This document shows, piece by piece, positions 1-64,000 of a stretch of 64,000 nt of DNA. Positions within the stretch are counted from its first letter, which is position 1; every line of letters starts with the position of its first letter. The notes below the pieces were generated by a model. The model was not told where the DNA came from, did not search any database, and saw nothing but the letters and a program-made list of their open reading frames with translations. Both the position numbers and the translations under genes were made by a program. Source of the stretch: a virus (Duplodnaviria > Caudoviricetes). Location: the IMG/VR virus record IMGVR_UViG_3300025141_000018; one strand, written 5' to 3'.

Positions 1-564
1 AGTGATTTTGATGATGTACGTTATTGGCATAATAGCGGAGCCGATGTAAGGATTACACCAACAACAGCAGGCTCAACCACAACGGCCGGAACAACATGGG
101 CTGGTATTGTATCAAAAATAGGCACTTATTATTGGACCATCGACGGAGCCAATTATACCGGAACAGGTGGAACAATATATGGTCTTAATTTTTGCAACTT
201 AACAACTGATTATAAACTATCATTTGTTAGTGGAGCATCATCGGGTTATAGCGGATATTCAGGATATTCCGGGTATAGTGGATATAGCGGATATTCAGGA
301 TACAGTGGATATAGCGGTAGCGGATATTCAGGATACAGTGGTTACTCTGCTGATAGGGTAAAAATATATGTCAAATTAATAGATAACGAATTATATTTTA
401 AAGTACAATATATAAGTTCCATGGGAGCTCCGATAGACGGAACCCAATCAATACAATGGCAATGTCGTGCAGGAGCAGACATAGCAAGCCGTGGTATTAA
501 ACATCATACAACAAAGCCAAGTTATAGTATTATAAATACCATGACAAGTTCCGACGATTCGTAA
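1..564 (+). CDS. 5'-truncated putative virion structural/tail-fibre-associated protein with (GYS)n repeat
   Basis: Frame 1 is open from base 1 to TAA 562-564 (absent from the ORF track because it has no start): SDFDDVRYWHNSGADVRITPTTAGSTTTAGTTWAGIVSKIG...LTTDYKLSFVSGASS(GYS)8GS(GYS)3ADRVKIYVK...DDS*. It is Gly/Thr/Ser-rich and resembles large-phage structural proteins from recall. Confidence 0.7.
   Translation, partial: SDFDDVRYWHNSGADVRITPTTAGSTTTAGTTWAGIVSKIGTYYWTIDGANYTGTGGTIYGLNFCNLTTDYKLSFVSGASSGYSGYSGYSGYSGYSGYSGYSGYSGSGYSGYSGYSADRVKIYVKLIDNELYFKVQYISSMGAPIDGTQSIQWQCRAGADIASRGIKHHTTKPSYSIINTMTSSDDS
244..348 (+). repeat. Coding tandem repeat, 11 x Gly-Tyr-Ser (9-bp unit, synonymous variation) with one GS interruption
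   Basis: ggt tat agc / gga tat tca / gga tat tcc / ggg tat agt ... ggt tac tct; codons vary while the peptide is conserved. Confidence 0.95.
531..538 (+). promoter_or_regulatory. Candidate T4-like late promoter TATAAATA at the head of the cluster
   Basis: Exact TATAAATA about 36 nt upstream of ATG 574, with aagga SD at 566-570. Chance matches are frequent in AT-rich DNA. Confidence 0.45.
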
Positions 565-573
565 AAAGGAAAT

Positions 574-927
574 ATGGATGAAAGATTACAAAAAGCATTA
601 GACTTCACAAACTACAGATTAGTGCTAGAAAATCAAAAAAATAACCTTAAACTTGCTTCAGATCAAAATCTCCATGTCATACATTCAGGACAAAAAATTA
701 AAATAACGCACTCACTTATTAGTTTTCTTGGTACATTAAAACAAGAAAAACAAAAGGAAACTACACTTATTGATGCCTATGATAATCCTGTAAAAATTGA
801 CAATATAGATGAGTTATTAAAATCATGTATTGAAAAATATAACTCAACAATGAATGACTGGAATATACAATTTAGTAAGATTAAAAAAGCAAGAAATATG
901 GAAAAATTATTAGATGCCTCAAAATAA
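574..927 (+). CDS. Hypothetical protein (conserved-looking phage protein preceding a GT pair)
   Basis: 117 aa ORF with SD; overlaps next gene; no catalytic motif recognised. Confidence 0.7.
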   Translation: MDERLQKALDFTNYRLVLENQKNNLKLASDQNLHVIHSGQKIKITHSLISFLGTLKQEKQKETTLIDAYDNPVKIDNIDELLKSCIEKYNSTMNDWNIQFSKIKKARNMEKLLDASK

Positions 928-1822
928 TGGATTATGTGCCTTTGCATATAATAATGATGAAATCAACTATGTTGAAATGGCATATATTTGTGCATTACAC
1001 GCAAAAGCATATTTAAAAAATAATAACTTTTGTTTAATTACTGACGAGGGTTCCCTCTCGTATATGAAACAATTATACAAGCCTAAAATATTAGAAAAAG
1101 TTATCGACGTTGTAATGGTAACAGAAAATCCCCTTGAAGATATGGGGGAAAATAAAAATATACGGAATCATTTTGATAGTCCGTGGACTGAATTTAGAGC
1201 CCCATTTATTAATAGCAATAAACACGAAGTGTATCAAATTACTCCGTATGATAAAACTATTTTAATAGATTTAGATTACCTTGTGATGTCAAACATGTTA
1301 GATAGTTATTTTGAAATGAATTCGCCAATAGGTATGTTTGTTAATGCAAAAAACATTCGTGGAAATAACCCATTATGGAAAGAAATATGGTTACATAATG
1401 CAGGTATAAAAATGAAATGGTCGACTGTTATTGCATTTGATAAAAGTGACGAGGCAAAAATATTTTTTGATATGTGGGAATATGTTAAGGATAATTATAA
1501 TTACTTTAAATTTTTATATAACTTTCCACAAGGACTATACAGGACTGATTATTGTGTAAGTATTGCTTCGCATATTATGTCTGATTCAAAAGAATCAGAC
1601 TGGTATAATTTTAACGAAAGAATGTACTTTAGTGATCAGAAAGATGAGATATATGATTTTAATGACGGGATATATAGCATTATGGCTAATGATCAAAAAG
1701 AAAACTGGAAAGACATTCCAGTGACATGGAGAGATGTAGATATTCATATGATGAATAAACGATCAATTAGTAGAATAGCACCTAAGGTAATAGAATATTA
1801 TGAAAAAGAGCTCAACTTATAA
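914..1822 (+). CDS. GT-A fold glycosyltransferase-like protein (GT8/nucleotide-diphospho-sugar transferase-like)
   Basis: DxD-type motif TPYDKTILIDLDYLV, FCLITD, late D motif YRTDYCVSIA. Confidence 0.6.
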   Translation: MPQNNGLCAFAYNNDEINYVEMAYICALHAKAYLKNNNFCLITDEGSLSYMKQLYKPKILEKVIDVVMVTENPLEDMGENKNIRNHFDSPWTEFRAPFINSNKHEVYQITPYDKTILIDLDYLVMSNMLDSYFEMNSPIGMFVNAKNIRGNNPLWKEIWLHNAGIKMKWSTVIAFDKSDEAKIFFDMWEYVKDNYNYFKFLYNFPQGLYRTDYCVSIASHIMSDSKESDWYNFNERMYFSDQKDEIYDFNDGIYSIMANDQKENWKDIPVTWRDVDIHMMNKRSISRIAPKVIEYYEKELNL

Positions 1823-2663
1823 AAAATGGAAGATAACGCCAATAGAAGCAGACTTTGGTATTACATTGTTATTAGATAAAAATAGTGATCCAGTACAAAA
1901 AGACTGTTTGTTTGTATGTGTTAAAAGTATTAAAAAATCATATCCTGATGTTCCTATTGCAGTAATAACAGATCAAAAGTTAAACATGAAAGAAATTGAT
2001 TATCTTATTCCGCAGGAAATTGCTATTGATAGTTATTGGACTGATAAGAAAATTAATCTTTGCACTTTGTATTGGCTAACCCCATTTAAAGTTACGTTAT
2101 TTCTTGATAATGATTTTATAATAACCGACAATCAAAATTTTAATCAGTACTATATTGAATTAATTAAAACAATAACTTTTCCGCAAACTGTTTTAAGTTT
2201 TAGAGGATACAAGTTACCATATAATCATAGAGTACTAGAAGAAAACAATATTCAAACTATTCTTCCTCATACTTTTGCATTTAAAAGAGATGACGAAACT
2301 ACGTTAGAGTTTTTTAATTTATGGTATCAAGTTTGTCAATATTGGCAATCATTTTTTCCATATGTTAACAAGACTATTAAATTTAAAAACTTTGATTCAA
2401 CAATAGCATTATCATTGACTGCTCATATATTGGGCATAACTAAAGAAATTAAAAGTAATGTATACACATATGTACATATGAATCCGTTCTTAGAAAGAAC
2501 ATTTCCTGGAATTAGAAATCCAGCATGGTCATCCTTCTTAAAAATATGGCCTTCTGACGATGGAATAGCAATAGAAAATTATAAAGTAAATAAGTTACTA
2601 CATTACAAAGATAAAAAAGTTATCTCAATATATAAGAAGCAATTACATGAGTGGTTACGTTGA
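1800..2663 (+). CDS. GT-A fold glycosyltransferase-like protein, paralog of 914..1822
   Basis: IAVITD, LYWLTPFKVTLFLDNDF, FDSTIALSLTAHILG parallel the upstream gene. Confidence 0.6.
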   Translation: MKKSSTYKKWKITPIEADFGITLLLDKNSDPVQKDCLFVCVKSIKKSYPDVPIAVITDQKLNMKEIDYLIPQEIAIDSYWTDKKINLCTLYWLTPFKVTLFLDNDFIITDNQNFNQYYIELIKTITFPQTVLSFRGYKLPYNHRVLEENNIQTILPHTFAFKRDDETTLEFFNLWYQVCQYWQSFFPYVNKTIKFKNFDSTIALSLTAHILGITKEIKSNVYTYVHMNPFLERTFPGIRNPAWSSFLKIWPSDDGIAIENYKVNKLLHYKDKKVISIYKKQLHEWLR

Positions 2664-3642
2664 AACAGTTGACAGGAATCATAAATTGTGGGTTTATAGT
2701 AACAAATATACTGGTGCGGTTTTAGAGTTTAGACATAGACCAAGCGAAACGTATGATACAGAAAATATACGTGAAACATTGCACCAAACAGAAGACGTTA
2801 AAGGATACTTAGAAGAAGATGTTAATTATAATAAACTTCAAGTACACTATAATCCCGACATTCGTGATTACGATATAAAACTTAAAGATAATAAAATTAA
2901 CATTCGTGTTGATGAACAATCCTTATTTCAAGTTCCTGAATTTGAGTGGGATAATACGTATGGCGACATTAATGTAATCATTGATAAAGATAATGATGTT
3001 TTATATTTCAAAGTAGGACAACAAATATATGACGAATTACTAAACTTAGAATTAAGTAATCAAGTTAATATTACAACTAATCAAAACGTTTTAGAATTTT
3101 GGATTACAAAGAAGAACCAGCCACACATTTTGTTAGATACTTTAAAATTAAACACAAAACAATTTTTAGCAGATGGACAATATACATTTGATATTTCTGA
3201 TATTAAAACTCACGTAAATTATAATGAACTAAGTATTTTTACACAACGTCTTTTCTCAGATTATAAGATGTTTTATAAAAACCAATTTTCAGCAATACTT
3301 GAAAACCAAGAAAAATTTCATACAATTCAAGTAGCAATGCATGAAAAATATTCAGACTTAGCAATTTGGCAAGAACAAGTAGAACTAGATTATAAAACTA
3401 ACACATATTCAAAACGTTATGCTTGTATGTCGTCTATTAAAAACTTTGCAAAGTACGATATTTTAGATGACTATATACAATTATATTGTGTAAACAAAAA
3501 CAATACAAACGATTTAATCGACGTTATACGAATACCTATATTAGAAATAAAAAACGAACGAGTATATAACTTTTGGATTAATACAAATGAAGAAGTAAAC
3601 TTTCTTCATAATCACCAAAAAATCTTAATGGGCATACAATGA
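2647..3642 (+). CDS. Hypothetical protein with an internally duplicated beta-rich segment
   Basis: FWITKKNQPHILLDTLKL resembles LYCVNKNNTNDLIDVIRI; coupled to both neighbours. Confidence 0.6.
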   Translation: MSGYVETVDRNHKLWVYSNKYTGAVLEFRHRPSETYDTENIRETLHQTEDVKGYLEEDVNYNKLQVHYNPDIRDYDIKLKDNKINIRVDEQSLFQVPEFEWDNTYGDINVIIDKDNDVLYFKVGQQIYDELLNLELSNQVNITTNQNVLEFWITKKNQPHILLDTLKLNTKQFLADGQYTFDISDIKTHVNYNELSIFTQRLFSDYKMFYKNQFSAILENQEKFHTIQVAMHEKYSDLAIWQEQVELDYKTNTYSKRYACMSSIKNFAKYDILDDYIQLYCVNKNNTNDLIDVIRIPILEIKNERVYNFWINTNEEVNFLHNHQKILMGIQ

Positions 3643-4610
3643 GAATACCAATTACAGAATACGATGTTGTATTCATTAGTTATGATGAGCCTAATGCTGA
3701 TGATAATTATGCAGATTTACTTAATAAAATTCCATGGGCTAAACGTTCGCACGGAATATGGGGAAGCGATGCCGCACATAAGGCGGCCGCGGAAATAGCC
3801 GAAACTGATAGATTTATTGGTATTGATGCTGATAATATTATTGATCCTGAATTTTTAAATATCGAATTAGATGATACAAAAATTGATATGTCTGTTGATG
3901 TTATTAGCTGGAGTGCTAAAAATCAAGTAAACGGTTTAGTATATGGCAATGGAGGAATTAAATGTTGGCCTAAAGCCGTAGTTGAAAACATGATGACACA
4001 TGAGAATTCCAATTCTAAAGAAGGACAAGTAGACTTTTGTTGGGACATACATTATGTGCAAATGAATAATATTTATAGTACAATTTTTAATAATGCAACT
4101 CCATATCAAGCATATAGAGCAGGCTTTCGCGAAGGTTGTAAGATGAGTTTAGATATGGGAGATGTTGTACCTGCAGACCAATTTAAAGCACGAGTACACT
4201 ATAAAAATTATAAACGATTATTAGTATGGATGTCTGTTGGTGCAGATACATTAAATGGTTGGTGGTGTATGTATGGTGCTCGCTTAGGATGTTGGATGAC
4301 AAACTTTGAACGAGATAATTGGAATTGGGTTGATGTACGTGATTTTGAATGGCATACACGTTACTGGAAAGAGAATATTGCTCCACAATTTGAAAGTGAA
4401 GTAAATGCTGGGGTAACCTGTACTTATACAGGTTGGACATATGACTTTGATAAATTAATATCTGAGACATGTAGAATAGGCGAAGATTTAAGATCAGAAT
4501 TAAACTTAGAAATTGCCGATCTTGATGATTTAGGTAGTAAATTCTTTAAAGAAACTTACACAAATCCGCCACGAACCGCTCCATTAATTAGAGAGGATCA
4601 AATAATATGA
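3639..4610 (+). CDS. GT2-like (GT-A) glycosyltransferase
   Basis: DVVFISYDEPNAD, HKAAA, FIGIDADNII (DxD), YGNGGIKCW, AYRAGFREGCK; paralog of 28380..29096. Confidence 0.65.
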   Translation: MRIPITEYDVVFISYDEPNADDNYADLLNKIPWAKRSHGIWGSDAAHKAAAEIAETDRFIGIDADNIIDPEFLNIELDDTKIDMSVDVISWSAKNQVNGLVYGNGGIKCWPKAVVENMMTHENSNSKEGQVDFCWDIHYVQMNNIYSTIFNNATPYQAYRAGFREGCKMSLDMGDVVPADQFKARVHYKNYKRLLVWMSVGADTLNGWWCMYGARLGCWMTNFERDNWNWVDVRDFEWHTRYWKENIAPQFESEVNAGVTCTYTGWTYDFDKLISETCRIGEDLRSELNLEIADLDDLGSKFFKETYTNPPRTAPLIREDQII

Positions 4611-4663
4611 GTATATTAAATGAAAATTGGGAAATATGAGTATATTAAATGAAAATTGGGAAA
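4604..4663 (+). repeat. 29-bp tandem duplication spanning a stop/start junction
   Basis: aatatgagtatattaaatgaaaattgggaaa occurs at 4604-4634 and 4633-4663 (period 29). Confidence 0.95.
4607..4639 (+). other. 10-codon mini-ORF MSILNENWEI* created by the duplication
   Basis: ATG 4607 overlaps upstream TGA 4608-4610; its own TGA 4637-4639 overlaps ATG 4636. Confidence 0.5.
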
Positions 4664-6144
4664 AAAGAGGTAATTATATAGTTCATTCGTCGCATAATTT
4701 TGAATTAATGAAAAACAAACAAGACGAAATAGGTCCTGGGTTTTGTATAGCAAAGTGGAATCAAGTTTCGTTACATTTAGAAACAGGATTAACACATAGT
4801 TGTCATCATCCAACAGCTCATGAAATACCGTTAGCAGAATTAGAAAAAAATCCTTCTGCATTACACAATACAGAGTTTAAAAAACAACAAAGAAAACTCA
4901 TGCTTGAAGGTAATAGGCCTAAAGAATGCGATTATTGTTGGCGTATTGAAGATCAAAATCAGTATAGCGATCGGCAAATGAAAACTATCGAGCCTTGGGC
5001 ATTAAAAGATTTTGATGAAATAAGTTTAATGACCGGTGATGAAAATGTTCCTCCAAAATATTTAGAAGTTAGTTTTACTAATGCATGTAATCAAAAATGT
5101 ATATATTGTGGGCCTGAATTTAGTACGGCTTGGATAGAAGAATTGAAGGAACACGGACCAGTAGTAGTTCTAAAAGAATATAATAACTATAAACGTATAG
5201 AGCAAGGATGGCAAAATTTAGATGATCTTTATTATAAAAAAAATCAAACCAATCCTTATATAGATGCATTTTGGAAATGGTTTCCAGAAATTTATGATAA
5301 ATTAGAAATATACAGAATAACAGGAGGCGAACCTTTATTAAGCAAAGATACTTTTAAAAGTATGGAGTTTTTTTTAAAAAATCCCAATCCTAATTTAGCA
5401 TTAGCAATTAATAGTAACCTTAGTGTACCTGAAAAAGTATGGTCAAAATTTATAAATTTATGTAAAAATCTCATTACTTCAAAAGCAATAAGTAAATTAA
5501 CAATATTTACAAGTATAGAAAGTTGGGGCGAACAAGCAAATTATGCTAGATATGGTTTAGATTTTGATGTTTATAGACAACGTATAGAAGAAATTGCAAA
5601 TATAAATGATTTAAGATGTGTTTTTATGTCTACTTATAATATTTTGAGTGTACCTTCTTTTTATAAAATATTAGAATGGCAATTAGAGCTAAAGAAAAAA
5701 TACAATACAATAAATTTAGATAAAGAAAAACCATCACATTCTTGGTTGATGGGTATAGATATTCCGTACCTTAGACATCCTCAATATTTAGATGTAGGTA
5801 TTCTCACAGATGATATAAAAGAAAAATATATGTTACCTTGTTTAGATTTCATGAAAAACAATATTTCGTCAGACCATACTGGATTTGAAGAATACGAAAT
5901 GATTAAGTTTCAACGTATTATCGAATCATTTGATGTTCCTAAAAACAATAAAACAAAATTAAGTATACGTAGAGCAAAATTTTATGATGTAATAAATGAA
6001 ATGGACAAAAGACGAGGTACAAATTTTTTAAAGACTTTTCCTGAATTAAAAGAATTTTATTTTGAATGTGAAAAAAATAGGAATATGATAAAATATGCAG
6101 TAAATGTAGTAGTTGATAGAGAAGCATATGAGTACGGTCCATAA
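4636..6144 (+). CDS. Radical SAM protein with N-terminal twitch-like domain
   Basis: CNQKCIYC motif, ITGGEP, N-terminal FC..KW...SCHH...CDYC; start placed at the second duplicated ATG. Confidence 0.9.
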   Translation: MSILNENWEKRGNYIVHSSHNFELMKNKQDEIGPGFCIAKWNQVSLHLETGLTHSCHHPTAHEIPLAELEKNPSALHNTEFKKQQRKLMLEGNRPKECDYCWRIEDQNQYSDRQMKTIEPWALKDFDEISLMTGDENVPPKYLEVSFTNACNQKCIYCGPEFSTAWIEELKEHGPVVVLKEYNNYKRIEQGWQNLDDLYYKKNQTNPYIDAFWKWFPEIYDKLEIYRITGGEPLLSKDTFKSMEFFLKNPNPNLALAINSNLSVPEKVWSKFINLCKNLITSKAISKLTIFTSIESWGEQANYARYGLDFDVYRQRIEEIANINDLRCVFMSTYNILSVPSFYKILEWQLELKKKYNTINLDKEKPSHSWLMGIDIPYLRHPQYLDVGILTDDIKEKYMLPCLDFMKNNISSDHTGFEEYEMIKFQRIIESFDVPKNNKTKLSIRRAKFYDVINEMDKRRGTNFLKTFPELKEFYFECEKNRNMIKYAVNVVVDREAYEYGP

Positions 6145-7603
6145 AGCATTTTTAGAGCCTACTGTTAACTATATTAAACGAGTTCTCAATTCAAAAAGTA
6201 AATCATTTTGCGGAGCAAAATGGTATAATGCAACTATATGGTTAGGACAAGGAGTTAATTCTAGTTGTCATCATCCGCCTCCGCATCCTATAGACCAAAA
6301 TGAGATTAAAACTAATTATAAAGCAATTCATAATACAAAATATAAAAAATTAGTTCGTAAACAAATGTTAGAAGGAATCCGGCCTTCTGAATGCGAATAT
6401 TGTTGGAAAATAGAAGATAATAATATTAATAATATAAGTGATAGATTTCATAAAAGTGTAGTATATACAGAAAAAGAATTGCGAGATATTACTAAATTCA
6501 AATGGAATGAAGATGTAGATTTATTAACATTGGAAATTGCATTTGATAATAATTGTAATTTTGCATGTAGTTATTGTAATCCTACGTGCTCCGCTACATG
6601 GAGTAAAGATATAAGAACACATGGTGCATATAATAGTTTACAAGGAGCAGATGATGTCGGTTTAACATTTGCTCAAACCGGAGAATGGGCGTTACCATAT
6701 GGATCAAAAAATGAGAATAATCCTTATGTAGAAGCATTTTGGAAATGGTGGGGTGCCGATTTATGTATTACATTAAAAGAATTGCGGGTAACTGGTGGTG
6801 AACCAACTGTTAGTAATAATTTTTGGAAATTACTAGATTGGTGGAAAGAGCATAAAGAATGCCAAGTAATATTAGCAATTAATTCTAATTTGGGTTTTAA
6901 ATTTGAAATATGCGATAAATTAGTTAAAGCTAGCCATTATATAAACACATGTCATATTTACACAAGTAACGAAAGTTATGGCAAACATGCAGAATATATT
7001 AGAGATGGATTAGTTTGGGACCAATGGACTGATAATTTAAATATTATAGCAAAACATAGTAGAATAAAATTAATACATATAATGTTTACGGTTAATGCAT
7101 TGTGTTTAGCAAGCATTACAAAATTAATAGAATATATTTTTACTTTTCAAGAAACATATAAAGATATTAAAATAGATATGAGTTTTAATATCTTGCGGTG
7201 GCCTAGTTTTCAAAGTATTACAACATTACCTAAATATTTGGTTGAACAAAAAATTAAAGAATTGGAAGAATTTATAGAACATAATAGTCAGCCACCATAT
7301 TTTAAGGAAGGTTTAAAAAGTCATCAAGTAGATAGATTAATTACTTTAATAAATTATTTAAAAAACGAAGTTGAAGGATTTGATGGTGCAACCGATTTAA
7401 CCAAAAGACAACAAAATTTTAAAGCATTTTATACTCAATACGATCAACGCAGAAATAAATCTTTTATTGATACATTTGCTGATTGGCCGGAATTAGTTGA
7501 ATGGTATAATTCTTTAGATTATAAATTTGTACCTCAAGAACGAACTAGCGGTGTTCAACCTAAAAATGATCATTATAAAAGAGTGTTAGATGATAAAATA
7601 TGA
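6128..7603 (+). CDS. Radical SAM protein with N-terminal twitch-like domain, tandem paralog of 4636..6144
   Basis: CNFACSYC, VTGGEP, FCGAKW...SCHH...CEYC, shared NPY.EAFWKW. Confidence 0.9.
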   Translation: MSTVHKAFLEPTVNYIKRVLNSKSKSFCGAKWYNATIWLGQGVNSSCHHPPPHPIDQNEIKTNYKAIHNTKYKKLVRKQMLEGIRPSECEYCWKIEDNNINNISDRFHKSVVYTEKELRDITKFKWNEDVDLLTLEIAFDNNCNFACSYCNPTCSATWSKDIRTHGAYNSLQGADDVGLTFAQTGEWALPYGSKNENNPYVEAFWKWWGADLCITLKELRVTGGEPTVSNNFWKLLDWWKEHKECQVILAINSNLGFKFEICDKLVKASHYINTCHIYTSNESYGKHAEYIRDGLVWDQWTDNLNIIAKHSRIKLIHIMFTVNALCLASITKLIEYIFTFQETYKDIKIDMSFNILRWPSFQSITTLPKYLVEQKIKELEEFIEHNSQPPYFKEGLKSHQVDRLITLINYLKNEVEGFDGATDLTKRQQNFKAFYTQYDQRRNKSFIDTFADWPELVEWYNSLDYKFVPQERTSGVQPKNDHYKRVLDDKI

Positions 7604-8747
7604 AGATATTAAAAAAATTCACGTTGAATTAAGTTCAAAATGTAATGCTAATTGCCCTGGATGTCCTCGAAATGTTCAAGGAGGATATGAGCTCCCCTCA
7701 TTAAAAAAAGCAGAATTAAGTATAGATGATTTTAAAAAACTTTTTTTAAAAGATTTTTTAAAACAAATAGATTCGATTTTATTTTGCGGTAATTATGGCG
7801 ATCCTATTACTTGCAACGACATTATTCCTATATTAACTTATATTAAATCATGTAGTGACGCAAATATAAGAATTCATACTAATGGTAGTCTTAGAACACC
7901 CGAATTTTGGAAAAACATTGCAACTATTCTTTCGCCATCTGATACGATTATATGGAGTATAGATGGATTAAGCGACACGAATCATTTATATAGACGAGGT
8001 ACTGATTGGAATAAAATTATAGATAATGCAACTTCATTTATAGAAGCAGGAGGTATCGCAACTTGGGAATATTTAATTTTTAAGCATAACGAGCATCAAA
8101 TAAACGAAGCACGTGAATTATCAAAAAAATTAGGATTTCAATATTTCGCTCCTAAAAAAGCATTTGGGTTCGAATCAGACAATTATGCAGTTAAAGCAAT
8201 GCAAGTTGTTAATAAAAATGGTGATCATGATTATTTTATACATCCCCCCAGTGAGAAAAATAGAAATATAGATGTTTTAAAAGCAAAGCAAAATAAAAAC
8301 GAAAAACTATATCCTCATTCCTATAATCGTAATAAATTTATTGAAGATTATAATATAAAGTGTAAAGAATTAAATAAACTAGTTTCAGAAGGTTATTTTG
8401 ATTATTTAGATGATGTAGAAGTAAGTTGTAGTACCATAAACAATTCTGAGATATTTATAGATAGTTTCGGAGGAGTTCATCCGTGTTGTTACTTAGGACA
8501 TGTATCACAAGAAGCCGATTCACATGTAGAAATTCAATATGCTAATTTTATAAATATGCTAGGAACATCGTATAATTTTAATGGTATTACACATGGTGTT
8601 CGTTATATAGTAGAAAATTCATATTTTAATCTAATAAAAGAAACTTGGTCAAAGACTCATAGAAATGGCCGAATAGCACAATGCTCTAGAATGTGTTCAA
8701 AAAACGATAACATTATAGATAGTTTATATAATAAAGAAAATGCATAA
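7590..8747 (+). CDS. Radical SAM protein with C-terminal SPASM/twitch-like cysteines
   Basis: HVELSSKCNANCPGC, FCGNYGDP, C-terminal SC...HPCC...QCSRMC; paralog of 34454..35530. Confidence 0.9.
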   Translation: MIKYEDIKKIHVELSSKCNANCPGCPRNVQGGYELPSLKKAELSIDDFKKLFLKDFLKQIDSILFCGNYGDPITCNDIIPILTYIKSCSDANIRIHTNGSLRTPEFWKNIATILSPSDTIIWSIDGLSDTNHLYRRGTDWNKIIDNATSFIEAGGIATWEYLIFKHNEHQINEARELSKKLGFQYFAPKKAFGFESDNYAVKAMQVVNKNGDHDYFIHPPSEKNRNIDVLKAKQNKNEKLYPHSYNRNKFIEDYNIKCKELNKLVSEGYFDYLDDVEVSCSTINNSEIFIDSFGGVHPCCYLGHVSQEADSHVEIQYANFINMLGTSYNFNGITHGVRYIVENSYFNLIKETWSKTHRNGRIAQCSRMCSKNDNIIDSLYNKENA

Positions 8748-10380
8748 TTATAATTTTGTTTTTGAAAAAGACGATGTTGGTAATTTTTTAAAAAATAATC
8801 CTTTTGTTTTTAGCGTAGAAAATAACCAGGTTAATTACATAAAAAGAGCAACTGAGGTATTTTTTTATAAAATTAATTATGGAGCATATAGAAATCATAA
8901 AAATTACAATACTATTAAAAATATTACTCACCATCATATAAATTTTAATATAACAGATTTAGAAGATTTACCAGAAAAAGATTATTGTTATTATTATATA
9001 TCTTTTAATGTAATGTATGGTATGTTTCTACCACAAGGCTATGCTTCTAATAAAAGTAATGTAGAAAAAACAAGTAAAGAAGAAATTTTATCAACTTTGG
9101 AGAATAATTGTAAGTTTATTCTTCCAGATAAAATTAAAAAATTATTAGATAAAGATAAATGTAAAATTATTTTAGATACTTCCAAAGAAGGGGTCGGACA
9201 TATCTTACAATGGGATAAATTTTTTAAACTTACAAATTTAACACCTAATCAAGTTATACATACAACTGGAGATGTTTTATTAGGAAGTAACATTAGTATT
9301 CCGACTACATTTTATAATCAATGGGAAAGAAGCGTTGCAACATTATCATTTTCAAGACACCAGGAAGTAATACATAAATTAAAAGAATTAATATTAACTA
9401 AAGAGAAACGAAAATGGTATGGTTTATGTCTAAACAGAGTTACAAAACCCCACAGAATAGAAATTTGTAAATTTGCTGCCGAAAATTTACCAAATAAAAT
9501 AGATTATAGTTTTGGTTTGTTTAGTTGGAATACTTCGTTTGAACGAGATAAACAAACCGACAAGCCGTTAGATACCGCATTGTTTCAAGAATGGAAATAT
9601 CGTATAGCCAATGATACTGCTAGTTATTTTGCAACTCCAGCCGATGTTAAAGAATATTTTACATGGTTATCTGAACACGACGAAAAATCCAGTGATTTAG
9701 AACCCAACATACCATTTAGTCGTAATATGGTAACTTTTTTTAATCATAATTCATATTATAATTCTTATTTTAGTATTGTATGTGAAACATTTTATGAACA
9801 ACAAGGTGCCTTGTTTGTATCTGAAAAAATTTTTAAACCTATAGCATATTTACAACCATTTATTGTAATTGGCCAAGCATATGTTATAGAATATATGAGG
9901 CATTTAGGGTATGATGTATTTGATGATATAATAGATCATTCATATGATAAAATAGTAAATCCTAGACATAGAATGGATAAAATAAAAGAAGAATTAATTA
10001 GACTATGTCGTATATCATTAGACCAATGGTCTGATATTTTACATCATATATTTCCTAGATTATATAGCAATTATCATCATTTAAATTTAGCATTTTATAG
10101 AGATGATAAATTTCATATGCCTGTTCATGTAAATGAACCAAAATATTACGAACCAATACATTCTTTTGAAACAAAAGAAAAGTATAGAAAATTATCTAGT
10201 TTGCTTAATTCTAAAGTAGAACTATCTAACTCATTTTATTCGTCGTTGTATTCTAATATGGAATATGCCAATTCGACAGCCAGGACATACACTAATGAAA
10301 TATATAATTATCTTTCATTAAATAAAAACATAACTAATTCTTATTATAATAAAAACTATAATTATGATAGAACAACATAA
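8740..10380 (+). CDS. GT10 (fucosyltransferase)-like GT-B protein, copy 1 of 4
   Basis: LCLNR..KPHR, SIVCETF, FVSEKIFKPI...PFIVIG, GYDVFDDIIDHSYD; recalls the GT10 YxTEK...PIxxG motif. Confidence 0.5.
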   Translation: MHNYNFVFEKDDVGNFLKNNPFVFSVENNQVNYIKRATEVFFYKINYGAYRNHKNYNTIKNITHHHINFNITDLEDLPEKDYCYYYISFNVMYGMFLPQGYASNKSNVEKTSKEEILSTLENNCKFILPDKIKKLLDKDKCKIILDTSKEGVGHILQWDKFFKLTNLTPNQVIHTTGDVLLGSNISIPTTFYNQWERSVATLSFSRHQEVIHKLKELILTKEKRKWYGLCLNRVTKPHRIEICKFAAENLPNKIDYSFGLFSWNTSFERDKQTDKPLDTALFQEWKYRIANDTASYFATPADVKEYFTWLSEHDEKSSDLEPNIPFSRNMVTFFNHNSYYNSYFSIVCETFYEQQGALFVSEKIFKPIAYLQPFIVIGQAYVIEYMRHLGYDVFDDIIDHSYDKIVNPRHRMDKIKEELIRLCRISLDQWSDILHHIFPRLYSNYHHLNLAFYRDDKFHMPVHVNEPKYYEPIHSFETKEKYRKLSSLLNSKVELSNSFYSSLYSNMEYANSTARTYTNEIYNYLSLNKNITNSYYNKNYNYDRTT

Positions 10381-10861
10381 ATGTTTAATTATTATTGATC
10401 CGTGGGCTCGGCATGGTCCTGGAGAAACATATACAAAAATAATTTTATTATTAGAAAAAATAAAATATCCTGTTGTTATGGTTAATTATGACGAACCGCC
10501 TTATACATATATAGAACGAGCATGTAGAAATGGTACTAATCAAATGCCATATAATAACGGGGTTGATAGTTATAATTATAGCAATAGAATAACAACAAAT
10601 GATGAGTCAATTTTTTTGCGTTTTTTAATGCATAATAATATAACAGAATTATACTATTGTGGTGTTAGTTTTCCTGGTTGTGTTTGGCATCGACAATTAG
10701 GTATGCAATACATGAAAGATAAATTTAAATGTAATGTTGTAATTGATTTATGTGATAATAATTATACGCAAGGATCAACTGTTGATAAAATACATGCCCA
10801 ATATAAATTTGCCAAATTTAGGAATATTCCTGTAAAACATTCAAATGAAATATATTCATAA
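10364..10861 (+). CDS. Isochorismatase-like cysteine hydrolase fold protein
   Basis: LIIIDPW and ELYYCGVSFPGCV (Asp...Cys pattern); paralog of 17150..17698. Confidence 0.5.
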   Translation: MIEQHKCLIIIDPWARHGPGETYTKIILLLEKIKYPVVMVNYDEPPYTYIERACRNGTNQMPYNNGVDSYNYSNRITTNDESIFLRFLMHNNITELYYCGVSFPGCVWHRQLGMQYMKDKFKCNVVIDLCDNNYTQGSTVDKIHAQYKFAKFRNIPVKHSNEIYS

Positions 10862-12101
10862 TAAATTTTATTATTATTTTAAGAAATCAACAACAAATTA
10901 TAATATTTTAGGACGTGGATATTTCGGAAATCCTATTCAAGAATCTTTTTATTATGATGCAATTCCTCAATATCAAATACCTAAAGATAAGTATTCTTTA
11001 ATGTTTTGCATAAATCATAAAAAAATAAATGAATGGATAGATAATAAATTTAAAAAAATATCGTTATCAAATAATATTATTGATGACGTTAATAATGATA
11101 AATGTAACATTTTATTAAATCATAGCCACGAACCTTTTAATAATTTGCCTTTTGATCAAATAAAAAATCAATTTATAAATGTAAAGCAAGATAATTTAAT
11201 ATGGATAACAGGCGATAGTAATTTAAATATGTCTAATGAAATATCATCAACTTGGACAAATATTTTTGAAAGATTAACATATATGTTATTTCAAGGAAGT
11301 AACATAGCTAGAGAAGATTGGGTAGAATTGTTAGTGCAACAACATAACCGAATAACAAATAGAACTAATAGAAAACATAAATTATTATTATATATGCGTC
11401 GTCCTAAACCATGGAGGATTGCATTAATGAGTAAAATGTTTGAAAATAGTCTTGTTGAATCACAAGAAACAATCATATCCTGGGGAGGATCTTCTGGTAG
11501 CGGGTATAAAGAAACAACAAAATCTTCATGGGCTACATCATTAGATAGTATTAGAAATATTAATACTACTTGTTCCCAACAAGTATTGGATAAAATTTTA
11601 GATATTCAACATCCAATAAAATTAATAGGAAAAGAAAAAGTATTTCCTGACTTTACTATAGGTAAAAATCATAATTATCTTGTTTCGTCTATAGCAACTC
11701 CTTCACCGACATTAGATATAAACGATGTTGTTAATACATATTTTCAAATAGTATCTGAGGCCAGAATAGATAATAATATAGGTTTTATAACAGAAAAAAT
11801 ATATAAAACAATAGCAAGTATGCAACCATTTGTAATTTTTGGACCACCTAATACAGTAACATTTTTAGAAAATCAAGGATATAAAATTAAAAATAATTTT
11901 ATAGATCATAGTTACGATAAAATAGAAACAACAGAAAAAAGATTTAATGCATTATGGGCTGAAATCGAAAGATTAATGAAATTATCTCATAAGGAATGGG
12001 CAGATATTTTATATAATTTGTTACCAGACTTACTATACAATATTAATAATTTTCAGAAATGTTTTCATAGATTATATAATGAAAAATATATTGCAGAATA
12101 A
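10845..12101 (+). CDS. GT10-like protein, copy 2 of 4
   Basis: RRPKPWR, QIVSEA, FITEKIYKTIASMQPFVIFG, FIDHSYD. Confidence 0.5.
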   Translation: MKYIHNKFYYYFKKSTTNYNILGRGYFGNPIQESFYYDAIPQYQIPKDKYSLMFCINHKKINEWIDNKFKKISLSNNIIDDVNNDKCNILLNHSHEPFNNLPFDQIKNQFINVKQDNLIWITGDSNLNMSNEISSTWTNIFERLTYMLFQGSNIAREDWVELLVQQHNRITNRTNRKHKLLLYMRRPKPWRIALMSKMFENSLVESQETIISWGGSSGSGYKETTKSSWATSLDSIRNINTTCSQQVLDKILDIQHPIKLIGKEKVFPDFTIGKNHNYLVSSIATPSPTLDINDVVNTYFQIVSEARIDNNIGFITEKIYKTIASMQPFVIFGPPNTVTFLENQGYKIKNNFIDHSYDKIETTEKRFNALWAEIERLMKLSHKEWADILYNLLPDLLYNINNFQKCFHRLYNEKYIAE

Positions 12102-12840
12102 TACAATCGTTTTAACACAAATCCGTTCCGGAGGTACTGTTTTAGACTCGTTATTATCTCTCATTCATAAGAAAAAAAATATAGAATTTCATAATTTTTG
12201 GCAATATGTTCCTGATGCAGGTTCGCCTAAAGAATTGGAACAGCAATTTGAAAAAATATATGATAAAATTGCATTATTAAATGTAAAATGGAATATTCGA
12301 TTAATAATACCAGAATTAATAAATTTAAATAATGAAGGATATATTACAACGCCAGTGATATCAAAATTATTTAAAAAATTAATAACACCAGCAGTAAAAA
12401 TTTTTTTATATAGACAAGATATTGAGGATTGGTTTTTAAGTTATATAATTGCCGAAAAAACACAAGTATTTCATGTTAATGATATTAATAATAATTTAAA
12501 TTTAGATAAATCTTTTGATGTAAATGAAAACGAAATAATAAAATTTTTAGATACATTATTATTAACAAAAAATGTTTTTAATTTAATTGAAGATGATAAA
12601 ACAGTATATATAGAATATAATGATCTATTAAATAAAAAAATATTTTGTGAAGAATTAGGTATAACATTTACTGATAATGATAACACGTTTTTAGAAACAG
12701 ATAATAATGGATATCCAGTTAAAAAATTATATAGTAAAAATGAAAAAATAAATAGAATTAACAACTGGTCTAAAATTTCAAAAATTTTACATAATTATTG
12801 TAATTACCTCGGTTTTAACAATTCTTTTTTTTATGATTAA
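12079..12840 (+). CDS. Stf0-like sulfotransferase (P-loop)
   Basis: IVLTQIRSGGTVLDSLL (PAPS loop-like), IFLYRQD..DWFLS..IA..T.VF. Confidence 0.55.
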   Translation: MKNILQNNTIVLTQIRSGGTVLDSLLSLIHKKKNIEFHNFWQYVPDAGSPKELEQQFEKIYDKIALLNVKWNIRLIIPELINLNNEGYITTPVISKLFKKLITPAVKIFLYRQDIEDWFLSYIIAEKTQVFHVNDINNNLNLDKSFDVNENEIIKFLDTLLLTKNVFNLIEDDKTVYIEYNDLLNKKIFCEELGITFTDNDNTFLETDNNGYPVKKLYSKNEKINRINNWSKISKILHNYCNYLGFNNSFFYD

Positions 12841-13654
12841 AAATTGGCAAGAGCTATCATTTACTATAAAAGAACAACCTCGTTTTTATTCAGATTTTGA
12901 TTTTGATTTTACAGTAGAAAATGATATAATGAATATTAACATAAAAGCGAATCCTAGATGGGAAAATGTATTATCTGGTGATTTAAAAAATACATGGCAA
13001 CCTTTGGAAATATTTGAAAATGCCGTTAGCTATGGTTATGTTCCTTCCTTTGGTCATGTTGGTCGTATAATTAGGTTAGATTCTAATATAGGTTGGATTA
13101 ATATACCAAAAAATGCAAGCACTTCAATACGTAAAATAACAAACAGTTTTCGAACAGAAGGAATAGAAACAAAAGTTGAATGGCTTTTAAAATATAAAGA
13201 TTATAAATTATTTGCAGTATTACGAGATCCAATAGATAGGTTAAAATCAGGATTCAAACAATATATTGTAGAAAATCAATTTTTAATTCATAATATGAAT
13301 CATTTTAAGAAAAATATTGATAAAATTTTTTCTTATCCGAGAGATCCCCACATGCTCCCAAATTTTGTTTTTTTTAATAAATTAAAATTAAATGATATAC
13401 ATTTTATAATTGGTTTAGATAATGTTGATGTTAAAGTAATCAGTTGGTTAAAAAAACAAAACTTAGAAGTAGACAAAACAATATTTGAAAAAGTGTATGA
13501 AAACAACGCAATAAATAACAATAGAAAATCTGATTTTAAACCAATTATTGATAATTATATTGATACATTGGATGACAGTAGCGTATTAGCAAAGTTAATA
13601 AAAAAAGATTACGAATTTTTAAATATTATTAAAGAAAAATATTATGATTCTTAA
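12833..13654 (+). CDS. Sulfotransferase family 2-like protein
   Basis: WINIPKNASTSI (5'-PSB) and FAVLRDPIDRLKSG (3'-PB), DPHMLP. Confidence 0.7.
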   Translation: MIKNWQELSFTIKEQPRFYSDFDFDFTVENDIMNINIKANPRWENVLSGDLKNTWQPLEIFENAVSYGYVPSFGHVGRIIRLDSNIGWINIPKNASTSIRKITNSFRTEGIETKVEWLLKYKDYKLFAVLRDPIDRLKSGFKQYIVENQFLIHNMNHFKKNIDKIFSYPRDPHMLPNFVFFNKLKLNDIHFIIGLDNVDVKVISWLKKQNLEVDKTIFEKVYENNAINNNRKSDFKPIIDNYIDTLDDSSVLAKLIKKDYEFLNIIKEKYYDS

Positions 13655-14324
13655 AACTTTCGGTTGTAGCCACACATTTGGTTCTGAATTAACAGATCCA
13701 AGTAAAACCTCATGGCCAATTTTATTAGGTAAAAAATTAAATTTACCTGTAGAAAACCGGGGCGCCCCAGGGAATGCTAACGAGCATATAATTCATAATG
13801 CTATAACAGAATCTCCTGCTGATAAACAAGCAACAATTATTATATTAACAAGTCATGCACGTAGAGTTTATTGGCCAGAAACAGAACTAGAATGTCTAAA
13901 ACTGAAGCCACGCAAAAATGGAGAAAAAGAATATAGATCTTATTACGCAGAACCCAATCGAGTACTAGATAGCAGTTGGCAAAATTTTTTAGCTCGACGC
14001 AAAAATGGAGAGAAAGAATGGAACTATGGGTCAACACGGACCGAAGTATATCCGTTATGGCTTAAATATCATTATGATATATCGGCTGTGATAAAATACC
14101 ATCGATTTTTATTTAATTCATGTATAGAGTTACTAAAAGCTAGAGGGCATATTGTATATATTTTTAATGCGGGTAGTCGTATAGTTGAAAATGAATATAA
14201 TAGCCTCTTGTTCACGCAAATGGGACGACAAAATAATTTTCCTAGGGGACCAGGCAAGCATTATTTGGAAGAACTGCATGAGGCTTGGTCCGATCATGTT
14301 TATGAAATTATAAATGAAAAATAA
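13644..14324 (+). CDS. SGNH/GDSL-like protein
   Basis: FGCSHTFG, SWP..LG, ENRGAPGNAN, C-terminal H..E..H. Confidence 0.6.
   Translation: MILKTFGCSHTFGSELTDPSKTSWPILLGKKLNLPVENRGAPGNANEHIIHNAITESPADKQATIIILTSHARRVYWPETELECLKLKPRKNGEKEYRSYYAEPNRVLDSSWQNFLARRKNGEKEWNYGSTRTEVYPLWLKYHYDISAVIKYHRFLFNSCIELLKARGHIVYIFNAGSRIVENEYNSLLFTQMGRQNNFPRGPGKHYLEELHEAWSDHVYEIINEK
13911..14019 (+). repeat. 22-bp direct repeat (1 mismatch) flanking a patch shared with 16868..16904
   Basis: cgcaaaaatggagaaaaagaat at 13911-13932 and cgcaaaaatggagagaaagaat at 13998-14019; 13961-13997 is 36/37 identical to 16868-16904. Confidence 0.9.
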
Positions 14325-15048
14325 AAATATAATTATATTAACATATCCTAGAACAGGAGGAAATCTTTTAGATAGTTTGTTATTATCTAATGTTTATTTA
14401 AATGACCAATCAATACATTATCATACTGAATTTAATGTAAAAACTAGAGGTTTTTCGAAAACACATTGGGAGAAATATATTAGTACTAATAAAAAAAGTA
14501 ATTTTTTGTGTAGAATACATTACCCAAACAAACATTTTTTTTCTGTGAAAAATTCTTTTTTTATATTATTATATAGAACGGATATATTAGATTGGTTTCT
14601 GAGTAAAATAATAGCTGGAAGAACAGGAGTATTTCAATATAGAAATAAACATAAAATACCAGACGATATCCTTGTTGATCCTACAGAAAATGATATACGC
14701 AGAGAAATAACTAGATTGAGGGATTTTTCAAAATTTTATAAAAAAAATAAAGAAAAAATAGATTTAATAATAGATTATGATACACATTTAAAAACAGATA
14801 AATGTAAATTTGAATTTTTTAAAAAATCTATTTTTTGGCAAAAAGAACAAATAAATTATGATAATGAATTTAAAAAAATGTTAGAACTTGCAACCTCAGG
14901 AACTAGCAGGAACGATAATCGCCCATTACTTAAATATCTTTCTTTTGAAGAAAAAAAGAAAAAAATATTAAATTGGGATGAGTTTATATCCAAATTTACT
15001 AAAATTGCTTTTGATTTTGGTTTTTCTAATTTAAAATTTAATTTATAG
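14314..15048 (+). CDS. Stf0-like sulfotransferase, paralog of 12079..12840
   Basis: IILTYPRTGGNLLDSLL, LLYRTDILDWFLSKIIA. Confidence 0.55.
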   Translation: MKNKNIIILTYPRTGGNLLDSLLLSNVYLNDQSIHYHTEFNVKTRGFSKTHWEKYISTNKKSNFLCRIHYPNKHFFSVKNSFFILLYRTDILDWFLSKIIAGRTGVFQYRNKHKIPDDILVDPTENDIRREITRLRDFSKFYKKNKEKIDLIIDYDTHLKTDKCKFEFFKKSIFWQKEQINYDNEFKKMLELATSGTSRNDNRPLLKYLSFEEKKKKILNWDEFISKFTKIAFDFGFSNLKFNL

Positions 15049-15057
15049 AAAAATGTA

Positions 15058-16401
15058 ATGCTTGTAACTTACCCTAATTTTTTTAAAATTTATATAGATA
15101 AACAACTAAGTGGTTCTACCTTAGATTTTTATAAAAAAATACTGTTATCGTATAGTTATGCTAATCCCTTAGATAAAAATGTTCCGCAACCAGGCATTAT
15201 TTTTAAAGATATTGATGATAATTTTTTAATATTTGATCTTCTTAATACTTCTGGGACTACAGATGTTACTCTAGATAAAAAAATTAACGAAAATCCTTTT
15301 AAATTTTTTTATATTGATTTTTCTAGACTCATGATGCTTTTTCATTTTAGATCATCTAATACAATGAACCCTTTTTTAGAATGTTTAAGATTTGAGGTAA
15401 CAGACGAAGTAAAAACTATATTAAACAATAATACAGGAAAAATTTTAATAGATACCTCGACAGAGTGTATAAGAATGAAATATTTTAATTGGAAGTATTT
15501 TTTTAATCTTACTAAATTAAAACCTGAAAATTTTATTCTTATATCAGGTAACGCATCTAATCAAGTTGTAGCCAACACGATTATTCCTACAATATACAGA
15601 AATACTTGGGAACGGCGTACATTACATAATCATGGTTTGTATGATTTTGAAGTTGAAGTAAAAGTTGAACATATAATACATAGAAAACTTCCTAGATGGC
15701 ATGCATTATGTTTAAATAGGATAACTAAAATTCATAGAATTTATATATCTAACTTTATTAGTAAACATGGAAATTTAAGAAATAAAATAAATTATAGTTT
15801 TGGTTTAATTAAACCAGGAGAACATGAACATATTAAAAGCAAACCAGAAATTGATTCAGAAAAATGGAATCCGTGGATCAAAAATATAGAACATGAATGG
15901 TCTAATGTGTTTTCTGAACCGTTCGATGAAATAGAAAAATGGATGGTGTACCATCAAGAAAAATACCCAGAAGGTGATACTTTGGCTAATCATTCAATTA
16001 ATATGAATACTCAAATGTGTGCAGAAAACTATTATGATTCTGTTTTTAATATTGTTACTGAATCATTTATATCAGCTGGCGAAGTTTTTTTAACAGAGAA
16101 AATATTTAAACCTATAATATGGCATCAACCTTTTATAATTATAGGAAATCCAGGATCTATTGAATTTTTAAGAACAGACGGATTTGATGTATTTGATGAT
16201 ATAATCGACCATTCATATGATAATATAATAGAAGTACCAGAAAGATTTGAATATATTAAAAAAGAGATAATTCGATTATGTGATATACCAATAAGTGACT
16301 GGGTTGAGATTCTTTATCGTATACTACCTAGACTTAGAAAAAATTACAGTTTATTTAGAAGTGCTTCATCAAGACATAACATAGGAAATGAAATGTTATG
16401 A
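15058..16401 (+). CDS. GT10-like protein, copy 3 of 4
   Basis: LCLNRITKIHR, NIVTESF, FLTEKIFKPIIWHQPFIIIG, FDVFDDIIDHSYD. Confidence 0.5.
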   Translation: MLVTYPNFFKIYIDKQLSGSTLDFYKKILLSYSYANPLDKNVPQPGIIFKDIDDNFLIFDLLNTSGTTDVTLDKKINENPFKFFYIDFSRLMMLFHFRSSNTMNPFLECLRFEVTDEVKTILNNNTGKILIDTSTECIRMKYFNWKYFFNLTKLKPENFILISGNASNQVVANTIIPTIYRNTWERRTLHNHGLYDFEVEVKVEHIIHRKLPRWHALCLNRITKIHRIYISNFISKHGNLRNKINYSFGLIKPGEHEHIKSKPEIDSEKWNPWIKNIEHEWSNVFSEPFDEIEKWMVYHQEKYPEGDTLANHSINMNTQMCAENYYDSVFNIVTESFISAGEVFLTEKIFKPIIWHQPFIIIGNPGSIEFLRTDGFDVFDDIIDHSYDNIIEVPERFEYIKKEIIRLCDIPISDWVEILYRILPRLRKNYSLFRSASSRHNIGNEML

Positions 16402-17147
16402 ACCATAAATTTGTGTATATTGGTCCAAGTTGGGCTAAATTGAGCTATGACACTAGGCACGGCGATGAAAAGACTTCAACTAATTTATTAAAATTATGGA
16501 AATTAACTAATAACGCCGTTGATTTAACAAGGAAAAGCGCCGGTCCAACCGGTGCATTAAAATTATTACAAACAAGTCCGGCGTGCCGCCCCCAACTGCA
16601 AGAGTTAAAATTACCTATTATATATGTAACTTGTGAACCATTAACAGATATGGAGAGAGTCGATCTGTTTAAAAAAAATAAACACAGAAAACATTATAAG
16701 GTCGATCATAATTATGATTATATAGCACACGAAAAAGATATAATGAAATTTAGAAAACAATTATTAAAATCAGTATACAAAGAATTAAATTTGCTTGGTG
16801 TTAGAATAGGAATAATAGGCGCTCATACTGATTGTGAAAATGAAGAAAATATTTATGAAAATATAACAGTACTAGATAGAAGTTGGCAAAATTTTTTAGC
16901 TCGAGAAGCAGGTATATCTGAACGTAAATACAATTGGGGTGCAGAAGTATTTCATAGGCATATACATCATAGTAGCAATAATCCCATTGATCGTCAAACA
17001 GTAATTGATGTAAGTAATCAATTTAAATTTTGGCGTGAATTAGAAGATGCTAAATTGATGTGTTGGTGCCATCCAACAACATTAGGTAATAAACTTTATG
17101 CAGAATATACATATAATAAGGTAATAGATTTTATAAACGAATATTAA
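16398..17147 (+). CDS. SGNH-like protein
   Basis: YIGPSW N-terminal motif, C-terminal CHPTTLGNKLYA. Confidence 0.5.
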   Translation: MNHKFVYIGPSWAKLSYDTRHGDEKTSTNLLKLWKLTNNAVDLTRKSAGPTGALKLLQTSPACRPQLQELKLPIIYVTCEPLTDMERVDLFKKNKHRKHYKVDHNYDYIAHEKDIMKFRKQLLKSVYKELNLLGVRIGIIGAHTDCENEENIYENITVLDRSWQNFLAREAGISERKYNWGAEVFHRHIHHSSNNPIDRQTVIDVSNQFKFWRELEDAKLMCWCHPTTLGNKLYAEYTYNKVIDFINEY

Positions 17148-17149
17148 AT

Positions 17150-17698
17150 ATGGCCAAACATCAAGGATTAGTAGTAGTAGATGCATGGGATTATGATGCT
17201 TATATTAAAAAACGTAATGAAATACCGTATTCCCCTGAATGTGCTAAAGATGGTACCGAGTTTTCTATTTTTTTAAATAGAGTTTGTGAAAAAGAAAGAG
17301 CAAACGGCACAACAATAATTTTTGATATGGGATTTAATAAACTAACAGATAAAATTACTGTTGATGAAAAAACAGATTTAATATTACCATACATGTATGA
17401 AAATAATTATATGAATATAATACAAAAACGAGGAATTGACGAATTATATTTTTGTGGATTTCATTTTGGATTATGTATACATGATAAAATTGCCAACGTA
17501 AGTGAATTGACTGATTATAACGGTAAATTAGGCGTTATTATAAATTTAAGTATGTTATTACCAGTCGATACATTTAAAAGAAAGTTTGAGCGTTTTCATA
17601 AACCTAATAAACCCAGATATAAACCAAATCATGCATGGGATTATTATTTATGGACACCAAAATGTGAATTTGAAAAAATAGATATAAGTTTTCCATGA
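17150..17698 (+). CDS. Isochorismatase-like cysteine hydrolase fold protein
   Basis: LVVVDAW, ELYFCGFHFGLCI. Confidence 0.5.
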   Translation: MAKHQGLVVVDAWDYDAYIKKRNEIPYSPECAKDGTEFSIFLNRVCEKERANGTTIIFDMGFNKLTDKITVDEKTDLILPYMYENNYMNIIQKRGIDELYFCGFHFGLCIHDKIANVSELTDYNGKLGVIINLSMLLPVDTFKRKFERFHKPNKPRYKPNHAWDYYLWTPKCEFEKIDISFP

Positions 17699-17702
17699 CA
17701 AT

Positions 17703-18461
17703 ATGAAAAATATATTTTTATATGCTAATGGGTGTAGTCGTACCTGGGGCGGCGAATTATTTCACTCATTATTTGACAAAAATGATAATTTATTGGATTG
17801 TTATAATCCATCACCAATTAACAAAGCACGATTACAAGTTACTTGGCCTGGCATTCTATCAAAAAAATTAGGAGGGGACGGAACGACCGCCAGTTTTATA
17901 AATAATGCAATGGGATGCGGTAGTAATGAACGTATACTTAGAACAACAACAAACTTTTTTTTAAAGAATAAACCAGATAATCCTCTTGCAATTATTCAAT
18001 TTACAGATCCTATTCGAGGAGAATATTATGATGAAGATTTAGAAAAATGGTATCCATGGAAGGATAACTGTCTTGTTCTACCGCGTAAACTTAAAAATAA
18101 ACATGGTAAATTATATAAGTGTATAGAAGAATATATGGTTCTTGTTAAATATTCAAAACAATATTACGTTCTCTATCAACAAATGTTAGCCCTACATAAT
18201 TTTTTCAAATCTAATAATATACCTTATATTTTTATGAGCATTTATTTTGATCGCATAATAATTGAGGTTGAAAAAATGTGTAAAAAGGAAAAACTACCCA
18301 TGGATATTTTTAATTTTATTAAAGAACCACACGGAACTATTAAACTGGATAAAGAGTATGTCTTTCCCTCAAACCATCCTAATGAAAAAGGACATATTAA
18401 AATTGCAGATATTTTATATAATGAAATACAACTATTGGCCAAATACTGGCAGTATCATTGA
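17703..18461 (+). CDS. SGNH-like protein
   Basis: YANGCSRTWG, TWPG.L, NNAMGCGSNERI, HPNEKGH. Confidence 0.6.
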   Translation: MKNIFLYANGCSRTWGGELFHSLFDKNDNLLDCYNPSPINKARLQVTWPGILSKKLGGDGTTASFINNAMGCGSNERILRTTTNFFLKNKPDNPLAIIQFTDPIRGEYYDEDLEKWYPWKDNCLVLPRKLKNKHGKLYKCIEEYMVLVKYSKQYYVLYQQMLALHNFFKSNNIPYIFMSIYFDRIIIEVEKMCKKEKLPMDIFNFIKEPHGTIKLDKEYVFPSNHPNEKGHIKIADILYNEIQLLAKYWQYH

Positions 18462-18496
18462 TTTATGTAATAATAATTATACGCAAGAATTAACTG
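18457..18496 (+). pseudogene. 40-bp remnant of an isochorismatase-like gene 3' region
   Basis: 37/40 identical to 10742-10781; reads IDLCNNNYTQ versus IDLCDNNYTQ; sits in the gap before ugd. Confidence 0.7.
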
Positions 18497-18525
18497 AAAA
18501 GATAAAAATATATAAAGGATAAATT

Positions 18526-19806
18526 ATGAATATAGGATTTATAGGATTAGGTAAACTAGGTCTTGAATGTGCCGAGGCAATGGCAGGTACTCATTATTAC
18601 CAAGACTCAACGTTTAACATGTCGGTAACTGGTTATGATATAGTAAAAAGAACTAGTAATAAGATTACTATTACAGACGATATAAAAAATACAGTAATAG
18701 ATAAAGATTTTGTTTTTATTGCCGTACAAACACCCCACAACCCAAAATATGATGGTAGTATTCCTACATCGCATTTAGAAAACAAAGAGTTTGATTATTC
18801 TTATGTCGAAGATGTATTACATAAAATTAAAAATTATATAACTAAAGATCAAAATATAATTCTTATTAGTACTGTATTACCAGGAACGTGTCGCGAACGA
18901 TTTATTCCAATAATCGAAAATACAAATTGTAATTTTATATATAATCCGTACTTAATTGCAATGGGTACAACTGCATGGGACATGTTAAATCCTGAAATGG
19001 TTATTATAGGCAATGCCGACGGAACCCGAGAATTGGATTCTCCGACAAGCAAATTAATACAGTTTTATAAAATAATAATGCAAAAGCATGATACAAGATT
19101 TGAAGTAGGTACATGGGACGAAGCAGAATGTATTAAAATTTTTTATAATACATTTATATCAGCAAAAGTTGGACTTGTTAATATGATACAAGATGTTGCT
19201 GAACGCAGTGGTAATATAAATTGTGATATTGTTGCTAATGCTATTGCCAAATGTACACAACGTATTATGGGTAAAGCATATATGAAACCAGGTATGGGCG
19301 ATGGTGGGCCTTGTCATCCTAGAGACAATATTGCATTACGATATCTAGCAGAAAAATTAGATTTAGGGTATGATTTATTTGATGCTATAATGACCGCAAG
19401 AGAAGTTCAAGCAAAGCGTATGGCTGAAAAACTTATTAGTTTTAACATGCCGATTGTTATTTTAGGAAAATCATTTAAACCTGATGTTGAATTTACAGAT
19501 GGCAGTAGTAGTATGTTAGTAGGTCATTATGTAAAAGAACTTGCCCCACATTTAGATTTATATTACGACGAAAACCCACAAAATACATTTGAACCTATTA
19601 CAGAAGAAATACACGATATACCTTGTGTATATTTGTTAGGGCATAGAGGCAAACACCATAATTTTACCTTTAATTGGGATAGTATTATTGTAGATCCATG
19701 GCGAGAGTTTACAACAGATAATCATCACAATTCACTTATAGGAATTAAAAAAGTAATACATTATGGAAATACACGATCATTTGATTACAAGTGGTTGCAG
19801 TTTTAG
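18526..19806 (+). CDS. ugd: UDP-glucose/GDP-mannose dehydrogenase family protein
   Basis: IGFIGLGKLG Rossmann, FIAVQTP, STVLPGT, YNPYLIAMG, catalytic GGPCHPRD, GKSFKP. Confidence 0.9.
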   Translation: MNIGFIGLGKLGLECAEAMAGTHYYQDSTFNMSVTGYDIVKRTSNKITITDDIKNTVIDKDFVFIAVQTPHNPKYDGSIPTSHLENKEFDYSYVEDVLHKIKNYITKDQNIILISTVLPGTCRERFIPIIENTNCNFIYNPYLIAMGTTAWDMLNPEMVIIGNADGTRELDSPTSKLIQFYKIIMQKHDTRFEVGTWDEAECIKIFYNTFISAKVGLVNMIQDVAERSGNINCDIVANAIAKCTQRIMGKAYMKPGMGDGGPCHPRDNIALRYLAEKLDLGYDLFDAIMTAREVQAKRMAEKLISFNMPIVILGKSFKPDVEFTDGSSSMLVGHYVKELAPHLDLYYDENPQNTFEPITEEIHDIPCVYLLGHRGKHHNFTFNWDSIIVDPWREFTTDNHHNSLIGIKKVIHYGNTRSFDYKWLQF

Positions 19807-20527
19807 TGAGGTCAGAGATCTCAACACTTGGCCTTATTACATACAGCAACATTACAATATTAGTGCAAATCATTATGGTATGGGCAGTCAAGGTAATGGA
19901 TTGATATCAAGGAAAGCACATTGGGCAATAGAAAAATACAAAGACAGATCTCTTTTAGTTATGGTCATGTGGAGTCATCCAGGTAGACATGAATTTTATG
20001 ATAGCAATCAGTCTGATCTAACTTACAATAAGTATAGTGTTAATTTTATACCAGGTGTTGCAAGTGGTAGTTGGGGAATAATAAACTATAACTGGGACAG
20101 CCATAAAAATAAAGATATAAAATGGCTTGCTCCACATGATACAGCAACTATAGAAAAGTGTAAAGCATTTTACAATAGTATCTACAATGATGTGTATATG
20201 CAAATTCTAACATTAGAACATATACTAAGATTACAAACATATCTAAAATTTAACAAAATAAATTATGTATTTATGAAGTATACTGACGAAGTTTTTGCTT
20301 TTGAGGATAACCCAGAATGTTCATGGTTATACCGACAATTGGACTTTGATAATTTTATTGAACAGTCTTGCTTTGAATGGTGTAGAGATTATAGTGGTAT
20401 TGATATGCCTAAAACGTATTATACAAAAGATAATAAACATCGGGCAGTTTGGTTTGAACATCCTAATACACAACAACACGAAAGATATGCACATGATGTG
20501 ATAGTGCCGCATTTGGCGAGAGTTTAG
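19763..20527 (+). CDS. SGNH-like protein
   Basis: ITSGCSFSE, TWP, YGMGSQGN, EHPNTQQH. Confidence 0.6.
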   Translation: MEIHDHLITSGCSFSEVRDLNTWPYYIQQHYNISANHYGMGSQGNGLISRKAHWAIEKYKDRSLLVMVMWSHPGRHEFYDSNQSDLTYNKYSVNFIPGVASGSWGIINYNWDSHKNKDIKWLAPHDTATIEKCKAFYNSIYNDVYMQILTLEHILRLQTYLKFNKINYVFMKYTDEVFAFEDNPECSWLYRQLDFDNFIEQSCFEWCRDYSGIDMPKTYYTKDNKHRAVWFEHPNTQQHERYAHDVIVPHLARV

Positions 20528-20549
20528 AACAGAATGGAGATACACAAAA

Positions 20550-22037
20550 ATGATACTTAAAAACATTAATAAAAATGAGGGGGAAAACCCTGTGCTACTC
20601 GAATGGATACCTACTCTTTTTAAATTACACATATCAGAAACATATTATAAAGATAAAAATCAATGGAATAAATTATTATCATTTATTGATTTTAATGTAA
20701 AAGATCATAAAATGAGTATCGAAGATACGATATATGATGAGAATGGCGCAAAGATTATAATTATAAATCTTCTATGCAAAAATCTTCTTAGTGACTGTCG
20801 TTATTTCCATCCAAGAACAACCTTCAACGCGACATTGCTTCCTTTATATAAACATAATTTATATAGGGGATTCCGCAATATGAAACATATAACACCAGAA
20901 AAAGAATATTATTACTATTTTATAAATTTTGGTGACATATTGTTTTCTTATTTGTATAAGAACAGGCCTGATTCGTATAATTTAAAAGATAAAATAAAAT
21001 TTACTATTAATGATATTTTAAAAACAAAGTTAGATGAAGGCAATACAAAAATATTATTAAACACATCTAACGAATGTGTTGTTCCTGAATTAGTGGAATG
21101 GGATTATTTTTATGATATGGTTCAACGACCTCCGACTGATTTTATTCATTTAACAGGCGATGCAAGATTACAAACTTCTGATTATATACCTACAATATAT
21201 CATAATTGTTGGGAAAGAGCGGTATGTACATATAAAATGCACTACGCCGAACATATAATGAAAAAAATAGAAAATATTAAAAAGAAAAAAGAAGTTAAAT
21301 GGCATGGGTTATGTTTAAACAGAATTACTAAACCTCATCGAATTATAATGTGTAAATTTTTTGATGAACACTTAAAAGATAAAATAAATTACAGTTTTGG
21401 TATTCAGACTTTAACTTTTCATGAACTACATCCCGGATTTAAAGGTGGGGATCACGAAAAGTTAAAGACGATTGATAAGATTTTGATAGGCAACGAATGG
21501 TTTTATGGAACAGATAATTTTAAAGAAAAGCGAGACGATACACAAATTTGGATTAAAAATCATGGAGAAAAAAATGCCGACAATGATTATTGTGATATGG
21601 GTTATAACATGAATAGTGAAATGCATGAAGATTCATATCATAACTCATATTTTAATATTGTTACTGAATCAGCTTGCCATGAATGGGAGGAGTCTACAAC
21701 ATTTCTTACTGAAAAAATTTTTAAACCAATATTATGGTATCAACCATTTATAATAGTTGGCCAGCCATATTCAATAGACTTTTTAAGGAAGTGTCATTAT
21801 GATGTTTTTGATGATATAATAGATCATTCATATGACGAGGTGTCACCTTTTGTAGAAAGAATTGATCTAATTAAGAAGGAAATAAAACGCCTTTGTGAAA
21901 TATCTAAGAAAGAATGGGCCGATATTCTTTACAATATTTTACCTAGATTAAGTATAAATCATAAAACATTAGAAAAAGCCTTTTTAAAATTTAATGAATT
22001 AGACAGACCTTTATACAAAGGAGAATATTTAACTTAA
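20550..22037 (+). CDS. GT10-like protein, copy 4 of 4
   Basis: LCLNRITKPHR, NIVTESA, FLTEKIFKPILWYQPFIIVG, YDVFDDIIDHSYD; ggag SD upstream. Confidence 0.5.
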   Translation: MILKNINKNEGENPVLLEWIPTLFKLHISETYYKDKNQWNKLLSFIDFNVKDHKMSIEDTIYDENGAKIIIINLLCKNLLSDCRYFHPRTTFNATLLPLYKHNLYRGFRNMKHITPEKEYYYYFINFGDILFSYLYKNRPDSYNLKDKIKFTINDILKTKLDEGNTKILLNTSNECVVPELVEWDYFYDMVQRPPTDFIHLTGDARLQTSDYIPTIYHNCWERAVCTYKMHYAEHIMKKIENIKKKKEVKWHGLCLNRITKPHRIIMCKFFDEHLKDKINYSFGIQTLTFHELHPGFKGGDHEKLKTIDKILIGNEWFYGTDNFKEKRDDTQIWIKNHGEKNADNDYCDMGYNMNSEMHEDSYHNSYFNIVTESACHEWEESTTFLTEKIFKPILWYQPFIIVGQPYSIDFLRKCHYDVFDDIIDHSYDEVSPFVERIDLIKKEIKRLCEISKKEWADILYNILPRLSINHKTLEKAFLKFNELDRPLYKGEYLT

Positions 22038-22759
22038 TGAATAAAATAAATTACATAGTCGAATGGATTAAAAAATATGCTGTTGATAATAATTTTTCTA
22101 ATCTAGTTATAGGAATTTCTGGCGGTATAGATTCTGCTTTAACAAGTACTCTTTGTTGTATGACAGAATTAAATGTACACGCACTAAACATGCCAATACA
22201 TTCTGCAGATAAAAATACTCAAAATTCAAGAACCCATTGTAACTGGTTAGAAAATAAATTTAATAATGTGACAGTTTATGAAATAGACCTATCACAAGTA
22301 TATGACGGTTTTAAAAATACAATGTCTAATTTTGAAAATGAACTAGGGTTTGCAAATTCGAAAGCCAGGTTACGTATGACTACTCTGTATCAAGTTGCTT
22401 CGAGTGTTAAAGGTTTGGTGGTAGGTACCGGTAATAAAGTAGAAGATTTTGGTGTTGGGTTTTATACAAAATACGGTGACGGTGGTGTAGATATTTCTCC
22501 TATTGCAGATTTATATAAAACTGAGGTATATAAATGTGCGGAACAGTTAGATATACACGAAGATATTTTAAATGCGCCACCAACAGATGGCCTATGGGAA
22601 GACAACAGAACTGACCAAGATCAATTAGGTTTGTCATATGAAATATTAGAACAATGTATGGAAAATAAAGCAAGTGACGAGCATCAAAAAATATATAATA
22701 AAATCCGGAAACCAAATTTACATAAAATAATTCCTATTCCAATTTGTAGACTAACCTAG
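22037..22759 (+). CDS. nadE: NH3-dependent NAD+ synthetase
   Basis: GISGGIDSA PP-loop, NSKARLRM, GTGNKVE, FYTKYGDGGVDISPIADLYKTEV, PTDGLW. Confidence 0.9.
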   Translation: MNKINYIVEWIKKYAVDNNFSNLVIGISGGIDSALTSTLCCMTELNVHALNMPIHSADKNTQNSRTHCNWLENKFNNVTVYEIDLSQVYDGFKNTMSNFENELGFANSKARLRMTTLYQVASSVKGLVVGTGNKVEDFGVGFYTKYGDGGVDISPIADLYKTEVYKCAEQLDIHEDILNAPPTDGLWEDNRTDQDQLGLSYEILEQCMENKASDEHQKIYNKIRKPNLHKIIPIPICRLT

Positions 22760-22761
22760 AT

Positions 22762-23373
22762 ATGAAACTTACATTAAGTTATATTTGTGCTAACATACTT
22801 ATATATGATACTGTAAAAACATTAAAAGACAAGTACGACATTGGGATTCATATAGATTTAATGGATGGGCATTTTGTACCACGACTTGGTGTACAACCGG
22901 AATTAATTGATCTTTTAAAAAACGAATGTAATGTACCTGTTGATGTACATTGTATGATTACTGCTAATAACCACGCCTGGAAAGATGTGTTAAATAGTAA
23001 TGCAGACGTAATTTATGCACACTACGAAGCATTTCACAGTAAAGAACACACACTAAAATTTTTAAAGCAAGACAGCCGACTACAACTAGCATTTAAACCG
23101 CAATGGACTATTCAACAAATAAATGAAATTTGTAATGAAATGGGCGTCGATGATTACTTACTAATGGCATACAATCCTGGTATAACAAAACAAGATTCAT
23201 TTTATGATTTAAAAAAGATAGCAAATACTACTCGTAAAGTAACAGTAGATGGCGGAGTTGATTTTGGAGTGTTAGAAGATTTTATAAGTAACAATAAAGT
23301 TAACCTAGTAGCAGGTAGCAAATTAATATTCAATTCAGAATATAAACAAAACGTAGAAAGATTATTATGTTAA
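22762..23373 (+). CDS. Ribulose-phosphate 3-epimerase family protein (Rpe/AlsE-like)
   Basis: HIDLMDGHFVP, DVHCM, LMAYNPG, VDGGV, VAGS. Confidence 0.8.
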   Translation: MKLTLSYICANILIYDTVKTLKDKYDIGIHIDLMDGHFVPRLGVQPELIDLLKNECNVPVDVHCMITANNHAWKDVLNSNADVIYAHYEAFHSKEHTLKFLKQDSRLQLAFKPQWTIQQINEICNEMGVDDYLLMAYNPGITKQDSFYDLKKIANTTRKVTVDGGVDFGVLEDFISNNKVNLVAGSKLIFNSEYKQNVERLLC

Positions 23374-23732
23374 AAGGAACAGAATTAATTAGTATAGCAA
23401 AACAATATTTTGATGCGTGGAATAACCAAAATACAAATGCATTAGATTTTTTATTTACTGAAGACGTTACACTAACAGATTGGGAAATAAGTGAAAATGG
23501 AAAAGAAAAAGTGTTACAAGCAAATCAAAATATATTTAATAGCGTTAACGACATAGAAGCACAAGTGCAAGACATAGGCTATAATGATAATAAAGTTTAT
23601 GCAGAATTAATTATAGAAGTACTCACGTTGGATGCAACAAACGAGGCCGAACGTGAAAAAATAAAAGTACTCGATGTAATAACAATCGAAGACGATAGTC
23701 GAATTTCGAGTATTAGTGCATATAAACAATGA
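23367..23732 (+). CDS. NTF2/SnoaL-like fold protein
   Basis: YFDAWN..N...L..LFTEDV.L.DW...G...V, C-terminal VLDVITI...ISSISAY. Confidence 0.7.
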   Translation: MLKGTELISIAKQYFDAWNNQNTNALDFLFTEDVTLTDWEISENGKEKVLQANQNIFNSVNDIEAQVQDIGYNDNKVYAELIIEVLTLDATNEAEREKIKVLDVITIEDDSRISSISAYKQ

Positions 23733-25135
23733 ATTTATTAATCCCTTGTTCCGGTCCAGGCACAAGATCAAACAGTTACGCAAAATTTCATAAAGCATTG
23801 GTGCGAATAGGTGATAAAGCAGTATTATCGCACATCATAGATTCGTACGAAAATATAGATACAATTTATATCTTATTAGGCTCGCAAGCCGAGTACATAA
23901 AGCAATATATTGATCATTGTAATTATACTAATATAGAGTTTATAGAAATTGAAAACTGGAATGATTCACAGTTTACAAGTTTTAAACAAATACCTAAGCA
24001 TGTATTTGACAAGCCATTCTATTATAATGCCTGTGATAATTGGACTCCGCATGTACCGGTTGTTGAAGAAAATACTATTTTTAATTATAACTCACCACAT
24101 AAAGAATTATATGATAGTTGGAACGAAGCCTCACCAGATAGTTTTTATGCAGGTATAAGTCATGTTAAAGATACTACAAGGTTTTATAATATTTTACACA
24201 ACTCTAACGAAACACGCAACGATTTAAACATATATCATGAGTTTGATGAAGTAAATGAAGTTATGTTAAAAGAATGGTATGATGTAGGTAATGTTGAAGC
24301 CTACATGGCGGCAACTGCATTTTTTAAAAGTAATTATGACTTATTAGATAAATCCAATCAAGAAATTTATTACGTTAATAATAGAGTTATAAAACTATTT
24401 AAAAATACAGTTGAGGAGTTGCAACAATCGCTAGAGTCAAATCATTGCTTCCCTCATCCAAGTCCTTTACACGGAACTAACAATGGTATTAGTTATGATT
24501 TTGTCGAAGGTAAAGTTAATTTAGATGTAGATTATGATTACTTATTAGACAATCTTTGTAAGTTATGGGACTTTACTTTAGCAAATAATAAAACAATTAC
24601 TAATAAAGCAATTTGGCAAGATAAGACCTGGCAACGTTTTGAAATGATATGTGACAAGTATCCTGAATATGCTGATACAGTAACAATAAATCAAATACAA
24701 ATAGATCCTTTTAGAACACTAGAAAAAATTAATTGGACTATATTAAACAACGGAGTAGAAGGCCCATGTCATGGCGACTTAGTACTAGACAATATTATTA
24801 TTAATCATAATAAAATTAATTATATTGATCATCGCGAAGGTAACGTGGGTGATATTTTTTACGATATATGTAAATTTTATCATAGTTTATACTTGCACAA
24901 TATAAACTTACAACGTACAGAGTATTCAATTGAATCTGTTAACCTACCATTAACTGAGGTAGATCTAGAACGTATAAATAAATTTAAACAAACAACTTTA
25001 TATCAAACATACAGATTAAAAATAGAATTAGGAGTTGCATGTATTTGGTTAAGCATGTCTCCGTTAAATGTTAATGACGATTTAAATAGATTTTTATTTT
25101 TATTTGCCTTAAATCATATAAACAAACATGTCTGA
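23729..25135 (+). CDS. Nucleotidyltransferase fused to an APH/choline-kinase-like phosphotransferase
   Basis: N-terminal LIPCSGPGTR...KALVRIGDK; C-terminal CHGDL.LDNI...YID...GD.FYDI.K. Confidence 0.8.
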   Translation: MNLLIPCSGPGTRSNSYAKFHKALVRIGDKAVLSHIIDSYENIDTIYILLGSQAEYIKQYIDHCNYTNIEFIEIENWNDSQFTSFKQIPKHVFDKPFYYNACDNWTPHVPVVEENTIFNYNSPHKELYDSWNEASPDSFYAGISHVKDTTRFYNILHNSNETRNDLNIYHEFDEVNEVMLKEWYDVGNVEAYMAATAFFKSNYDLLDKSNQEIYYVNNRVIKLFKNTVEELQQSLESNHCFPHPSPLHGTNNGISYDFVEGKVNLDVDYDYLLDNLCKLWDFTLANNKTITNKAIWQDKTWQRFEMICDKYPEYADTVTINQIQIDPFRTLEKINWTILNNGVEGPCHGDLVLDNIIINHNKINYIDHREGNVGDIFYDICKFYHSLYLHNINLQRTEYSIESVNLPLTEVDLERINKFKQTTLYQTYRLKIELGVACIWLSMSPLNVNDDLNRFLFLFALNHINKHV

Positions 25136-25607
25136 ATTTTGGAAAGAAATCCCCGAAGTATACAACGCAACTAACGAACAAACAATTTTAACACAAATTA
25201 CTAATGCTCGTAATATTGTTTTTGTAGCAAAAGGTAGAGTAGGGTTAGTTACAAAAATGTTTATGCAACGTTTAATTCAATATGGGCATAATTGTTATTG
25301 GGCCGATGATTTACATATACCAAAACTTAATTTTAAAGACCTAGTTATATTTGTTACTGCAAGCGGGCACACTAAAAGCTCGTGGATTTATTTAGAAATA
25401 GCAGACGAAATTCATGCTAAAACAATGGCAATAACATTTAATGATACAGGGCGTATAACTAGAGGAGTTAAAACCGCAGTTATATATGAAGAAAAAAGCA
25501 ATAGCATGCCAATGAAATCATATTATGAATTAGCATTTTTATATATTTTTGAAAAACTATTAACTACGTTTGATACAGATAAGTTTCAACACACAAATTT
25601 TGAATGA
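25128..25607 (+). CDS. SIS-domain sugar-phosphate isomerase (6-phospho-3-hexuloisomerase-like)
   Basis: IVFVAKGRVGLV.KMF.QRL...G, DLVIFVTASGHT, MAIT, MPMKSYYE. Confidence 0.7.
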   Translation: MSEFWKEIPEVYNATNEQTILTQITNARNIVFVAKGRVGLVTKMFMQRLIQYGHNCYWADDLHIPKLNFKDLVIFVTASGHTKSSWIYLEIADEIHAKTMAITFNDTGRITRGVKTAVIYEEKSNSMPMKSYYELAFLYIFEKLLTTFDTDKFQHTNFE

Positions 25608-25942
25608 AAAGAATTATATATGTAGACATTGATGGTACCATTTGTACTGAACGGCCTAATATTGCAAAATCAGCAGTAGACTATGAAACCGTAAAACCTC
25701 TTAAAGAAAGAATTGATATTATCAATAAATTATATGATGAAGGAAATGAAATTCATTATTGGACTGCACGAGGAACAAGTTCAGGACTTGACTGGACAGA
25801 TCTTACTAAAGGACAATTAAAAGAATGGGGTGCTAAGTATCACGAATTACATGTTGGAAATAAACCACACTTCGACATTTATATTTGTGATAAATCATTC
25901 CAAGCGGATATGTGGTTTAAAAATCAAACAATAATGACATGA
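25604..25942 (+). CDS. HAD-family phosphatase (capsule-biosynthesis type)
   Basis: IYVDIDGTIC, WTARG, GNKP.FDIYICDKS. Confidence 0.8.
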   Translation: MKRIIYVDIDGTICTERPNIAKSAVDYETVKPLKERIDIINKLYDEGNEIHYWTARGTSSGLDWTDLTKGQLKEWGAKYHELHVGNKPHFDIYICDKSFQADMWFKNQTIMT

Positions 25943-27432
25943 TAGAATGGGGAATATCTGCACTATCTCACGATGCGGCTTTAGCAGTAATTAAAGATAA
26001 TGAATTAGTTTATGCTTCGCACTCAGAACGATATAGCAGAATAAAAAACGACAAATACTTACACAGGAACTTATTACATGATGCATTGCGTCACGGAAGT
26101 CCTGATGTCGTTTACTATTATGAAAAGCCTCTATTAAAACTTACACGACAATTATACGCAAAGCAATGGAATTCGTTTAACAAATATAATTCTCGAGCAT
26201 TAATTAATCATGTAAAAGATGATTTAGGTTTTACATTTAAGCAAGAGTTACGTCAATATAATATGTCGCATCATCTATCACATGCGGCTGGAGGATACTT
26301 TACATCTCAGTATAAAGATGCTACAATAGTAGTAATTGACGCCATAGGTGAATGGGAAGTTCTAACCATATGGAAAGCAGAAGGAAATAAACTTAAAAAG
26401 ATAGCCTCACGGAACTATCCGCATTCGTTAGGTTTATTCTATTCTGCAATGACACAACGGTGTGGGCTGAAGCCTAACGAGGAAGAATATATCCTTATGG
26501 GCATGTCAGCGTTAGGAGAGCCACACCGTTTCTATGGGGAGTTACTTGACGTATTTTTTAATACAAACTTTGCACCATTTCCAAAATTTAAACACAATTT
26601 ACACAGAGGCTGTACGTGGTGGAGACCCGAAGGATTAAAGGCAACAGATATATATGATGTTGCCGCCGCTACACAACAAATATATGAAGATATATTAGAT
26701 GATATAATGCAATGGGCGTACAAAGCAGGCTCAAGTAATAACTTAGTGTTTACAGGTGGTTGTGCATTAAATTGTGTAGCAAATAGTAAAATAGCAAAGT
26801 ATTGGGATAATATATGGATCATGCCTAGTCCGGGAGATTCAGGATCAGCAATAGGTGCAATATTAGCAAATAAACAAGAACATATAAAATGGCCTGGCCC
26901 ATATCTAGGACACGAAATAACAGGAGAGTATCCAACAGTTAAAGTAATAAACGAATTATATAAAAATAAAATTGTAGGAGTGGCATCCGGTAAAGCAGAA
27001 TTTGGACCACGTGCATTAGGTAATAGATCTTTACTTGCCGATCCACGTGGTAAAAATATTAAAGACTTAGTAAACAAATATAAAAAACGTGAACCATTTA
27101 GACCATTTGCACCAATGATATTAGAAGAATGTGCAAACGAAGTATTTGATATGCCAGTAAGTAGTTCTCCATATATGCAGTTTACAGCCAAATGTAAAAG
27201 ACCAGACGAGTTTCCTGCTATTGTACATTATGATGGTACAAGCAGAGTACAAACAGTCGGGCCTAAAGATAATAAAGAAATACGTGCATTATTAGAAGCA
27301 TGGTATGTTAAAACAGGATGTCCTTTATTGTTAAACACAAGTTTAAATGTTAAAGGAGAGCCGTTAGTAAATACTATTGAAGACGCACAGCGATTTGAAA
27401 AACTTAATAAGTTAAAGGTTGTTACACCATGA
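25939..27432 (+). CDS. Carbamoyltransferase (NodU/CmcH/TobZ family)
   Basis: SHDAA, SERYSR.K, HHLSHA, DAIGE, EYILMG, GGCALNC, GDSGSAIG, EFGPRALGNRS, KKREPFRPFAP, DGTSRVQ, LLNTSLN. Confidence 0.92.
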   Translation: MIEWGISALSHDAALAVIKDNELVYASHSERYSRIKNDKYLHRNLLHDALRHGSPDVVYYYEKPLLKLTRQLYAKQWNSFNKYNSRALINHVKDDLGFTFKQELRQYNMSHHLSHAAGGYFTSQYKDATIVVIDAIGEWEVLTIWKAEGNKLKKIASRNYPHSLGLFYSAMTQRCGLKPNEEEYILMGMSALGEPHRFYGELLDVFFNTNFAPFPKFKHNLHRGCTWWRPEGLKATDIYDVAAATQQIYEDILDDIMQWAYKAGSSNNLVFTGGCALNCVANSKIAKYWDNIWIMPSPGDSGSAIGAILANKQEHIKWPGPYLGHEITGEYPTVKVINELYKNKIVGVASGKAEFGPRALGNRSLLADPRGKNIKDLVNKYKKREPFRPFAPMILEECANEVFDMPVSSSPYMQFTAKCKRPDEFPAIVHYDGTSRVQTVGPKDNKEIRALLEAWYVKTGCPLLLNTSLNVKGEPLVNTIEDAQRFEKLNKLKVVTP

Positions 27433-27566
27433 AAGAAAAGATTAAACGAAAATTAGAAGTTATATGGTATTATATCTCATGGCCCTATAATTATATAAAA
27501 CTAGAAATTCGTTATAGGAAAAAATTAAAAGCACTTCGCGAACAAGACCCGTTCATTTATGATTGA
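27429..27566 (+). CDS. Small 45-aa protein (missed by the ORF track)
   Basis: MKEKIKRKLEVIWYYISWPYNYIKLEIRYRKKLKALREQDPFIYD*; ATGA-coupled to the carbamoyltransferase and overlaps the next start, filling the gap exactly. Confidence 0.75.
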   Translation: MKEKIKRKLEVIWYYISWPYNYIKLEIRYRKKLKALREQDPFIYD

Positions 27567-28383
27567 AACAAAAAAACTTCTAGATCGTATTGAGTTATTA
27601 TTTCCATGTAAAGAAAATATACGCTTCAGGCGTGCAGTATTGGACCATGACTTTGAAGCCATAAGATATGTTCTTGAAGAATTAAATCAATATAAACCTT
27701 GGTCATCTTTTTTACACAACTTAATAAAAAAAGTTAGAGACTTTCCTGAAATTGAAGCATGTTTACATGCATCACAAATACAATCAAAACAATGGTTATT
27801 ACAGGAATTTAAAAATTTATTATTCCAACCGGATTCACAGTACATACGAACGGTGTTTATATATGGAGGATGGTATGGTATACTAGCAGGAATTTTATTT
27901 GCTCATTTAAATGTAGATAAAATAAGAAATTTCGATATTGATCCTAATTGTTATGAGCTTGCACGAAAAATAAATGTCGAACAAACGCAAACATGGGCCT
28001 TTACCCATGCTACATTAGATGTAAACAATATTGAATATCGTAAAGATGAAGACGACGGATGGGTTACAGAAGTTGAATACTTTAATAATAAAGGCGAAGG
28101 TAGTGTATTAGAGGAACGCCCACATATTATTATTAATACAAGTGCAGAACATATGGCTCCTAAGTGGTATCGTAATTTACCTGAAAACATTCTTATAATA
28201 ATACAATCTAATAATTATGATGATTTAGACGAACATATATATTGTGTAAAAGATTTAGCAGATATGAAAGAAAAATATCCGATGTCTGAAATTTTTTATG
28301 AAGGCGAATTAGATCAATTAGGACAACCTGTACGAGGCATACCAAAACAATATAAACGATTTATGCTAATAGGAAGAAAATGA
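27559..28383 (+). CDS. Class I SAM-dependent methyltransferase-like protein (short form)
   Basis: IYGGWYG, NFDIDP, IINTSAEH, IQSNNY, YKRFMLIG. Confidence 0.6.
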   Translation: MIETKKLLDRIELLFPCKENIRFRRAVLDHDFEAIRYVLEELNQYKPWSSFLHNLIKKVRDFPEIEACLHASQIQSKQWLLQEFKNLLFQPDSQYIRTVFIYGGWYGILAGILFAHLNVDKIRNFDIDPNCYELARKINVEQTQTWAFTHATLDVNNIEYRKDEDDGWVTEVEYFNNKGEGSVLEERPHIIINTSAEHMAPKWYRNLPENILIIIQSNNYDDLDEHIYCVKDLADMKEKYPMSEIFYEGELDQLGQPVRGIPKQYKRFMLIGRK

Positions 28384-29096
28384 GTTGTGATGTATTTTTT
28401 CTAAGTTATAACGAAGAGTTTGCAGATGAAAACTTTGAACTAGTGCAATTAGTAGCACCACATGCAAAACGTGTACATGGCATTAAAGGAATATTTAATG
28501 CACATAAAGAATGTGCAAAGCAAAGTCTTACTAAAAACTTCTACGTAATAGATGCAGATGCAATATTAGAACCAGGGTTTTATTTTGATTTTGAACCTAG
28601 AGACGATGTAGACTGGTGGACCGGAATACCTCAAACCGCATGTGTTCATGTGTGGCGAAGTAAAAATCCTATTAATGATTTATTATACGGATATGGCGGA
28701 GTTAAACTTTTTCCTAAACAAGCATTATTAGATTTAGAAGATTGGCATATTGATTTTACTAATTCAGCAAGCGGTAATTTTAAAGCAATGCCACAAGTAA
28801 GTAACGTTACAGGTTTTAATACAAGTCCTTATAACACATGGAAAAGTGCATTTAGAGAATGCACTAAACTTGCATCGGGTGTAATTAAAAGTGCATTTGA
28901 TGGGCATGTAGATAAAAATACTGAGACACGATTAGAAACTTGGTGTACTGTAGGTGCTGATCGATTGTATGGTAAAAATGCAATACGTGGAGCAAATGAA
29001 GGTAGGGCATATGGAGAAAAGCATGCCACCGATATTAAAATGTTAGACAATATAAACGACTTTGATTGGTTGAGGAAACGATTTGACAAAAAATGA
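28380..29096 (+). CDS. GT2-like glycosyltransferase, paralog of 3639..4610
   Basis: DVFFLSYNE, NAHKECA, YVIDADA, YGYGGVKLF, WKSAFRECTKL. Confidence 0.65.
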   Translation: MSCDVFFLSYNEEFADENFELVQLVAPHAKRVHGIKGIFNAHKECAKQSLTKNFYVIDADAILEPGFYFDFEPRDDVDWWTGIPQTACVHVWRSKNPINDLLYGYGGVKLFPKQALLDLEDWHIDFTNSASGNFKAMPQVSNVTGFNTSPYNTWKSAFRECTKLASGVIKSAFDGHVDKNTETRLETWCTVGADRLYGKNAIRGANEGRAYGEKHATDIKMLDNINDFDWLRKRFDKK

Positions 29097-30300
29097 AACT
29101 TTTTGTGTAGCACCGTTTATTCATCAAAGTATGAAAACGGACGGATGCATTAAATTATGTTGCCAAAGTCTTCCAGAAATTGCAAACCATAAGATCGGCA
29201 AAAGTTTCAAAATCGACTGCGAAACCTCAACAATGCAGGAGGCTTGGAATAATGATATAATTAAACAGGTACGGTTAGATTTGGCTCAAGGAGTTAAAAA
29301 CAAACGGTGTAATATATGCTGGGAGCATGAGAAAAACAATGTAAAAAGTTTACGACAAAAATATAATAGTAAACCAACGATGGAACGTTATGCTTTAGAT
29401 GCATTTAAACGTATGTCAAAGGACGGTACAATACATGATCCACCAAAATGGATAGAATTAAAATTAAGTAATTTATGTAATTTTGCTTGTAGAATGTGTC
29501 ATGTAATGGACAGTACATCTTGGTTTGATGATTGGAAGCACGTACATCATTTTTCAGACTCATATTGGCAATCACACATTGAAGGATTAAATTTATTAAA
29601 TAAGCCATATCTAGGAATTGAAGATAATTTTTTTAACGGAGTTGATTTTAGTGAAGTTCTACTATTACAAATTGCTGGAGGAGAACCATTATATGATGAA
29701 AAACATTATATAGCCCTTGACAAAGTAATTGATCGTGCTAACGAAATAACGTTGAATTATGCAACAAATTTAAGCAACTTAGGTTATAAAAAATATAATG
29801 TTTTAGATTATTGGAAAAAATTTAAATCTGTATATCTTAGTGTAAGTATAGATGGTCCTAGAGAAAAGAATGATTATATTAGACACGGAGGTAATTGGCA
29901 AACTTTAGAGAAAAATATCAAGGAAGTACAAAAACTTAATAATGTACACATTGTCGGCAAATGCACATTACAGACCACAAACATATTTTATCTACCTGAA
30001 ACACTAAAATGGTTTCAGGAAATGGGAATTGATAGAGATGTTCATTATGTAAATTTTCCTAAATGGTTTGATTGTAGAAGTATGCCAGATAAAATTAAAG
30101 ATCATGTTATAAACAAATTAATAAAAATGCAAGAAAATAAAAAATTTAAATCTAGTATAATAAACTACCTAAAACAAGATTTATATAACAAAGAAAATTG
30201 GAAAATGTTTTTTACATACAACGATATACTAGACAAACTACGAAATCAAAATTTATTTGATACGTTTCCAATATTTGAAATAGCAAAGAAAATATGCTAA
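29083..30300 (+). CDS. Radical SAM protein with N-terminal twitch-like domain
   Basis: FCVAPF...LCC...CNIC; CNFACRMC; IAGGEP; TTG start assumed. Confidence 0.88.
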   Translation: MTKNETFCVAPFIHQSMKTDGCIKLCCQSLPEIANHKIGKSFKIDCETSTMQEAWNNDIIKQVRLDLAQGVKNKRCNICWEHEKNNVKSLRQKYNSKPTMERYALDAFKRMSKDGTIHDPPKWIELKLSNLCNFACRMCHVMDSTSWFDDWKHVHHFSDSYWQSHIEGLNLLNKPYLGIEDNFFNGVDFSEVLLLQIAGGEPLYDEKHYIALDKVIDRANEITLNYATNLSNLGYKKYNVLDYWKKFKSVYLSVSIDGPREKNDYIRHGGNWQTLEKNIKEVQKLNNVHIVGKCTLQTTNIFYLPETLKWFQEMGIDRDVHYVNFPKWFDCRSMPDKIKDHVINKLIKMQENKKFKSSIINYLKQDLYNKENWKMFFTYNDILDKLRNQNLFDTFPIFEIAKKIC

Positions 30301-31433
30301 TGATCTGGAAGAGCAAGGTATCTATTAAGTGACCAGTCTTTAAACACTGGCGAAGCAAATAATGGAAATAAATTATTGCATCCTTCAAAGAGATATTTGT
30401 TTACAAAATTGTTCCAACGTAATAATTCTTTTAAAGAAAAAATGTGTACATTTAATTTATTGCAAAAGTCTCCGTGCAGATCTAATACTTCTGCTATTGA
30501 TGGATCATTGTATGGTGCTAGTCTAATATGCAAAGTACCTTGCATATCTTTTAAACATTGCATTAAATTTATAGGATTATAATTTTTTCTTTTAACTAAA
30601 TGAAGTAACGGTGGGCCTATTTTAATGTTTTCATACTTTGTATAAAATATACAACTTACACAATCGCTATTTTCAATTTTACTAGCAAAGTATAAAGATG
30701 TAAAATAGTTATATCGTTCTCCGTAAAAGACATATTTTTTAGTATTAGGTATTAATGTTTTTATATACTCAGCAAGTTCAGGAAGTTGCATATTATTAAT
30801 ACCAAACTCTCCTGCTTGCATTATAGCATCTTTATATGATTGCTTAATTAAAATTAAATTGGCATTTAACTTTTTTAAACGTTCAACATAAGGAAAAGAT
30901 ATATCTGTATTTTTAACACTACATGACCACCTTCCTGTTTCAGTAAATACTAATGTATAAGGAAGTTTTTTATCTAATACATATATATTGTTATCAATAT
31001 TTTTAAAGTCCGACAATGGTTTAGCATTTTTTTTATAATTATTATCCCTAGCACGGAATACCCAATGTTTTTCATTCCAACGTGCAGGATACTCGTTAAT
31101 ATTGCAATAGCCATCAGGATCAAAGTTAATTACAAATATACCAAACTCATTATGTTCATTATTAACGAATTCAAATTTACCAGGAAGACAAAATGTTGTA
31201 TTTGTTAAATCGTGTTCGCGAGGAATAAATGAAAAATTATCACTTGTTATATGTACTTTATTACCACTGTACACAGGCTTAATATACACAAATTGATCTG
31301 TATCAAACTCAACATAGCACTTGCCTTGTACATATATAAAATGAATACCAGACTTTTCGTCATGAACCAATGCGTTTTTTTGAAACGATTTATACCTTTT
31401 ATTAAAAAACTCTAATGCGTGAAAGTGATCCAT
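30297..31433 (-). CDS. Inverted gene; C-terminal half resembles a degenerate alpha/beta-hydrolase fold
   Basis: 378-aa open frame; TLVFTE...NLILIKQ...YVFYGERYNYFTSLYFA (GxSxG elbow replaced by GERYN). Confidence 0.6.
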   Translation of the reverse strand: MDHFHALEFFNKRYKSFQKNALVHDEKSGIHFIYVQGKCYVEFDTDQFVYIKPVYSGNKVHITSDNFSFIPREHDLTNTTFCLPGKFEFVNNEHNEFGIFVINFDPDGYCNINEYPARWNEKHWVFRARDNNYKKNAKPLSDFKNIDNNIYVLDKKLPYTLVFTETGRWSCSVKNTDISFPYVERLKKLNANLILIKQSYKDAIMQAGEFGINNMQLPELAEYIKTLIPNTKKYVFYGERYNYFTSLYFASKIENSDCVSCIFYTKYENIKIGPPLLHLVKRKNYNPINLMQCLKDMQGTLHIRLAPYNDPSIAEVLDLHGDFCNKLNVHIFSLKELLRWNNFVNKYLFEGCNNLFPLFASPVFKDWSLNRYLALPDH

Positions 31434-33239
31434 ATGCTTAATTCAGTTGAACTTTTAGATCGGTTTGAAATACTAGAACCTAATAATTTAGTATTAAAAG
31501 ATTTGCGTCGATGCATTGTTGATAAAGATGTTCGAAGTGTATTTAAAATGTTCAAAAATATTTATGAAAATGAAAATATACATCTTGTAGAAACTGCATG
31601 TTTAGATTTAAATGCATATGCTTTTTTTAAGTTAGAAGAAAACTTAATTGGCAATGAGGATATGCCGTTACTTAAAAAGATAATATGGCAACAAAATCCT
31701 TGGGCAGTTTTTAATTTCTTTGCAAATCAAGAAAATATTGATCCAATAGTAATTAAAGATCTAAAAAGTGCTACATTAATGGAGAAACCAAAAGCTCTTT
31801 TAAAATTATTAATACATAAACTTGGTACTGAGGATGATTTTACTGTATATTTCTTAACAAACTTATTTTATAATACAAAATCATATGATTTACGAAAAGT
31901 ATATCGTATTTTTACATATTTGCAATCTAAAGGAATAGATATCTATGATGAAGATGTAATCCTTTTTATAAAAGCTCTTAACGGAGTATCTTTACATATC
32001 GTAAGATTAGTTAAACGTATCACAAGCGAAGGGATTCCTCCCGAAGAACAAGAAATTTATGATTTAACAATGAACTTTTTTGAAGACGTTATAATGGATA
32101 AAGTAAAATATGACGCGAGAGAAATATTCAAATGTTTTAGGCATTTTAATTCTAAAATGGATATACATGGTAAGGATAAAGAAACGTTTGAAAAAATGAT
32201 GAACAAAGTTCATTTGCATGTAATAAAATTTATGTCAATAATGCACCCAAACCAGGTATGGATTGACTATATAAGAAAATTTATTGTACTAGAAAATAAA
32301 ATGAATTATGTCTGGCAAATATGCGAAAAGTTTGATTTCCCAGGTATAAAAGACCTTAAACTTGCAAGTAAAAACAAGTTTTTCGGTATGAAGATGAAAC
32401 CTGTGTTTAATCGATATAAAGGTAATGAATTTTATGAGTCATATCAAAATGCAACAAATGTTAAAGCAAAAGATACTGTACGAATATCTAGTACATTAAA
32501 TGTATTAGAAAAAGCAATAGGAAATCAATCATTAATCGATGATATAAAGGGTAGTTTATTATACGATAATAGAGAAGCATTATATAACATAGTTAAACAT
32601 ACATCAAAAGATAGTCTTGTAGATACGTTACAACGATTTGAATCGGAACACCCAACTGTATCTTTAAATGATGCATTTAGTAGAGGCCAACTATTTAGTA
32701 AAAAATGGATAGTAAATAAAATTAAAGACATGGACTTGGGAACCATTGTTTTATGTGCAGGTTGGCACGGATCTCTTATACATTTATTTGCTCGAGATAA
32801 TATTAAATTTAAACAATGTTTTAGTTTTGATATTAATCCCGAGTTTGTTAAAACAAGTGAATTGTTAAACAAAGACTTAGTACTTCAGCAATGGAGATTT
32901 AAAGCAACCTGTGCAGACATATTAGAATTAGATTATAATCCTGTTGTTTTTAATACAGCAAAAGCCGATGGTACAAATGAAAAAGTGTCTGTTTATCCTG
33001 ATACTATTATTAATACATCGTGCGACCATATTGAAAACTATGATATATGGTATAATAAATTACCTAAAGATACATTATTAATTTTACAAAATAATAATTA
33101 TTTCGAAGAAACAGAACATATTAATTCCGTTAAAGATATAGATGCTTTTAAAGAAGCATCGCCTATGTCTAATATAGTGTTTGAAGGTACATTAAATTTA
33201 GGCATGTATAAACGCTTTATGCTGATTGGATATAAATGA
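31434..33239 (+). CDS. Methyltransferase-like protein (long form) with an N-terminal helical repeat region
   Basis: C-terminal LCAGWHG, SFDINP, IINTSCDH, LQNNNY, YKRFMLIG. The N-terminus LLDRFE matches the short paralog. ATG 31434 is preferred over GTG 31419. Confidence 0.65.
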   Translation: MLNSVELLDRFEILEPNNLVLKDLRRCIVDKDVRSVFKMFKNIYENENIHLVETACLDLNAYAFFKLEENLIGNEDMPLLKKIIWQQNPWAVFNFFANQENIDPIVIKDLKSATLMEKPKALLKLLIHKLGTEDDFTVYFLTNLFYNTKSYDLRKVYRIFTYLQSKGIDIYDEDVILFIKALNGVSLHIVRLVKRITSEGIPPEEQEIYDLTMNFFEDVIMDKVKYDAREIFKCFRHFNSKMDIHGKDKETFEKMMNKVHLHVIKFMSIMHPNQVWIDYIRKFIVLENKMNYVWQICEKFDFPGIKDLKLASKNKFFGMKMKPVFNRYKGNEFYESYQNATNVKAKDTVRISSTLNVLEKAIGNQSLIDDIKGSLLYDNREALYNIVKHTSKDSLVDTLQRFESEHPTVSLNDAFSRGQLFSKKWIVNKIKDMDLGTIVLCAGWHGSLIHLFARDNIKFKQCFSFDINPEFVKTSELLNKDLVLQQWRFKATCADILELDYNPVVFNTAKADGTNEKVSVYPDTIINTSCDHIENYDIWYNKLPKDTLLILQNNNYFEETEHINSVKDIDAFKEASPMSNIVFEGTLNLGMYKRFMLIGYK

Positions 33240-33832
33240 TAGAAGCACAAATAAAAGATGCAGTAATTGAAAACGAACCGTTTCCTCATACTGTACTTAA
33301 TAATTTTTTTGATGAAGAATATTACCAAGAGTTGTTAAACGCAATATATCATGATAACACAACCCCTATACATTTACCTGAAGAAGATTGCTATCCTGAT
33401 AAGCAACATATAGTTGATATACAAGAAATAACTCATAATTTTACTTTCTGGAACAACTTTATGGAAATGATGTCTAGTGAAGAACTGCTAGGCGAATTAA
33501 AAGAACTATGGAATTTAAAGTATCCTGTAAACAATATTATATATAATATTCATAAGGACAAAAAAGGTTTTTATAGAGGTCCACACAATGACGTTAAGTC
33601 GTGGAATAGAGAAATGGTTACCTTAATGGTATATTGCCCTTCGAATCATGACTTAGCACATACCGGTACAAGGTTGCAAGAGCATAAACAAGTATTGTGT
33701 GTACCTAACAGAGCATGGTCGTTTAAATCGTGCGAAACAAGTGTTCACTCTGTTGATGTTGTAGAGGAAGATACTACAGACAGAAATTCAATACTGGTAA
33801 AATATTGTGCTACAATGAGGAGAAATGAGTGA
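33236..33832 (+). CDS. Fe(II)/2OG-dependent oxygenase (prolyl-hydroxylase-like)
   Basis: EPFPH.V..NFF, PHNDV...H...RNS. Confidence 0.75.
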   Translation: MIEAQIKDAVIENEPFPHTVLNNFFDEEYYQELLNAIYHDNTTPIHLPEEDCYPDKQHIVDIQEITHNFTFWNNFMEMMSSEELLGELKELWNLKYPVNNIIYNIHKDKKGFYRGPHNDVKSWNREMVTLMVYCPSNHDLAHTGTRLQEHKQVLCVPNRAWSFKSCETSVHSVDVVEEDTTDRNSILVKYCATMRRNE

Positions 33833-34467
33833 AAGATCCTTTGAATGAGTTAACAGTAAAATATATTAATGCACCTGTTACAACCGAGCCATGGAATTAT
33901 ATTCTTATTGATAATTTTTTACCGGAAGACTATTTGAAATTTATCTTAAATAAGTTTGCAACAGATACAACTCCTCCGGATAATTTTGATGATTTTCATT
34001 ATCCATATGCACAAGTAACAAGTCCCGAAGAAGTAATGACACACGACGAATGGATGGGAACATCAAGGCTTTTTAAAAATGATACGTTTAAAAAGACACT
34101 CTTTAAAAGATGGGGCATAGAGTACGATGGTAAAATAGAATGTAAGTTTGCTATGCATAGAGATCAAAAAGGATTTTATCAAGATCCGCATAATGATATA
34201 AAAGAATATGCTAAAGAAGTTATTACTATGCAAGTATATTGTCCACCTGATGAAAGTTTAAAGCATCTCGGAACATCGTTATATAATTCTGGTGTATATA
34301 GACCCGATTTAAACGGAACAGAGTATCATTCTACAATAGACTTTATACCTAATAGATGTGTTAGTTTTAAATGTGAGCCATATACGTGGCACGGAGTATT
34401 TCCTTTTAAAGAGGATACTAATAATAAAAGAAATAGTTTGCGATTATTATATTATGTACCAGTATAA
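33829..34467 (+). CDS. Fe(II)/2OG-dependent oxygenase, tandem paralog
   Basis: EPWNY..IDNFLP, PHNDI, GTSLY, WHGV, RNSL. Confidence 0.75.
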   Translation: MKDPLNELTVKYINAPVTTEPWNYILIDNFLPEDYLKFILNKFATDTTPPDNFDDFHYPYAQVTSPEEVMTHDEWMGTSRLFKNDTFKKTLFKRWGIEYDGKIECKFAMHRDQKGFYQDPHNDIKEYAKEVITMQVYCPPDESLKHLGTSLYNSGVYRPDLNGTEYHSTIDFIPNRCVSFKCEPYTWHGVFPFKEDTNNKRNSLRLLYYVPV

Positions 34468-35530
34468 TGAAATTAAAGCAGTTCATTTAGAAATCACACA
34501 ACGGTGTCAAGCATCTTGTCCTATGTGCGATAGAAATGAAAACGGTGGTATTGTTAATAGACATTTAACTAATGCTGAACTTAGTATAACAGATTGTAAG
34601 CAAATATTCAAGCCTAAATTTATTGCAAATTTAGATAGAATGTATATGTGTGGTAACCACGGTGATCCGATTGTTGCCGACGATACATTGGAAGTATTTA
34701 GATATTTTAGAGAAAATAATCCTAACATGTGGCTCAGCATGAATACTAATGCAGGAGCAAAAGATAGTAAATGGTGGGCAGAGTTAGCACAAGTATTCGG
34801 GCGTATGGGTTGTGTATTGTTTAGTGTAGACGGCTTAGAAGATACTAATCATTTATATAGACAAAACGTACAATGGCCTATAGTAATGAATAGTATGCAA
34901 GCATTTATTAGTGCCGGAGGAAGGGCTAGGTGGGATTATATTATATTTGAACACAACGAACATCAAGTAGAAGAAGCAGAAACATTATCGAAGTTAATGG
35001 GTTTTGAAAAGTTTCAAAAAAAGAAAACCGGGCGTTTTTATTCAACTAATAAGTTTAAAACAAAAGACGAACACCAAGCAAAGAATAGAAAAGGTACGGA
35101 TACACAAAAACTAGAACTGCCAAAAGAAGAAAAGAATAAAAATAAAGCACTAGATAAAGTTGCTAAAATAGAAGAAAAATATGGCAGTATGCATGAGTAC
35201 CACGATAAAGTTAAAATTGATTGTAAAGTAGCAAAAGAAAAAAACATATATATATCTGCTGAAGGATTAATGTTGCCCTGTTGTTGGACTGCTGGGCGTA
35301 TGTATAAGTGGTGGTTTGAAGATCCAAGTGAAGAACAAATATGGAGTTACATACAAGATAAAGATGCTATTAATACTAAAACACATGGACTACAAAGTGT
35401 AATGGAAAACGGATTTATACAGAATATACAACATAGTTGGTCGTTACCGAATACAAAAGCCGGTAAACTAAAAGTATGTGCCGATAAGTGTGGAGTTGAA
35501 TTTGATGCATTTAAAGAACAGTATAAATGA
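34454..35530 (+). CDS. Radical SAM protein with C-terminal SPASM/twitch-like cysteines
   Basis: HLEITQRCQASCPMC, MCGNHGDP, C-terminal DC...LPCC...CADKC; start set at MYQYNEIK. Confidence 0.9.
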   Translation: MYQYNEIKAVHLEITQRCQASCPMCDRNENGGIVNRHLTNAELSITDCKQIFKPKFIANLDRMYMCGNHGDPIVADDTLEVFRYFRENNPNMWLSMNTNAGAKDSKWWAELAQVFGRMGCVLFSVDGLEDTNHLYRQNVQWPIVMNSMQAFISAGGRARWDYIIFEHNEHQVEEAETLSKLMGFEKFQKKKTGRFYSTNKFKTKDEHQAKNRKGTDTQKLELPKEEKNKNKALDKVAKIEEKYGSMHEYHDKVKIDCKVAKEKNIYISAEGLMLPCCWTAGRMYKWWFEDPSEEQIWSYIQDKDAINTKTHGLQSVMENGFIQNIQHSWSLPNTKAGKLKVCADKCGVEFDAFKEQYK

Positions 35531-36050
35531 ATTTCTTATATGTTATGCCGGAGGTTGGCACGGGGATTTTATATATGATTTAATAAGTTGCAAACATCAT
35601 TGTATACGTGAGCATGGACTAATTGAGGATTGGAGAGAATACTTTTATCCTAGCCATATATACATAGTTCCGTATAGTGTAAAAAATAATCGTTACAGAG
35701 TTTTTAATTGGTGGAAAAAAATTGGCAGACGTAAGCATAGTGAAAGAAATTTAAAAGACTATTATAAAGAATGTATAGATGATACATATAAAAATCTTAG
35801 TCAGCCAGATGTATATCCGCTAGATATTGATTTATTTTTAGACGAAAGCAACATGCTATATGTTAACTGGTTCTTTAATCAATTTAATATAGTATGGTCG
35901 GAAAAGATGGAATTGCGTTATGTACACTTTAAAAAGTACGAGTATTTTATAGAAGAAATGGATAATAATTTTTTAGGAGAAATAAATGACATCGACTTTC
36001 TGCATCCTGCCGTGGATGCACATCGCAACAAATTCTACAGGAAACCTTAG
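35505..36050 (+). CDS. Hypothetical protein, possible degenerate sulfotransferase/P-loop N-terminus
   Basis: FLICYAGGWHGDFIYDLI; ATG 35505 follows ggag. Confidence 0.45.
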   Translation: MHLKNSINEFLICYAGGWHGDFIYDLISCKHHCIREHGLIEDWREYFYPSHIYIVPYSVKNNRYRVFNWWKKIGRRKHSERNLKDYYKECIDDTYKNLSQPDVYPLDIDLFLDESNMLYVNWFFNQFNIVWSEKMELRYVHFKKYEYFIEEMDNNFLGEINDIDFLHPAVDAHRNKFYRKP

Positions 36051-37176
36051 GGTTTGTTGTAATGCAGTACCTACAAAGGGTTATATCTATAAGTCTGACG
36101 GGAACCCATATAAACTATTTAGAGATGATATTAATGAAGCATGGCATTCAAAGACATATAAAAACATACGACAAGACTTTTTAAATGGAAATAAACCTGA
36201 AATATGCGAACGATGTTTTAGAGAAGAAGATGCAGGATTAAAAAGTGCAAGGCAAAGTGCTAACGAACAATGGGGTACAGAATGTAGTATGACAACTACT
36301 CCTGAAATGGATATACGTTATGTTGATTTACGTTTAGGTAATTTATGTAATCTTAAATGTCGAATGTGCAATCCTTATTCATCTAGTATATGGGCAAAAG
36401 AATGGAATAAAGTAGTTACTGAAGAAGAACAAATTTCGCAAGACGAAGTTACTAGACTTGCACAACTGGATTGGCCTACAAAGGATAAAACGTGGGATAA
36501 TATAAAAGAAATATTGCCTAGTGTAGAAATGATATATTTTACCGGAGGCGAACCAACGTTAACCTTAGAGCAAATGTCGTTGCTAGAGTATTGTGTTAAT
36601 AATGGATATACTGATATTATATTAAAATATAATACAAACTTAACTAATATACCAGAACGTATATTAGATTTGTGGAAAAATTTTAAAAAGATTAGAATTA
36701 ATGCAAGTATTGATGCAATAGGTGATTTAAATAGGTACATACGTTATCCTAGTAGTTGGGAAGAAATAACTAATAATTTAGATATATTGAAAAATATTCC
36801 TAATGTACATGTAGGAATACATACAACGGTACAGATGTATAATATATTTGATTTGCATAATATAATTGCTTATTTTAAAGATTATAATCATTTTTTAAAT
36901 ATATTAAACCATCCTAAACATTTAAATATCCGTGTTTTAAATAAAAAACACAAGCAAAAAATACTTAATCGCTTACTAACATGCCCTGTACATAATGTTA
37001 GTACCACTACTATCACAGATAGAATAAACGGTATAATTAAATATATGCAAGAAGATTGGCACGATAAATGGCCAGCTTTTGTTGCTTACACAAAGAACGT
37101 TGACAAACAACGTAATGAAAACATTTTAGATCACATAGAGGAATTCAATGAAGATTGCGATGACTGGAAATCCTGA
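35986..37176 (+). CDS. Radical SAM protein with N-terminal twitch-like domain
   Basis: FCILPW...VCC...CERC; DLRLGNLCNLKCRMC; FTGGEP; RYPSSW. Confidence 0.9.
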   Translation: MTSTFCILPWMHIATNSTGNLRVCCNAVPTKGYIYKSDGNPYKLFRDDINEAWHSKTYKNIRQDFLNGNKPEICERCFREEDAGLKSARQSANEQWGTECSMTTTPEMDIRYVDLRLGNLCNLKCRMCNPYSSSIWAKEWNKVVTEEEQISQDEVTRLAQLDWPTKDKTWDNIKEILPSVEMIYFTGGEPTLTLEQMSLLEYCVNNGYTDIILKYNTNLTNIPERILDLWKNFKKIRINASIDAIGDLNRYIRYPSSWEEITNNLDILKNIPNVHVGIHTTVQMYNIFDLHNIIAYFKDYNHFLNILNHPKHLNIRVLNKKHKQKILNRLLTCPVHNVSTTTITDRINGIIKYMQEDWHDKWPAFVAYTKNVDKQRNENILDHIEEFNEDCDDWKS

Positions 37177-37720
37177 ATACGGATTGGCAAAATCATTTAA
37201 ACAAATACACCCTAATACAGAATTTTTTAGTAGAGATAATAGCTGGGACTTTAGTAATATATTGCAAAGAAAAAAATTAGGAGAGCATTTAGACGCACAT
37301 CGATTCGATGTGTTTATTAATAGTAGTGCTTTAAATAATTTTAATCAATGTTTATTATTAGAACAAGTCTGGGATAAATGGAAATTAACCGAAAAGCCTA
37401 AACAAATTATTTGTGTTGGAAGTACAATAGATAGAGTTGCTAAAGGTAGCGATTGGATCTATGGAACAGAGAAACATGCATTAAAACAAATGTGCAACGG
37501 ACTCAGTTTACTCGGCGTGTGGAGTGAAATACAATGCAAGGTTACATATATAAGTTTTGGCTCACTCAGTACTCCTAAAGTTACACAAAAACATCCCGAC
37601 AGGCGGCTTATGGATGTTAATAAGGCCGCTACATATATTAAATGGGTATTAGATCAACCCAAAGACATAAGTTTAAATGAACTTAGTATAGACCCAAAGC
37701 AGATACTAGCAGATGACTGA
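37148..37720 (+). CDS. Short-chain dehydrogenase/reductase-like protein
   Basis: IAMTG...GLA, DVFINSS, IICVGS, YGTEK (YxxxK). Confidence 0.65.
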   Translation: MKIAMTGNPEYGLAKSFKQIHPNTEFFSRDNSWDFSNILQRKKLGEHLDAHRFDVFINSSALNNFNQCLLLEQVWDKWKLTEKPKQIICVGSTIDRVAKGSDWIYGTEKHALKQMCNGLSLLGVWSEIQCKVTYISFGSLSTPKVTQKHPDRRLMDVNKAATYIKWVLDQPKDISLNELSIDPKQILADD

Positions 37721-39113
37721 TACATTTTGTGCTTTACCTTGGTTACATTTAAGTACTAGACCCGATGGTGCAATGCGAGTTTGTTGTACTGCAAATGCAT
37801 CATCTGTTGGTGCAACTAATGACAAGTTGTACGGAGGTAAACAAGGCGAACTACGTACAGAAGACGGAACTCCCGCAAATTTAAACAACTCTGATTTCTT
37901 ATCAGCCTGGAACAATACGTATATGAAAAATGTGCGTAAACAAATGATGAATGGTAAGGAACCGCCTAGTTGTCATAAGTGCTTTAAAGAAGAACGTGCA
38001 GGACACAATTCTAAACGTATGTGGGAAACACGTTATTGGGCAGACTACGGATATACTAAAGAAAAGTTAATAACAGAAACAAGTGTTGACGGAGAAATAG
38101 AACCTAAAGTACGTTATATTGATTTACGTATGGGTACAAAGTGTCAACTGGCTTGTGTTATGTGTTCACCACATGATTCTAGTGGATGGATTAAAGAATG
38201 GATAGACATACATGACGAATGGACAATACCTGAATTAAAAGAAATTAATCAGTGGCATGGCGGCGGTAAAGATGAATGGGGTGCAACATATAATTGGCAT
38301 AAAGATAATCCTGTATTTTGGGAACAACTATATAGTCAAATTCCACACATGGAACAATTATATTTTGCAGGTGGCGAAAGTACTATTATAGACGAGCATT
38401 ATGAATTACTTGACAAAGTGATAGAAATGGGTTATAATAGTAAGATAGAGTTGCGATACAATAGCAACGGCATAGAGCTCCCCGATCGTTTATTAGAATT
38501 ATGGAAACAATTTAGAAAAGTTAGATTCCATTATTCAGTAGATGCAGTAGGTAAACAAAACGATTTTATACGTTACCCTAGCGAGTGGAGTCATACAGAA
38601 AAACAATTTTGGCGTTTAAATAACGACACATCAAACAACGTGGAGGTAACCGTTGCATGTGCAGTAAATGCACTCAACATATATTACATCCCTGATTTTT
38701 TAAAATGGAAACTTGAGCAAGGTTTTACAAAAATTAATATGTGGCCATTCGGGGCAGGTGGTATTAATTATCATTTTGTATATTGGCCTGCTTATCTTAA
38801 TGTTAAAGCATTACCTAACAACTTTAAAGAACTTTGTGAAAAGAAATACGAAGAGTTTTATCCATGGTGGGAAGCAAATTGGGAAAAAGGCGTTCCTATA
38901 TGGCACAAAAATAAAGTTGATTACGATAAATGGCGTGACGCAGGATACGGAATTAAACGATTACAAGGAATGATTAAGTTTATGAAATCAGAAGACTGGT
39001 CTATTCGTGTTCCACAATTTAAACAATATATTGATTCGTTAGCAAAGCATAGAAATATGCCGTTTAACGAATATTTTCCGGAGATGTACGATGCCATTTA
39101 TATCAACTCTTGA
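37713..39113 (+). CDS. Radical SAM protein with N-terminal twitch-like domain
   Basis: FCALPW...VCC...CHKC; DLRMGTKCQLACVMC; FAGGES; RYPSEW. Confidence 0.9.
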   Translation: MTDTFCALPWLHLSTRPDGAMRVCCTANASSVGATNDKLYGGKQGELRTEDGTPANLNNSDFLSAWNNTYMKNVRKQMMNGKEPPSCHKCFKEERAGHNSKRMWETRYWADYGYTKEKLITETSVDGEIEPKVRYIDLRMGTKCQLACVMCSPHDSSGWIKEWIDIHDEWTIPELKEINQWHGGGKDEWGATYNWHKDNPVFWEQLYSQIPHMEQLYFAGGESTIIDEHYELLDKVIEMGYNSKIELRYNSNGIELPDRLLELWKQFRKVRFHYSVDAVGKQNDFIRYPSEWSHTEKQFWRLNNDTSNNVEVTVACAVNALNIYYIPDFLKWKLEQGFTKINMWPFGAGGINYHFVYWPAYLNVKALPNNFKELCEKKYEEFYPWWEANWEKGVPIWHKNKVDYDKWRDAGYGIKRLQGMIKFMKSEDWSIRVPQFKQYIDSLAKHRNMPFNEYFPEMYDAIYINS

Positions 39114-39786
39114 ACGAGATGTTATATATCCACATGCTACCTATCTAGATTATATAGATCCAGACTTTGCACTACAACAAGCAAAATGGATTAGAAAACA
39201 TTTTGATCCATATCCCCTTAGTACTGCCTACGACAAGAAAGCCGGGCGATTCTATTCAAATTATAAGAATTATTTTTTCCATAAAACATCTAGCATACCA
39301 TTAATTCAACAATACGTAAAGATATTAACTAGGCATAAAGATGTATTTGAGAAACTATATAATAGGCCTATGCAAATAGATTGGGTTTATCTTGCCTACA
39401 CCGAAGATAGTAGCAAGGAAATGGGCACTAATCATTATGATTCGGAAGTGTTTTGGGACGGACAATTTCATTGTACAATACAAGGTAATTCTAATATAGT
39501 AATGTATGACAATACTCTTGAAAACTTAATAACTTGTAAAAACGGAACTATCTGGTATCTTAATGCAACAGAATACATACATAAAATTAAACCATCACAC
39601 GGGGAACGATTTGAACTTAATGTACCTAACAATTTAAATCCAAAAATAATAAAATTACGTAACGAAATGATAGGTGTACATGGGCAATTAGATCATACTC
39701 ATAGAAATGCAAAGATTTTACATCGATGGAGTAAGCAAGTAATATCACAAAAACACACAGAGGATGGGCCAGTTGCAGAGCAATGA
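39091..39786 (+). CDS. Cupin/Fe(II)-2OG oxygenase-like protein
   Basis: NHYD...G.IWYLNA...HKI...RFEL. Confidence 0.5.
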   Translation: MPFISTLERDVIYPHATYLDYIDPDFALQQAKWIRKHFDPYPLSTAYDKKAGRFYSNYKNYFFHKTSSIPLIQQYVKILTRHKDVFEKLYNRPMQIDWVYLAYTEDSSKEMGTNHYDSEVFWDGQFHCTIQGNSNIVMYDNTLENLITCKNGTIWYLNATEYIHKIKPSHGERFELNVPNNLNPKIIKLRNEMIGVHGQLDHTHRNAKILHRWSKQVISQKHTEDGPVAEQ

Positions 39787-40900
39787 AACTATATGCATAT
39801 TGCCATGGGTGCATCATTATATATCACAAAATCATGATGTGCGGCCTTGTTGTACAGGATGGAAATTAACGTTAGGTAATATAACTAAAAATCCTTTGTC
39901 GTATGTTGATAAAGATATACCGATGCAAACATTACGACAACAAATGCGAAATGGCATACAGCCTAACGCATGTTTAGAATGTTTTCAACGTGAGGAAGAT
40001 GGTAATAGAAGTCCACGCCAAGAATTTAATCAATTATATCAAGAAGAACTTACAAAGGTTTTACATAATAAACCTGTAAAGAAAAAGTATTTGGAAGTAA
40101 ATTTTAGTAATTTATGTAATGCTAGATGTAAATCTTGTTCTCCATTAAACAGTACACAATGGTATGAGACTGCTAGAAAATTAAAGGGTTGGGAATATTA
40201 TGATGATCAAGGAAAGTTACCACACAAAGTTGATTGGGATAAAATAGATATTGATTGGCAAGAATTAGATTTAATAAAAATATTAGGTGGTGAGCCATTT
40301 ATGCATCCCGATAATGAAAAAATTATACAACGTATTTTTGATAAAGGACAGCCCGAAAAATGTAGTTTAGAAGTGTTTACTAATGCAAGTATATTTCCAG
40401 ATAATAATATAATTGAAGCATTAAAAAGATTTAAACATGTTGAAATAAATTTAAGTATTGATGGACTAAGAGAAACGTACGAATATATAAGAACTGGACT
40501 AAACTTTAATAAAGTATTAGAAGTAATTGCAAAATGGAACGAAGTAGATATACCTAATAAACGATTAGGGTTTCAAATGTTAGTGCAAGTTGATAATATT
40601 TTACAAGTAACAGAATATGATAAATTTTTTAAAGAATTTGTAAACTATAATGGTAACACAGAAAAAAGTTATATGCATTATAGTATTTTAACTAATCCTA
40701 TATGGCTTCGTCCTAGGAATGCTTTTGATAATAATAAAGTAAAAGCGATTAAATATTTAGATACATATATGGAAACCGCAGAGGGTTTACATAAAAGAGA
40801 TTATGCTAAATTTAAAACAATTATAAAAGAATTACAACAACCTGCAGAAGATAGATATAAATTAGAACAATTTAATAAAATATTCAATGGAACACCCTAA
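39764..40900 (+). CDS. Radical SAM protein with N-terminal twitch-like domain
   Basis: ICILPW...PCC...CLEC; SNLCNARCKSC; LGGEP. Confidence 0.9.
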   Translation: MGQLQSNETICILPWVHHYISQNHDVRPCCTGWKLTLGNITKNPLSYVDKDIPMQTLRQQMRNGIQPNACLECFQREEDGNRSPRQEFNQLYQEELTKVLHNKPVKKKYLEVNFSNLCNARCKSCSPLNSTQWYETARKLKGWEYYDDQGKLPHKVDWDKIDIDWQELDLIKILGGEPFMHPDNEKIIQRIFDKGQPEKCSLEVFTNASIFPDNNIIEALKRFKHVEINLSIDGLRETYEYIRTGLNFNKVLEVIAKWNEVDIPNKRLGFQMLVQVDNILQVTEYDKFFKEFVNYNGNTEKSYMHYSILTNPIWLRPRNAFDNNKVKAIKYLDTYMETAEGLHKRDYAKFKTIIKELQQPAEDRYKLEQFNKIFNGTP

Positions 40901-42197
40901 ACCAGAAGATGGCAATATAGTAGCAAAACATTTTTGTGCATTGCCGTTTACACAATTTAGTACATTTAATCATGGACGACATAGACTATGTTGTATGGCA
41001 CAAGAGCCTGAAGTAGATAACCCTACAGATGATTTAGAAACTGTATGGAATGGCGATTACATGAAAAATGTACGTAAACGAATGCATGCCGGGGAAGCAT
41101 TAAAAGAATGTAGAGATTGTTATGACCTGGAACGCCAAGGTATTATGAGCGACAGGCAATGGGAAAATATCCAAAATAAAGATATAGTTGAAAAGGAAAT
41201 CGAAACATGGAAACAAAACAATTACAACATAGAGGCACCGATAATATACGATTTACGTCTAGGCAACAGGTGCAATCTCTCATGTTCTATGTGCAGTGGC
41301 ATTCACAGTCACTTAGTACATGTAGAACGTTCAAAGATGGTAGCAGGCGGTAAAGGATTTTTTAAAGGACATCGCCCGTATGTTTATGGCGAAGCATTAA
41401 CTGGTAAAGTGTATTCTAAAAAGGAAGCATTACTAGCAAGTTCAGTAGATTGGGATTATATATTAAACAATACTGCCCTTGTAAAACAAATAAAACTTAT
41501 TGGTGGCGAACCCACTATTAGTGAAGACTTATTTACATTAATGGATGCTTGTGTTGAACGTGATCATGCAAAAAATATTGAGTTACAATTTTTTACTAAT
41601 GCAACAAACTTTACAGACAGTTTCTTAGATAACTTAACAAAATTTAAAGGTACTAAAATCACAACCAGTATTGATGGGTGGGGTGAAATGAATGATTACA
41701 TTCGTTATCCTAGTAAATGGGATCACTTATGGGAAAACTTTACTAAGTTAGTTGATGTAAGTAGCAAACATAAAAAGGTTAAGGTACGTCTTAGTACTGT
41801 ATCACAAATTACTAATATGTGGCACATGACTGAGTTTTATAAAAAACTATTTGAGTTCCAAGAAAGTACGCCTGTAAGAATTGGATTAAGTTCAAATCAA
41901 TTAGTTGATCCGGCTTATTATAATGTTAGATACGCACCCGAATTTATGAAAGAACATGCTCGTGGTACATTACGTGGATTTTTAAATAATATTAAAGGAT
42001 CATATTGGTACGAAGAAACATTTAAAGAACCAGTTGAAGATATAATTAAATGGATGGAGCCAGAGAATCACATTGAAGATAAAGAAATATTATCAAAACA
42101 TATCCATGTTACAGAAGATTATGATACGTTTCGTAAAGTAAATGTACGTACAGTATTTCCTGGATATGATTATATTAAATCATATATTGGCTTGTAA
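40887..42197 (+). CDS. Radical SAM protein with N-terminal twitch-like domain
   Basis: FCALPF...LCC...CRDC; DLRLGNRCNLSCSMC; IGGEP; RYPSKW. Confidence 0.9.
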   Translation: MEHPKPEDGNIVAKHFCALPFTQFSTFNHGRHRLCCMAQEPEVDNPTDDLETVWNGDYMKNVRKRMHAGEALKECRDCYDLERQGIMSDRQWENIQNKDIVEKEIETWKQNNYNIEAPIIYDLRLGNRCNLSCSMCSGIHSHLVHVERSKMVAGGKGFFKGHRPYVYGEALTGKVYSKKEALLASSVDWDYILNNTALVKQIKLIGGEPTISEDLFTLMDACVERDHAKNIELQFFTNATNFTDSFLDNLTKFKGTKITTSIDGWGEMNDYIRYPSKWDHLWENFTKLVDVSSKHKKVKVRLSTVSQITNMWHMTEFYKKLFEFQESTPVRIGLSSNQLVDPAYYNVRYAPEFMKEHARGTLRGFLNNIKGSYWYEETFKEPVEDIIKWMEPENHIEDKEILSKHIHVTEDYDTFRKVNVRTVFPGYDYIKSYIGL

Positions 42198-43007
42198 TTC
42201 CCTAACAAGTGTAGGAATTGTATTGCTAGTAGATGTCATTGTTTTTAAATAGATATCCATTTCCCACATTTGACATTTTTCTCCCCATACGACAGAATGA
42301 TTCATTACGTTAGAATTAAATATCCAAATTGATTTAGGTGGAAATGTTGCAAATGTTACTGGCAACCCAGCATAGTCATTCTCCCCGTTCCATATTACTT
42401 CGTTCCTTAATTCAAAAATAAAGTCGTGTATGTTCATGTCTTTATATCTTACTTTATCTTCAACACGATTGAATAAATGATTAATATGCTCTCCGACTGT
42501 GAGTGTCCTAGGTTTATGACTAAGATTCATTGACATCCTTAATTGATGCTCGGTTCCGGTATGATCACCGTCAAGTAAATCTAAATGCTGTCTATTATAT
42601 ACAAGTGTATTGTATCTATGACTTAAAACTTCATTGTTACCTTCGTAATTAGGAAATAATTGTTTTTGAAAACTTAACCATGCTTGATGGGTACGCCTAT
42701 GCATTTTGCGAAAAGTAGTTGTATGTTCTTCGTCTAAATCTAAATCGCGAAATAATCTATGACGCTCGGACCATTCTTCTTTTAGTACTTCGTGTGCAAA
42801 CATTGGTGGTTCCCATCTGTTATTTTTAGTAAAATATGTTGGAATTGTATCCATCCAATATTCATATGGAAACCCAGGAATAGTAACGCCATCTAAAACG
42901 ATAAGATCATTACGTTCAAATGGCTCAGTTAAATCTTCGATTTTATTTTTAACTACTATATTGTACCCACGATACTCGGGGGCAAGTGCTAATAATGTAT
43001 TTTTCAT
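42180..43007 (-). CDS. Kdo hydroxylase (KdoO)-like Fe(II) oxygenase, inverted orientation
   Basis: HLD......E.QLRMSMNL...PR...VGE and FPPKSIWIF....NHSV..G parallel recalled KdoO-family motifs (HVD...ILRVFTN...PR.WRVGE; FPPG.TW....HA...G). Confidence 0.55.
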   Translation of the reverse strand: MKNTLLALAPEYRGYNIVVKNKIEDLTEPFERNDLIVLDGVTIPGFPYEYWMDTIPTYFTKNNRWEPPMFAHEVLKEEWSERHRLFRDLDLDEEHTTTFRKMHRRTHQAWLSFQKQLFPNYEGNNEVLSHRYNTLVYNRQHLDLLDGDHTGTEHQLRMSMNLSHKPRTLTVGEHINHLFNRVEDKVRYKDMNIHDFIFELRNEVIWNGENDYAGLPVTFATFPPKSIWIFNSNVMNHSVVWGEKCQMWEMDIYLKTMTSTSNTIPTLVRELQANI

Positions 43008-43068
43008 GATGATAAATATTTGTAGGTTACAACTCTATTTATTAATCAAACAACTAATAAAATTACAC
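43008..43068. promoter_or_regulatory. Divergent intergenic region with late-promoter-like boxes on both strands
   Basis: GATAAATA (+) at 43011-43018 and AATAAATA (-) at 43036-43043, each 7/8 to TATAAATA. Confidence 0.35.
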
Positions 43069-43887
43069 ATGGACAAATATTTTAAAGACGACAAACTTAC
43101 TGTCGCCTGTGTCGGTACTCAGCATACATATGGTATGAGTTATCCAGACGGTGAGTATCCTTATGAAAAAACATGGCCCGGGCAGTTAGCAGAAAAAACA
43201 GGACATAATGTTTTAAACTTTGGTGTTACTGGTTCAAGTATTACTCCGTTTGGTGAACGTATACTAAGAATTCAAGATATGTATAAACCGGATGCATGGA
43301 TACTAGAAGTACCCATGGGTGAAAAAATAACAATAGGATACGAAGAACCTGATGAAATAGAGAAAGATAGTCAGTTATTCACACATACACGAGTACAAGG
43401 TCCTGATTGGGAATTAGGATCTAATAGTAAAGATTGCAGAATTAATTTTGGGCGAGGCGAATTAGAAAGCCGCGAAGATATACAATATCTCCAAGAAGAA
43501 AAGTTTAATTTAATTACAAGTAAATGGAAAACAATAACACAAGAAGATTTAATGGGCTGGGCAAAAGTATTTGCATGGCAAGTAGATAGGAATATGCATC
43601 ACATAAGATATACACAAGAAGTATTCTGTATACAATGCATAATGGAATCTTTTGATAAACCATTTATGATGTTTCAATGGAATTGGAACATGTTTAAATC
43701 TCCATTCGTAGAATTATTAAATAAAGAATATTGGTTAAACAGATCATATACAGGTAACATGAAGAATCAGTTACGAAAAACACGACCGGATTTTTGGGCA
43801 GATACACAGCATCTAAACGAAGCCGGCATGGACTACATAGCAACGCAGATTTACAATGACTTTGACAGAATTATGGCAAGAAAGTAA
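43069..43887 (+). CDS. SGNH-like protein
   Basis: ACVGTQHTYG (Ser replaced), TWPG.LA, NFGVTGSS, DTQHLNEAG; the start at 43069 avoids overlap with the divergent gene. Confidence 0.55.
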   Translation: MDKYFKDDKLTVACVGTQHTYGMSYPDGEYPYEKTWPGQLAEKTGHNVLNFGVTGSSITPFGERILRIQDMYKPDAWILEVPMGEKITIGYEEPDEIEKDSQLFTHTRVQGPDWELGSNSKDCRINFGRGELESREDIQYLQEEKFNLITSKWKTITQEDLMGWAKVFAWQVDRNMHHIRYTQEVFCIQCIMESFDKPFMMFQWNWNMFKSPFVELLNKEYWLNRSYTGNMKNQLRKTRPDFWADTQHLNEAGMDYIATQIYNDFDRIMARK

Positions 43888-44452
43888 CACATACACAGAA
43901 CCATTTAAACATGTTACTATTAACAACATTTTTCCTAGTAATATTTTACAAGAAATCACAAAAAATTTGCCGAACGATAGTAAAACACCAGTAGCAGATT
44001 ATTACCCATACGGCAAAGTATATGCTATGGGAGTAGATGATTGTGTTAGTAATAAATTTTGGTCAGGTGTGCATAGATTTTTTAATAGTACGAATGTCTT
44101 AGAATTCGTCGAAAATAAACTTGATTTAAATTTTAAACTTAAAGAAGCAAATTTAAGTATACATTATGATTACAAAGGGGAACAACTAGGTCCTCATGTT
44201 GATGCTTTACACACACTAGTTATTTTTTTATCAGAAGTCGATGATCCAATGGCATCTGGAACAGACTATTATGTAAGACAACATAGCGATTGGAAAGATA
44301 ATGAAATTGCAAAATGGAGTCTTTTTTCACTTTTTAAAACAATACCTGCAATTCTAAATACTGGTCATTTATTTGAACCAGCAGAAAATTCATGGCATGG
44401 ATTTTATAATTTAGGAGAAGATAGGACAGGTCTAATAATGAGGTTTAAATGA
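43856..44452 (+). CDS. Fe(II)/2OG-dependent oxygenase
   Basis: EPFKH..INNIFP, PHVD, GTDYY, SWHGF, RTGL. Confidence 0.72.
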   Translation: MTLTELWQESNTYTEPFKHVTINNIFPSNILQEITKNLPNDSKTPVADYYPYGKVYAMGVDDCVSNKFWSGVHRFFNSTNVLEFVENKLDLNFKLKEANLSIHYDYKGEQLGPHVDALHTLVIFLSEVDDPMASGTDYYVRQHSDWKDNEIAKWSLFSLFKTIPAILNTGHLFEPAENSWHGFYNLGEDRTGLIMRFK

Positions 44453-45498
44453 AAATAAATTGTTATACAGAATGGGGTAAATTACGTGAAGTTCTTGTAG
44501 GATCTACATATCCTGCAAATGCGTTTGATTATCATAAAGACAAAGAGTTTCGTGAAAACATGAAACGTATATTAACTGAAACACAAGAAGACTTAGATAT
44601 ATTAGCAACGGTGCTATCAACTGAATTCGATGTTACAGTACGTAGGCCCGACAATACTCTTTTTAAAGTAGGGCAAGAATATACTAATGGACATTTTAAT
44701 TTTTCTTATCCTAATCATCCATTAATGCCTAGAGATACTATTGGTGCATTTGGCGATACAATAGTGCAAACATATACAAATACAGATAGTAGATATTTTG
44801 AAAATAATTGTTGGTACAATGATTGTATAAGGTATTTTAATGAAGGTAGCAAATGGATTAGTTTACCTGCACCAAACATAATTCCGGGCGTACAATATAA
44901 AGAAGAACTTGTTTCTCCTCAAGCATTTCAGCATACTGCTAATTTTATTAAGTGTGGTAACGATATATTTTACAGTTTACCGGGTGATATTGATTTTGAT
45001 AGAGGCAAAGGTACAACGGCAGGTTTGAGTTGGTTTAAAAGACATTTACCTGAATTCGACTTTCATGCAATAAATGTTGGCGGACACGCTGATGGAAAAA
45101 TTGCTTTGTTACGTCCTGGCTTATTAATGACATGGAATAAAGGTTGGGTACCTGAAAAGTTACAATCGTGGGAAATAATTGAAATAGAAGACAACGCAAA
45201 GTTTCCAGACGATTTTGTTAAAACAAAAAAGAAACGTTATTATGGAGACTACGTTAAAAAGTATCTTACCAATTGGATAGGATATGCAGACGAGTCTGTG
45301 TTTGATGTAAATGTTTTAAGTGTAGACGAGCAACGTGTGATTGTTACAGGCAATGATCCTAAAATATTAAGACAACTAGAAAGTTACGGACTTACACCTG
45401 TATATTGGAAATTTAGGCATCAATATTTTTGGGACGGTGGCATACATTGTGTTACTGCTGATATGGTAAGAGATGGAGAGCAGGAAACATATTGCTAA
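44449..45498 (+). CDS. Amidinotransferase (glycine / scyllo-inosamine-phosphate amidinotransferase family)
   Basis: YTEW..LREVLVG, MPRD, HADG...LRPGL, NVLS.D, GGIHC (catalytic Asp/His/Cys pattern). Confidence 0.88.
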   Translation: MKINCYTEWGKLREVLVGSTYPANAFDYHKDKEFRENMKRILTETQEDLDILATVLSTEFDVTVRRPDNTLFKVGQEYTNGHFNFSYPNHPLMPRDTIGAFGDTIVQTYTNTDSRYFENNCWYNDCIRYFNEGSKWISLPAPNIIPGVQYKEELVSPQAFQHTANFIKCGNDIFYSLPGDIDFDRGKGTTAGLSWFKRHLPEFDFHAINVGGHADGKIALLRPGLLMTWNKGWVPEKLQSWEIIEIEDNAKFPDDFVKTKKKRYYGDYVKKYLTNWIGYADESVFDVNVLSVDEQRVIVTGNDPKILRQLESYGLTPVYWKFRHQYFWDGGIHCVTADMVRDGEQETYC

Positions 45499-46177
45499 AG
45501 AAACTATATTAATTTTAGGACCACAAGGAGTTGGCAATGAATGTATGGCTAACATGCTTGATGCACATCCTGAGTTACATGTTCCGGGTAGAGCAAAAGG
45601 GCAATCCGAAACAGGCAAGTTCCAGTTCCATTACATAAATGAACTAGGTGGAGTTAAATTACGATGGCAACCTCCGAAACCTAATAGCAATGAAAATACA
45701 AGACAAGTGCAACATGAAGTAGCCGTAGCAAGCCAACAAATTGTACATAGAACTTCGGATCCACCATTAATTATAAGCAGTCATCAGTTTTGGCCTTATA
45801 CCGCAGATATTTTTACAGACTTAAAAATTATTGTTATAATGCCTAGGTATTCATCATCAAACAAAAAACATTTACTAGCAAATTACATGGCAAAAAATTA
45901 CGAAACAGAGCAAGACAAGACGGACAAGAAAGGACTAAGAGGTGAAAGAGAGATAGGTAGGGGAGGAGTCAATCCATTTATGAATGGAATTAAAAAATTT
46001 TACGGAGATGCTTTGCCGTTTTTACATTGTTATGATACTTGCATTGTAATGTTTGAAGATATTTTTATGGGGCGACATTTTTATGAATATAGGGCAATAA
46101 CTAAATTTTTAAACTTAAAAGAACGCCCGGAAATATATTTTAAGTATCACAAGATGTTTAAAAATTATGGAGAATAA
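45473..46177 (+). CDS. Sulfotransferase-3/TPST-like protein with an altered PAPS loop
   Basis: ILILGPQGVGNECMANMLDAHPEL versus recalled TPST [22 protein letters not shown]; later IVMFEDI. Confidence 0.5.
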   Translation: MESRKHIAKETILILGPQGVGNECMANMLDAHPELHVPGRAKGQSETGKFQFHYINELGGVKLRWQPPKPNSNENTRQVQHEVAVASQQIVHRTSDPPLIISSHQFWPYTADIFTDLKIIVIMPRYSSSNKKHLLANYMAKNYETEQDKTDKKGLRGEREIGRGGVNPFMNGIKKFYGDALPFLHCYDTCIVMFEDIFMGRHFYEYRAITKFLNLKERPEIYFKYHKMFKNYGE

Positions 46178-47381
46178 ACCTTTTTATCACAACGAATCAA
46201 TACCTTTATGTCTTGCTCCGTGGCATGCATTAACTGTTAACTGGAATGGCAATATAAAACCTGACGTACATGCTAAAATGGTGTTAGGCAATATTAAAGA
46301 AGATTCATTAGATGATATATATAATTCAGATAACTTTCAGCGGTTAACTAAAAGTATGAAGAACCGCGAGTGGCCCAAAGGCTGCCAGAGATGCAAAGAT
46401 AAAGAAAATGTTGGCGGCAGAAGTAGGCGCACATATTTTTGGGATACATTGCCGTTAGATTTGAGGACGAATATTTCGTTCTCAAACAAGTTATCATATT
46501 TAGATATTAACACGAGCAACAAATGTAATTTAAAGTGTATCCATTGCAACGGCGAAGTTAGCACAAGTTGGATTCCTGATGAAAAAAAGTTAAATAGAGA
46601 TCATGTACATCAAAAAGAAGTATATTATCAAAGATTAACAGAAGAAGATATCGATAGATTATTTGATTGTGATGCAATTAAAGAAATTGATACTATTGCA
46701 CTTAGAGGTGGCGAACCATTAGACGAACCACTTAACCTTTATATTATAAACAAATTAGAAAAATTAGGTATTATAAACAATGTAGTTTTAGATATATCAA
46801 CTAATTTAACTATATTAAATGACAATATACTTAATTTGTTTAGCAAGTTTAGACGTGTTTTATTATATATTAGTCTAGAAGGTGTACATGATCGTTATGA
46901 ATATATACGTGGTGGTAAAAATTTTACGTTTGCTAATTTAGAAAACAATATAAAAATAATTAAACAACTTAATAATGTTGAAATATGTTATGCCTTTACA
47001 ATAATGAATTTAAATATTACAACTATTCCTGAAATATGTAATTGGCTTGTGGCCCAAGATTTATCAAATATACAATTAAGTTTTTCGAATGTAGTTGTAC
47101 GGCCCGATTACTTAAAACCTGATATATTACCTAATTCATTAAAAAGCAAAACATTACAACGATTGTCAAAACAAGATATACCTATTGAATTAATATGGCC
47201 TGTTAATAGTTTTGACATTGGAGCAGGTGCAAAATATGATACAGGGCTTTCAGATGTAATAAATATTTTAAAGAAAGATACCGAAAATCCCCAATTAATT
47301 AAACAATTAAAACAATACCTAACCAATTTAGACAAACTACGTAATACAAACTGGAAACAAACATTCCCGGAGTTTATATGA
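46167..47381 (+). CDS. Radical SAM protein with a variant N-terminal twitch-like domain
   Basis: CLAPW...IKPDV (CC absent)...CQRC; SNKCNLKCIHC; RGGEP. Confidence 0.88.
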   Translation: MENKPFYHNESIPLCLAPWHALTVNWNGNIKPDVHAKMVLGNIKEDSLDDIYNSDNFQRLTKSMKNREWPKGCQRCKDKENVGGRSRRTYFWDTLPLDLRTNISFSNKLSYLDINTSNKCNLKCIHCNGEVSTSWIPDEKKLNRDHVHQKEVYYQRLTEEDIDRLFDCDAIKEIDTIALRGGEPLDEPLNLYIINKLEKLGIINNVVLDISTNLTILNDNILNLFSKFRRVLLYISLEGVHDRYEYIRGGKNFTFANLENNIKIIKQLNNVEICYAFTIMNLNITTIPEICNWLVAQDLSNIQLSFSNVVVRPDYLKPDILPNSLKSKTLQRLSKQDIPIELIWPVNSFDIGAGAKYDTGLSDVINILKKDTENPQLIKQLKQYLTNLDKLRNTNWKQTFPEFI

Positions 47382-48292
47382 AAGTTAAAACAGGCGATCC
47401 ACAATTTAAATTCGAAAAAGGCGGAAATAGTGTATGGCATAATCCGCTTATGGAATTTATAGAAAAAGAAGAAATTTTAACAAAATATTTAGATGGATAT
47501 CCGCAAGCACAAGATGAATTTTTAGATTTGTATCCTAACTGGATTAATACAAGTAAACATAATTCAGTTGAAGGAATGGATAATTTTAAGTATAAAGCAA
47601 TTAGTGTTGGTTGTACACAAGCACTAGATTGGTTTCATTTATACTCATCCCAGCACGGACTTATATTAAAATTATTTAGAGGAGAGTATCCATACAATAG
47701 AGATATTGGCCTATTCAATTATCAGAAACAAATGATTAATGAGTATACAGAATTACAAGAAGGCGATGCACTTATATTAAGTTATCCGTTTAGCGGATAC
47801 GGTTCAAAGCACGAACAGTATAATGAAACAATGGCTCATTGTAGTAAACTAGGTATTCCTGTATTAATAGATTGTGCTTGGCTAGGTAGTGCAAAAAATA
47901 TGAATATTGATTTGAATTACGATTGCATATACGGTGTTGCATTTAGTTTAAGTAAATCGTTAAGTTGTGGTAATTGGCGTTCAGGTATGTTTTTAACAAA
48001 TGACGAAAGATGTAGTATGGTGCTATGCACAGAGTGGGCTCACCAAGTACATTTGAATACGTGGATATGTTATAATTTAATACAAAACTTTAGTCCAGAT
48101 ACATTACAAAATACATTTGGTATGTATCAACAAAAAATTTGTAGAGACTATAAACTAATACCAACCGATACTGTACATATTTGCTTATCGTATGATCAAG
48201 AATGGAAAGAATATCATAGAGACTTTAGCAAGTATTTTAGAATTAATATTAGAAAACCATTAAAACTTTATAGAAAGCAGAAAATTAAATGA
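47378..48292 (+). CDS. PLP-dependent transferase (class I/II aminotransferase-like, compact)
   Basis: GCTQA, GEYPY, SYPFS, VLIDCAW, FSLSKS (PLP Lys), RSG. Confidence 0.65.
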   Translation: MKVKTGDPQFKFEKGGNSVWHNPLMEFIEKEEILTKYLDGYPQAQDEFLDLYPNWINTSKHNSVEGMDNFKYKAISVGCTQALDWFHLYSSQHGLILKLFRGEYPYNRDIGLFNYQKQMINEYTELQEGDALILSYPFSGYGSKHEQYNETMAHCSKLGIPVLIDCAWLGSAKNMNIDLNYDCIYGVAFSLSKSLSCGNWRSGMFLTNDERCSMVLCTEWAHQVHLNTWICYNLIQNFSPDTLQNTFGMYQQKICRDYKLIPTDTVHICLSYDQEWKEYHRDFSKYFRINIRKPLKLYRKQKIK

Positions 48293-49398
48293 AATTTGCT
48301 TGCCGTTATCCATTAAAGGCTGTACATATATTTCCTAATACAAAAGATACTCCGTGTTGTCGCTTTCATCAAATGCATCTTAAAGATGACGATGTAAACA
48401 CTATACAAAATTATGACAACATGTTTACATCTATAAGACAAAACATGTCAACAACAGCAATACAAGGATGTGAAAAATGTTACGAACAAGACGAACGTGG
48501 CATTGATAGTATGCGAGCAGAAAGTTATAGGCTATTTGATAATAATGATGTAGCACTAGAATGTATTGAAATATCAGTTGGGCGGTTATGTAATTTAGCA
48601 TGTGTTTCGTGTGGTGTTGATTCTAGTACAACATGGGAGGAAGATTCTTATGTATGGAATGATTCACCTACGCCAAAAGAAACAGAAGTACACATTCCTT
48701 TAAATAAAGATATATATAAAGATTTAAAGATTTTAAAAATTACAGGCGGGGAGCCTTTTTTGCACATTAAGTTTTTAAAGTTTCTTAAGTTTTTAGTAGA
48801 TAGCAATCTGGCAAAAAACATTGAACTGGAAATTTTTACTAATACGACTTTTTATCCTACTAAGTTGGATGTTGATAATTTACTATGTTTTAAATCTATT
48901 ACTTTAAGTTGTAGTATTGATGGCATAGGTGAAGTAAATGAATTCCTACGATATCCTAGCAACTGGCAAGCAACAGAAGAAATATTTATTAAGTGGAAAA
49001 CATTAGCAGAAGCAAATAAAAATTTTAACATTAATGTTGCTTGTACTGTTGGATGGTTAAATCTTTTATATGTTAAAGAACTATTACATTGGGCTAGAAT
49101 ACACCACGACACTCCAATGATTTTACAATTCATTGATGGGCCTTCATGGCTTAGTATAACTTGTTTACCATCAAATTACAAGAAAAAAATACGTTATGCT
49201 CTTGATTTACAGTTTGATGAGTTCTATCATAAACGACAAAAGTACGATAACATTTACAATCAATTAAAAGCAAAACTAGATTCACTAGGCAATGTGGATG
49301 ATTACGAACTTGGTGTTGAAAAATTACAAACATTAATGGCACATAGACAGCAAGACTTTAATGCCTTTAATAAGCATTTTGAATTAATTGCATTATGA
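48289..49398 (+). CDS. Radical SAM protein with N-terminal twitch-like domain
   Basis: ACRYP...PCC...CEKC; GRLCNLACVSC; ITGGEP; RYPSNW. Confidence 0.88.
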   Translation: MKFACRYPLKAVHIFPNTKDTPCCRFHQMHLKDDDVNTIQNYDNMFTSIRQNMSTTAIQGCEKCYEQDERGIDSMRAESYRLFDNNDVALECIEISVGRLCNLACVSCGVDSSTTWEEDSYVWNDSPTPKETEVHIPLNKDIYKDLKILKITGGEPFLHIKFLKFLKFLVDSNLAKNIELEIFTNTTFYPTKLDVDNLLCFKSITLSCSIDGIGEVNEFLRYPSNWQATEEIFIKWKTLAEANKNFNINVACTVGWLNLLYVKELLHWARIHHDTPMILQFIDGPSWLSITCLPSNYKKKIRYALDLQFDEFYHKRQKYDNIYNQLKAKLDSLGNVDDYELGVEKLQTLMAHRQQDFNAFNKHFELIAL

Positions 49399-50597
49399 AA
49401 TCTATTTTGCATTTAAAAGATTCAGATACATTTTGTTTATTACCGTTTATGCATACATACGGAAGTGCTGATGGTAACCTTGTATTATGCTGTGAAGCAC
49501 AGGAATATGAGTGCGGAAAGGGCGGTAAAACGCTCGACAGCAGGTGGAATAGCAAAGAGTATAAAGAAGTACGTAAAGCACTAGTAGGAGGTACTAAGCA
49601 TAAGGCATGTCATGTATGTTGGCACAACGAAAAGAACGGTATAGAAAGTAATAGGCAGTTACACACCGAACAACATTGGAATGAGTTTGCACCGCTTATA
49701 CAATTAAATGATGACTATACAGTAAGCAATCAGCCATTGTGGTTTGAGTTAAAGATAGGAAACTTTTGTAACCTTGCTTGCAGAATGTGCAGTACTCATA
49801 GCAGTTATAAACGAGCCCAAGATATTGATATTATAGGTAAGTATAGTGGGTTTGACAATCAAGAAACAAAACTTGTAACACCTGATGATTTGTTTGCAAT
49901 ACTGCAAAGTGATGTAGATTGGACACAAGTAGAACGATTACAGTTTACAGGTGGCGAACCTATAATAAATGAAATGCATTACGATTTATTGTATAGTATA
50001 CCTAGAGAGTATAGGCATTTAATTCGTTTGCGTTATGCAACGAATTTAACACATTTAAAGTATAGACAACACGACTTAATAGATATATGGAGGCAATTTA
50101 AACATGTCAATGTTAAAGTCAGTATGGATGGCGCTGGCGCTGTTTATGATTATATACGTGTTGGCGGTAGTTTTAGTACTGTCGCAAACAACATGAACGA
50201 GTTAAAGAATGTTGATAATGTAGATATAGCAGTAGGTTTAACTATACAAGTTTACAACGTATTTGCATTACCCGAATTTTTTGATTTTATAAATAAAATT
50301 GGAATCAACTTTAGTTTCGTTGGTTCCTTTTTATTACAAACTCCAAAGTACCTTAATATATCAGTATTACCACAACATTTAAAAGATCAAATTTGCGATA
50401 AACTTAGCAAGTATAATGGAAAAGTTAACATACATAGACACGATAATTTTGATACTATTATAGAGTATATGCAAAAAAATGATAACGAAAAATTATTTTG
50501 GAAAAAAACTATGCCATACACAGAAGACATGGAACGTCGACATCCAGATAGTATAACATTTAGTAACTTACTTAAAGAACATGGAATCACAATATAA
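49395..50597 (+). CDS. Radical SAM protein with N-terminal twitch-like domain
   Basis: FCLLPF...LCC...CHVC; GNFCNLACRMC; FTGGEP. Confidence 0.9.
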   Translation: MKSILHLKDSDTFCLLPFMHTYGSADGNLVLCCEAQEYECGKGGKTLDSRWNSKEYKEVRKALVGGTKHKACHVCWHNEKNGIESNRQLHTEQHWNEFAPLIQLNDDYTVSNQPLWFELKIGNFCNLACRMCSTHSSYKRAQDIDIIGKYSGFDNQETKLVTPDDLFAILQSDVDWTQVERLQFTGGEPIINEMHYDLLYSIPREYRHLIRLRYATNLTHLKYRQHDLIDIWRQFKHVNVKVSMDGAGAVYDYIRVGGSFSTVANNMNELKNVDNVDIAVGLTIQVYNVFALPEFFDFINKIGINFSFVGSFLLQTPKYLNISVLPQHLKDQICDKLSKYNGKVNIHRHDNFDTIIEYMQKNDNEKLFWKKTMPYTEDMERRHPDSITFSNLLKEHGITI

Positions 50598-52074
50598 TCC
50601 AATAGAAATTGGTATTAAAAATATGAACCATAAGTTTATAAACTTTTTGGTTTATCCTGATTGGAATTCAAGAAGACACAATCGTAAGCATTTACCTTTA
50701 TTTGAAAAATTACAAGAATTAACACACTGGGGTTCTTCTGATATATTTTATGCTATGAATTATGCATATGTACCTGAAATGTGGATACCACAAGCCATAA
50801 TACAAGCAAATAGATTGGGCATGGAAATAGTTAATATTTTTTATATAGGTACATCAATTACTGATAGTGAAGTAGATTTTATAAACAAGATTATAGAGTA
50901 TCATATAAACGTAAAAGAAGAATTACATAAAACTAATGATAAATTTGTATTAGCCGGAGAAATAGAACAGAATAACATATATCCAGAATTTAAACGAAGT
51001 TACATATTAGTTAATATTGATAATTATATTTTACACGGTTGTCCTCGATTTATTATAGAACCTGAATTACATTATACATATTGTTGCACACATTATGATG
51101 AGTTTGAACGAGGTACTGCACACGGGTTATGGCCCGATACTGAAAAAATGGGAAAACAAATACCTCCGCCGAGTTTAGGATGGAGTGCTCCGGCAATATC
51201 AACAATTTTATCATGGGGAACGCCAGTACTACAACTACCAGAAACAATAACAAAAGAACTCCATACAGTTCCGTGGGACGAAGATAGAGATTACTGGCAA
51301 GATGTGTATTGTGATAATCCACATAAGTTAAAACAGTTATGCTATGATTACGAAATGGATCCCCAGTACGAAGAAGTTCGTAGCAAGCACGAACTTAATA
51401 AAATTATTCCTCCGGAATATGGAGGCAAGGCTGTTCCGTTTATTTTAAACACAGAAGATTATATTGAAGAAAAAAGATTAGCAGATGATTATAAATTAAC
51501 AAATGTAATAACTATTGCGGCAGGATTTAAATTTATAAATTTAATAGATGTATTAGAACACACCGAAGATTGTAAAATTATATTTTATGATTATAATAAA
51601 CAAACACTAGGCCTTAAAAAACATATCATGGACAAGTGGAATGGTAAGAGCGATTTAAAAGAATTTTTAACAAAGGAATATCCAAAGTTAGTTAAGGAAT
51701 ACTGGAATGATCACGCATGGTTTAGAGATCAACGTGATCTTCCTAAGTTACAGTCGTTATTTTTAAAATCTAGAAAATGGGACAACGAATATCATTGCCT
51801 TGATATTTTACATGACTTAGATAGTTTTCTAGATATAATACCAGACGAAGCAGGAACGGTTGTGTTTGTAAGTAATATATTTGATTTTGTTCAAAATTGG
51901 ATTTTAGGAACATTAACATTAACTGAAATTTGGATTAAATTTATAAGACATTTGCAAACATATGAAAACGATATATTAATAATTGGAGCAGATCCACAAC
52001 GTAATACAATATTTGATTTTGCTAAAAATATAGGTTCAATCAGACCAAATAAATTACATACATGGGAGTCATAA
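50581..52074 (+). CDS. Hypothetical protein; C-terminal SAM-transferase-like Rossmann domain shared with 52804 and 53706
   Basis: VITIAAGF...KIIFYDYN...W.G; VFVSNIFD. Confidence 0.5.
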   Translation: MESQYNPIEIGIKNMNHKFINFLVYPDWNSRRHNRKHLPLFEKLQELTHWGSSDIFYAMNYAYVPEMWIPQAIIQANRLGMEIVNIFYIGTSITDSEVDFINKIIEYHINVKEELHKTNDKFVLAGEIEQNNIYPEFKRSYILVNIDNYILHGCPRFIIEPELHYTYCCTHYDEFERGTAHGLWPDTEKMGKQIPPPSLGWSAPAISTILSWGTPVLQLPETITKELHTVPWDEDRDYWQDVYCDNPHKLKQLCYDYEMDPQYEEVRSKHELNKIIPPEYGGKAVPFILNTEDYIEEKRLADDYKLTNVITIAAGFKFINLIDVLEHTEDCKIIFYDYNKQTLGLKKHIMDKWNGKSDLKEFLTKEYPKLVKEYWNDHAWFRDQRDLPKLQSLFLKSRKWDNEYHCLDILHDLDSFLDIIPDEAGTVVFVSNIFDFVQNWILGTLTLTEIWIKFIRHLQTYENDILIIGADPQRNTIFDFAKNIGSIRPNKLHTWES

Positions 52075-52829
52075 TGAAACATCCTTATTTTACACCCGAT
52101 ACAGTTCAAGATAAAGAAACAGTAGAGCTTAAACATGAAATATTTAATAACGAAATGTATCGTGATACATTATATAATGTATTAACAGAATATGAGAAAA
52201 CTAAAGATATTGAGGCTATTACAATGAGTTTGTTGCCTTTTTTAAAAATACAAACTTCTGTACCGCATAAAGAAATGCTTGATGAAGCAAAACGATTACT
52301 ACCATTTTTTGTTAATCATAGAGGAGATGCATACAACTGGAAAAGTTTATGCTTGTGGGGATTAAGTCATGCACATACAGGCGTTCCTGAAGATTATGGC
52401 ATGGAAGAAACCGACGAACTAGAAGAACAGTATATGGATTGGACAGATATGTCTAAATTTTGTCCTACTACTAAAAATTGGTTAGAAAATGATTTTGGAT
52501 TTAATAGTTTTACTAGAGTACGTTTCATGGTACTTAATCCAGGTGGATACATTAAACCACATAGTGATACCGATCATCACGAACTAATTGCCATTAATAT
52601 TGCATTAAACATGCCAGAAAAATGTTGCTTTATAGTAGACAAATATGGATGCTTACCTTTAAATGAAGGTGATATATTTTTGCTTAATAATACAAATAAA
52701 CATTGGTTATTTAATAACTCAACTGTGCCTCGTATACATATGATAATTTATGGCGGTCGGAACTGGAATTGGTGGGAGAAAAAAATTGTAGAAGGTTTAA
52801 ACAATGCCAATAAGTTATACAATAAATGA
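52074..52829 (+). CDS. Aspartyl/asparaginyl beta-hydroxylase-like Fe(II)/2OG oxygenase
   Basis: RVRFMVL.PGGYIKPHSD, NIALN.P, KH...N.S..PRIHM; TAATG coupling and ggag SD favour 52074. Confidence 0.75.
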   Translation: MKHPYFTPDTVQDKETVELKHEIFNNEMYRDTLYNVLTEYEKTKDIEAITMSLLPFLKIQTSVPHKEMLDEAKRLLPFFVNHRGDAYNWKSLCLWGLSHAHTGVPEDYGMEETDELEEQYMDWTDMSKFCPTTKNWLENDFGFNSFTRVRFMVLNPGGYIKPHSDTDHHELIAINIALNMPEKCCFIVDKYGCLPLNEGDIFLLNNTNKHWLFNNSTVPRIHMIIYGGRNWNWWEKKIVEGLNNANKLYNK

Positions 52830-53682
52830 TATTGATTTTACTAATGCTAAACACAAAACTTGGGCAATATTTGCAAAAAGATTGTATCAAGATATAAAGT
52901 TTGATAGCAAAGCAGATATAATATTAGAGCCCGGGCAGTTTGTTGATAACCATAAAATATATGATTTACGTGATCAAGATTCATATGTGTTTAAAACATG
53001 GTATAAGGATTGGGCTAACTTGGGCGATACTGTTTGGCTATGGCATTCAGATGAATTAAGCATACCGGAGTTATACTTAGATGCAAATTATAACACAATA
53101 GTTACACCCGGAAGTGGCTTTTATGCTTACGAGACATGGTGTAAATTAGGAAGACCTGATGCTAAAATTATAATTTATGATTATAATCCACATGCAATTA
53201 ATTTTCAAAATGCATTACATGATCACTTTAATGGTCACGAATATAATGCATTTGTTAATGAATACATGGATCAAAATAGAGAAATATATGCTCCTCCAAA
53301 TACTGATAATAAAGTGTTTAACGAAACACACTGGCAGGAATATCTAAAACTAGATATACAAATTTTACAAACCAATTTGTTGTATGATAACATTATTTTT
53401 TCATATACAAAAGGTAAAACATTTTTTAGTGTATCTGATATATTCGATTATCCAGAGTTACTATTAGAATACGGATACGATAAACTTAAAAAATACTATC
53501 TTGATTTTTTAAAATTTGGGAAAATAAATATAGGAAAGACAATTATATATTTTGAAAAACCTAACAATGCATATGTTGATGCTGAACTTAAAGAGCATCC
53601 GTGGCATGAATATTTAGAATTTAAAATACCAGCAGATACCATGTTGTATCTGTACGGTACAAGGTTTGATTTACGCCTATAA
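52804..53682 (+). CDS. Hypothetical protein, same SAM-transferase-like domain family
   Basis: IVTPGSGF...KIIIYDYNP.AI.FQ; FSVSDIFD. Confidence 0.5.
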   Translation: MPISYTINDIDFTNAKHKTWAIFAKRLYQDIKFDSKADIILEPGQFVDNHKIYDLRDQDSYVFKTWYKDWANLGDTVWLWHSDELSIPELYLDANYNTIVTPGSGFYAYETWCKLGRPDAKIIIYDYNPHAINFQNALHDHFNGHEYNAFVNEYMDQNREIYAPPNTDNKVFNETHWQEYLKLDIQILQTNLLYDNIIFSYTKGKTFFSVSDIFDYPELLLEYGYDKLKKYYLDFLKFGKINIGKTIIYFEKPNNAYVDAELKEHPWHEYLEFKIPADTMLYLYGTRFDLRL

Positions 53683-53685
53683 ATA
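53678..53685 (+). promoter_or_regulatory. Candidate T4-like late promoter TATAAATA
   Basis: Exact match ending 20 nt before ATG 53706, at one of the few true intergenic gaps. Confidence 0.5.
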
Positions 53686-53705
53686 TAGTATAACGAGAGA
53701 TTAAA

Positions 53706-55571
53706 ATGGCAGAAAATAACAATAAAGACTTAATACGTCTTTTTCCAGACAGACATGCTACTAGCAAAAAATATATGTTTGCTTTATGGGATAAGCGAAA
53801 TACAACAAGCGACTATATAGACGGGCCCGACACCACAAGTATGAGTGCCACATTTGCTAAATTAGCATATTCAGAATTTGCAAAATTAACAGGTAAAAAA
53901 ATAATTGCTAGTGAAATAGCAAAGATATTCATAGAAGCAACCCAAAGTAATAAAGAATATCTTGTAATACTGCCAACAACGGTTACTCTCTTTAATGCTA
54001 AAAAATTCCAAGAAGCCATTGATGCTTTTATTGATGCAGACTCAGATTGGATGGTTGCCGGACACTTAGGTACGCAAGGTAATGAAGCGTACATACTTAA
54101 TCAAAAAACATATTGGAGAAATTCAATTGAAGATGTTAATGGTTTAGAAGATTGGCCTGCAATTGAAGTCAACGAACACTTTGCATATTTGTATGAAAAT
54201 CCATTTATTATTAATATAGGAAAATACAAAGTACATGGAACATACGAGTTTGGAGAACGTTCAAGTTTAATGACGTCTCTTATAAAGCAAAAAATAACTA
54301 GGCCAGAGGGTGGAAGTGGACATCCTACAAGAGTAGAAAAAGAGCCAGATCCTGCAATAGAGGAATATCAGTTTTGGGCCGATACATATAATCTACCTGT
54401 TGATACACACGGCTGGGCGTTAATAGATAATTGTATACAGACAAACCAATTAGCAACAGTATTGCCTTGGAATGTAAAAAGCACATATAACAGTTCGTAT
54501 TGGCCAAATGAAGATTATTGGGGACTACTTCAAAAATCAGACGTGGAAATGCTTAGAGAAGGAATAGGTGGATTACTTGGCGAAATGATAAGTGTATTTA
54601 CACCTGAAAGAATAAGGGGATGGTTAGCACAGACTAAAAATATGGCATGTTCCGAAGATACTATTGGTGCGTGTTCTCAGGATCAGCAAGAATATTTAGG
54701 CCGTCTTCATGACTATGCAAACATGAAAGAAAATTGGGGAATGGCTAGTTTAAAATCTCAATGGACTGGTAGCACAGATACTGCAATATTAGGCACAGAT
54801 GAATTTACGGCTGTTTCTAATTTGCAAGAACTAGCTGAGTTACCAAATTTTCATAGAATAGTATCTATAGCAAATGGATTAAATGTTTGTCGTTTTATGG
54901 ACAAGTTAGATTTCACTAATGTTAAAGAAATATTTTGGATAAGCGGATCTAATAACGCAATGGATTTTCAACGACAATTAGTAAAAGAAATACAGGATAG
55001 AGTAAAAGCAAATACACACGATTCGTTTGATTATGGCACTTTTTATGATACATGGTTAGCAAATAATGCTAGTTGGATTGGAGATTATGCATATATACAA
55101 GACACATTAGATAATTCACTTAATATGACCGAATCATATGTTAATGAATCGAACCTTGCTGTAATAGGCGATGCTAGTGTATCACATAAATTTATTAGTT
55201 TTACATATTCACCAATGAATCTTGCTCCGTTGTTAAAATTAGCGTTTAAAAAACAACCCGTCGAAGGATTGGAAAACGTGTTTGTAGACTTTGATGATAC
55301 ATTTATAAACCCTTATTATATGTTATCATGTAACAAAAAACAAACAACGTTTGCTGTCGGTGACGAACCATTATCGACTCGTCGATTAGACAGTACAGAA
55401 GAACTGTTATCTGCAAGGTTTAGACCTGAAATTGAATTTAATGATATAATGTATTATCTAGGCCGAATGGTTAATAGAAAAATTACTGATCCTTCCACTA
55501 GCAGTTGGACAGTCTATTTACATTGTTTTTGGCCAGGTACCTATACAGGTATTAATAAGCAACTCTACTAA
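53706..55571 (+). CDS. Large hypothetical protein, C-terminal domain related to 50581 and 52804
   Basis: IVSIANGLN...EIFW...NAMDFQ; N-terminal VAGHL...PFIINI. Confidence 0.55.
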   Translation: MAENNNKDLIRLFPDRHATSKKYMFALWDKRNTTSDYIDGPDTTSMSATFAKLAYSEFAKLTGKKIIASEIAKIFIEATQSNKEYLVILPTTVTLFNAKKFQEAIDAFIDADSDWMVAGHLGTQGNEAYILNQKTYWRNSIEDVNGLEDWPAIEVNEHFAYLYENPFIINIGKYKVHGTYEFGERSSLMTSLIKQKITRPEGGSGHPTRVEKEPDPAIEEYQFWADTYNLPVDTHGWALIDNCIQTNQLATVLPWNVKSTYNSSYWPNEDYWGLLQKSDVEMLREGIGGLLGEMISVFTPERIRGWLAQTKNMACSEDTIGACSQDQQEYLGRLHDYANMKENWGMASLKSQWTGSTDTAILGTDEFTAVSNLQELAELPNFHRIVSIANGLNVCRFMDKLDFTNVKEIFWISGSNNAMDFQRQLVKEIQDRVKANTHDSFDYGTFYDTWLANNASWIGDYAYIQDTLDNSLNMTESYVNESNLAVIGDASVSHKFISFTYSPMNLAPLLKLAFKKQPVEGLENVFVDFDDTFINPYYMLSCNKKQTTFAVGDEPLSTRRLDSTEELLSARFRPEIEFNDIMYYLGRMVNRKITDPSTSSWTVYLHCFWPGTYTGINKQLY

Positions 55572-56410
55572 TGATAGAATACTCACATTTTGATAATTTA
55601 ACAACCGGTATCTTTGAAAATACCGACATGGTACAGGTTATAGATGTTCCTAGATTACATTTATACCCTGATAGACTCAAACGTGTAGCAGACACGTATA
55701 ATAAGTTCTCTTGGGATAAAATAGTATCAGTTGGTGAAGATACTCCACATATACACGAATGGGTATTTCCGGAAAATCATTTGTTTACAGGCGTACAGCA
55801 TTCAAATGATGTTGTAGGTTATGATATAGATTATTATGAACCCGAAACAGATGATGGTGATCCGAGTGGAAAGAAAGTTACTAGAGAAAAAATATACTTT
55901 TATGAATGGACACATAGACGCTTTGGAAAACATTTACCTTGGGCAAAATACTGGTACGATTTAGTTAATGATTTAGAATGTGTAATAGAAAAATTATTGC
56001 CGGCATTTGATTTACCGGAAAATTCATATACACAACGTCAATTAAACCTTATAAAATATGAATGTAAAGAAGCAAGTAACAATGAAGAACTTAAAATACA
56101 CAGACGTGAAAGCAGTGATAGATTTGGCATAGATCATATTGATGGCACATTATTTGGATTGCACTTAGGAGAATCGCATCCTGAAGTACAGGCAAAACCA
56201 GATGGAGCAGATGAATATGCTAAGCCAGATTTAACAGGAAATAAAGTACTTTTATTAGTAGGAGAACATGCCGCTGATCTTAAAAATGGGCGTGGGTGCG
56301 ATCACAGATTATTCTACAACGGAGATTATCTAGCAAAGTCTCGCTATTCATTAGTATTGGATATTACATTACGGTTTAAGGACGAAGAAGATCTAGAGCA
56401 TCCAATGTAA
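55571..56410 (+). CDS. IPNS/DIOX-type Fe(II)/2OG oxygenase-like protein
   Basis: DHIDGTLF.L...H(RL)...RYS (HxD...H...RxS). Confidence 0.55.
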   Translation: MIEYSHFDNLTTGIFENTDMVQVIDVPRLHLYPDRLKRVADTYNKFSWDKIVSVGEDTPHIHEWVFPENHLFTGVQHSNDVVGYDIDYYEPETDDGDPSGKKVTREKIYFYEWTHRRFGKHLPWAKYWYDLVNDLECVIEKLLPAFDLPENSYTQRQLNLIKYECKEASNNEELKIHRRESSDRFGIDHIDGTLFGLHLGESHPEVQAKPDGADEYAKPDLTGNKVLLLVGEHAADLKNGRGCDHRLFYNGDYLAKSRYSLVLDITLRFKDEEDLEHPM

Positions 56411-56411
56411 C

Positions 56412-57332
56412 ATGTTAGAACCAGAAAACATTATAACAAGACAAAGTATATCGTCTCGCCGTCTTCCTCCTCGGCGTGCTAGATTAATAGATCAAACAAA
56501 GTTTATTTATAGTGAATATCTTTCCGGAACTGCTGGCGATTTCTTTAGTCAATTTACTGCTGGAAGTAGTCCAAGTATAATAGCATTTAATAAAATTTTA
56601 CAAAAAGAATTACCTGCTGAACATGCTTTGTTTAATGTAAATAGCGGATCACTTACAACTGTTAGAGGTGTTAATTTTAGTTCAAAAAATGTTATTGAAG
56701 GATGTTTATTTGATCAAGTAGCAAGTTTAAAAAATGTATTAGAAGGATTGTTAATATATCAACTATCAAGAGAATGTGCAGGTAGGTGGACAAGAGAATA
56801 TTTAGAGGAATACTTGCAAATAAAGAAAGTATTTTTTACAACGCATCCACATAAATGTACTGGTTACAAAACAAATGTACTAAGATTAAAGCAAGAATTA
56901 GGAAATAATTTGACATCAGTTGCGTTAATGCCATCAACATTTGAAAGTTTTTATTTCATGTGTAGTTATAGAGTATTAGGAAAGTCTATACATCAAAATA
57001 CTGAGAAGTCAAAAGAAACTGCTAGAAGTAATACTGAATCTTTATTAGAAGAATTTGCTTCATGGCTACAAGATATAAAGCATAGAAAAGATATTATATT
57101 TGTTGATCATATGAATGGTATTATAAACAATAAAGACAACTTTGTCAACCAAATGGAAGACATTTTTGGCATAATTGATAAAGAATATTCTGATTATGTA
57201 ATAGATTCTTACAAAGAAAAACGATATAATAATAATTTAGATCGCATGGATAATTGGAAGGCAACTATGGAAAGAGAGTGGCTTTCTAGCGAATATGCAG
57301 TAGATATTTTACCAGAGCTAAGTATAATATGA
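56412..57332 (+). CDS. Hypothetical protein, possible degenerate sulfotransferase/P-loop
   Basis: IYSEYLSGTAGDFF N-terminal motif, similar to 35505. Confidence 0.45.
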   Translation: MLEPENIITRQSISSRRLPPRRARLIDQTKFIYSEYLSGTAGDFFSQFTAGSSPSIIAFNKILQKELPAEHALFNVNSGSLTTVRGVNFSSKNVIEGCLFDQVASLKNVLEGLLIYQLSRECAGRWTREYLEEYLQIKKVFFTTHPHKCTGYKTNVLRLKQELGNNLTSVALMPSTFESFYFMCSYRVLGKSIHQNTEKSKETARSNTESLLEEFASWLQDIKHRKDIIFVDHMNGIINNKDNFVNQMEDIFGIIDKEYSDYVIDSYKEKRYNNNLDRMDNWKATMEREWLSSEYAVDILPELSII

Positions 57333-58492
57333 GTTTAAATAAAAGTAGTTACGATTTCACTAAAATCCCTTTTGATGATTTAGTTAGAGTCGGCCAACGT
57401 AATATGTTATATAGAGACCTATTTACAGTCTCTTGGTTGCTCGGCAGATTTTGTAACTATCAATGTTCATATTGTTGGACCCATGGAAGGAGTAACAAAC
57501 ATGATCATAGACCAACCGATATGTGTCTACGAGCCATTGACCGGATCAAAGAACAAGCACGAGAGCGTGACTTTAATAGTTTTCATTTTAGCCTCTCTGG
57601 GGGTGAGCCTACATTGCATCCTGGTTACCTCGATATATTACAGCACCTTAATGATGATGTAAGTAACACAAACTATACCAGTGTACATATGACTTCAAAT
57701 TGTTCACCGGGTATGAAGTGGTTTGGAGAATATGTTAAAGCAGTAAAAGATTTTCACAGAGCAAGTATTACATGCAGTTATCATCGAGAGTACATTAAAA
57801 ATCCTAAAAAGCAACAACAGTTAGCAGATAAGTTAGTGCTTTGTCAAGAACATGATGTACAAGTTACAATTAATTGTGTTATGGTTCCTGAGTGGTTTTG
57901 GTTAATAATGGACGAAGTAAACCTGTTTCATGAACGTGGCATTAATGTAACATTAAAACCACAAAGTGATCCTAATGCTAATTTTATCGTATCAGGATAC
58001 GATGATGAAATGCTTGAAATGTTGCATAATGGTATGCCTCAACGAGGGTTTACTGAAGCAAAAAACAAGCATGTCAAGCGACCCGAACCAACATTTGTCA
58101 AACGTCCCGACCCAATTTACTGGGAAGAAAATAATAATGTACCGCAACATTTTCAAGTAGAATTTAGAGATAAAGATAAAAAATATTGGTTTATGGATCA
58201 AGCCGAACGATTTAATGCCTTTGAATTTAATAAGTTTAAAGGGTGGGAATGTAGTAGTGGATATAGAGGTATTATAATACGTGAACCCGATGGTAGCATA
58301 AAACGTTCGTATAGTTGTGACGACGAAGCACTAGGATACATATATGACGATTTTAAGTTATTTGATGGACCAAAAGTTTGTATCAGTAAAACATGTGTAA
58401 GTTCAGCAGATAGTAAAATACCTAAACGTAAACCAGGAACTCAATTACCTTTGTGGCCAGGAGATAAAACATATGAGCTTCAATCTGTTTAA
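57329..58492 (+). CDS. Radical SAM protein (third subtype, C-terminal Cys cluster)
   Basis: VSWLLGRFCNYQCSYC, SGGEP, C-terminal WEC...C...C..SAD. Confidence 0.9.
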   Translation: MSLNKSSYDFTKIPFDDLVRVGQRNMLYRDLFTVSWLLGRFCNYQCSYCWTHGRSNKHDHRPTDMCLRAIDRIKEQARERDFNSFHFSLSGGEPTLHPGYLDILQHLNDDVSNTNYTSVHMTSNCSPGMKWFGEYVKAVKDFHRASITCSYHREYIKNPKKQQQLADKLVLCQEHDVQVTINCVMVPEWFWLIMDEVNLFHERGINVTLKPQSDPNANFIVSGYDDEMLEMLHNGMPQRGFTEAKNKHVKRPEPTFVKRPDPIYWEENNNVPQHFQVEFRDKDKKYWFMDQAERFNAFEFNKFKGWECSSGYRGIIIREPDGSIKRSYSCDDEALGYIYDDFKLFDGPKVCISKTCVSSADSKIPKRKPGTQLPLWPGDKTYELQSV

Positions 58493-59099
58493 TACTTTAA
58501 CGGCATACGGAGATCAATACGCCTTACGGTTACGTGTAGAATTAGATAAAGTATTATCGGAACTAGGTAATTTTGATAATAGTTGGACACCATATAATCC
58601 ACGAAAGAAAAATAATAGGTGGGGTTTAAGTATAACAAATTTAGATGGAAAACTTGGTGCAGGTCCTGATTTAGATAGTATACGAGAATATAATAAAGAA
58701 AATAATACAAATATAACCGAATTTAGTTTTACTGTACCTACACCAGTGTATGAGATTTTTAAAGATGTATGTGATCCAATTAAGCAATGGCTTATAAGAT
58801 GTCATGTATTACAATTAAGACCGGGCGGATACTTTCCAGCACATGTTGATAATTGTGGTACTAACATTGATTCATTTAGATTGATTATACCTTTAGAAAA
58901 TATGAATCCGGATCATAGTTGGTTTATGCTTGAAGATAAAATTGTACGATGGGAACACGGAGACGTATATTTTTTAAATACTTGCAAGCAACATACTTTA
59001 TTTAATGCTGGATTTAAAAATATGACAATGGTTGTTTTAAATGTAGTATTAGAAAAAGAAGTAGTAGATTATATATTAAGTTCAAAGGTTATGTATTAA
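58473..59099 (+). CDS. Asp/Asn beta-hydroxylase-like Fe(II)/2OG oxygenase
   Basis: RCH.L.L.PGGYFPAHVD, RLIIP, QHTLFN. Confidence 0.72.
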   Translation: MSFNLFNTLTAYGDQYALRLRVELDKVLSELGNFDNSWTPYNPRKKNNRWGLSITNLDGKLGAGPDLDSIREYNKENNTNITEFSFTVPTPVYEIFKDVCDPIKQWLIRCHVLQLRPGGYFPAHVDNCGTNIDSFRLIIPLENMNPDHSWFMLEDKIVRWEHGDVYFLNTCKQHTLFNAGFKNMTMVVLNVVLEKEVVDYILSSKVMY

Positions 59100-59641
59100 T
59101 GTATTGGGAAGAATTACCATATAAAATAGATGTAGATAAAATACAAGAAGCATGGGATGCAGTACGGTTAAAATCAGCTCTAGAAAAAACACGAAGAGGG
59201 TTAAATAATAGTACAGAAGGCATAATCCAATGGACGGATACTGCTCCAACTTTGCAAACTGCATTACAATATAGTCAATATTCGGAAAACAAATACATAG
59301 ATCCTTGTCGCCTAGCAATTAGAGACGTAGACTTCAAGGACATATTAGATTGTTATAAAGACACATATTTTGAAGAACTAATACAGGAATTTAAATTAGT
59401 AAGAACTAGATTATGTTTATTACAACCAAAATCAACATATAGTATTCATACCGACCCTACGTGGAGAATACAAATTCCTGTGCTAACAAATAAAGATAAT
59501 TACTTTATTTGGTTTGGCGATAACGTTGAGCTGAAGCATTTAGAAGTGGGCAAAGCATACAAAGTTAATACACCGATTAATCATACCTTTGCAAATTTCT
59601 CTAACAAAGAAAGAATACATTTATTAGGAATACCAACATGA
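59099..59641 (+). CDS. Asp/Asn beta-hydroxylase-like Fe(II)/2OG oxygenase
   Basis: RTRL..L.PK..YSIHTD...RIQIP..TN, NHTFAN.S..ERIHL. Confidence 0.75.
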   Translation: MYWEELPYKIDVDKIQEAWDAVRLKSALEKTRRGLNNSTEGIIQWTDTAPTLQTALQYSQYSENKYIDPCRLAIRDVDFKDILDCYKDTYFEELIQEFKLVRTRLCLLQPKSTYSIHTDPTWRIQIPVLTNKDNYFIWFGDNVELKHLEVGKAYKVNTPINHTFANFSNKERIHLLGIPT

Positions 59642-60435
59642 AACAACCAGCCGAACCTGGCGTACTTTGTACTGCTGGGCAATTTATCTTACAACAAACA
59701 AATGAAAAAGATACGTTAAATATGCCACCAGAATTTGAACCAGCGGTAAAAGCAATACGTATTGCAACATGTGAAGCAGTATCTAAAAGAATTAGACGAT
59801 GCCAACGTAACTGGGATCATTCAAAAACAGTACCGGACAAAGATGTAAAAATTTTAGCAGAGGTAGCAAAACATGCACCTAGCAAACAAGACGAAGGTTA
59901 TTACGATATTGCAATTATACAATCAAGAGAAATAATTGAACAAATTTATCCACACACAGATGGATTTACTGTTCACAATCCTGAAACAGGAAAATGGGAC
60001 ATAACACTTCTTAATGCACAAGCAAATGCCAATGTATTGTTTATTTGGCATCCTAAAGAACCTAACGCAAAGAGCAATAGAAATTTTTGGAACAAAACAA
60101 CAGGGCTAATACGGGACGAATATGAAGCAGAACGATTAGGGCAAACAAAACCAAATAATTCATTTAGTAGAGTTGTAGAAAATGCATATTGTGCTATGGG
60201 TTGCAGTATAACCGCAACTGCATGGACAGCCGCCGAAATGGGTTATGTAACTGGTATTAATAAAAATTTAAATATGGATGAAATTTCGGAAATTACCGGA
60301 ATGCCATTTCCGAGATTTAGTTTAGGAATAGGATTTCCTAAGTTGTCTGAGGATAAGTGGTATATATCAAACGAGGGTGATGAATATACTCAGCATTCAT
60401 TAAAAGAAAAAGAAGTAACAATAAAATATTTTTAA
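59638..60435 (+). CDS. Nitroreductase-family flavoprotein
   Basis: RRCQRNWD...V, APSKQ, AAEMGY.TG, LGIGFP. Confidence 0.7.
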   Translation: MKQPAEPGVLCTAGQFILQQTNEKDTLNMPPEFEPAVKAIRIATCEAVSKRIRRCQRNWDHSKTVPDKDVKILAEVAKHAPSKQDEGYYDIAIIQSREIIEQIYPHTDGFTVHNPETGKWDITLLNAQANANVLFIWHPKEPNAKSNRNFWNKTTGLIRDEYEAERLGQTKPNNSFSRVVENAYCAMGCSITATAWTAAEMGYVTGINKNLNMDEISEITGMPFPRFSLGIGFPKLSEDKWYISNEGDEYTQHSLKEKEVTIKYF

Positions 60436-60443
60436 AGGAAAAA

Positions 60444-61034
60444 GTGGTGAAATATACAAAACATACATTTCCTTGGGATCATTGGACAACAACGGAGACA
60501 CTACCCGAGGACATTGCCAGATGTTCATTTAACGCATGTACATCAAACAGAGCAACTCCGTATTCGTATGGAAAAAGGGCAAATTTTTTATACGAAAAAC
60601 GAAAATGGATTGGAAGTGCAGTATGGCAAAAACGACTCAATAAGGAATATCTTAATCCTGTTTTAACGCCATTCTTAAAGACTGAATGTAAGGATTATAT
60701 TACATTAGAAGAAACAGATAATTGGCGGGCAGAATGGATCTCAGATCCGCCCGGTTTTCATTTAGACCCACATAATGATATACCTGAGAAAAAAATGACA
60801 ATGATGGTATATTTAGGACGAAATGAAAATCAAGGAACATCATTATATGATGGCAAAGGGAAAATTAAAAATGTACCAAGTGGATATAATCAGGGTATGA
60901 TATTTTTCCCTGCAAAAAATACATCACATGGTTATCCACCAGCTCGGGCAGTTGATAATTATAGATACGCTCTCATAATTAATATTGTAGATAAAACATT
61001 TAAAGAAAAACCATACTGGCCCATAACACTTTAA
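60444..61034 (+). CDS. Fe(II)/2OG-dependent oxygenase
   Basis: FPWDHW, PHNDIPEK.MTM.VYL, GTSLY, SHGY, RY.LI; GTG start after aagga. Confidence 0.75.
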   Translation: MVKYTKHTFPWDHWTTTETLPEDIARCSFNACTSNRATPYSYGKRANFLYEKRKWIGSAVWQKRLNKEYLNPVLTPFLKTECKDYITLEETDNWRAEWISDPPGFHLDPHNDIPEKKMTMMVYLGRNENQGTSLYDGKGKIKNVPSGYNQGMIFFPAKNTSHGYPPARAVDNYRYALIINIVDKTFKEKPYWPITL

Positions 61035-62305
61035 TGGAATTTATAGATACTAAAGCACGTATTTTTAAAGTTACTAAAACCAAACATGATGTATTATTTT
61101 GGTATAATACGGATTCGTTTAACAATGAAACATGGACTCCAGATAATAAAATTATACTAGACCTATTAACCGCATGTAGAGAAAAGAAGCCTCTACGATT
61201 TCAAGGTAATTGGGCATATGTCTATATTTGTAAAGATTATTGGTTAGCCGCGGTTGACCATTATGCCAGCATAAATTTGTTTTTTAACAAAAAAATCATA
61301 ACACATAATTGGGAAATTATTAAACAAAAACCCAACGACTCCATTGGAATAGAACAACAATTTATATTACGCAGAATGCTTGTTGGATCTCGCACAACTG
61401 TTAAAAATGTTAAAAAAATACCTCCTGGATGCTATGCAATAAATGGCGAGATACACGAATATGCTAATTTTAGAGAACTAGAATTTCCTAATTCGTTACA
61501 GGTTGTTAAGAGTTTTGACAATCTCACTAATCATGTAAACGGACTCGTTTTATATAGTGGTGGTACTGATAGTTATATGTTAGCATGTCAAGGACAGGAT
61601 AAACATCGTTATGCCACAATAACAAGTCCAGATATAAAATATAACTTTCAAATTTCTAAACCGGGAATTGTAACAAAAGAAATAGAAGTAACTATGGAAT
61701 CTAGTTGGAGTGATGGATTGTTTACTGAACCAACTATGAATTACAAAATTCAAGCATTAAACGAACTCGGAGAAAATTATGTTGGGCAACATGTAATAAC
61801 AGGTGAAACAGGTAATGCTCCACTAATGGCTACCCATTTAGTTCATGCATATGTTAATGATCCTAGTATAAGTTTACAACGATATGCTGATAGTATAATA
61901 CGTTTATTACGGCACGATACACATTCGTGGGGTGTTGGAGAACCGGATGATAATTTAGAAAATGATTATCGTGATGGTTACAAAGAAATTAGCGATCATT
62001 TTATAAACAAGTTAAGAGATACACGTTACGATATGTTACGAAACTTAGTTACTATCTATGGAGAAGAACATACTAATTATAGATTATATCCTTATAGTCA
62101 AAATTTAAAATGGAATTGGTATCATCCGTTTTCAACCGCATTATGGGCATCATGCTATTTTCAAAATGAGATTGTTGCTAATCCAAAAAAGCATTTATTT
62201 TATATTGTTGCTACACGAAAAAAGTTTCCAATGCAACCATGGACAGTACCTAAAGTAGGAATGAGTATTCCAACAAAAGAAAAATATGTACGAACTAAGA
62301 CTTAA
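61034..62305 (+). CDS. Asparagine-synthetase-like ATP-dependent amide ligase lacking the Ntn Cys
   Basis: VKKIPPG, LYSGGTDS PP-loop, ITGE.G, HPF; no Cys at the N-terminus. Confidence 0.65.
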   Translation: MEFIDTKARIFKVTKTKHDVLFWYNTDSFNNETWTPDNKIILDLLTACREKKPLRFQGNWAYVYICKDYWLAAVDHYASINLFFNKKIITHNWEIIKQKPNDSIGIEQQFILRRMLVGSRTTVKNVKKIPPGCYAINGEIHEYANFRELEFPNSLQVVKSFDNLTNHVNGLVLYSGGTDSYMLACQGQDKHRYATITSPDIKYNFQISKPGIVTKEIEVTMESSWSDGLFTEPTMNYKIQALNELGENYVGQHVITGETGNAPLMATHLVHAYVNDPSISLQRYADSIIRLLRHDTHSWGVGEPDDNLENDYRDGYKEISDHFINKLRDTRYDMLRNLVTIYGEEHTNYRLYPYSQNLKWNWYHPFSTALWASCYFQNEIVANPKKHLFYIVATRKKFPMQPWTVPKVGMSIPTKEKYVRTKT

Positions 62306-63056
62306 AAATTTTATAATTTTTAGAAATGCTAAACTATACGATGAAATAGTTCCACAGATGCAAGAGCATTATTGTGATTTTCATGCATTTAGTTTAGATT
62401 TAAAACGACCGCTCGATGACAAATTACGTGAACATATGTGGACATTTCTAAATATAAAAGAAGATGTTAATATGATATTAGTTGGGTTACCCGATCTTGG
62501 TTTGCTAGCAAAAAGAAAAATTAGTTTTGATTGGTTACTGTTTAATGATTTAGTTAAGCCAGATAGAATAGCACACGAACAACAATTTGCAAAATTAGAT
62601 ATTGACATTCCTAAGTTTTCAACATTATGTGCCTGGTGGTTTAATTATGACAAATTTAAAACACTACGATATAAAAGTTTTGAAGCAGATAATGCCATGA
62701 CATTTCTTAACGAAACCGATGATCCGTATTTTAATGAAATAAGTTATAAAGCAAGAGTATTATTTGATTCTAAATTGCAAGATGTAAGTTATACATTTGA
62801 ACCAGTTTGTAGCAATAGACGAGTATTATCTAGTTACAATGAAAAGTATCCAATGATTGCTTGTAGAGCAGAAACAATGAGAGCTATTTCTGCAAAAAAA
62901 CGTATAGGGTATTGTGCCGGTTATATAAAGAATGATCTATTATATATTCATCATTGTAATGTTGTAAAAAGATATAGAGGATTAGGAATTGAAAAAGCAA
63001 TGGAACGTATAATATTTGATTATGCCGAAGGCGAAGGTGCTAAAACTATTCTATAG
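62286..63056 (+). CDS. Hypothetical protein with a C-terminal GNAT acetyltransferase-like motif
   Basis: YIHHCNV..RYRGLGI...M (motif A R/QxxGxG). Confidence 0.55.
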   Translation: MYELRLKNFIIFRNAKLYDEIVPQMQEHYCDFHAFSLDLKRPLDDKLREHMWTFLNIKEDVNMILVGLPDLGLLAKRKISFDWLLFNDLVKPDRIAHEQQFAKLDIDIPKFSTLCAWWFNYDKFKTLRYKSFEADNAMTFLNETDDPYFNEISYKARVLFDSKLQDVSYTFEPVCSNRRVLSSYNEKYPMIACRAETMRAISAKKRIGYCAGYIKNDLLYIHHCNVVKRYRGLGIEKAMERIIFDYAEGEGAKTIL

Positions 63057-63747
63057 AAAATGGAACAAAATCTCTAATTATTTTATTTGTTTTTTCTGTG
63101 GGTTCACCTGTTATTTGTAATAGTGGTCTGTCCTCCCAGCTCAGATTAAACGTTGCGTGAGGAACTGTTAACCAGTCAAACCACCAAGCATCTCCAGAAC
63201 GCCATCTATAAAAGAAATCATTTCCAAGTATTACTCCTTGTCCTGGTTCCCAATCTCTAAGAAACACAAGAAATCGTACTGTGGTACTAGTTCTATCACT
63301 TGCTAAAACTTTTTCTTTAGAAGGTTTTCCTGGCAAATTATCTACATGCCATAATAGATTATCTGTTGGATATTGTACATTATATTTCCATGTATAGTTT
63401 TCTAGCTCAAAGTATTCAAATGCTTTTCGCATGTTAGGAAAATTATCTAATGAAATATCTTTTTCACGTTTAGGCCAAACAACTGATCTAAACATAGGTT
63501 GATCTGGATTTCCACCTAAGTCTCTAAGTTCTTTATCTTCAATTACATTTCCCTTAGAAGGTTTATTTGAGGCGTGCCCATAATTTTGTTCATTATATAG
63601 AGCATCTTTTACATACTTGTTTGCTTCGGGCCATTCTTTACTAAAGTCAAAATGAAATCGGCCTACTCGTTTAAAGTCTCCATTTGGACTATCTACTTGA
63701 TATTTGTTGAAGTGGTACACTCTCTTTTCCTTTATATAATGCGGCAC
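63046..63747 (-). CDS. Fe(II)/2OG oxygenase/cupin-like protein
   Basis: WHVD, RFLVFL.DWEPG, W.SGD..WFDW..VPHAT.N....RPLLQITG. Confidence 0.7.
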   Translation of the reverse strand: MPHYIKEKRVYHFNKYQVDSPNGDFKRVGRFHFDFSKEWPEANKYVKDALYNEQNYGHASNKPSKGNVIEDKELRDLGGNPDQPMFRSVVWPKREKDISLDNFPNMRKAFEYFELENYTWKYNVQYPTDNLLWHVDNLPGKPSKEKVLASDRTSTTVRFLVFLRDWEPGQGVILGNDFFYRWRSGDAWWFDWLTVPHATFNLSWEDRPLLQITGEPTEKTNKIIRDFVPFSIE

Positions 63748-64000
63748 TTACCGTAAGTTCGTCTATTTCATAAGGTGGGTCTTTAATATAATTTATCATT
63801 TCTGGCCAGTTCCGTGTAAGCCAGTTTTCAGTATTAATTCCTTTTTGCCATGTTATGTTATTTTTCTTTGAAAACTCAGCAATGCATCTTAATTCTACAT
63901 TAATTTGACGCCACATGTTTTCTTCTGTGCCATACCATTTATATGTAGGATATTGAATATGCCATCCGCCGGCTTCAAACCACCAATCAAAACATATTTG
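63689..64000 (-). CDS. 5'-truncated hypothetical protein
   Basis: The minus frame is open to the window edge: QICFDWWFEAGGWHIQYPTYKWYGTEENMWRQINVE... Confidence 0.65.
   Translation of the reverse strand, partial: QICFDWWFEAGGWHIQYPTYKWYGTEENMWRQINVELRCIAEFSKKNNITWQKGINTENWLTRNWPEMINYIKDPPYEIDELTVSAALYKGKESVPLQQISSR

Follow-up and report, generated by a model that had tools for sequence, protein, structure and literature searches.

A tyrosine-studded loop in a fiber-module protein family of large myophages, and the enzyme genes that accompany the family

Introduction

What is an array of eleven Gly-Tyr-Ser (GYS) units doing in a putative structural protein of a tailed phage, directly upstream of a long run of enzyme genes? 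The question is raised by the window, meaning here the whole 64,000-nt stretch of a Caudoviricetes genome that was analyzed (IMG/VR record IMGVR_UViG_3300025141_000018). Its first 564 nucleotides hold the 3' end of the array-bearing gene, and the DNA downstream is a single, nearly uninterrupted enzyme block on the + strand (a 62-kb island). The initial annotation read the array as a collagen-like Gly-X-Y segment that serves as a dense acceptor for the downstream glycosyltransferases (GTs) and sulfotransferases, or for radical SAM cross-linking of Tyr as a RiPP-like substrate. We analyzed the array together with the family of the protein that carries it, its predicted fold, and its gene neighborhood, and find that the enzymes accompany the protein family rather than the repeat.

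The array and its gene

The reading frame at positions 1-564 (+) is open at the window edge and ends with a TAA stop at 562-564 (Table 1). The complete gene was taken from metagenome contig L001 (ENA ERZ27249081 k141_979151, 84.8 kb), on which a neighboring gene is identical to that of the window. It uses a GTG start and encodes a 357-residue protein (P0002, L001:8918-9991), in which the first residue of the window is residue 171. The eleven GYS units reported initially are all present at 244-348; one GS unit that lacks Tyr follows the eighth of them, and a Ser-Ser pair at 238-243 precedes the array. Codon use within the array is mixed, with Ser encoded by all six of its codons, Gly by three, and Tyr by both, although the peptide is strictly G/Y/S. 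The peptide rather than the DNA is therefore what is kept, as the initial annotation had argued. Tandem Repeats Finder returned periods of 9, 27, and 36 nt, merely imperfect at 75-89% match, which indicates an array that is old at the level of its units; signs of 27-36-nt block duplication are visible as well.

Table 1. Features of the array-bearing gene and of the downstream module, in window coordinates
Feature	Position	Strand	Remarks
Tyr-loop protein, putative virion-module protein, C-terminal 187 of 357 aa	1..564	+	gene start 510 nt upstream of the window
(GYS)8-GS-(GYS)3 array, predicted flexible loop	244..348	+	residues 254-285 at pLDDT <50; flanked by strands 242-246 and 289-297
Tyr285 codon, last Tyr of the array	343..345	+	one of four invariant columns among 52 diverse members, including repeat-less ones
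TATAAATA, T4-type late-promoter-like motif	531..538	+	36 nt before the start of the 117-aa gene
117-aa protein, first module gene	574..927	+	weak match to DUF6558_C (phage tail C-terminal domain), E 0.005
302-aa GT-A enzyme (predicted)	914..1822	+	paralogue of the 287-aa gene, hhalign probability 97.5%, E 5.7e-12
287-aa GT8-like enzyme	1800..2663	+	family profile matches PDB glycogenin-1, E 1.4e-4, residues 3-112
331-aa protein	2647..3642	+	few invariant residues; halves resemble an internal duplication (by eye)
323-aa protein	3639..4610	+	best conserved module gene, mean column identity 76%
Radical SAM enzyme, NF033640 (N_Twi_rSAM)	4627..6144	+	316 bits against a cut-off of 170
Second radical SAM enzyme, N_Twi_rSAM	6113..7603	+	289 bits

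A large family with a variable, tyrosine-dense loop

Pfam, PHROGs, and NCBIfam returned no match for P0002. Megablast of window positions 1-8000 against cultured phages and an exact-word scan of IMG/VR gave no match, and a related-locus search of IMG/VR with P0002 alone gave no relative. Cultured phages likewise yielded no tblastn match to P0002, P0014, or P0143, and only P0010 reached the PA5oct group. A literature search on GYS or YG repeats turned up no phage paper. With a profile built from the N-terminal 250 residues of the family, the repeat left out, the count of representative clusters came to at least 1,994 at an E-value cut-off of 1e-3 and to 1,070 at a cut-off of 1e-10. The tract thus marks a very large unannotated family of about 2,000 representative clusters that has neither a Pfam, PHROG, or NCBIfam model nor a solved relative.

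Every full-length homologue in the 24-30% identity range has a G/Y/S tract at the identical alignment position. Among the best 157 of the 1,994 clusters, a Tyr-rich tract occupies the loop position in roughly half by visual inspection, and 29 pass a strict, scripted G/Y/S threshold; the loop units seen among these 157 include GYS, GYG, SYS, AYS, AYAYAYVY, GEYGNEY, NGYNGY, and AYNSYN. At 80 IMG/VR loci of one subfamily, the commonest form is (YG)4-10, with a period of 2 and often with two runs flanking a conserved middle segment. In orthologues of about 300 aa, a short G-x-G-A-Y-x-x-x-Y-type loop is all that is present. Judged by these alignments, the tract is not a private insert, as distant homologues bear Tyr-rich tracts at the corresponding place.

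What is shared among the tracts is narrower than a GYS triplet. The last Tyr of the array, Tyr285, falls in one of just four columns that are invariant across the alignment of 52 diverse members. Expanded tracts in many lineages place Tyr at every second or third residue, with small residues between. The Ser of the unit is variable in relatives, where it is often Gly, Ala, Asn, or Glu, and Tyr alone is conserved. The alignments identify the conserved element as tyrosine between small residues, with neither Ser nor the triplet period conserved. Tract length is also labile: close relatives whose flanks are 93-99% identical have tracts that differ by one GY unit, and a metagenome contig of the window lineage (one marine run) carries in-frame changes of +9/-6 nt inside the array, a tentative observation at a depth below 5. 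Comparison across this widespread family of putative virion proteins identifies the tract as the tandem expansion, in one lineage, of a short Gly-x-Tyr loop that is ancestral.

Predicted fold of the Tyr-loop protein

AlphaFold2, supplied with a 52-sequence alignment, gave a model with a mean pLDDT of 87.3 and a pTM of 0.85, in which pLDDT falls below 50 only at residues 1-9 and across the tract (Table 1). Its N-terminal half is helical, and residues from about 122 to 357 form a beta-sandwich. The tract joins two adjacent, confidently predicted strands of this single beta-sandwich, and it therefore lies, as first described, within an otherwise non-repetitive domain. A model from a shallow alignment agrees in making the repeat a low-confidence stretch. 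In repeat-less orthologues, a loop of a few residues bridges the corresponding two strands. The low pLDDT and the length variation of the loop suggest that it would be exposed at the surface.

Neither model drew a Foldseek match in the PDB with an E-value of 1e-3 or below. The neighbors found by VIA-align are all generic beta-sandwiches of the jelly-roll or galectin-like kind (best Z 6.5-7.4), leaving the label "adhesin" without support from homology. Searches of BFVD and AFDB found uncharacterized relatives only, and the ESM Atlas viral hypothetical clusters only.

A fixed place in the fiber module

Upstream of the Tyr-loop gene lie genes for a 3,592-aa protein, a 208-aa protein (phrog_11259), and a 358-aa fiber-like protein (P0003). 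The last matches phrog_14394, "virion structural protein," and its counterparts at related loci show faint Peptidase_G2 matches. The gene order is kept in L001, L010, L013, L014, and PA5oct: a giant protein, a protein of roughly 200 aa, a fiber with a C-terminal chaperone-like domain, and then the Tyr-loop protein, a conserved position among fiber/baseplate genes. From this synteny, the family occupies a fixed place in the fiber module of large T4-like and jumbo myophages of marine and soil origin, in line with the structural role assigned to the protein at the outset. The database records of PA5oct gp357-gp360 are flagged ESI-MS/MS, the method applied to virions in PMC7318152. We regard the Tyr-loop protein as a putative virion protein of the fiber module; within its family, the mass-spectrometry flag belongs to the distant cultured relative PA5oct gp360 only.

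Two cultured phages encode homologues of the family domain. These are gp360 of the Pseudomonas jumbo phage PA5oct (YP_010678854), found by tblastn at E 1e-5, and RsoM2USA_355 of a Ralstonia jumbo phage (AVH85283), recognized by conserved motifs. Like the window gene, both are located after a giant structural protein and a fiber with a chaperone-like C-terminus. Unlike the window protein, both are without the Tyr repeat and without the conserved loop Tyr, and RsoM2USA_355 joins the family domain to a fiber-type N-terminus. The two phages also part ways downstream, where PA5oct, unlike the window, has no enzyme module, and RsoM2USA has a 117-aa-like gene, two GT8-like genes, a 323-aa-like gene, and one N-twitch radical SAM gene next to its repeat-less orthologue. 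As a cultured phage of Ralstonia solanacearum with both the protein and the module, RsoM2USA opens the question to bench work. Both homologues are currently annotated merely as hypothetical proteins.

Seven genes behind the Tyr-loop gene

The first seven genes of the island (Table 1) combine glycosyltransferase-like and radical SAM families. For the 287-aa and 302-aa neighbors, single members do not match PF01501 (Pfam GT8), and the match of the 287-aa family profile to glycogenin-1 is weak and covers only the N-terminal half. When the PDB was searched with profiles of the 302-aa and 323-aa families, no meaningful match emerged. Identity of the 323-aa protein is about 60% at loci where that of the Tyr-loop protein is about 25%. 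It is possibly GT2-like, since one family member matches Glycos_transf_2 at E 0.07; apart from this match, member-by-member Pfam scans of alignments A4, A5, and A6 yielded noise only. The 331-aa protein is probably not an enzyme, to judge from its conservation pattern. For the radical SAM pair, NCBIfam gave only stray sub-threshold matches to peptide maturases, and no recognition-element domain was seen.

A sigma70-like promoter precedes the module in 71 of 86 distinct relatives (background 1.6%), and the lineage of the window has the motif TATAAATA instead. One metatranscriptome library contains a single 225-nt contig that covers positions 778-1002 only; the repeat is uncovered, and the contig is not proof of transcription.

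The module follows the protein family, not the repeat

Co-occurrence was counted across 136 related IMG/VR loci, each taken with 10 kb of flanking sequence. Of these, 80 belong to a repeat-bearing subfamily and 56 to a repeat-less one, and further loci were added through their encoding contigs. Queries were the window proteins and profiles of three module families. Loci were counted when at least 6 kb of downstream sequence was available for the GT-like pair and the 323-aa gene, and at least 9 kb for the radical SAM pair. The counts come from related sequences and are not independent events.

Both GT8-like families and the 323-aa family follow the Tyr-loop gene at 55/55 repeat-bearing and 35/35 repeat-less loci (90/90 in total), and the radical SAM pair lies downstream at 50/52 and 25/29, respectively. 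The same holds after removal of redundancy (Table 2). The tight linkage of the gene to enzyme genes that the initial annotation noted is thus well founded, and the same counts redirect its interpretation. Because the module is equally frequent with and without the repeat, the linkage is to the protein family. On the strength of this gene-neighborhood survey, the enzymes are linked to the family, or to the fiber locus, and not to the repeat, and the association of the first seven island genes with the whole family, repeat or no repeat, is ancient. Co-occurrence of repeat and enzyme cluster, which the initial annotation had named as telling, accordingly gives no sign of a bond between the two.

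Table 2. Module genes downstream of the Tyr-loop gene at non-redundant loci
Module member	Repeat-bearing loci	Repeat-less loci
GT-like pair	43/43	24/24
323 aa	43/43	24/24
117 aa	42/43	23/24
Radical SAM	41/43	21/24
331 aa	41/43	12/24

The rest of the island behaves differently from these seven genes. Sulfotransferase-like and SGNH-like island genes have no homologue in the 10-kb flanks of the related loci, and between one and three homologues were found for each of the GT10-like genes and for the UDP-glucose dehydrogenase. Beyond the module, wide recurrence in the flanks is limited to other radical SAM paralogues and a single 238-aa gene. Since the sulfotransferases and most other island genes lack a homologue within 10 kb downstream at all of the related loci, the wide spread of the tract is more than they could account for. 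The relevant object, with the enzymes tied to the family, becomes the protein with its conserved Tyr together with the genes at 574-7603, in place of a GYS array with sulfotransferases.

A tyrosine-studded contact loop as the favored reading

The reading that we favor, at a probability of about 0.4, is that the tract works unmodified as an exposed, Tyr-studded contact loop. The comparisons support well that an ancestral short G-x-Y loop has expanded repeatedly, in many lineages, its unit type and number diverging while Tyr was kept dense. On the favored reading, the product would be a solvent-exposed, tyrosine-studded "sticky" loop that touches the host surface or another part of the virion, and gain or loss of units would tune its reach and avidity. 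The Tyr/Ser/Gly-rich binding loops of antibodies offer a possible analogy. Flexible, fast-evolving, and Tyr-studded, on a putative fiber-associated virion protein, the loop would then probably be adhesive. If the loop is an adhesion device, it would be a new kind of host-contact element, one whose reach shifts by single repeat units.

The gp38 tail-fiber adhesins of the T2/T6/S16 type are a further point of comparison. This gp38 is a small protein encoded just 3' of the fiber gene, and its fast-evolving variable loops set receptor choice; its Gly-rich motifs reportedly form polyglycine-II helices without Tyr periodicity. The Tyr-loop protein likewise is small, is encoded just after a fiber gene, and has a low-complexity, Gly-rich variable loop, and by analogy it may have a receptor-binding role. 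Pfam, PHROGs, Foldseek, and VIA-align found no likeness in sequence or fold between the two.

Four points weigh against the contact loop. The exposure that a receptor-binding face would require is a prediction from low pLDDT and variable loop length, the structural neighbors of the beta-sandwich are generic, the composition of the tract could come in part from slippage of a G-x-Y seed, and the strict adjacency of glycogenin-like enzymes, together with the invariant Tyr, fits modification equally well.

Possible glycosylation of the loop tyrosines

Modification by the neighboring enzymes is the alternative that survives best, although we consider it unlikely. Tyr285 and its tandem copies, and/or the serines, would be O-glycosylated by the GT8-like enzymes (914-2663) and the 323-aa enzyme, the radical SAM enzymes would tailor the sugar, and the repeat would multiply the sites. 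The presence of these GT-like and 323-aa genes behind the family gene at every one of the 90 loci with enough flanking sequence favors this scheme, as do the glycogenin-1 match of the 287-aa family with the 302-aa gene as its paralogue, and the status of Tyr as the conserved residue of the tract, with Tyr285 invariant. In the same direction, PA5oct gp360 is without the module and also without the Tyr loop.

Other comparisons pull the opposite way. The module is as frequent next to repeat-less orthologues and hence does not depend on the array, and RsoM2USA has the module next to a repeat-less orthologue that has no loop Tyr. A specific role of the repeat as the acceptor array of the GTs, as first proposed, finds no support in these two results. 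The match to glycogenin is a weak one, at E 1e-4 and confined to the N-terminal half, and for most GT8 enzymes the acceptor is itself a sugar. The sigma70-like promoter in front of the module in 71/86 relatives points to a transcription unit that is separate from, and probably earlier than, the late structural genes. GT genes of this sort have also been interpreted as modifiers of host LPS by the authors of work on pelagimyophages (PMC7029224).

Precedents lend the scheme some weight. Phage-encoded glycosylation of virions is known for mycobacteriophages (Freeman 2023, PMC10527164, cited in PMC12619734). Glycogenin, itself a GT8 enzyme, glucosylates its own Tyr195, a hydroxyl on a flexible loop, and so primes a glycan (PMC9188544), which keeps a Tyr-glycosylation model alive despite the weak match. 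The likeness is partial: in glycogenin the enzyme is its own acceptor, whereas the candidate pair in the window would be separate proteins, and the match is weak and covers part of the sequence. A more specific version, in which the invariant loop Tyr would accept a glycogenin-like, protein-primed glycan that is built by the GT8-like pair and the 323-aa enzyme and tailored by the N-twitch radical SAM enzymes, with the primer Tyr multiplied to at least 11 sites here, is more doubtful than the general scheme. If true, the product would be a heavily glycosylated, proteoglycan-like fiber protein and the first Tyr-O-linked virion glycan encoded by a phage.

Slippage and self-association as less likely readings

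Tolerated slippage, for which our expectation is lower than for glycosylation in general, would have a G-x-Y seed lengthened and shortened by slippage during replication, the loop having no role other than to leave the fold undisturbed. Unit number does vary among close relatives and within a population, the array of the window has a higher-order periodicity of 27-36 nt, and repeat-less orthologues are equally widespread. Against this stand the diversified codons of an array whose peptide is nonetheless strictly G/Y/S, the endurance of tracts across distances of 25% identity, and the common behavior of lineages with differing units, all of which keep Tyr dense and shun charged or large aliphatic residues.

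Self-association of the tract is doubtful to a somewhat greater degree. Here the [G/S]Y[G/S] tract would form labile cross-beta, Tyr-zipper, or dityrosine links between subunits or fibers, stiffening or bundling them. Two groups of proteins match the window tract in composition and Tyr spacing: the FUS family, whose low-complexity domains have [G/S]Y[G/S] units, and Gly/Tyr-rich extracellular structural proteins such as resilin and the plant glycine-rich proteins. Their tyrosines make weak multivalent contacts or are cross-linked as dityrosine. The period-2 (GY)n of orthologues is a beta-strand pattern with one all-Tyr face. GYGYGYG and SYSYSYS peptides have been modeled to self-assemble into fibrillar polar-zipper architectures (PMC8163036), and the FUS low-complexity domain self-associates via cross-beta cores (10.1101/2021.08.05.455316). 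FUS- and resilin-type domains are, however, long, free, disordered, and cellular, whereas the window tract is a short loop of a putative virion protein, tethered at both ends. Period-2 and period-3 units also interchange among orthologues, which argues against any single fixed secondary structure; short-loop orthologues do without such an element; and AlphaFold2 predicts the tract without ordered structure.

Radical SAM cross-linking and collagen-like assembly as improbable readings

That the tract is a RiPP-like substrate whose tyrosines are cross-linked or otherwise modified by the radical SAM enzymes is very improbable. Two radical SAM genes do lie 4-7 kb downstream at 50/52 repeat-bearing loci, but the pair is equally present with repeat-less orthologues (25/29). 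NF033640 (N_Twi_rSAM) is a family of unknown function and is no known peptide-maturase family, and a recognition-element domain was not seen. The known three-residue cyclophane cross-links use a beta-carbon, which Gly lacks, and the Y-S-G unit has Gly two places after the aromatic ring.

GYS tandems do occur in phage collagen-like stalks, with which the window tract invites comparison. Other fiber-module proteins, annotated with PF01391 and Peptidase_S74 (PF13884), carry (G-Y/F-S)n arrays, and such G-[YF]-S arrays make GYS triplets compatible with a phage collagen-like stalk. The stalks examined are unbroken, 36-240 residues long, linear between domains, and upstream of the S74 chaperone. The window tract is instead a 35-residue loop inside a globular domain, with a broken register and with orthologues built of non-triplet units. 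No GT or radical SAM genes were found within 10 kb of the collagen-type GYS arrays of these unrelated fiber proteins in the two contexts examined, and neither P0001 nor P0002 matched Pfam Collagen (PF01391) with an E-value of up to 0.01. Despite the precedent of the long stalks, a collagen-like triple helix of the tract in a trimer, and with it the collagen-like reading of the initial annotation, is excluded by three features taken together: the GS unit that breaks the register after the eighth GYS, the orthologues with (GY)n, AYAY, or GEY units at that site, and the geometry of a loop joining adjacent strands of one domain, whose ends meet so that no parallel triple-helical rod can form.

Regulation of the module

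The seven-gene module begins with the 117-aa gene, and we examined the region 5' of this gene across related loci (L014-L094 and L097-L152). A sigma70-like promoter, TTGAC[AT]-N16-19-TAnnnT, precedes the gene in 71 of 86 distinct relatives, approximately 40-60 nt upstream, and frequently holds ATAAATA within it; the same pattern occurs in 1.6% of random 120-nt windows. In the lineage of the window, the -35 box has been lost, and the region instead carries a full T4-type late-promoter-like motif, TATAAATA. This change suggests that expression of the module switched from early to late timing. Across the whole window, TATAAATA is rarer than expected, with 9 copies against 27 expected from shuffles and at least 9 copies in 100 of 100 shuffles, a scarcity that would fit selection against stray late promoters.

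Conservation of module proteins

Given its many invariant Asp, His, Arg, and Trp residues and no family match, the 323-aa protein is best described as a putative enzyme under strong constraint, without family assignment. It retains ~60% identity in loci where the adjoining Tyr-loop protein, the fibre-module family protein that carries the GYS array, shares only ~25%. Invariant polar residues are nearly absent from the 331-aa protein, which, judging from its sequence, appears to be an internal duplication, with a motif of the type LY-hydrophobic-x-K-N-D-P-N-x-L present in each of its two halves. Alone among the module genes, the 331-aa gene differs in presence between loci whose family protein has a Tyr-rich tract (41 of 43) and those without one (12 of 24), a comparison confounded by clade.

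Ralstonia phage RsoM2USA, a cultured phage of 344 kb, encodes a Tyr-loop orthologue fused to a fibre-type N-terminus, along with a 117-aa-like protein, two GT8-like proteins, a 323-aa-like protein, and an N-twitch radical SAM protein, all annotated as hypothetical. RsoM2USA_350 is 42% identical to the 323-aa protein and seems to have a shorter paralogue in RsoM2USA_348. This phage offers a ready experimental system for studying the module.

Variation in the Tyr-loop family and other GYS arrays

A tentative variant assembled from run X17 carries a TATTCCGGG insertion and lacks 6 nt further along the GYS array, the two changes together adding a net one codon in frame (282-323). Contigs break inside or beside the array in several runs. 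Beyond the stand-alone protein, the family N-terminal domain occurs at either end of far longer proteins (700-2,600 aa), a placement that marks it as a probable mobile module shared among large fibre proteins. In some of the expanded loops, the two Tyr runs are separated by a segment with conserved Cys-Pro motifs (e.g., HYCPPS and SCPG).

Unbroken collagen-type GYS-GYS-GxS arrays of period 9 occur in a large class of fibre proteins from phages; they span 36-240 residues in the proteins seen and are often accompanied by Peptidase_S74, CBM_5_12, or DUF2793. Among collagen-like sequences, it is unusual for all X positions to hold Tyr or Phe.

Locations and members of the features described (window positions unless a locus or protein is named)
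Feature	Location or members	Strand
TATAAATA upstream of the 117-aa gene	531-538	
117-aa gene	574-927	+
331-aa protein	2647-3642	
323-aa protein	3639-4610	
TATTCCGGG insertion, run X17	directly after 282	
6 nt absent, run X17	315-323	
RsoM2USA orthologue and module genes	4130-10356 of locus L096	
Long proteins with family N-terminal domain	P0116, P0152, P0216, P0248, P0252, P0256	
Family proteins with Cys-Pro motifs in expanded loop	loci L030, L031, L040, L065, L089	
Fibre proteins with collagen-type GYS-GYS-GxS arrays	P0009, P0011, P0012, P0016, P0019, P0024, P0052

What the first reader, a model, noticed from the sequence alone, without database searches (positions are those of the whole stretch)
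574..63056. ~62 kb phage tailoring-enzyme super-cluster: candidate virion protein/glycan hypermodification pathway
Seen: about 65 co-directional, mostly overlapping genes, nearly all group-transfer or redox enzymes (13 radical SAM, about 11 Fe/2OG-type oxygenases, 8 GT-like, 4-6 sulfotransferase-like, 5 SGNH-like, plus methyl-, carbamoyl-, amidino-, amino- and acetyl-transferases, a UDP-sugar dehydrogenase, NadE and an AsnB-like ligase). They start directly after a structural gene and a TATAAATA box, with no replication or lysis genes interspersed. Established: T4-type late promoters drive virion genes, and giant viruses hydroxylate and glycosylate their own fibres. Inference: the locus builds an elaborate surface coat on virion fibres (host recognition, camouflage or stability) rather than serving as scattered auxiliary metabolism. 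I know of no characterised pathway of this complexity in a phage.
Basis: partly seen in the sequence, partly recalled or inferred. Interest (0 to 1): 0.9.

Follow-up and report, generated by a model that had tools for sequence, protein, structure and literature searches.

The report
Jumbo-phage sugar-tailoring enzyme island
An uncultured marine jumbo phage carries, right after its baseplate and fibre genes, a 62-kb block of about 65 soluble enzymes, including 13 radical-SAM enzymes, that probably builds a heavily decorated sugar coat; its gene cassettes recur in other marine phages and in predatory Bdellovibrio-like bacteria, and no product is known.

Summary
Window 574-63056 has 65 plus-strand, mostly overlapping ORFs and 2 embedded minus-strand ORFs, with no tRNA, replication or lysis gene. 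All 13 radical SAM genes are confirmed. Other class counts are only partly reproduced: 7 2OG/cupin oxygenases, 4 GT-B glycosyltransferases, 1 sulfotransferase, and about 30 ORFs with no Pfam hit.

The setting is a phage. gp25-like, gp6-like (41% identical to PA5oct) and a 3592-aa virion-type protein lie directly upstream. A T4-type DNA polymerase lies downstream in a collinear IMG/VR relative.

Ten radical SAMs belong to NCBIfam NF033640 (N-terminal twitch), a family of unknown function. ORF 44449 is a StrB1-type amidinotransferase (E 6e-41). None of the 65 ORFs has a credible membrane segment.

Specific window genes have strong orthologues, in conserved cassettes, next to NF033640 genes in Bdellovibrionota chromosomes and in other marine phages.

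Best reading (about 0.4): a modular, hypervariable cytoplasmic island that tailors amino/guanidino sugars and decorates a soluble acceptor, most likely virion fibres. The target is inferred, not shown.

Similar islands are published but uncharacterised (pelagimyophage "host recognition cluster", cyanophage S-SCSM2R, Campylobacter phage CP220). This scan has already noted such arrays in at least 8 other phage genomes.

The parts
1..564 (+). C-terminal half of a 357-aa protein, the last gene of the baseplate/fibre block. It holds a (Gly-Tyr-Ser)x11 tract at 241-348.
   Evidence: Translation of L032:18963-20036 and tandem repeat rows. The homologue in the divergent relative L013 has (GYG)x9. The gene before it shares 54% identity over 104 residues with a PA5oct virion structural / tail-pin protein.
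531..538 (+). TATAAATA box 36 nt upstream of the first island gene. A second copy at 53678-53685 lies before ORF 53706.
   Evidence: 9 sites in the window against 27 +/- 4.7 expected. The depletion is consistent with a signal avoided elsewhere. Promoter function was not tested.
574..4610 (+). Five ORFs of unknown family (117, 302, 287, 331 and 323 aa). The last (3639-4610) carries the unassigned ~230-aa 'FISY..E / VDGDN' domain, also found in 28380-29096.
   Evidence: No Pfam or PHROG family. The order 117aa-914-...-3639-N_Twi rSAM is conserved in L013, L014 and L098. The domain family has 1,680 clusters at 50% identity and no PDB match.
4627..8747 (+). Three radical SAM genes: two N-terminal-twitch type (4627, 6113) and one with a conventional layout (7590).
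   Evidence: Pfam; NF033640 at 315.7 bits for 4627; CxxxCxxC motifs.
8740..22037 (+). Glycosyl/group-transfer segment. It holds four paralogous GT-B fold transferases (8740, 10845, 15058, 20550), a sulfotransferase-like ORF (12833), DUF6071-type ORFs (17703, 19763), two isochorismatase-like ORFs (10364, 17150; motif only) and an NDP-sugar dehydrogenase (18526).
   Evidence: Paralogy. AF2 model pLDDT 74, pTM 0.81. Foldseek top PDB hits are fucosyltransferases, OtsA and BshA at E about 2e-3; AFDB GT1 at E 8e-11 and FucT at 1.5e-5. Pfam/NCBIfam.
22037..27432 (+). Rare-sugar activation module: NadE, Rpe/AlsE-like epimerase, SnoaL-like protein, NTP-transferase plus kinase-like fusion, HxlB-like SIS isomerase, small HAD phosphatase, NodU/CmcH-type carbamoyltransferase.
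   Evidence: Pfam; NCBIfam. NadE scores above cut-off. Rpe, SIS and NDP-sugar dehydrogenase score below equivalog cut-offs.
27559..42197 (+). Radical SAM cassette B region. It holds a methyltransferase-like domain by motif (27559 and the C-terminus of 31419), the 'VDGDN' domain (28380), N_Twi rSAMs (29083, 35986, 37713, 39764, 40887), a type-B rSAM (34358), an SDR-like ORF (37148) and small 2OG oxygenases (33236, 33829).
   Evidence: Orthologues lie in the same neighbourhoods in Bdellovibrionota (37713 at E 1e-190, 34358 at 1e-115, 37148 at 8e-46).
30297..31433 (-). Embedded minus-strand ORF (378 aa), family unknown.
   Evidence: no Pfam; conserved in G001 at 74%.
42180..43007 (-). Embedded minus-strand ORF (275 aa), family unknown. 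Another first-stage note calls it KdoO-like; this was not tested.
   Evidence: no Pfam; conserved in G001 at 84%.
44449..50597 (+). Cassette A, with oxidise-transaminate-amidinate logic: amidinotransferase (44449), 234-aa unknown (45473), N_Twi rSAM (46167), PLP-enzyme-like ORF (47378), N_Twi rSAMs (48289, 49395).
   Evidence: 44449 profile against PDB: StrB1 1BWD at E 6.4e-41, plus SxtG, HsvA and AGAT, with the catalytic GG(I)HC kept. Atlas labels it amidinotransferase. 47378 hits Pfam Aminotran_1_2 at E 1.4e-3 and has D-x-A-W and S-L-T-K motifs. The block 44449-47378-49395-48289 is conserved in L038, L042, L046 and L053 and in IMG/VR L016.
50581..63056 (+). Distal segment: viral-only 497-aa and 621-aa proteins, Asp/Asn-hydroxylase-type cupins (52062, 58473, 59099), a type-C rSAM (57329), a nitroreductase-like ORF (59638), a 2OG oxygenase (60444), a 423-aa unknown and a GNAT-like ORF (62286).
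   Evidence: 57329 has orthologues at E 1e-168 in Bdellovibrionota. A single 808-aa Bdellovibrionota protein matches both 50581 and 52062.
63046..64000 (-). Start of the convergent downstream block (233 aa and a partial 226 aa). It is followed off-window by TctA, OpuAC/ABC permease, TauD x3, AMP-binding, nitroreductase, FA desaturase, ThyX and DUF2201 genes.

Best explanation
The window is the hypervariable tailoring island of an uncultured marine jumbo myovirus whose baseplate resembles PA5oct/Rak2-type phages. The island follows the baseplate and fibre genes directly.

It encodes only soluble enzymes, arranged as exchangeable cassettes:
1. Supply of unusual activated sugars: NDP-sugar dehydrogenase, Rpe/HxlB-type isomerases, kinase-nucleotidyltransferase, phosphatase.
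2. Transfer: four GT-B glycosyltransferases.
3. Decoration: carbamoyl-, sulfo-, acetyl- and probably methyl-transfer, and hydroxylation by 2OG/cupin oxygenases.
4. Two recurring radical-SAM cassettes. Here the N-terminal-twitch enzymes (NF033640) most likely perform oxygen-independent C-H activation on sugar carbons (dehydrogenation or epimerisation, BtrN/DesII/BlsE-like). The resulting ketone would then be aminated by the PLP enzyme and converted to a guanidino group by the StrB1-type amidinotransferase.

The product would be a heavily tailored, charged glycan made in the cytoplasm and placed on a soluble acceptor. The most likely acceptor is the phage's own fibre or baseplate proteins, with the adjacent Gly-Tyr-Ser repeat protein as one candidate. 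Such a coat could change adsorption, stability or recognition of the virion.

Shown: phage context, enzyme families, cassette conservation, absence of membrane components, cassette-level variation.
Inferred: the chemistry of the radical SAM enzymes, the nature of the product, and the acceptor.
For: Phage context:
- gp25-like (phrog_43, E 8e-17) and gp6-like (phrog_10646, E 0; 41% identical to the PA5oct baseplate wedge) genes lie upstream.
- The 3592-aa protein is related to the CBB virion structural protein (E 2.5e-57).
- The tail-pin-like neighbour is 54% identical to a PA5oct virion protein.
- DNA polymerase (phrog_262, E 9e-195) and an exonuclease lie downstream in collinear G001.

Enzyme content:
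- 13 rSAM ORFs, all with CxxxCxxC. All four of the ten N-terminal-twitch paralogues that were scored reach 258-385 bits on NF033640, against a cut-off of 170.
- GT-B fold for the family of four.
- Amidinotransferase at E 6.4e-41 to StrB1 with the catalytic Cys kept.
- Carbamoyltransferase, NDP-sugar dehydrogenase, NadE and SIS/HAD/NTase.

Soluble pathway: none of the 65 ORFs has a credible transmembrane segment.

Coherent pathway: specific orthologues (E 1e-66 to 1e-190) of 37713, 57329, 34358, 4627, 44449, 49395, 47378 and 25939 lie in conserved blocks in Bdellovibrionota chromosomes and in other phage contigs.

Sugar link for NF033640 in cells: GT2-rich locus in Bdellovibrio sp. HCB2-146; deoxysugar genes (FdtA, hexose dehydratase, EryCIII-like GT) in Poseidonocella.

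Coupling to structural genes: the order p208-p358-p357-117aa-914-3639-rSAM is kept at 30-60% identity in L013, L014 and L098. A rSAM array also lies beside an Mtd_N/PTL_trimer fibre gene in a TARA contig.

Hypervariability:
- G001 lacks seven window ORFs while the rest are 65-99% identical.
- A contig identical to the window at both ends is 2,265 nt shorter inside.
- L009 and L010 are rearranged in ORF 53706.

Published precedent: pelagimyophage host recognition cluster (PMC7029224).
Against: - There is no direct evidence for any acceptor, product or expression time. No RNA run holds the sequence.
- Among 56 immediate neighbours of NF033640 genes in cellular loci, only 3 are recognisable glycosyltransferases and 11 are other rSAMs. 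The sugar link of the family is therefore not general.
- Structure comparison of the N_Twi model does not separate sugar, nucleotide and peptide enzymes: BlsE Z 12.6, anSME 12.5, SkfB 12.5, viperin and MoaA 11.6.
- Fibre genes with a Peptidase_S74-like end lie near only 5 of 80 cellular loci, so there is no enrichment.
- The giant upstream protein shows no collagen-like, EGF-like or Cys-rich acceptor pattern.
- About 30 ORFs remain without a family.
- TATAAATA is not enriched.
Confidence: 0.4

Rival explanations
1. Host-envelope remodelling. The island makes or alters nucleotide sugars and glycans that enter the host's own LPS or capsule pathway during infection. This changes the cell surface and blocks superinfection by competing phages, as proposed for the pelagimyophage host recognition cluster.
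For: The published interpretation of analogous islands cites GT8, rfaE and UDP-glucose dehydrogenase genes (PMC7029224). The window has nucleotide-sugar and GT genes. Cassette-level variability resembles O-antigen loci.
Against: None of the 65 ORFs is a membrane protein. There is no initiating phosphoglycosyl transferase, flippase, polymerase, ligase or exporter. A lytic jumbo phage has little time for surface turnover. The cassettes also occur in predatory bacteria, where exclusion of phages from a host is not the obvious use.
Confidence: 0.2
2. Diffusible small molecule. The cassettes build an aminoglycoside-, aminocyclitol- or nucleoside-antibiotic-like metabolite (amino, guanidino and carbamoyl sugar). 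The phage, and Bdellovibrio-like predators, would use it to shut down the host or prey, or competitors.
For: The island has a StrB1/SxtG-type amidinotransferase, a PLP enzyme, rSAMs whose nearest structures include BlsE, DesII and AprD4, a NodU/TobZ-type carbamoyltransferase, a SnoaL-like protein and a nitroreductase. An NF033640 member sits in a PKS/deoxysugar cluster in Poseidonocella. The authors of S-SCSM2R call the same trio 'antibiotic synthesis genes' (PMC12801897). Its occurrence in bacterial predators would also fit.
Against: There is no scaffold-forming enzyme (no inosose or inositol-phosphate synthase, PKS or NRPS), no exporter and no self-resistance gene in 62 kb. Four GT-B paralogues and strain-level cassette swapping fit a polymer or serotype-like structure better than one optimised metabolite. 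The position after the fibre genes is conserved.
Confidence: 0.2
3. Direct protein chemistry. The rSAM and hydroxylase enzymes cross-link, epimerise or hydroxylate residues of virion proteins, in a RiPP-like way but on whole proteins. Glycosylation would be secondary.
For: SPASM/twitch rSAMs often act on peptides, and anSME, SkfB and CteB are among the top structural neighbours. Asp/Asn-hydroxylase and P4H-type oxygenases are typically protein hydroxylases. A Tyr/Ser repeat protein lies next door. Another first-stage note reports Cys-rich fibres upstream; this was not checked here.
Against: There is no precursor-peptide ORF or room for one. No RRE-like domain is evident in the N_Twi model. In cells the family pairs with amidinotransferase, PLP and carbamoyl enzymes, which act on small substrates. 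The giant fibre protein has no acceptor-like repeats.
Confidence: 0.1
4. DNA hypermodification. The sugars or amines are attached to phage DNA bases to evade restriction.
For: GT-B is the fold of the T4 DNA glucosyltransferases. PLP, rSAM, flavin and acetyl enzymes take part in known thymidine hypermodification (my knowledge of that literature; no paper was checked here). Campylobacter phages have an amidinotransferase beside rSAM genes, and from memory, not checked here, those phages have modified guanine. ThyX lies downstream.
Against: The window has no DpdA/TGT, base hydroxymethylase, 5-hmdU kinase or 7-deazaguanine gene. The cassettes are chromosomal and multi-copy in Bdellovibrionota. Their position among the fibre genes is conserved.
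Confidence: 0.05
5. No common product: an accretion of unrelated auxiliary metabolic genes in a recombination hot spot.
For: GC varies from 25 to 34% along the island. Cassettes come and go between close relatives. Downstream lies a mixed bag of transporters and TauD genes.
Against: Multi-gene blocks are conserved with the same partners across phages and Bdellovibrionota. One Bdellovibrionota protein matches two adjacent window genes. Translational coupling runs through nearly all junctions.
Confidence: 0.05

Closest known systems
Host recognition cluster (HRC) of pelagimyophages and cyanomyophages (Zaragoza-Solas et al. 2020, PMC7029224)
   Same: It is a large hypervariable island inside the structural region next to tail-fibre genes. 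It holds glycosyltransferases, sugar-nucleotide genes (rfaE, UDP-glucose dehydrogenase) and radical SAM gene cassettes. It differs between close relatives by gain and loss of cassettes, and its function is uncharacterised.
   Different: The HRC sits in 150-kb T4-like phages between VrlC and gp14, with a mean size of 44.6 kb including the fibres. Here the carrier is a PA5oct/Rak2-like jumbo phage. The island is 62 kb of enzymes alone, lies after gp6 and a 3592-aa protein, and has 13 rSAMs plus amidino-, carbamoyl- and sulfo-transfer.
NCBIfam NF033640, N_Twi_rSAM (twitch domain-containing radical SAM protein)
   Same: Ten window paralogues have this layout. The four that were scored lie well above the cut-off. 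All have the N-terminal C...CC...CxxC cluster ahead of CxxxCxxC.
   Different: The family has no characterised member and no literature. Here it forms a ten-member array whose individual members each have orthologues in Bdellovibrionota.
Streptidine / aminocyclitol logic of aminoglycoside pathways (StrB1 amidinotransferase, PLP aminotransferase, BtrN-type twitch radical SAM dehydrogenase, TobZ carbamoyltransferase)
   Same: The window has a StrB1-type amidinotransferase with the catalytic Cys (E 6e-41), an adjacent PLP-like enzyme, twitch rSAMs, a carbamoyltransferase, and a kinase and phosphatase nearby.
   Different: There is no cyclitol-forming enzyme, no resistance or export gene, the twitch domain is N-terminal, and the setting is a virion-gene context. 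The resemblance is in chemical logic. Membership of such a cluster is not met.
'Antibiotic synthesis genes' of Synechococcus phage S-SCSM2R (PMC12801897) and the amidinotransferase plus radical SAM genes of Campylobacter phages CP220/CPt10
   Same: Isolated T4-like phages carry an amidinotransferase next to rSAM and PLP genes.
   Different: They hold only 3-8 genes with 22-26% identity to ORF 44449, are not tied to GT-B arrays, and their function is untested.
Virus-encoded virion glycosylation (mycobacteriophage capsid/tail O-glycans; Mimivirus fibril and chlorovirus capsid glycans)
   Same: A virus encodes its own sugar-activation and transferase genes that act in the cytoplasm on structural proteins without host membrane machinery (my knowledge of that literature; only the Freeman 2023 citation was seen).
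   Different: Those systems have 2-12 genes and no radical SAM, amidino or sulfo chemistry. Here virion modification is inferred, not observed.

Membership tests
NCBIfam NF033640 N_Twi_rSAM | Whole-protein score above the curated cut-off (170 bits) | tested here: met
   46167 scores 258.4, 35986 scores 385.0, 29083 scores 320.5 and 4627 scores 315.7 bits. The other six were not scored. They are assigned by BLAST paralogy and by a shared alignment with invariant Cys.
NCBIfam NF033640 N_Twi_rSAM | Auxiliary-cluster (twitch/half-SPASM) Cys motif N-terminal to the CxxxCxxC radical SAM core | tested here: met
   PF13186 matches residues about 6-90, ahead of PF04055, in six ORFs. C6, C74 and C77 are invariant and C24/C25 nearly so. 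The AF2 model has pLDDT 92.
Amidinotransferase (StrB1/AGAT, pentein fold) | Full-length homology to solved amidinotransferases and the catalytic Cys in the C-terminal GGxHC motif | tested here: met
   The profile of 44449 and its orthologues matches 1BWD at E 6.4e-41, SxtG at 7.9e-37 and AGAT at 8e-33. G330, H333 and C334 are invariant and align to GGGFHC of StrB1.
GT-B glycosyltransferase (GT10/GT1-like) | Two-Rossmann-domain GT-B fold | tested here: met
   The AF2 model has pTM 0.81. AFDB clusters give GT1 at E 7.7e-11 (TM 0.56/0.68) and fucosyltransferase at 1.5e-5. The top PDB hits are all GT-B but weak (E 2e-3, TM 0.3-0.39).
GT-B glycosyltransferase (GT10/GT1-like) | Membership of a curated sequence family (for example PF00852 Glyco_transf_10) | tested here: not met
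   No Pfam GT family hits at E<0.01. PF00852 finds nothing in collinear G001, although that search also rang in no control genome. Homologues are all unannotated metagenomic proteins.
Pelagimyophage-type host recognition cluster | Hypervariable island adjacent to fibre genes with GT, sugar and rSAM cassettes | tested here: met
   definition from PMC7029224.
Pelagimyophage-type host recognition cluster | Located between VrlC and gp14 of a T4-like (Tevenvirinae-type) genome | tested here: not met
   The flanks are gp25/gp6/3592-aa protein upstream and TctA/OpuAC/TauD genes downstream. The baseplate is closest to PA5oct. VrlC and gp14 were not searched for by name.
O-antigen / capsule biosynthesis locus | Initiating phosphoglycosyl transferase plus Wzx/Wzy or an ABC exporter (integral membrane proteins) | tested here: not met
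   A hydropathy scan finds no multi-span protein; only two marginal single segments appear among the window's 69 ORFs, both in island ORFs. No such Pfam family hits.
RiPP biosynthetic cluster | Precursor peptide gene and a leader-recognition (RRE) element | tested here: not met
   The genes tile with overlaps, and only two gaps (64 and 126 nt) are available. The N_Twi model shows twitch, barrel and helical-bundle parts only. The RRE was judged by eye, not by a dedicated search.
Aminoglycoside / aminocyclitol BGC | Cyclitol-forming enzyme (2-deoxy-scyllo-inosose synthase or inositol-phosphate synthase) and self-resistance or export genes | tested here: not met
   None is found by Pfam at E<0.01 in any ORF. 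About 30 ORFs are unassigned, so absence is not proven.
Phage DNA hypermodification module | Base-exchange or base-hydroxymethylating enzyme (DpdA/TGT, dCMP/dUMP hydroxymethylase, 5-hmdU kinase) | tested here: not met
   None is in the window. The rest of the genome is not held, so this could not be tested genome-wide.

The most novel reading that the evidence does not exclude
Marine phages and predatory Bdellovibrio-like bacteria share an undescribed, modular, oxygen-independent radical-SAM pathway. The pathway installs amino, guanidino and other groups on sugars. It builds a new class of charged glycan on their attack organelles (phage fibres, predator surface). The NF033640 enzymes would be a new family of carbohydrate C-H-activating radical SAM enzymes, with ten distinct specificities in one phage.
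Probability: 0.2. Interest if true: 0.85.

Novelty: new variant of a known kind. Interest (0 to 1): 0.62.

Why it matters
If the product is a virion coat, this would be by far the most elaborate self-modification system known in a bacteriophage. It would also explain why abundant marine phages keep large, fast-changing enzyme islands next to their fibre genes, which bears on host range, virion stability and phage-phage competition in the ocean.

Whatever the target, the island gives a genomic handle on NF033640. This is a large radical SAM family with no known function. The conserved partners found here (amidinotransferase, PLP enzyme, two further rSAM types, carbamoyltransferase) suggest concrete substrates to test.

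Orthologous cassettes occur in cultured Bdellovibrio and in isolated phages (S-SCSM2R, CP220/CPt10, Vibrio K566), so the question can be addressed by experiment now.

Tried and rejected
Leads that failed or were rejected:
- **Cellular origin (SAR11-type surface island).** I suspected this at first from the TctA/OpuAC/TauD flanks and 30% GC. It is rejected by the baseplate and virion genes upstream and the DNA polymerase downstream.
- **Near-DNA search of isolated phages.** No match.
- **Fibre adjacency of NF033640 arrays as a general rule in Bdellovibrionota.** Only 5 of 80 loci have a Peptidase_S74-like fibre end within 10 kb, against a rough background guess of about 10%. Rejected.
- **NF033640 always sits among glycosyltransferases.** Only 3 of 56 immediate neighbours are GTs. 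Rejected as a rule.
- **Acceptor motifs in the 3592-aa protein** (collagen-like GXY, EGF hydroxylation consensus, Cys-rich). None found.
- **Structural neighbours of the N_Twi model as a guide to substrate.** Ties between sugar, nucleotide and peptide enzymes. Uninformative.
- **Profile searches of PDB** for the GT-B family, the 'VDGDN' domain (shallow and deep alignments), the MTase-like domain, the PLP-like family and the type-C rSAM. No informative hit.
- **PF00852 search in G001.** Nothing, and the controls were silent too.
- **ESM Atlas for 53706 and 50581.** Viral-only clusters; GT-A-like structure hits stay below TM 0.4.
- **All-against-all HHsearch with one-sequence profiles.** Added only a few weak links. 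Two earlier attempts timed out.
- **RNA evidence.** No RNA run holds the sequence.
- **TATAAATA enrichment.** The motif is depleted.
- **Moraphage paper (PMC12619734).** A different lineage.

Full report
**What is in the window**

The 64-kb window has about 30% GC and no tRNA. ORFs of at least 80 aa tile it almost without gaps. Between 574 and 63056 there are 65 plus-strand ORFs. About 50 of their junctions overlap, and only two gaps exceed 25 nt. Two minus-strand ORFs (30297-31433, 42180-43007) are embedded with overlapping ends. A convergent block starts at 63046.

Pfam, NCBIfam and PHROG scans of all ORFs give these assignments:
- 13 radical SAM proteins, all with CxxxCxxC.
- Six weak-to-clear 2OG/Asp-Asn-hydroxylase hits, plus one more by paralogy.
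- An NDP-sugar dehydrogenase.
- A bona fide NadE (172.7 bits against a cut-off of 63.65).
- An Rpe/AlsE-like epimerase, a SnoaL-like protein, an NTP-transferase fused to a kinase-like domain, an HxlB-like SIS isomerase and a small HAD phosphatase.
- A NodU/CmcH carbamoyltransferase.
- One sulfotransferase at threshold, two DUF6071 proteins, a nitroreductase-like protein, a weak GNAT and a weak aminotransferase.

About 30 ORFs have no family. No replication, lysis or packaging gene is present.

**Phage or cell**

No whole genome is held for the window. I therefore walked public contigs that encode identical proteins.

A 137-kb ENA contig is 100% identical to the window over 1-7745 and 53046-64000. 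Directly upstream of the island it carries, in order:
- a gp25-like baseplate protein (phrog_43, E 8e-17);
- a 1115-aa gp6-like wedge protein (phrog_10646, E 0), 41% identical to the Pseudomonas jumbo phage PA5oct baseplate wedge and 37% to Erwinia jumbo phages;
- a 3592-aa protein related to the virion structural protein of Pectobacterium jumbo phage CBB (E 2.5e-57);
- 208-, 358- and 357-aa proteins.

Residues 209-312 of the 358-aa protein are 54% identical to a PA5oct virion structural / tail-pin protein.

Downstream lie TctA, OpuAC, an ABC permease, three TauD genes, AMP-binding enzymes, another rSAM/SPASM gene, a fatty-acid desaturase, ThyX and DUF2201.

An IMG/VR contig (G001, 98.8 kb, CheckV 28% complete) is collinear with window 3100-64000 at 65-99% amino-acid identity. 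It continues into an HNH endonuclease, an ATPase, an exonuclease and a T4-type DNA polymerase (phrog_262, E 9e-195).

My first guess, a SAR11-like cellular island, is therefore wrong. The locus lies in an uncultured jumbo myovirus with a PA5oct/Rak2-type baseplate. Near-identical DNA occurs in marine metagenomes of at least 15 studies.

**The enzymes that could be resolved further**

*Radical SAMs.* Ten radical SAMs are paralogues at 20-32% identity. Their auxiliary-cluster domain lies in front of the radical SAM core. The four tested score 258-385 bits on NCBIfam NF033640 (N_Twi_rSAM, cut-off 170). Full-text searches for the family found no paper on its function. An AlphaFold model (pLDDT 92) shows twitch, barrel and C-terminal helical parts. 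Its solved neighbours tie: BlsE Z 12.6, anSME 12.5, SkfB 12.5, viperin and MoaA 11.6, DesII 9.7, AprD4 8.2. Structure therefore does not tell the substrate class. Two further rSAM types are present: 7590 with 34358, and 57329.

*Glycosyltransferases.* A family of four (8740, 10845, 15058, 20550) has only unannotated metagenomic relatives. It folds as GT-B (pTM 0.81). Fucosyltransferases, OtsA and BshA are the top PDB hits but are weak. AFDB clusters give GT1 at E 8e-11 and fucosyltransferase at 1.5e-5.

*Amidinotransferase.* ORF 44449 is an amidinotransferase. Its profile hits StrB1 (1BWD) at E 6.4e-41, and also SxtG, HsvA and AGAT. The catalytic GGxHC motif is conserved.

*Other families.*
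- ORF 47378 keeps D-x-A-W and S-L-T-K motifs typical of fold-type-I PLP enzymes. It has only a weak Pfam hit and no PDB hit.
- The domain shared by 3639 and 28380 ('FISY..E ... VDGDN') has 1,680 clusters at 50% identity. It is often repeated within one protein and has no Pfam or PDB match.

*Membrane proteins.* No ORF of the island has a credible transmembrane segment.

**Relatives elsewhere**

*Other phage contigs.* NF033640 homologues number in the thousands in metagenomes. A 170-kb TARA contig has more than 12 rSAM genes in a row beside a desaturase and an Mtd_N/PTL_trimer fibre gene. A 343-kb contig has a similar array with nitroreductase, desaturase, two Asp/Arg hydroxylases and an aminotransferase.

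*Cellular genomes.* In species-representative genomes, about 58 of the best 80 loci are Bdellovibrionota, including isolate and complete chromosomes. Each 20-kb locus holds 1-7 copies. Four of the loci look like phage contigs binned into MAGs.

*The main new result.* Particular window proteins have strong orthologues beside NF033640 genes in Bdellovibrionota loci:

| Window ORF | Best E-value or spread |
|---|---|
| 37713 | 1e-190 |
| 57329 | 1e-168 |
| 4627 | 1e-118 |
| 34358 | 1e-115 |
| 44449 | 1e-105 |
| 49395 | 1e-85 |
| 25939 | 1e-80 |
| 47378 | 1e-66 |
| 37148 | 8e-46 |
| 'VDGDN' domain (3639, 28380) | found in 16 loci |
| 27559 / 31419 C-terminal domain | found in 20 loci |

They lie in recurring blocks: [44449-47378-49395-48289-29083] and [31419C-28380-37713-34358-57329-7590-37148]. 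One 808-aa Bdellovibrionota protein matches both adjacent window genes 50581 and 52062. The island is thus assembled from conserved multi-gene cassettes, not from unrelated auxiliary genes.

**Links to structural genes and variability**

In three divergent relatives (L013, L014, L098; 30-60% identity) the order 208aa-358aa-357aa-117aa-914-...-3639-N_Twi rSAM is kept.

The 357-aa protein just before the island contains (Gly-Tyr-Ser)x11. Its L013 homologue has (Gly-Tyr-Gly)x9. The Gly-Tyr repeat is what is kept between the two.

The island varies by cassette:
- G001 lacks seven window ORFs.
- The otherwise identical 137-kb contig is 2,265 nt shorter inside.
- Two other contigs are rearranged within ORF 53706.

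TATAAATA occurs 9 times against 27 +/- 4.7 expected. This depletion fits a signal that is avoided inside genes. The sites at 531 and 53678 sit just before genes that follow non-overlapping junctions. Promoter use is untested.

**Interpretation**

The content points to synthesis and heavy tailoring of sugars in the cytoplasm. The relevant parts are activated-sugar supply, four GT-B transferases, carbamoyl/sulfo/acetyl transfer, hydroxylases, and rSAM-PLP-amidinotransferase cassettes.

The cassette logic of oxidise, transaminate, amidinate mirrors streptidine formation. There a twitch rSAM (BtrN, in the related butirosin pathway) can replace an NAD-dependent dehydrogenase. This parallel rests on established knowledge of those pathways. 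It was reached here before I read the first-stage note that says the same.

Three observations make the phage's own fibre or baseplate proteins the most likely acceptor:
- the absence of any membrane-bound glycan-assembly component;
- the conserved position after the fibre genes;
- serotype-like cassette turnover.

No tool result shows the acceptor, and I put this reading at about 0.4.

The rivals are:
- host envelope remodelling, as published for pelagimyophages (0.2);
- a diffusible aminoglycoside- or nucleoside-like metabolite, which would also suit predators (0.2);
- direct radical chemistry on virion proteins (0.1);
- DNA hypermodification (0.05);
- an unrelated gene collection (0.05).

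Cellular neighbourhoods weaken any simple sugar rule for NF033640. Only 3 of 56 immediate neighbours are GTs. S74-type fibres are not enriched nearby.

**Comparison with what is known, and novelty**

- Pelagimyophage genomes have a hypervariable 'host recognition cluster' next to tail fibres, with GTs, rfaE, UDP-glucose dehydrogenase and radical SAM cassettes (PMC7029224).
- Cyanophage S-SCSM2R carries a PLP enzyme, a rSAM and an inosamine amidinotransferase. Its authors call them antibiotic synthesis genes (PMC12801897).
- Campylobacter phages CP220 and CPt10 have an amidinotransferase next to rSAM genes.
- KVP40-like and K566 Vibrio phages have distant NF033640-like genes.
- None of these has been characterised.
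- This scan has already flagged such arrays in at least eight other phage genomes. One follow-up reached the same family assignment and the same Bdellovibrio link.

The present locus is therefore a new, unusually large variant of a known but unexplained kind of island.
- the jumbo-phage (PA5oct-like) carrier;
- the cassette-level orthology with Bdellovibrionota;
- the firm amidinotransferase and GT-B assignments;
- the all-soluble character of the island;
- candidate isolates for experiments.

Noticed in passing
window 241-348 (protein L032:18963-20036): There is a (Gly-Tyr-Ser)x11 tract in the 357-aa protein just before the island. The homologue in a divergent relative (L013) has (Gly-Tyr-Gly)x9, so the Gly-Tyr repeat is kept. 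It is a possible acceptor or adhesive segment. The protein has no homologue in isolated phages.
   Followed up: partly
window, whole: TATAAATA is strongly depleted: 9 sites on both strands against 27 +/- 4.7 in dinucleotide shuffles. All 100 shuffles have at least 9. This suggests selection against spurious copies of a real signal.
   Followed up: partly
L007/L031 (137-kb contig, 0-20 kb past the window's 3' end): A jumbo phage carries a TctA-family transporter subunit, an OpuAC-type binding protein with an ABC permease, three TauD-family dioxygenases, AMP-binding enzymes, a fatty-acid desaturase and ThyX just after the island. Transporter genes of this kind strike me as unusual in a phage; I did not check how often they occur.
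   Followed up: no
window 3639-4610 and 28380-29096: A domain of about 230 aa ('FISY..E ... VDGDN ... GGVK') has no Pfam or PDB match. It forms 1,680 clusters at 50% identity and is often repeated several times in one protein of up to 2,164 aa. It is a steady partner of NF033640 genes (16 loci).
   Followed up: partly
L046:7849-10272: One 808-aa Bdellovibrionota protein matches both adjacent window genes 50581-52074 and 52062-52829. This hints that the viral-only 497-aa protein works with the Asp/Asn-hydroxylase-type cupin.
   Followed up: no
L036, L037/L098, L111 (contigs JBDNIA010000282.1, NZGL01000008.1, NZHE01000012.1): Contigs filed in Crocinitomicaceae, 'Gammaproteobacteria MED685' and 'Rickettsiales MED657' MAGs carry the fibre genes and island cassettes at 50-66% identity to the window. 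They are probably phage contigs mis-binned into those MAGs.
   Followed up: partly
window 8000-16000: GC drops to 25-26% over the GT-B / sulfotransferase segment, against 30-34% elsewhere in the island. This may mark a more recently acquired cassette.
   Followed up: no
window 30297-31433 and 42180-43007: Two single minus-strand genes are inserted in the plus-strand array with overlapping ends. Both are conserved in G001 at 74% and 84%. Other first-stage notes call one an inverted cassette with 7-bp repeats and the other KdoO-like; neither was checked here.
   Followed up: no
window 10364-10861 and 17150-17698: Two small paralogues share an 'ELY(Y/F)CG..F..C' segment (HHsearch 67%). It resembles the catalytic-Cys strand of isochorismatase-type hydrolases. 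This rests on the motif only.
   Followed up: no
window 7745-53046 vs contig ERZ27245251:k141_182420: The 137-kb contig is identical to the window at both ends but 2,265 nt shorter between them. This is a cassette-size indel within one population. The exact site was not located because the middle of that contig was not fetched.
   Followed up: no

What the first reader, a model, noticed from the sequence alone, without database searches (positions are those of the whole stretch)
4636..58492. Thirteen radical SAM paralogs in three subtypes, ten with the auxiliary Fe-S domain at the N-terminus
Seen: CxxxCxxC in 13 ORFs. Ten (4636, 6128, 29083, 35986, 37713, 39764, 40887, 46167, 48289, 49395) begin with C..P/K(W/F)...CC...CxxC before the SAM motif; two (7590, 34454) carry it C-terminally; one (57329) is distinct. 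Established: SPASM/twitch domains are normally C-terminal and occur in peptide-modifying enzymes and sugar dehydrogenases such as BtrN. Inference: a permuted family expanded for many distinct sugar or peptide C-H chemistries. No precursor peptide gene is visible, so the substrate is probably a large protein or a glycan.
Basis: partly seen in the sequence, partly recalled or inferred. Interest (0 to 1): 0.75.

Follow-up and report, generated by a model that had tools for sequence, protein, structure and literature searches.

The report
Phage array of N-twitch radical-SAM enzymes
An uncultured marine giant phage carries 13 intact radical-SAM enzyme genes, ten of them old, individually conserved members of a catalogued but untested family whose extra iron-sulfur domain sits at the front of the protein; their neighbours suggest they edit a sugar-like molecule, by chemistry nobody has yet shown.

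Summary
Thirteen ORFs carry CxxxCxxC, against 0.13 expected by chance. Ten also carry an N-terminal Cys module. Two carry a related module at the C-terminus, and one is distinct.

The permuted family is not new. All ten score 220-399 bits against NCBIfam NF033640 (N_Twi_rSAM; cut-off 170). Their four conserved N-terminal Cys align with the four auxiliary-cluster ligands of BtrN.

The ten are ancient paralogs, not a recent expansion. Nine of the ten have their own ortholog in a sister phage, with dN/dS of 0.06-0.39.

A core cassette recurs in most of 38 further viral contigs fetched through the amidinotransferase. It holds five N_Twi genes, a C-terminal-twitch rSAM, a StrB1/HsvA-like amidinotransferase, a probable PLP aminotransferase and a His-rich protein.

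The window also holds four GT-B glycosyltransferase-like paralogs, a UDP-sugar dehydrogenase, sugar isomerase and epimerase genes, a carbamoyltransferase and a mini-SDR. It encodes no membrane protein. In one bacterium, four N_Twi genes sit in an O-antigen ABC-exporter cluster.

My best reading (about 0.55) is late-expressed, cytoplasmic tailoring of an amino- or guanidino-carbohydrate. The acceptor is unknown. Protein, DNA-base and free-metabolite targets are not excluded.

This scan found the same kind of array before on other phage DNA. A 2017 paper noted 12 rSAM genes in a marine T4-like genome.

The parts
4636..6144 (+). N_Twi radical SAM paralog (single-Cys + HH variant of the twitch)
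   Evidence: NF033640 315.7 bits against cut-off 170. Ortholog in G001 at 94% identity, dN/dS 0.39.
6128..7603 (+). N_Twi radical SAM paralog (single-Cys + HH variant)
   Evidence: NF033640 288.8 bits. G001 ortholog at 96%, dN/dS 0.36.
7590..8747 (+). Radical SAM enzyme with a C-terminal PCC twitch-like module
   Evidence: Pfam Radical_SAM. C-terminal Cys pattern and hhalign to the N-twitch profile, P 2.2e-4. 31% identical to 34454.
29083..30300 (+). N_Twi radical SAM paralog with no ortholog in sister phage G001
   Evidence: NF033640 320.5 bits. Sits on a long branch in the tree; best G001 hit only 31%.
34454..35530 (+). Radical SAM enzyme with a C-terminal PCC twitch-like module
   Evidence: 66% identical to a G005 ortholog. 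This type has a homologue in 33-35 of 38 related loci.
35986..37176 (+). N_Twi radical SAM paralog (the one modelled)
   Evidence: NF033640 385 bits. AlphaFold2 model pLDDT 92.6. Core closest to anSME, BlsE, SkfB and viperin, Z 13.1-13.7.
37148..37720 (+). 190-aa mini short-chain dehydrogenase/reductase
   Evidence: TGxxxGxG, NSSA and YGTEK motifs are visible in the sequence. A 51%-identical homolog carries Pfam adh_short. Orthologs in G002 and G005.
37713..39113 (+). N_Twi radical SAM paralog; best-conserved member of the core cassette
   Evidence: NF033640 399.3 bits. Median 65% identity across 35 of 38 related loci. dN/dS 0.09.
39764..40900 (+). N_Twi radical SAM paralog
   Evidence: NF033640 263.9 bits. 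G001 ortholog at 89%.
40887..42197 (+). N_Twi radical SAM paralog, core cassette
   Evidence: NF033640 302.5 bits. Homologue in 35 of 38 related loci, median 43%.
42180..43007 (-). Conserved antisense 275-aa protein with invariant His/Asp residues; possible non-haem iron oxygenase (inference only)
   Evidence: Homologue in 28 of 38 related loci, placed directly beside the amidinotransferase. Invariant H130, H141, D143, H149 and H237. No PDB sequence match.
44449..45498 (+). Amidinotransferase (StrB1 / HsvA / AGAT superfamily)
   Evidence: Profile against PDB: HsvA E 4e-32, StrB1 2.5e-30, SxtG 5e-26. The C-terminal GGIHC-T catalytic Cys motif is aligned. 36 of 39 viral loci with a homolog hold 2-8 N_Twi genes within 10 kb.
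46167..47381 (+). N_Twi radical SAM paralog lacking the hairpin-end Cys (three-Cys site), core cassette
   Evidence: NF033640 258.4 bits; Pfam SPASM E 5.6e-12. P-D-V-H replaces the CC doublet. 33 of 37 best-matching ORFs in other loci also lack the doublet.
47378..48292 (+). Probable fold-type I PLP aminotransferase (short form)
   Evidence: Atlas feature score 0.99 to viral clusters named aminotransferase class I/II, 20-27% of whose members carry PF00155. D165..S190-x-x-K193..R201 motif is invariant in orthologs. Homologue in 32 of 38 loci. No PDB sequence hit.
48289..49398 (+). N_Twi radical SAM paralog, core cassette
   Evidence: NF033640 220 bits. dN/dS 0.06.
49395..50597 (+). N_Twi radical SAM paralog, core cassette
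   Evidence: NF033640 319.4 bits. Median 47% identity in 35 of 38 loci.
52062..52829 (+). Asp/Arg beta-hydroxylase-type cupin oxygenase
   Evidence: Pfam PF05118 E 5e-15. Orthologs in G002 and G005.
57329..58492 (+). Third type of radical SAM enzyme, no twitch detected
   Evidence: Pfam Radical_SAM only. Best NCBIfam hit is viperin at 46.5 bits against cut-off 180. 66-74% identical in G002 and G005. No PDB sequence hit.
8740..22037 (+). Variable sugar-handling half. Holds four GT-B glycosyltransferase-like paralogs (8740, 10845, 15058, 20550), a UDP-Glc/GDP-Man dehydrogenase (18526) and a weak sulfotransferase match (12833).
   Evidence: Paralogy shown. AlphaFold2 model of 15058, pLDDT 81.8. 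The Foldseek top 50 are almost all GT-B glycosyltransferases, though E >= 2e-3. VIA Z 9.3-10.2 to GT-B enzymes including alpha-1,3-fucosyltransferases. Pfam results.
22037..27432 (+). NAD-synthase-like PP-loop enzyme, ribulose-phosphate 3-epimerase, SnoaL-like protein, SIS sugar isomerase and carbamoyltransferase
   Evidence: Pfam.
531..538 (+). T4-type late-promoter-like TATAAATA, 43 nt before the first cluster gene
   Evidence: The motif is depleted overall, 9 seen against 27 expected. Position shown.
53678..53685 (+). Second TATAAATA, 28 nt before ATG 53706; conserved in G001
1..564 (+). C-terminal end of a structural, fibre-like protein with eleven GYS triplets (runs of eight and three), directly upstream of the cluster

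Best explanation
The ten ORFs are separate, long-diverged members of the curated family NF033640 (N_Twi_rSAM). Each is a radical SAM barrel preceded by a twitch domain that should hold one auxiliary [4Fe-4S] cluster. Nine have four Cys ligands; paralog 46167 has three, which would leave an open iron site as in MoaA. Two more enzymes carry the same PCC-type module at the usual C-terminal place, and one further radical SAM enzyme is of another type. I infer that each N_Twi enzyme abstracts a hydrogen atom from a different position or intermediate of a carbohydrate-like substrate (sugar, cyclitol or glycan). The resulting keto or dehydrated intermediates would be passed to the conserved partners: a PLP aminotransferase, a mini-SDR reductase, an amidinotransferase and iron oxygenases. 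In this phage, four GT-B glycosyltransferase-like proteins, a carbamoyltransferase and possible sulfo- and methyltransferases would then build on the product. This is the logic of BtrN plus BtrS, AprD4 plus AprD3 and StrB1 in aminoglycoside pathways. The pathway is soluble and probably expressed late. I guess that its amino- or guanidino-sugar product ends up on a virion part such as the fibre encoded just upstream. Shown here: family membership, the twitch homology, the age and conservation of the paralogs, and the linked partner genes. Inferred: the substrate class, the reactions and the acceptor.
For: Family membership: NF033640 scores of 220-399 bits for all ten.
Twitch homology: Pfam SPASM matches the N-terminus. 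The N-terminal profile's best PDB hit is BtrN 169-237, with all four cluster Cys aligned. In the AlphaFold2 model (pLDDT 92.6) a beta-hairpin lies between Cys1 and the CC doublet, and the CxxC sits on a helix.
Ancient paralogs: the tree needs 10 separate placements for the 10 window copies, and orthologs exist in G001 and G002. dN/dS is 0.06-0.39.
Small-molecule partners: the amidinotransferase matches HsvA and StrB1 at E 1e-30 to 1e-32, and 36 of 39 loci with a homolog sit inside N_Twi arrays. The aminotransferase-like gene is present in 32 of 38 loci. A mini-SDR is present.
Sugar context in the window: UDP-sugar dehydrogenase, ribulose-phosphate epimerase, SIS isomerase and carbamoyltransferase, plus four GT-B-like proteins.
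Bacterial context: four N_Twi genes lie between Wzm/Wzt and RmlC/RmlD on one side and a TylF-type methyltransferase and a WbsX glycosyltransferase on the other. Two further glycan contexts were seen.
Soluble pathway: no ORF has a transmembrane-grade hydrophobic segment.
Late expression: TATAAATA sites lie at two of the few intergenic gaps, and one is conserved in G001.
Against: No member of the family has been assayed, so the substrate is inferred from neighbours only.
No nucleotidyltransferase or NDP-sugar 4,6-dehydratase was recognised, and about 50 of the 69 listed ORFs have no Pfam match.
Of seven bacterial contexts read, one was a nif cluster and three were uninformative.
Structure searches rank peptide-modifying enzymes (anSME, SkfB, CteB) level with sugar- and nucleotide-acting ones (BlsE, viperin, MoaA).
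The amidinotransferase is as close to the polyamine enzyme HsvA as to StrB1, so the scaffold need not be a sugar.
The GT-B assignment rests on fold matches of middling strength (Foldseek E >= 2e-3, Z about 10).
G002 and G005 keep the rSAM core without these GT-B paralogs.
Oxygen-dependent 2OG/cupin enzymes share the cluster with oxygen-labile rSAM enzymes.
Confidence: 0.55

Rival explanations
1. The enzymes modify a protein. They would crosslink, epimerise or oxidise residues of virion proteins, such as the fibre protein with the GYS repeat encoded just upstream or the Cys-rich fibres elsewhere in this genome. This would resemble SPASM/twitch maturases acting on a large protein substrate (QhpD- or anSME-like).
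For: The closest solved cores include anSME, SkfB, CteB and SuiB. The cluster directly follows a structural-looking gene with eleven GYS triplets. In G005 and G004 the arrays lie close to giant fibre-sized ORFs. The promoters look late. An Asp/Arg-hydroxylase-type cupin is present.
Against: The conserved partners are small-molecule enzymes: amidinotransferase, aminotransferase and SDR. No RRE or leader-peptide gene is conserved with the array. Relatives with N_Twi arrays have giant ORFs with 0.0-0.2% Cys, so the arrays do not track Cys-rich fibres. One bacterial array sits in an O-antigen cluster.
Confidence: 0.15
2. The cassette hypermodifies the phage DNA. It would build an amino-, guanidino- or sugar-bearing side chain on a base (as T4-like phages glycosylate hydroxymethylcytosine, or as thymidine hypermodification uses rSAM and PLP enzymes), protecting the genome from host nucleases.
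For: The phage is T4-like (earlier notes). The GT-B model also matches T4 alpha-glucosyltransferase bound to DNA at Z 8.9, within about 1 of the best rows. The amidinotransferase is closest to a polyamine enzyme. The pathway is soluble and probably late.
Against: No DNA-binding, nucleotide kinase or base-hydroxymethylase gene was recognised in the window. Bacterial relatives sit in exported-polysaccharide clusters. Ten or more radical enzymes is far more than any known DNA modification route needs (my own knowledge).
Confidence: 0.12
3. The cassette makes a free small molecule, for example an aminoglycoside-like or guanidino compound, that acts on the host or on competitors and is not attached to anything.
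For: An rSAM enzyme with an aminotransferase, an SDR and an amidinotransferase is the enzyme set of aminocyclitol antibiotic pathways (BtrN/BtrS, AprD4/AprD3, StrB1; my own knowledge, and for BtrN). No acceptor protein and no exporter was identified.
Against: Four glycosyltransferase-like genes and the repeated position next to fibre genes suggest attachment to something. There is no resistance or export gene. Late-promoter-like sites fit virion assembly better.
Confidence: 0.1

Closest known systems
NCBIfam NF033640, N_Twi_rSAM ('twitch domain-containing radical SAM protein')
   Same: All ten ORFs match the model end to end above its curated cut-off, with the twitch placed N-terminal to the radical SAM core.
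   Different: Nothing differs at family level. The family has no tested member that I could find. Here it occurs as ten distinct orthogroups in one phage cluster.
BtrN, the 2-deoxy-scyllo-inosamine dehydrogenase of butirosin biosynthesis (PDB 4M7S/4M7T)
   Same: It has one auxiliary [4Fe-4S] cluster on four Cys. Its Cys spacing C-x17-C-x44-CxxC aligns with the N_Twi spacing C-x17-CC-x48-CxxC. It acts on an aminocyclitol and hands a ketone to an aminotransferase (PMC9012708). Here an aminotransferase-like gene lies between N_Twi genes.
   Different: BtrN's twitch is C-terminal. The sequence match is marginal (E 0.064 for the domain alone). The cores are no closer to each other than to other SPASM/twitch enzymes. 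The substrate here is unknown.
MoaA (GTP 3',8-cyclase)
   Same: It is a twitch enzyme whose auxiliary cluster has three Cys and an open iron that binds substrate (PMC9012708). Paralog 46167 and most of its best-matching ORFs in other phages keep only three Cys. Core match Z 12.3.
   Different: TIGR02666 scores are 25-45 bits against a cut-off of 284, and the domain order is reversed.
Marine T4-like environmental viral genome TARA_ERS488813_N000010 (Nishimura et al. 2017, PMC5332604)
   Same: It is a T4-like marine phage genome reported to hold 12 radical SAM genes together with Fe-S assembly genes.
   Different: That paper counted the genes as Fe-S proteins only. It did not assign a family, paralog structure or pathway context. 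I did not compare the sequences.
StrB1 / HsvA / SxtG amidinotransferases
   Same: ORF 44449 aligns over its full length with the catalytic Cys motif preserved.
   Different: Here the enzyme is embedded in radical SAM arrays of phages. Its amine acceptor is unknown.

Membership tests
NF033640 N_Twi_rSAM | Whole-protein HMM score above the curated cut-off of 170 bits | tested here: met
   Scores of 315.7, 288.8, 320.5, 385, 399.3, 263.9, 302.5, 258.4, 220 and 319.4 bits. ORFs 7590 and 57329 score 35-38 bits, and the model is not among the listed hits of 34454 (max E 0.01), so these three are not members.
NF033640 N_Twi_rSAM | Twitch (half-SPASM) Cys module placed N-terminal to the CxxxCxxC motif | tested here: met
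   Pfam SPASM matches residues ~6-90. C6, C74 and C77 are invariant and C24/C25 are at least 90% conserved in 30 sequences. The four Cys align with the BtrN ligands.
SPASM domain proper (two auxiliary clusters) | Seven to eight Cys binding two [4Fe-4S] clusters | tested here: not met
   Only four or five conserved Cys lie ahead of the SAM motif.
BtrN-type radical SAM dehydrogenase | Fully Cys-ligated single auxiliary cluster | tested here: met
   Four aligned Cys in nine of the ten paralogs. This is a sequence alignment only; metal content was not measured.
BtrN-type radical SAM dehydrogenase | Two-electron oxidation of a secondary alcohol on a sugar or cyclitol | not testable with these tools
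   This needs enzyme assays. Only an adjacent aminotransferase-like gene (47378) hints at it.
RiPP radical SAM/SPASM maturases | Co-located precursor peptide gene and a peptide-recognition (RRE) domain | tested here: not met
   Genes overlap or abut, and the only small ORF (45 codons, 27429-27566) is absent from all but the sister phage. No RRE/PqqD match at E <= 0.01. All RiPP-maturase NCBIfam models score far below their cut-offs.
Anaerobic sulfatase-maturing enzyme (TIGR03942) | HMM score above the cut-off of 349 bits | tested here: not met
   The best score is 50.6 bits, for 46167.
Prokaryotic viperin (NF038283), considered for 57329 | HMM score above the cut-off of 180 bits | tested here: not met
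   46.5 bits.
Amidinotransferase superfamily (for 44449) | Full-length homology and a catalytic Cys in the C-terminal H-C-x-T motif | tested here: met
   HsvA E 4e-32 over residues 3-349. GGIHCVT aligns with GSFHCAT and is invariant in orthologs.
GT-B glycosyltransferases (for 8740, 10845, 15058, 20550) | Two-Rossmann GT-B fold with a C-terminal nucleotide-sugar-binding half | tested here: inconclusive
   The Foldseek top 50 are almost all GT-B, but E >= 2e-3 and TM is about 0.3. VIA Z is 9.3-10.2. There is no Pfam or PDB sequence match. Many of the 7,731 sequence relatives match only the C-terminal ~110 residues.

The most novel reading that the evidence does not exclude
Large marine phages carry a self-contained, membrane-free pathway. 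In it a set of five or more specialised N-twitch radical SAM enzymes, an aminotransferase and an amidinotransferase build an amino- or guanidino-carbohydrate of a kind not yet described, and the phage attaches it to its own fibres or DNA. This would be a phage counterpart of aminoglycoside chemistry, and each paralog would be a new carbohydrate C-H-activating reaction.
Probability: 0.3. Interest if true: 0.8.

Novelty: new member of a known kind. Interest (0 to 1): 0.55.

Why it matters
The N_Twi family is very large in ocean metagenomes (5,507 hits from one query) but rare in sampled bacteria (3 of 401 Pseudomonadota). It has no characterised member that I could find. Phages keep five to thirteen distinct copies under purifying selection and spend tens of kilobases on them, so the product must matter for infection. 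Finding that product would assign function to thousands of genes. It would probably add several new radical reactions on carbohydrates, and it would show what large marine phages put on their particles or DNA. The conserved amidinotransferase and aminotransferase partners narrow the search to an amine- or guanidine-bearing product. Cultured Vibrio phages with a small version of the array make the question testable.

Tried and rejected
**Searches that were unavailable or found nothing**
- No whole genome is held for this window, so the rest of the phage could not be searched.
- DNA similarity to cultured phages found nothing.
- A genome-collection scan with the ten-paralog alignment failed because the alignment is too diverged. 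A single-protein scan found only two MAG contigs, probably phage DNA binned with bacteria.
- Three literature searches (N-terminal twitch with phage; the family's product name; radical SAM with O-antigen and SPASM) found no characterised member.

**Searches that did not discriminate**
- Foldseek and VIA searches with the N_Twi model matched only the common radical SAM core. They do not separate sugar-acting from peptide-acting relatives.
- PDB sequence searches found nothing for 47378, 57329, the GT-B-like family, 37148 or 42180.
- PHROGs gave no function for the partner genes.

**Ideas tested and dropped or weakened**
- A link to the Cys-rich fibres noted earlier in this genome: relatives with N_Twi arrays have Cys-poor giant ORFs, so there is no co-occurrence.
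- The Wzt-N_Twi fusion as a recurrent architecture: it was seen only in G108 among 133 genomes of its class. I therefore count it as adjacency, not as a proven fusion.
- The 45-codon ORF as a conserved precursor peptide: it is absent outside the sister phage.
- Bacterial contexts of more distant homologs were mixed: a sulfatase neighbourhood, GDSL hydrolases, a nif cluster, or nothing telling. One look-up found no record.

**Not possible with these tools**
- Model coordinates could not be read, so Cys-Cys distances in the predicted cluster site were not measured.

Full report
**What is there**

The window is a block of about 67 genes at about 30% G+C. Nearly all lie on the plus strand and overlap or abut each other. 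No whole genome is held for it. Earlier notes of this scan describe the genome as an uncultured marine T4-like jumbo phage.

Thirteen ORFs carry one CxxxCxxC each. Chance would give 0.13 such motifs in the 21,453 residues examined; 500 shuffles gave at most 2.

**The ten N-terminal-domain ORFs belong to a known family**

All ten named ORFs match NCBIfam NF033640, 'N_Twi_rSAM, twitch domain-containing radical SAM protein', end to end. Scores are 220-399 bits against a cut-off of 170.

Pfam SPASM matches residues ~6-90 above its gathering score in five of the ten.

A profile of the N-terminal domains alone finds BtrN residues 169-237 as its best match in the whole PDB. The E-value is marginal at 0.064, but all four auxiliary-cluster Cys of BtrN (169, 187, 232, 235) align with the four conserved N_Twi Cys. 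The next match is the SPASM domain of SuiB.

An AlphaFold2 model of ORF 35986 is confident (pLDDT 92.6). It places a beta-hairpin between the first Cys and the CC doublet, and puts the CxxC on a helix. I could not read the coordinates, so the geometry of the site is not measured.

The barrel (residues 109-350) is closest to SPASM/twitch-group enzymes: anSME Z 13.7, BlsE 13.6, SkfB 13.1, viperin 13.1, MoaA 12.3. This does not tell sugar-acting from peptide-acting enzymes.

**Subtypes**

- Seven paralogs have the CC doublet.
- ORFs 4636 and 6128 have one Cys followed by HH.
- ORF 46167 has none. Of 37 ORFs in other phages that best match it, 33 also lack the doublet. It may therefore have a three-Cys site with an open iron, as MoaA has (PMC9012708).
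- ORFs 7590 and 34454 (31% identical) carry C-x18-PCC-x~64-CxxxC at the C-terminus. hhalign aligns this with the N-terminal module (P 2.2e-4). Both domain orders therefore coexist in one cluster.
- ORF 57329 is a third type: viperin model 46.5 bits against a cut-off of 180, and no PDB sequence match.

**Old paralogs, not a recent expansion**

The ten are 19-31% identical to the first sequence in the alignment.

Related IMG/VR contigs hold 10, 11, 7, 4 and 2 copies over the cut-off. In a maximum-likelihood tree of 46 sequences, the ten window copies need ten separate placements. Nine pair with an ortholog in sister contig G001, and most also pair with one in G002.

G001 is collinear with the window at 56-99% protein identity, with a few gene-sized indels. 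dN/dS between the two is 0.06-0.39 for the twelve radical SAM genes that have an ortholog there.

**Distribution**

One query found 5,507 relatives in the metagenome protein collection. Cultured phages give only about 22%-identical matches, mostly large Vibrio phages. Vibrio phage K566 has five N_Twi-type genes, two of them over the cut-off.

Among 401 Pseudomonadota genomes, 3 have the family. One of those is probably binned phage DNA.

Nishimura et al. 2017 already reported a marine T4-like genome with 12 radical SAM genes (PMC5332604). This scan has reported similar N_Twi arrays on other phage DNA, with the same reading.

**What travels with them**

- ORF 44449 is an amidinotransferase. It matches HsvA at E 4e-32, StrB1 at 2.5e-30 and SxtG at 5e-26, with the catalytic Cys motif kept.
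- Thirty-nine viral loci encode a homolog of it. Thirty-six of these hold 2-8 N_Twi genes within 10 kb.
- Across the 38 loci other than G001, 35 have homologues of 37713, 40887, 46167, 48289 and 49395. Homologues of the C-twitch rSAMs are in 33-35, ORF 47378 in 32, and ORF 42180 (minus strand) in 28, the last directly beside the amidinotransferase.
- These loci were fetched through the amidinotransferase, and some are near-duplicates. The counts therefore show linkage, not independent events.
- ORF 47378 is probably a short fold-type I PLP aminotransferase. The atlas score is 0.99, and the D..SxxK..R motif is invariant. No PDB sequence match confirms it.
- ORF 37148 is a 190-residue SDR with TGxxxGxG, NSSA and YGTEK motifs.
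- ORF 42180 has invariant His and Asp residues that suggest an iron oxygenase, but it has no detectable homolog of known structure.

The first half of the window is shared only with G001. It holds:
- four paralogs whose model is GT-B glycosyltransferase-like;
- a UDP-Glc/GDP-Man dehydrogenase, a ribulose-phosphate epimerase, a SIS isomerase, an NAD-synthase-like enzyme and a carbamoyltransferase;
- a weak sulfotransferase match.

Read by eye only, further ORFs look like a HAD phosphatase (25604), methyltransferases (27559 and the C-terminal part of 31419), a sulfotransferase (45473) and DxD glycosyltransferases (3639, 28380). These by-eye assignments are low-confidence.

No ORF has a membrane-spanning segment.

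**Bacterial context**

In genome G108 the contig is chromosomal, carrying DnaE and AccA. The gene order there is RmlC, RmlD, Wzm, a Wzt in one frame with an N_Twi enzyme, three more N_Twi genes, a TylF-type methyltransferase, another methyltransferase and a WbsX glycosyltransferase.

- The in-frame fusion was not seen in 132 other genomes of the class, so I count only the adjacency.
- G179 has an N_Twi gene beside a GT2 and a sugar epimerase/dehydratase.
- A further homolog sits by a GT2-ABC2 gene, an ABC ATPase and ManC.
- Four other contexts were a nif cluster or uninformative.

**Expression**

TATAAATA is three-fold depleted in the window (9 seen, 27 expected). Even so, it stands 43 nt before the first cluster gene and 28 nt before ATG 53706. 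The second site is conserved in G001. I read these as T4-type late promoters. That is inference.

**Reading**

The conserved partners are enzymes of small-molecule amine and ketone chemistry. Together with the glycan context, they favour carbohydrate tailoring. The logic would be that of BtrN plus an aminotransferase, AprD4 plus a reductase, and StrB1 (my own knowledge for the latter two; for BtrN).

A soluble, late pathway next to fibre genes suggests attachment to the virion. DNA or a free metabolite are equally untested.

The protein-substrate rival keeps some weight, because the structural neighbours include peptide maturases and the cluster follows a GYS-repeat protein. Against it, no precursor gene is conserved with the array, and the arrays do not track Cys-rich fibres.

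**Verdict**

The family is known and catalogued. The copies are new members of it. Function is still unknown, but it is now framed by conserved partners and testable in cultured Vibrio phages.

Noticed in passing
window 1-564 (+): This is the 3' end of a structural-looking gene that runs off the window. It encodes eleven GYS triplets (runs of eight and three), flanked by Thr/Gly-rich sequence, directly upstream of the enzyme cluster. No GYS repeat was found in the four related contigs searched.
   Followed up: partly
window 27429-27566 (+): A 45-codon ORF, basic and rich in Trp/Tyr, fills the largest 'gap'. It overlaps the upstream stop (ATGA) and the downstream start (ATGATTGA). It is 91% conserved in G001 with synonymous changes, and absent from all other loci held.
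   Followed up: yes
window 531-538 and 53678-53685 (+): TATAAATA is three-fold under-represented in the window, yet it occupies two of the very few intergenic spots. The second site is conserved in G001 at 45231.
   Followed up: partly
window versus G001 (L026-L028): Synonymous divergence between orthologous genes of the two phages ranges from 0.06 to 1.04 along one collinear cluster. Five window genes (13644, 19763, 22037, 29083, 39091) have no ortholog in G001. This points to mosaic exchange of cassette parts.
   Followed up: partly
window 30297-31433 (-) and 42180-43007 (-): Two genes lie antisense inside the otherwise one-directional cluster. The second is conserved next to the amidinotransferase in 28 related loci, in either orientation.
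   Followed up: partly
G003:C1:31085-33052 and G007:C47:66525-69038: Open frames of 885-886 residues each hold two radical SAM matches in tandem. These may be fused double enzymes.
   Followed up: no
L046 4235-5959 (-) and homologs P0125-P0150: A bacterial subfamily of about 570-650 residues has an insertion of roughly 200 residues between the N-terminal twitch and the radical SAM core. Some sources name these proteins glutamate-1-semialdehyde aminomutase.
   Followed up: no
window 33236-34467, 43856-44452, 60444-61034 (+): Four paralogous proteins of about 200 residues; one gives a weak Pfam 2OG-Fe(II) oxygenase match. Oxygen-dependent enzymes therefore sit beside oxygen-sensitive radical SAM enzymes.
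   Followed up: no
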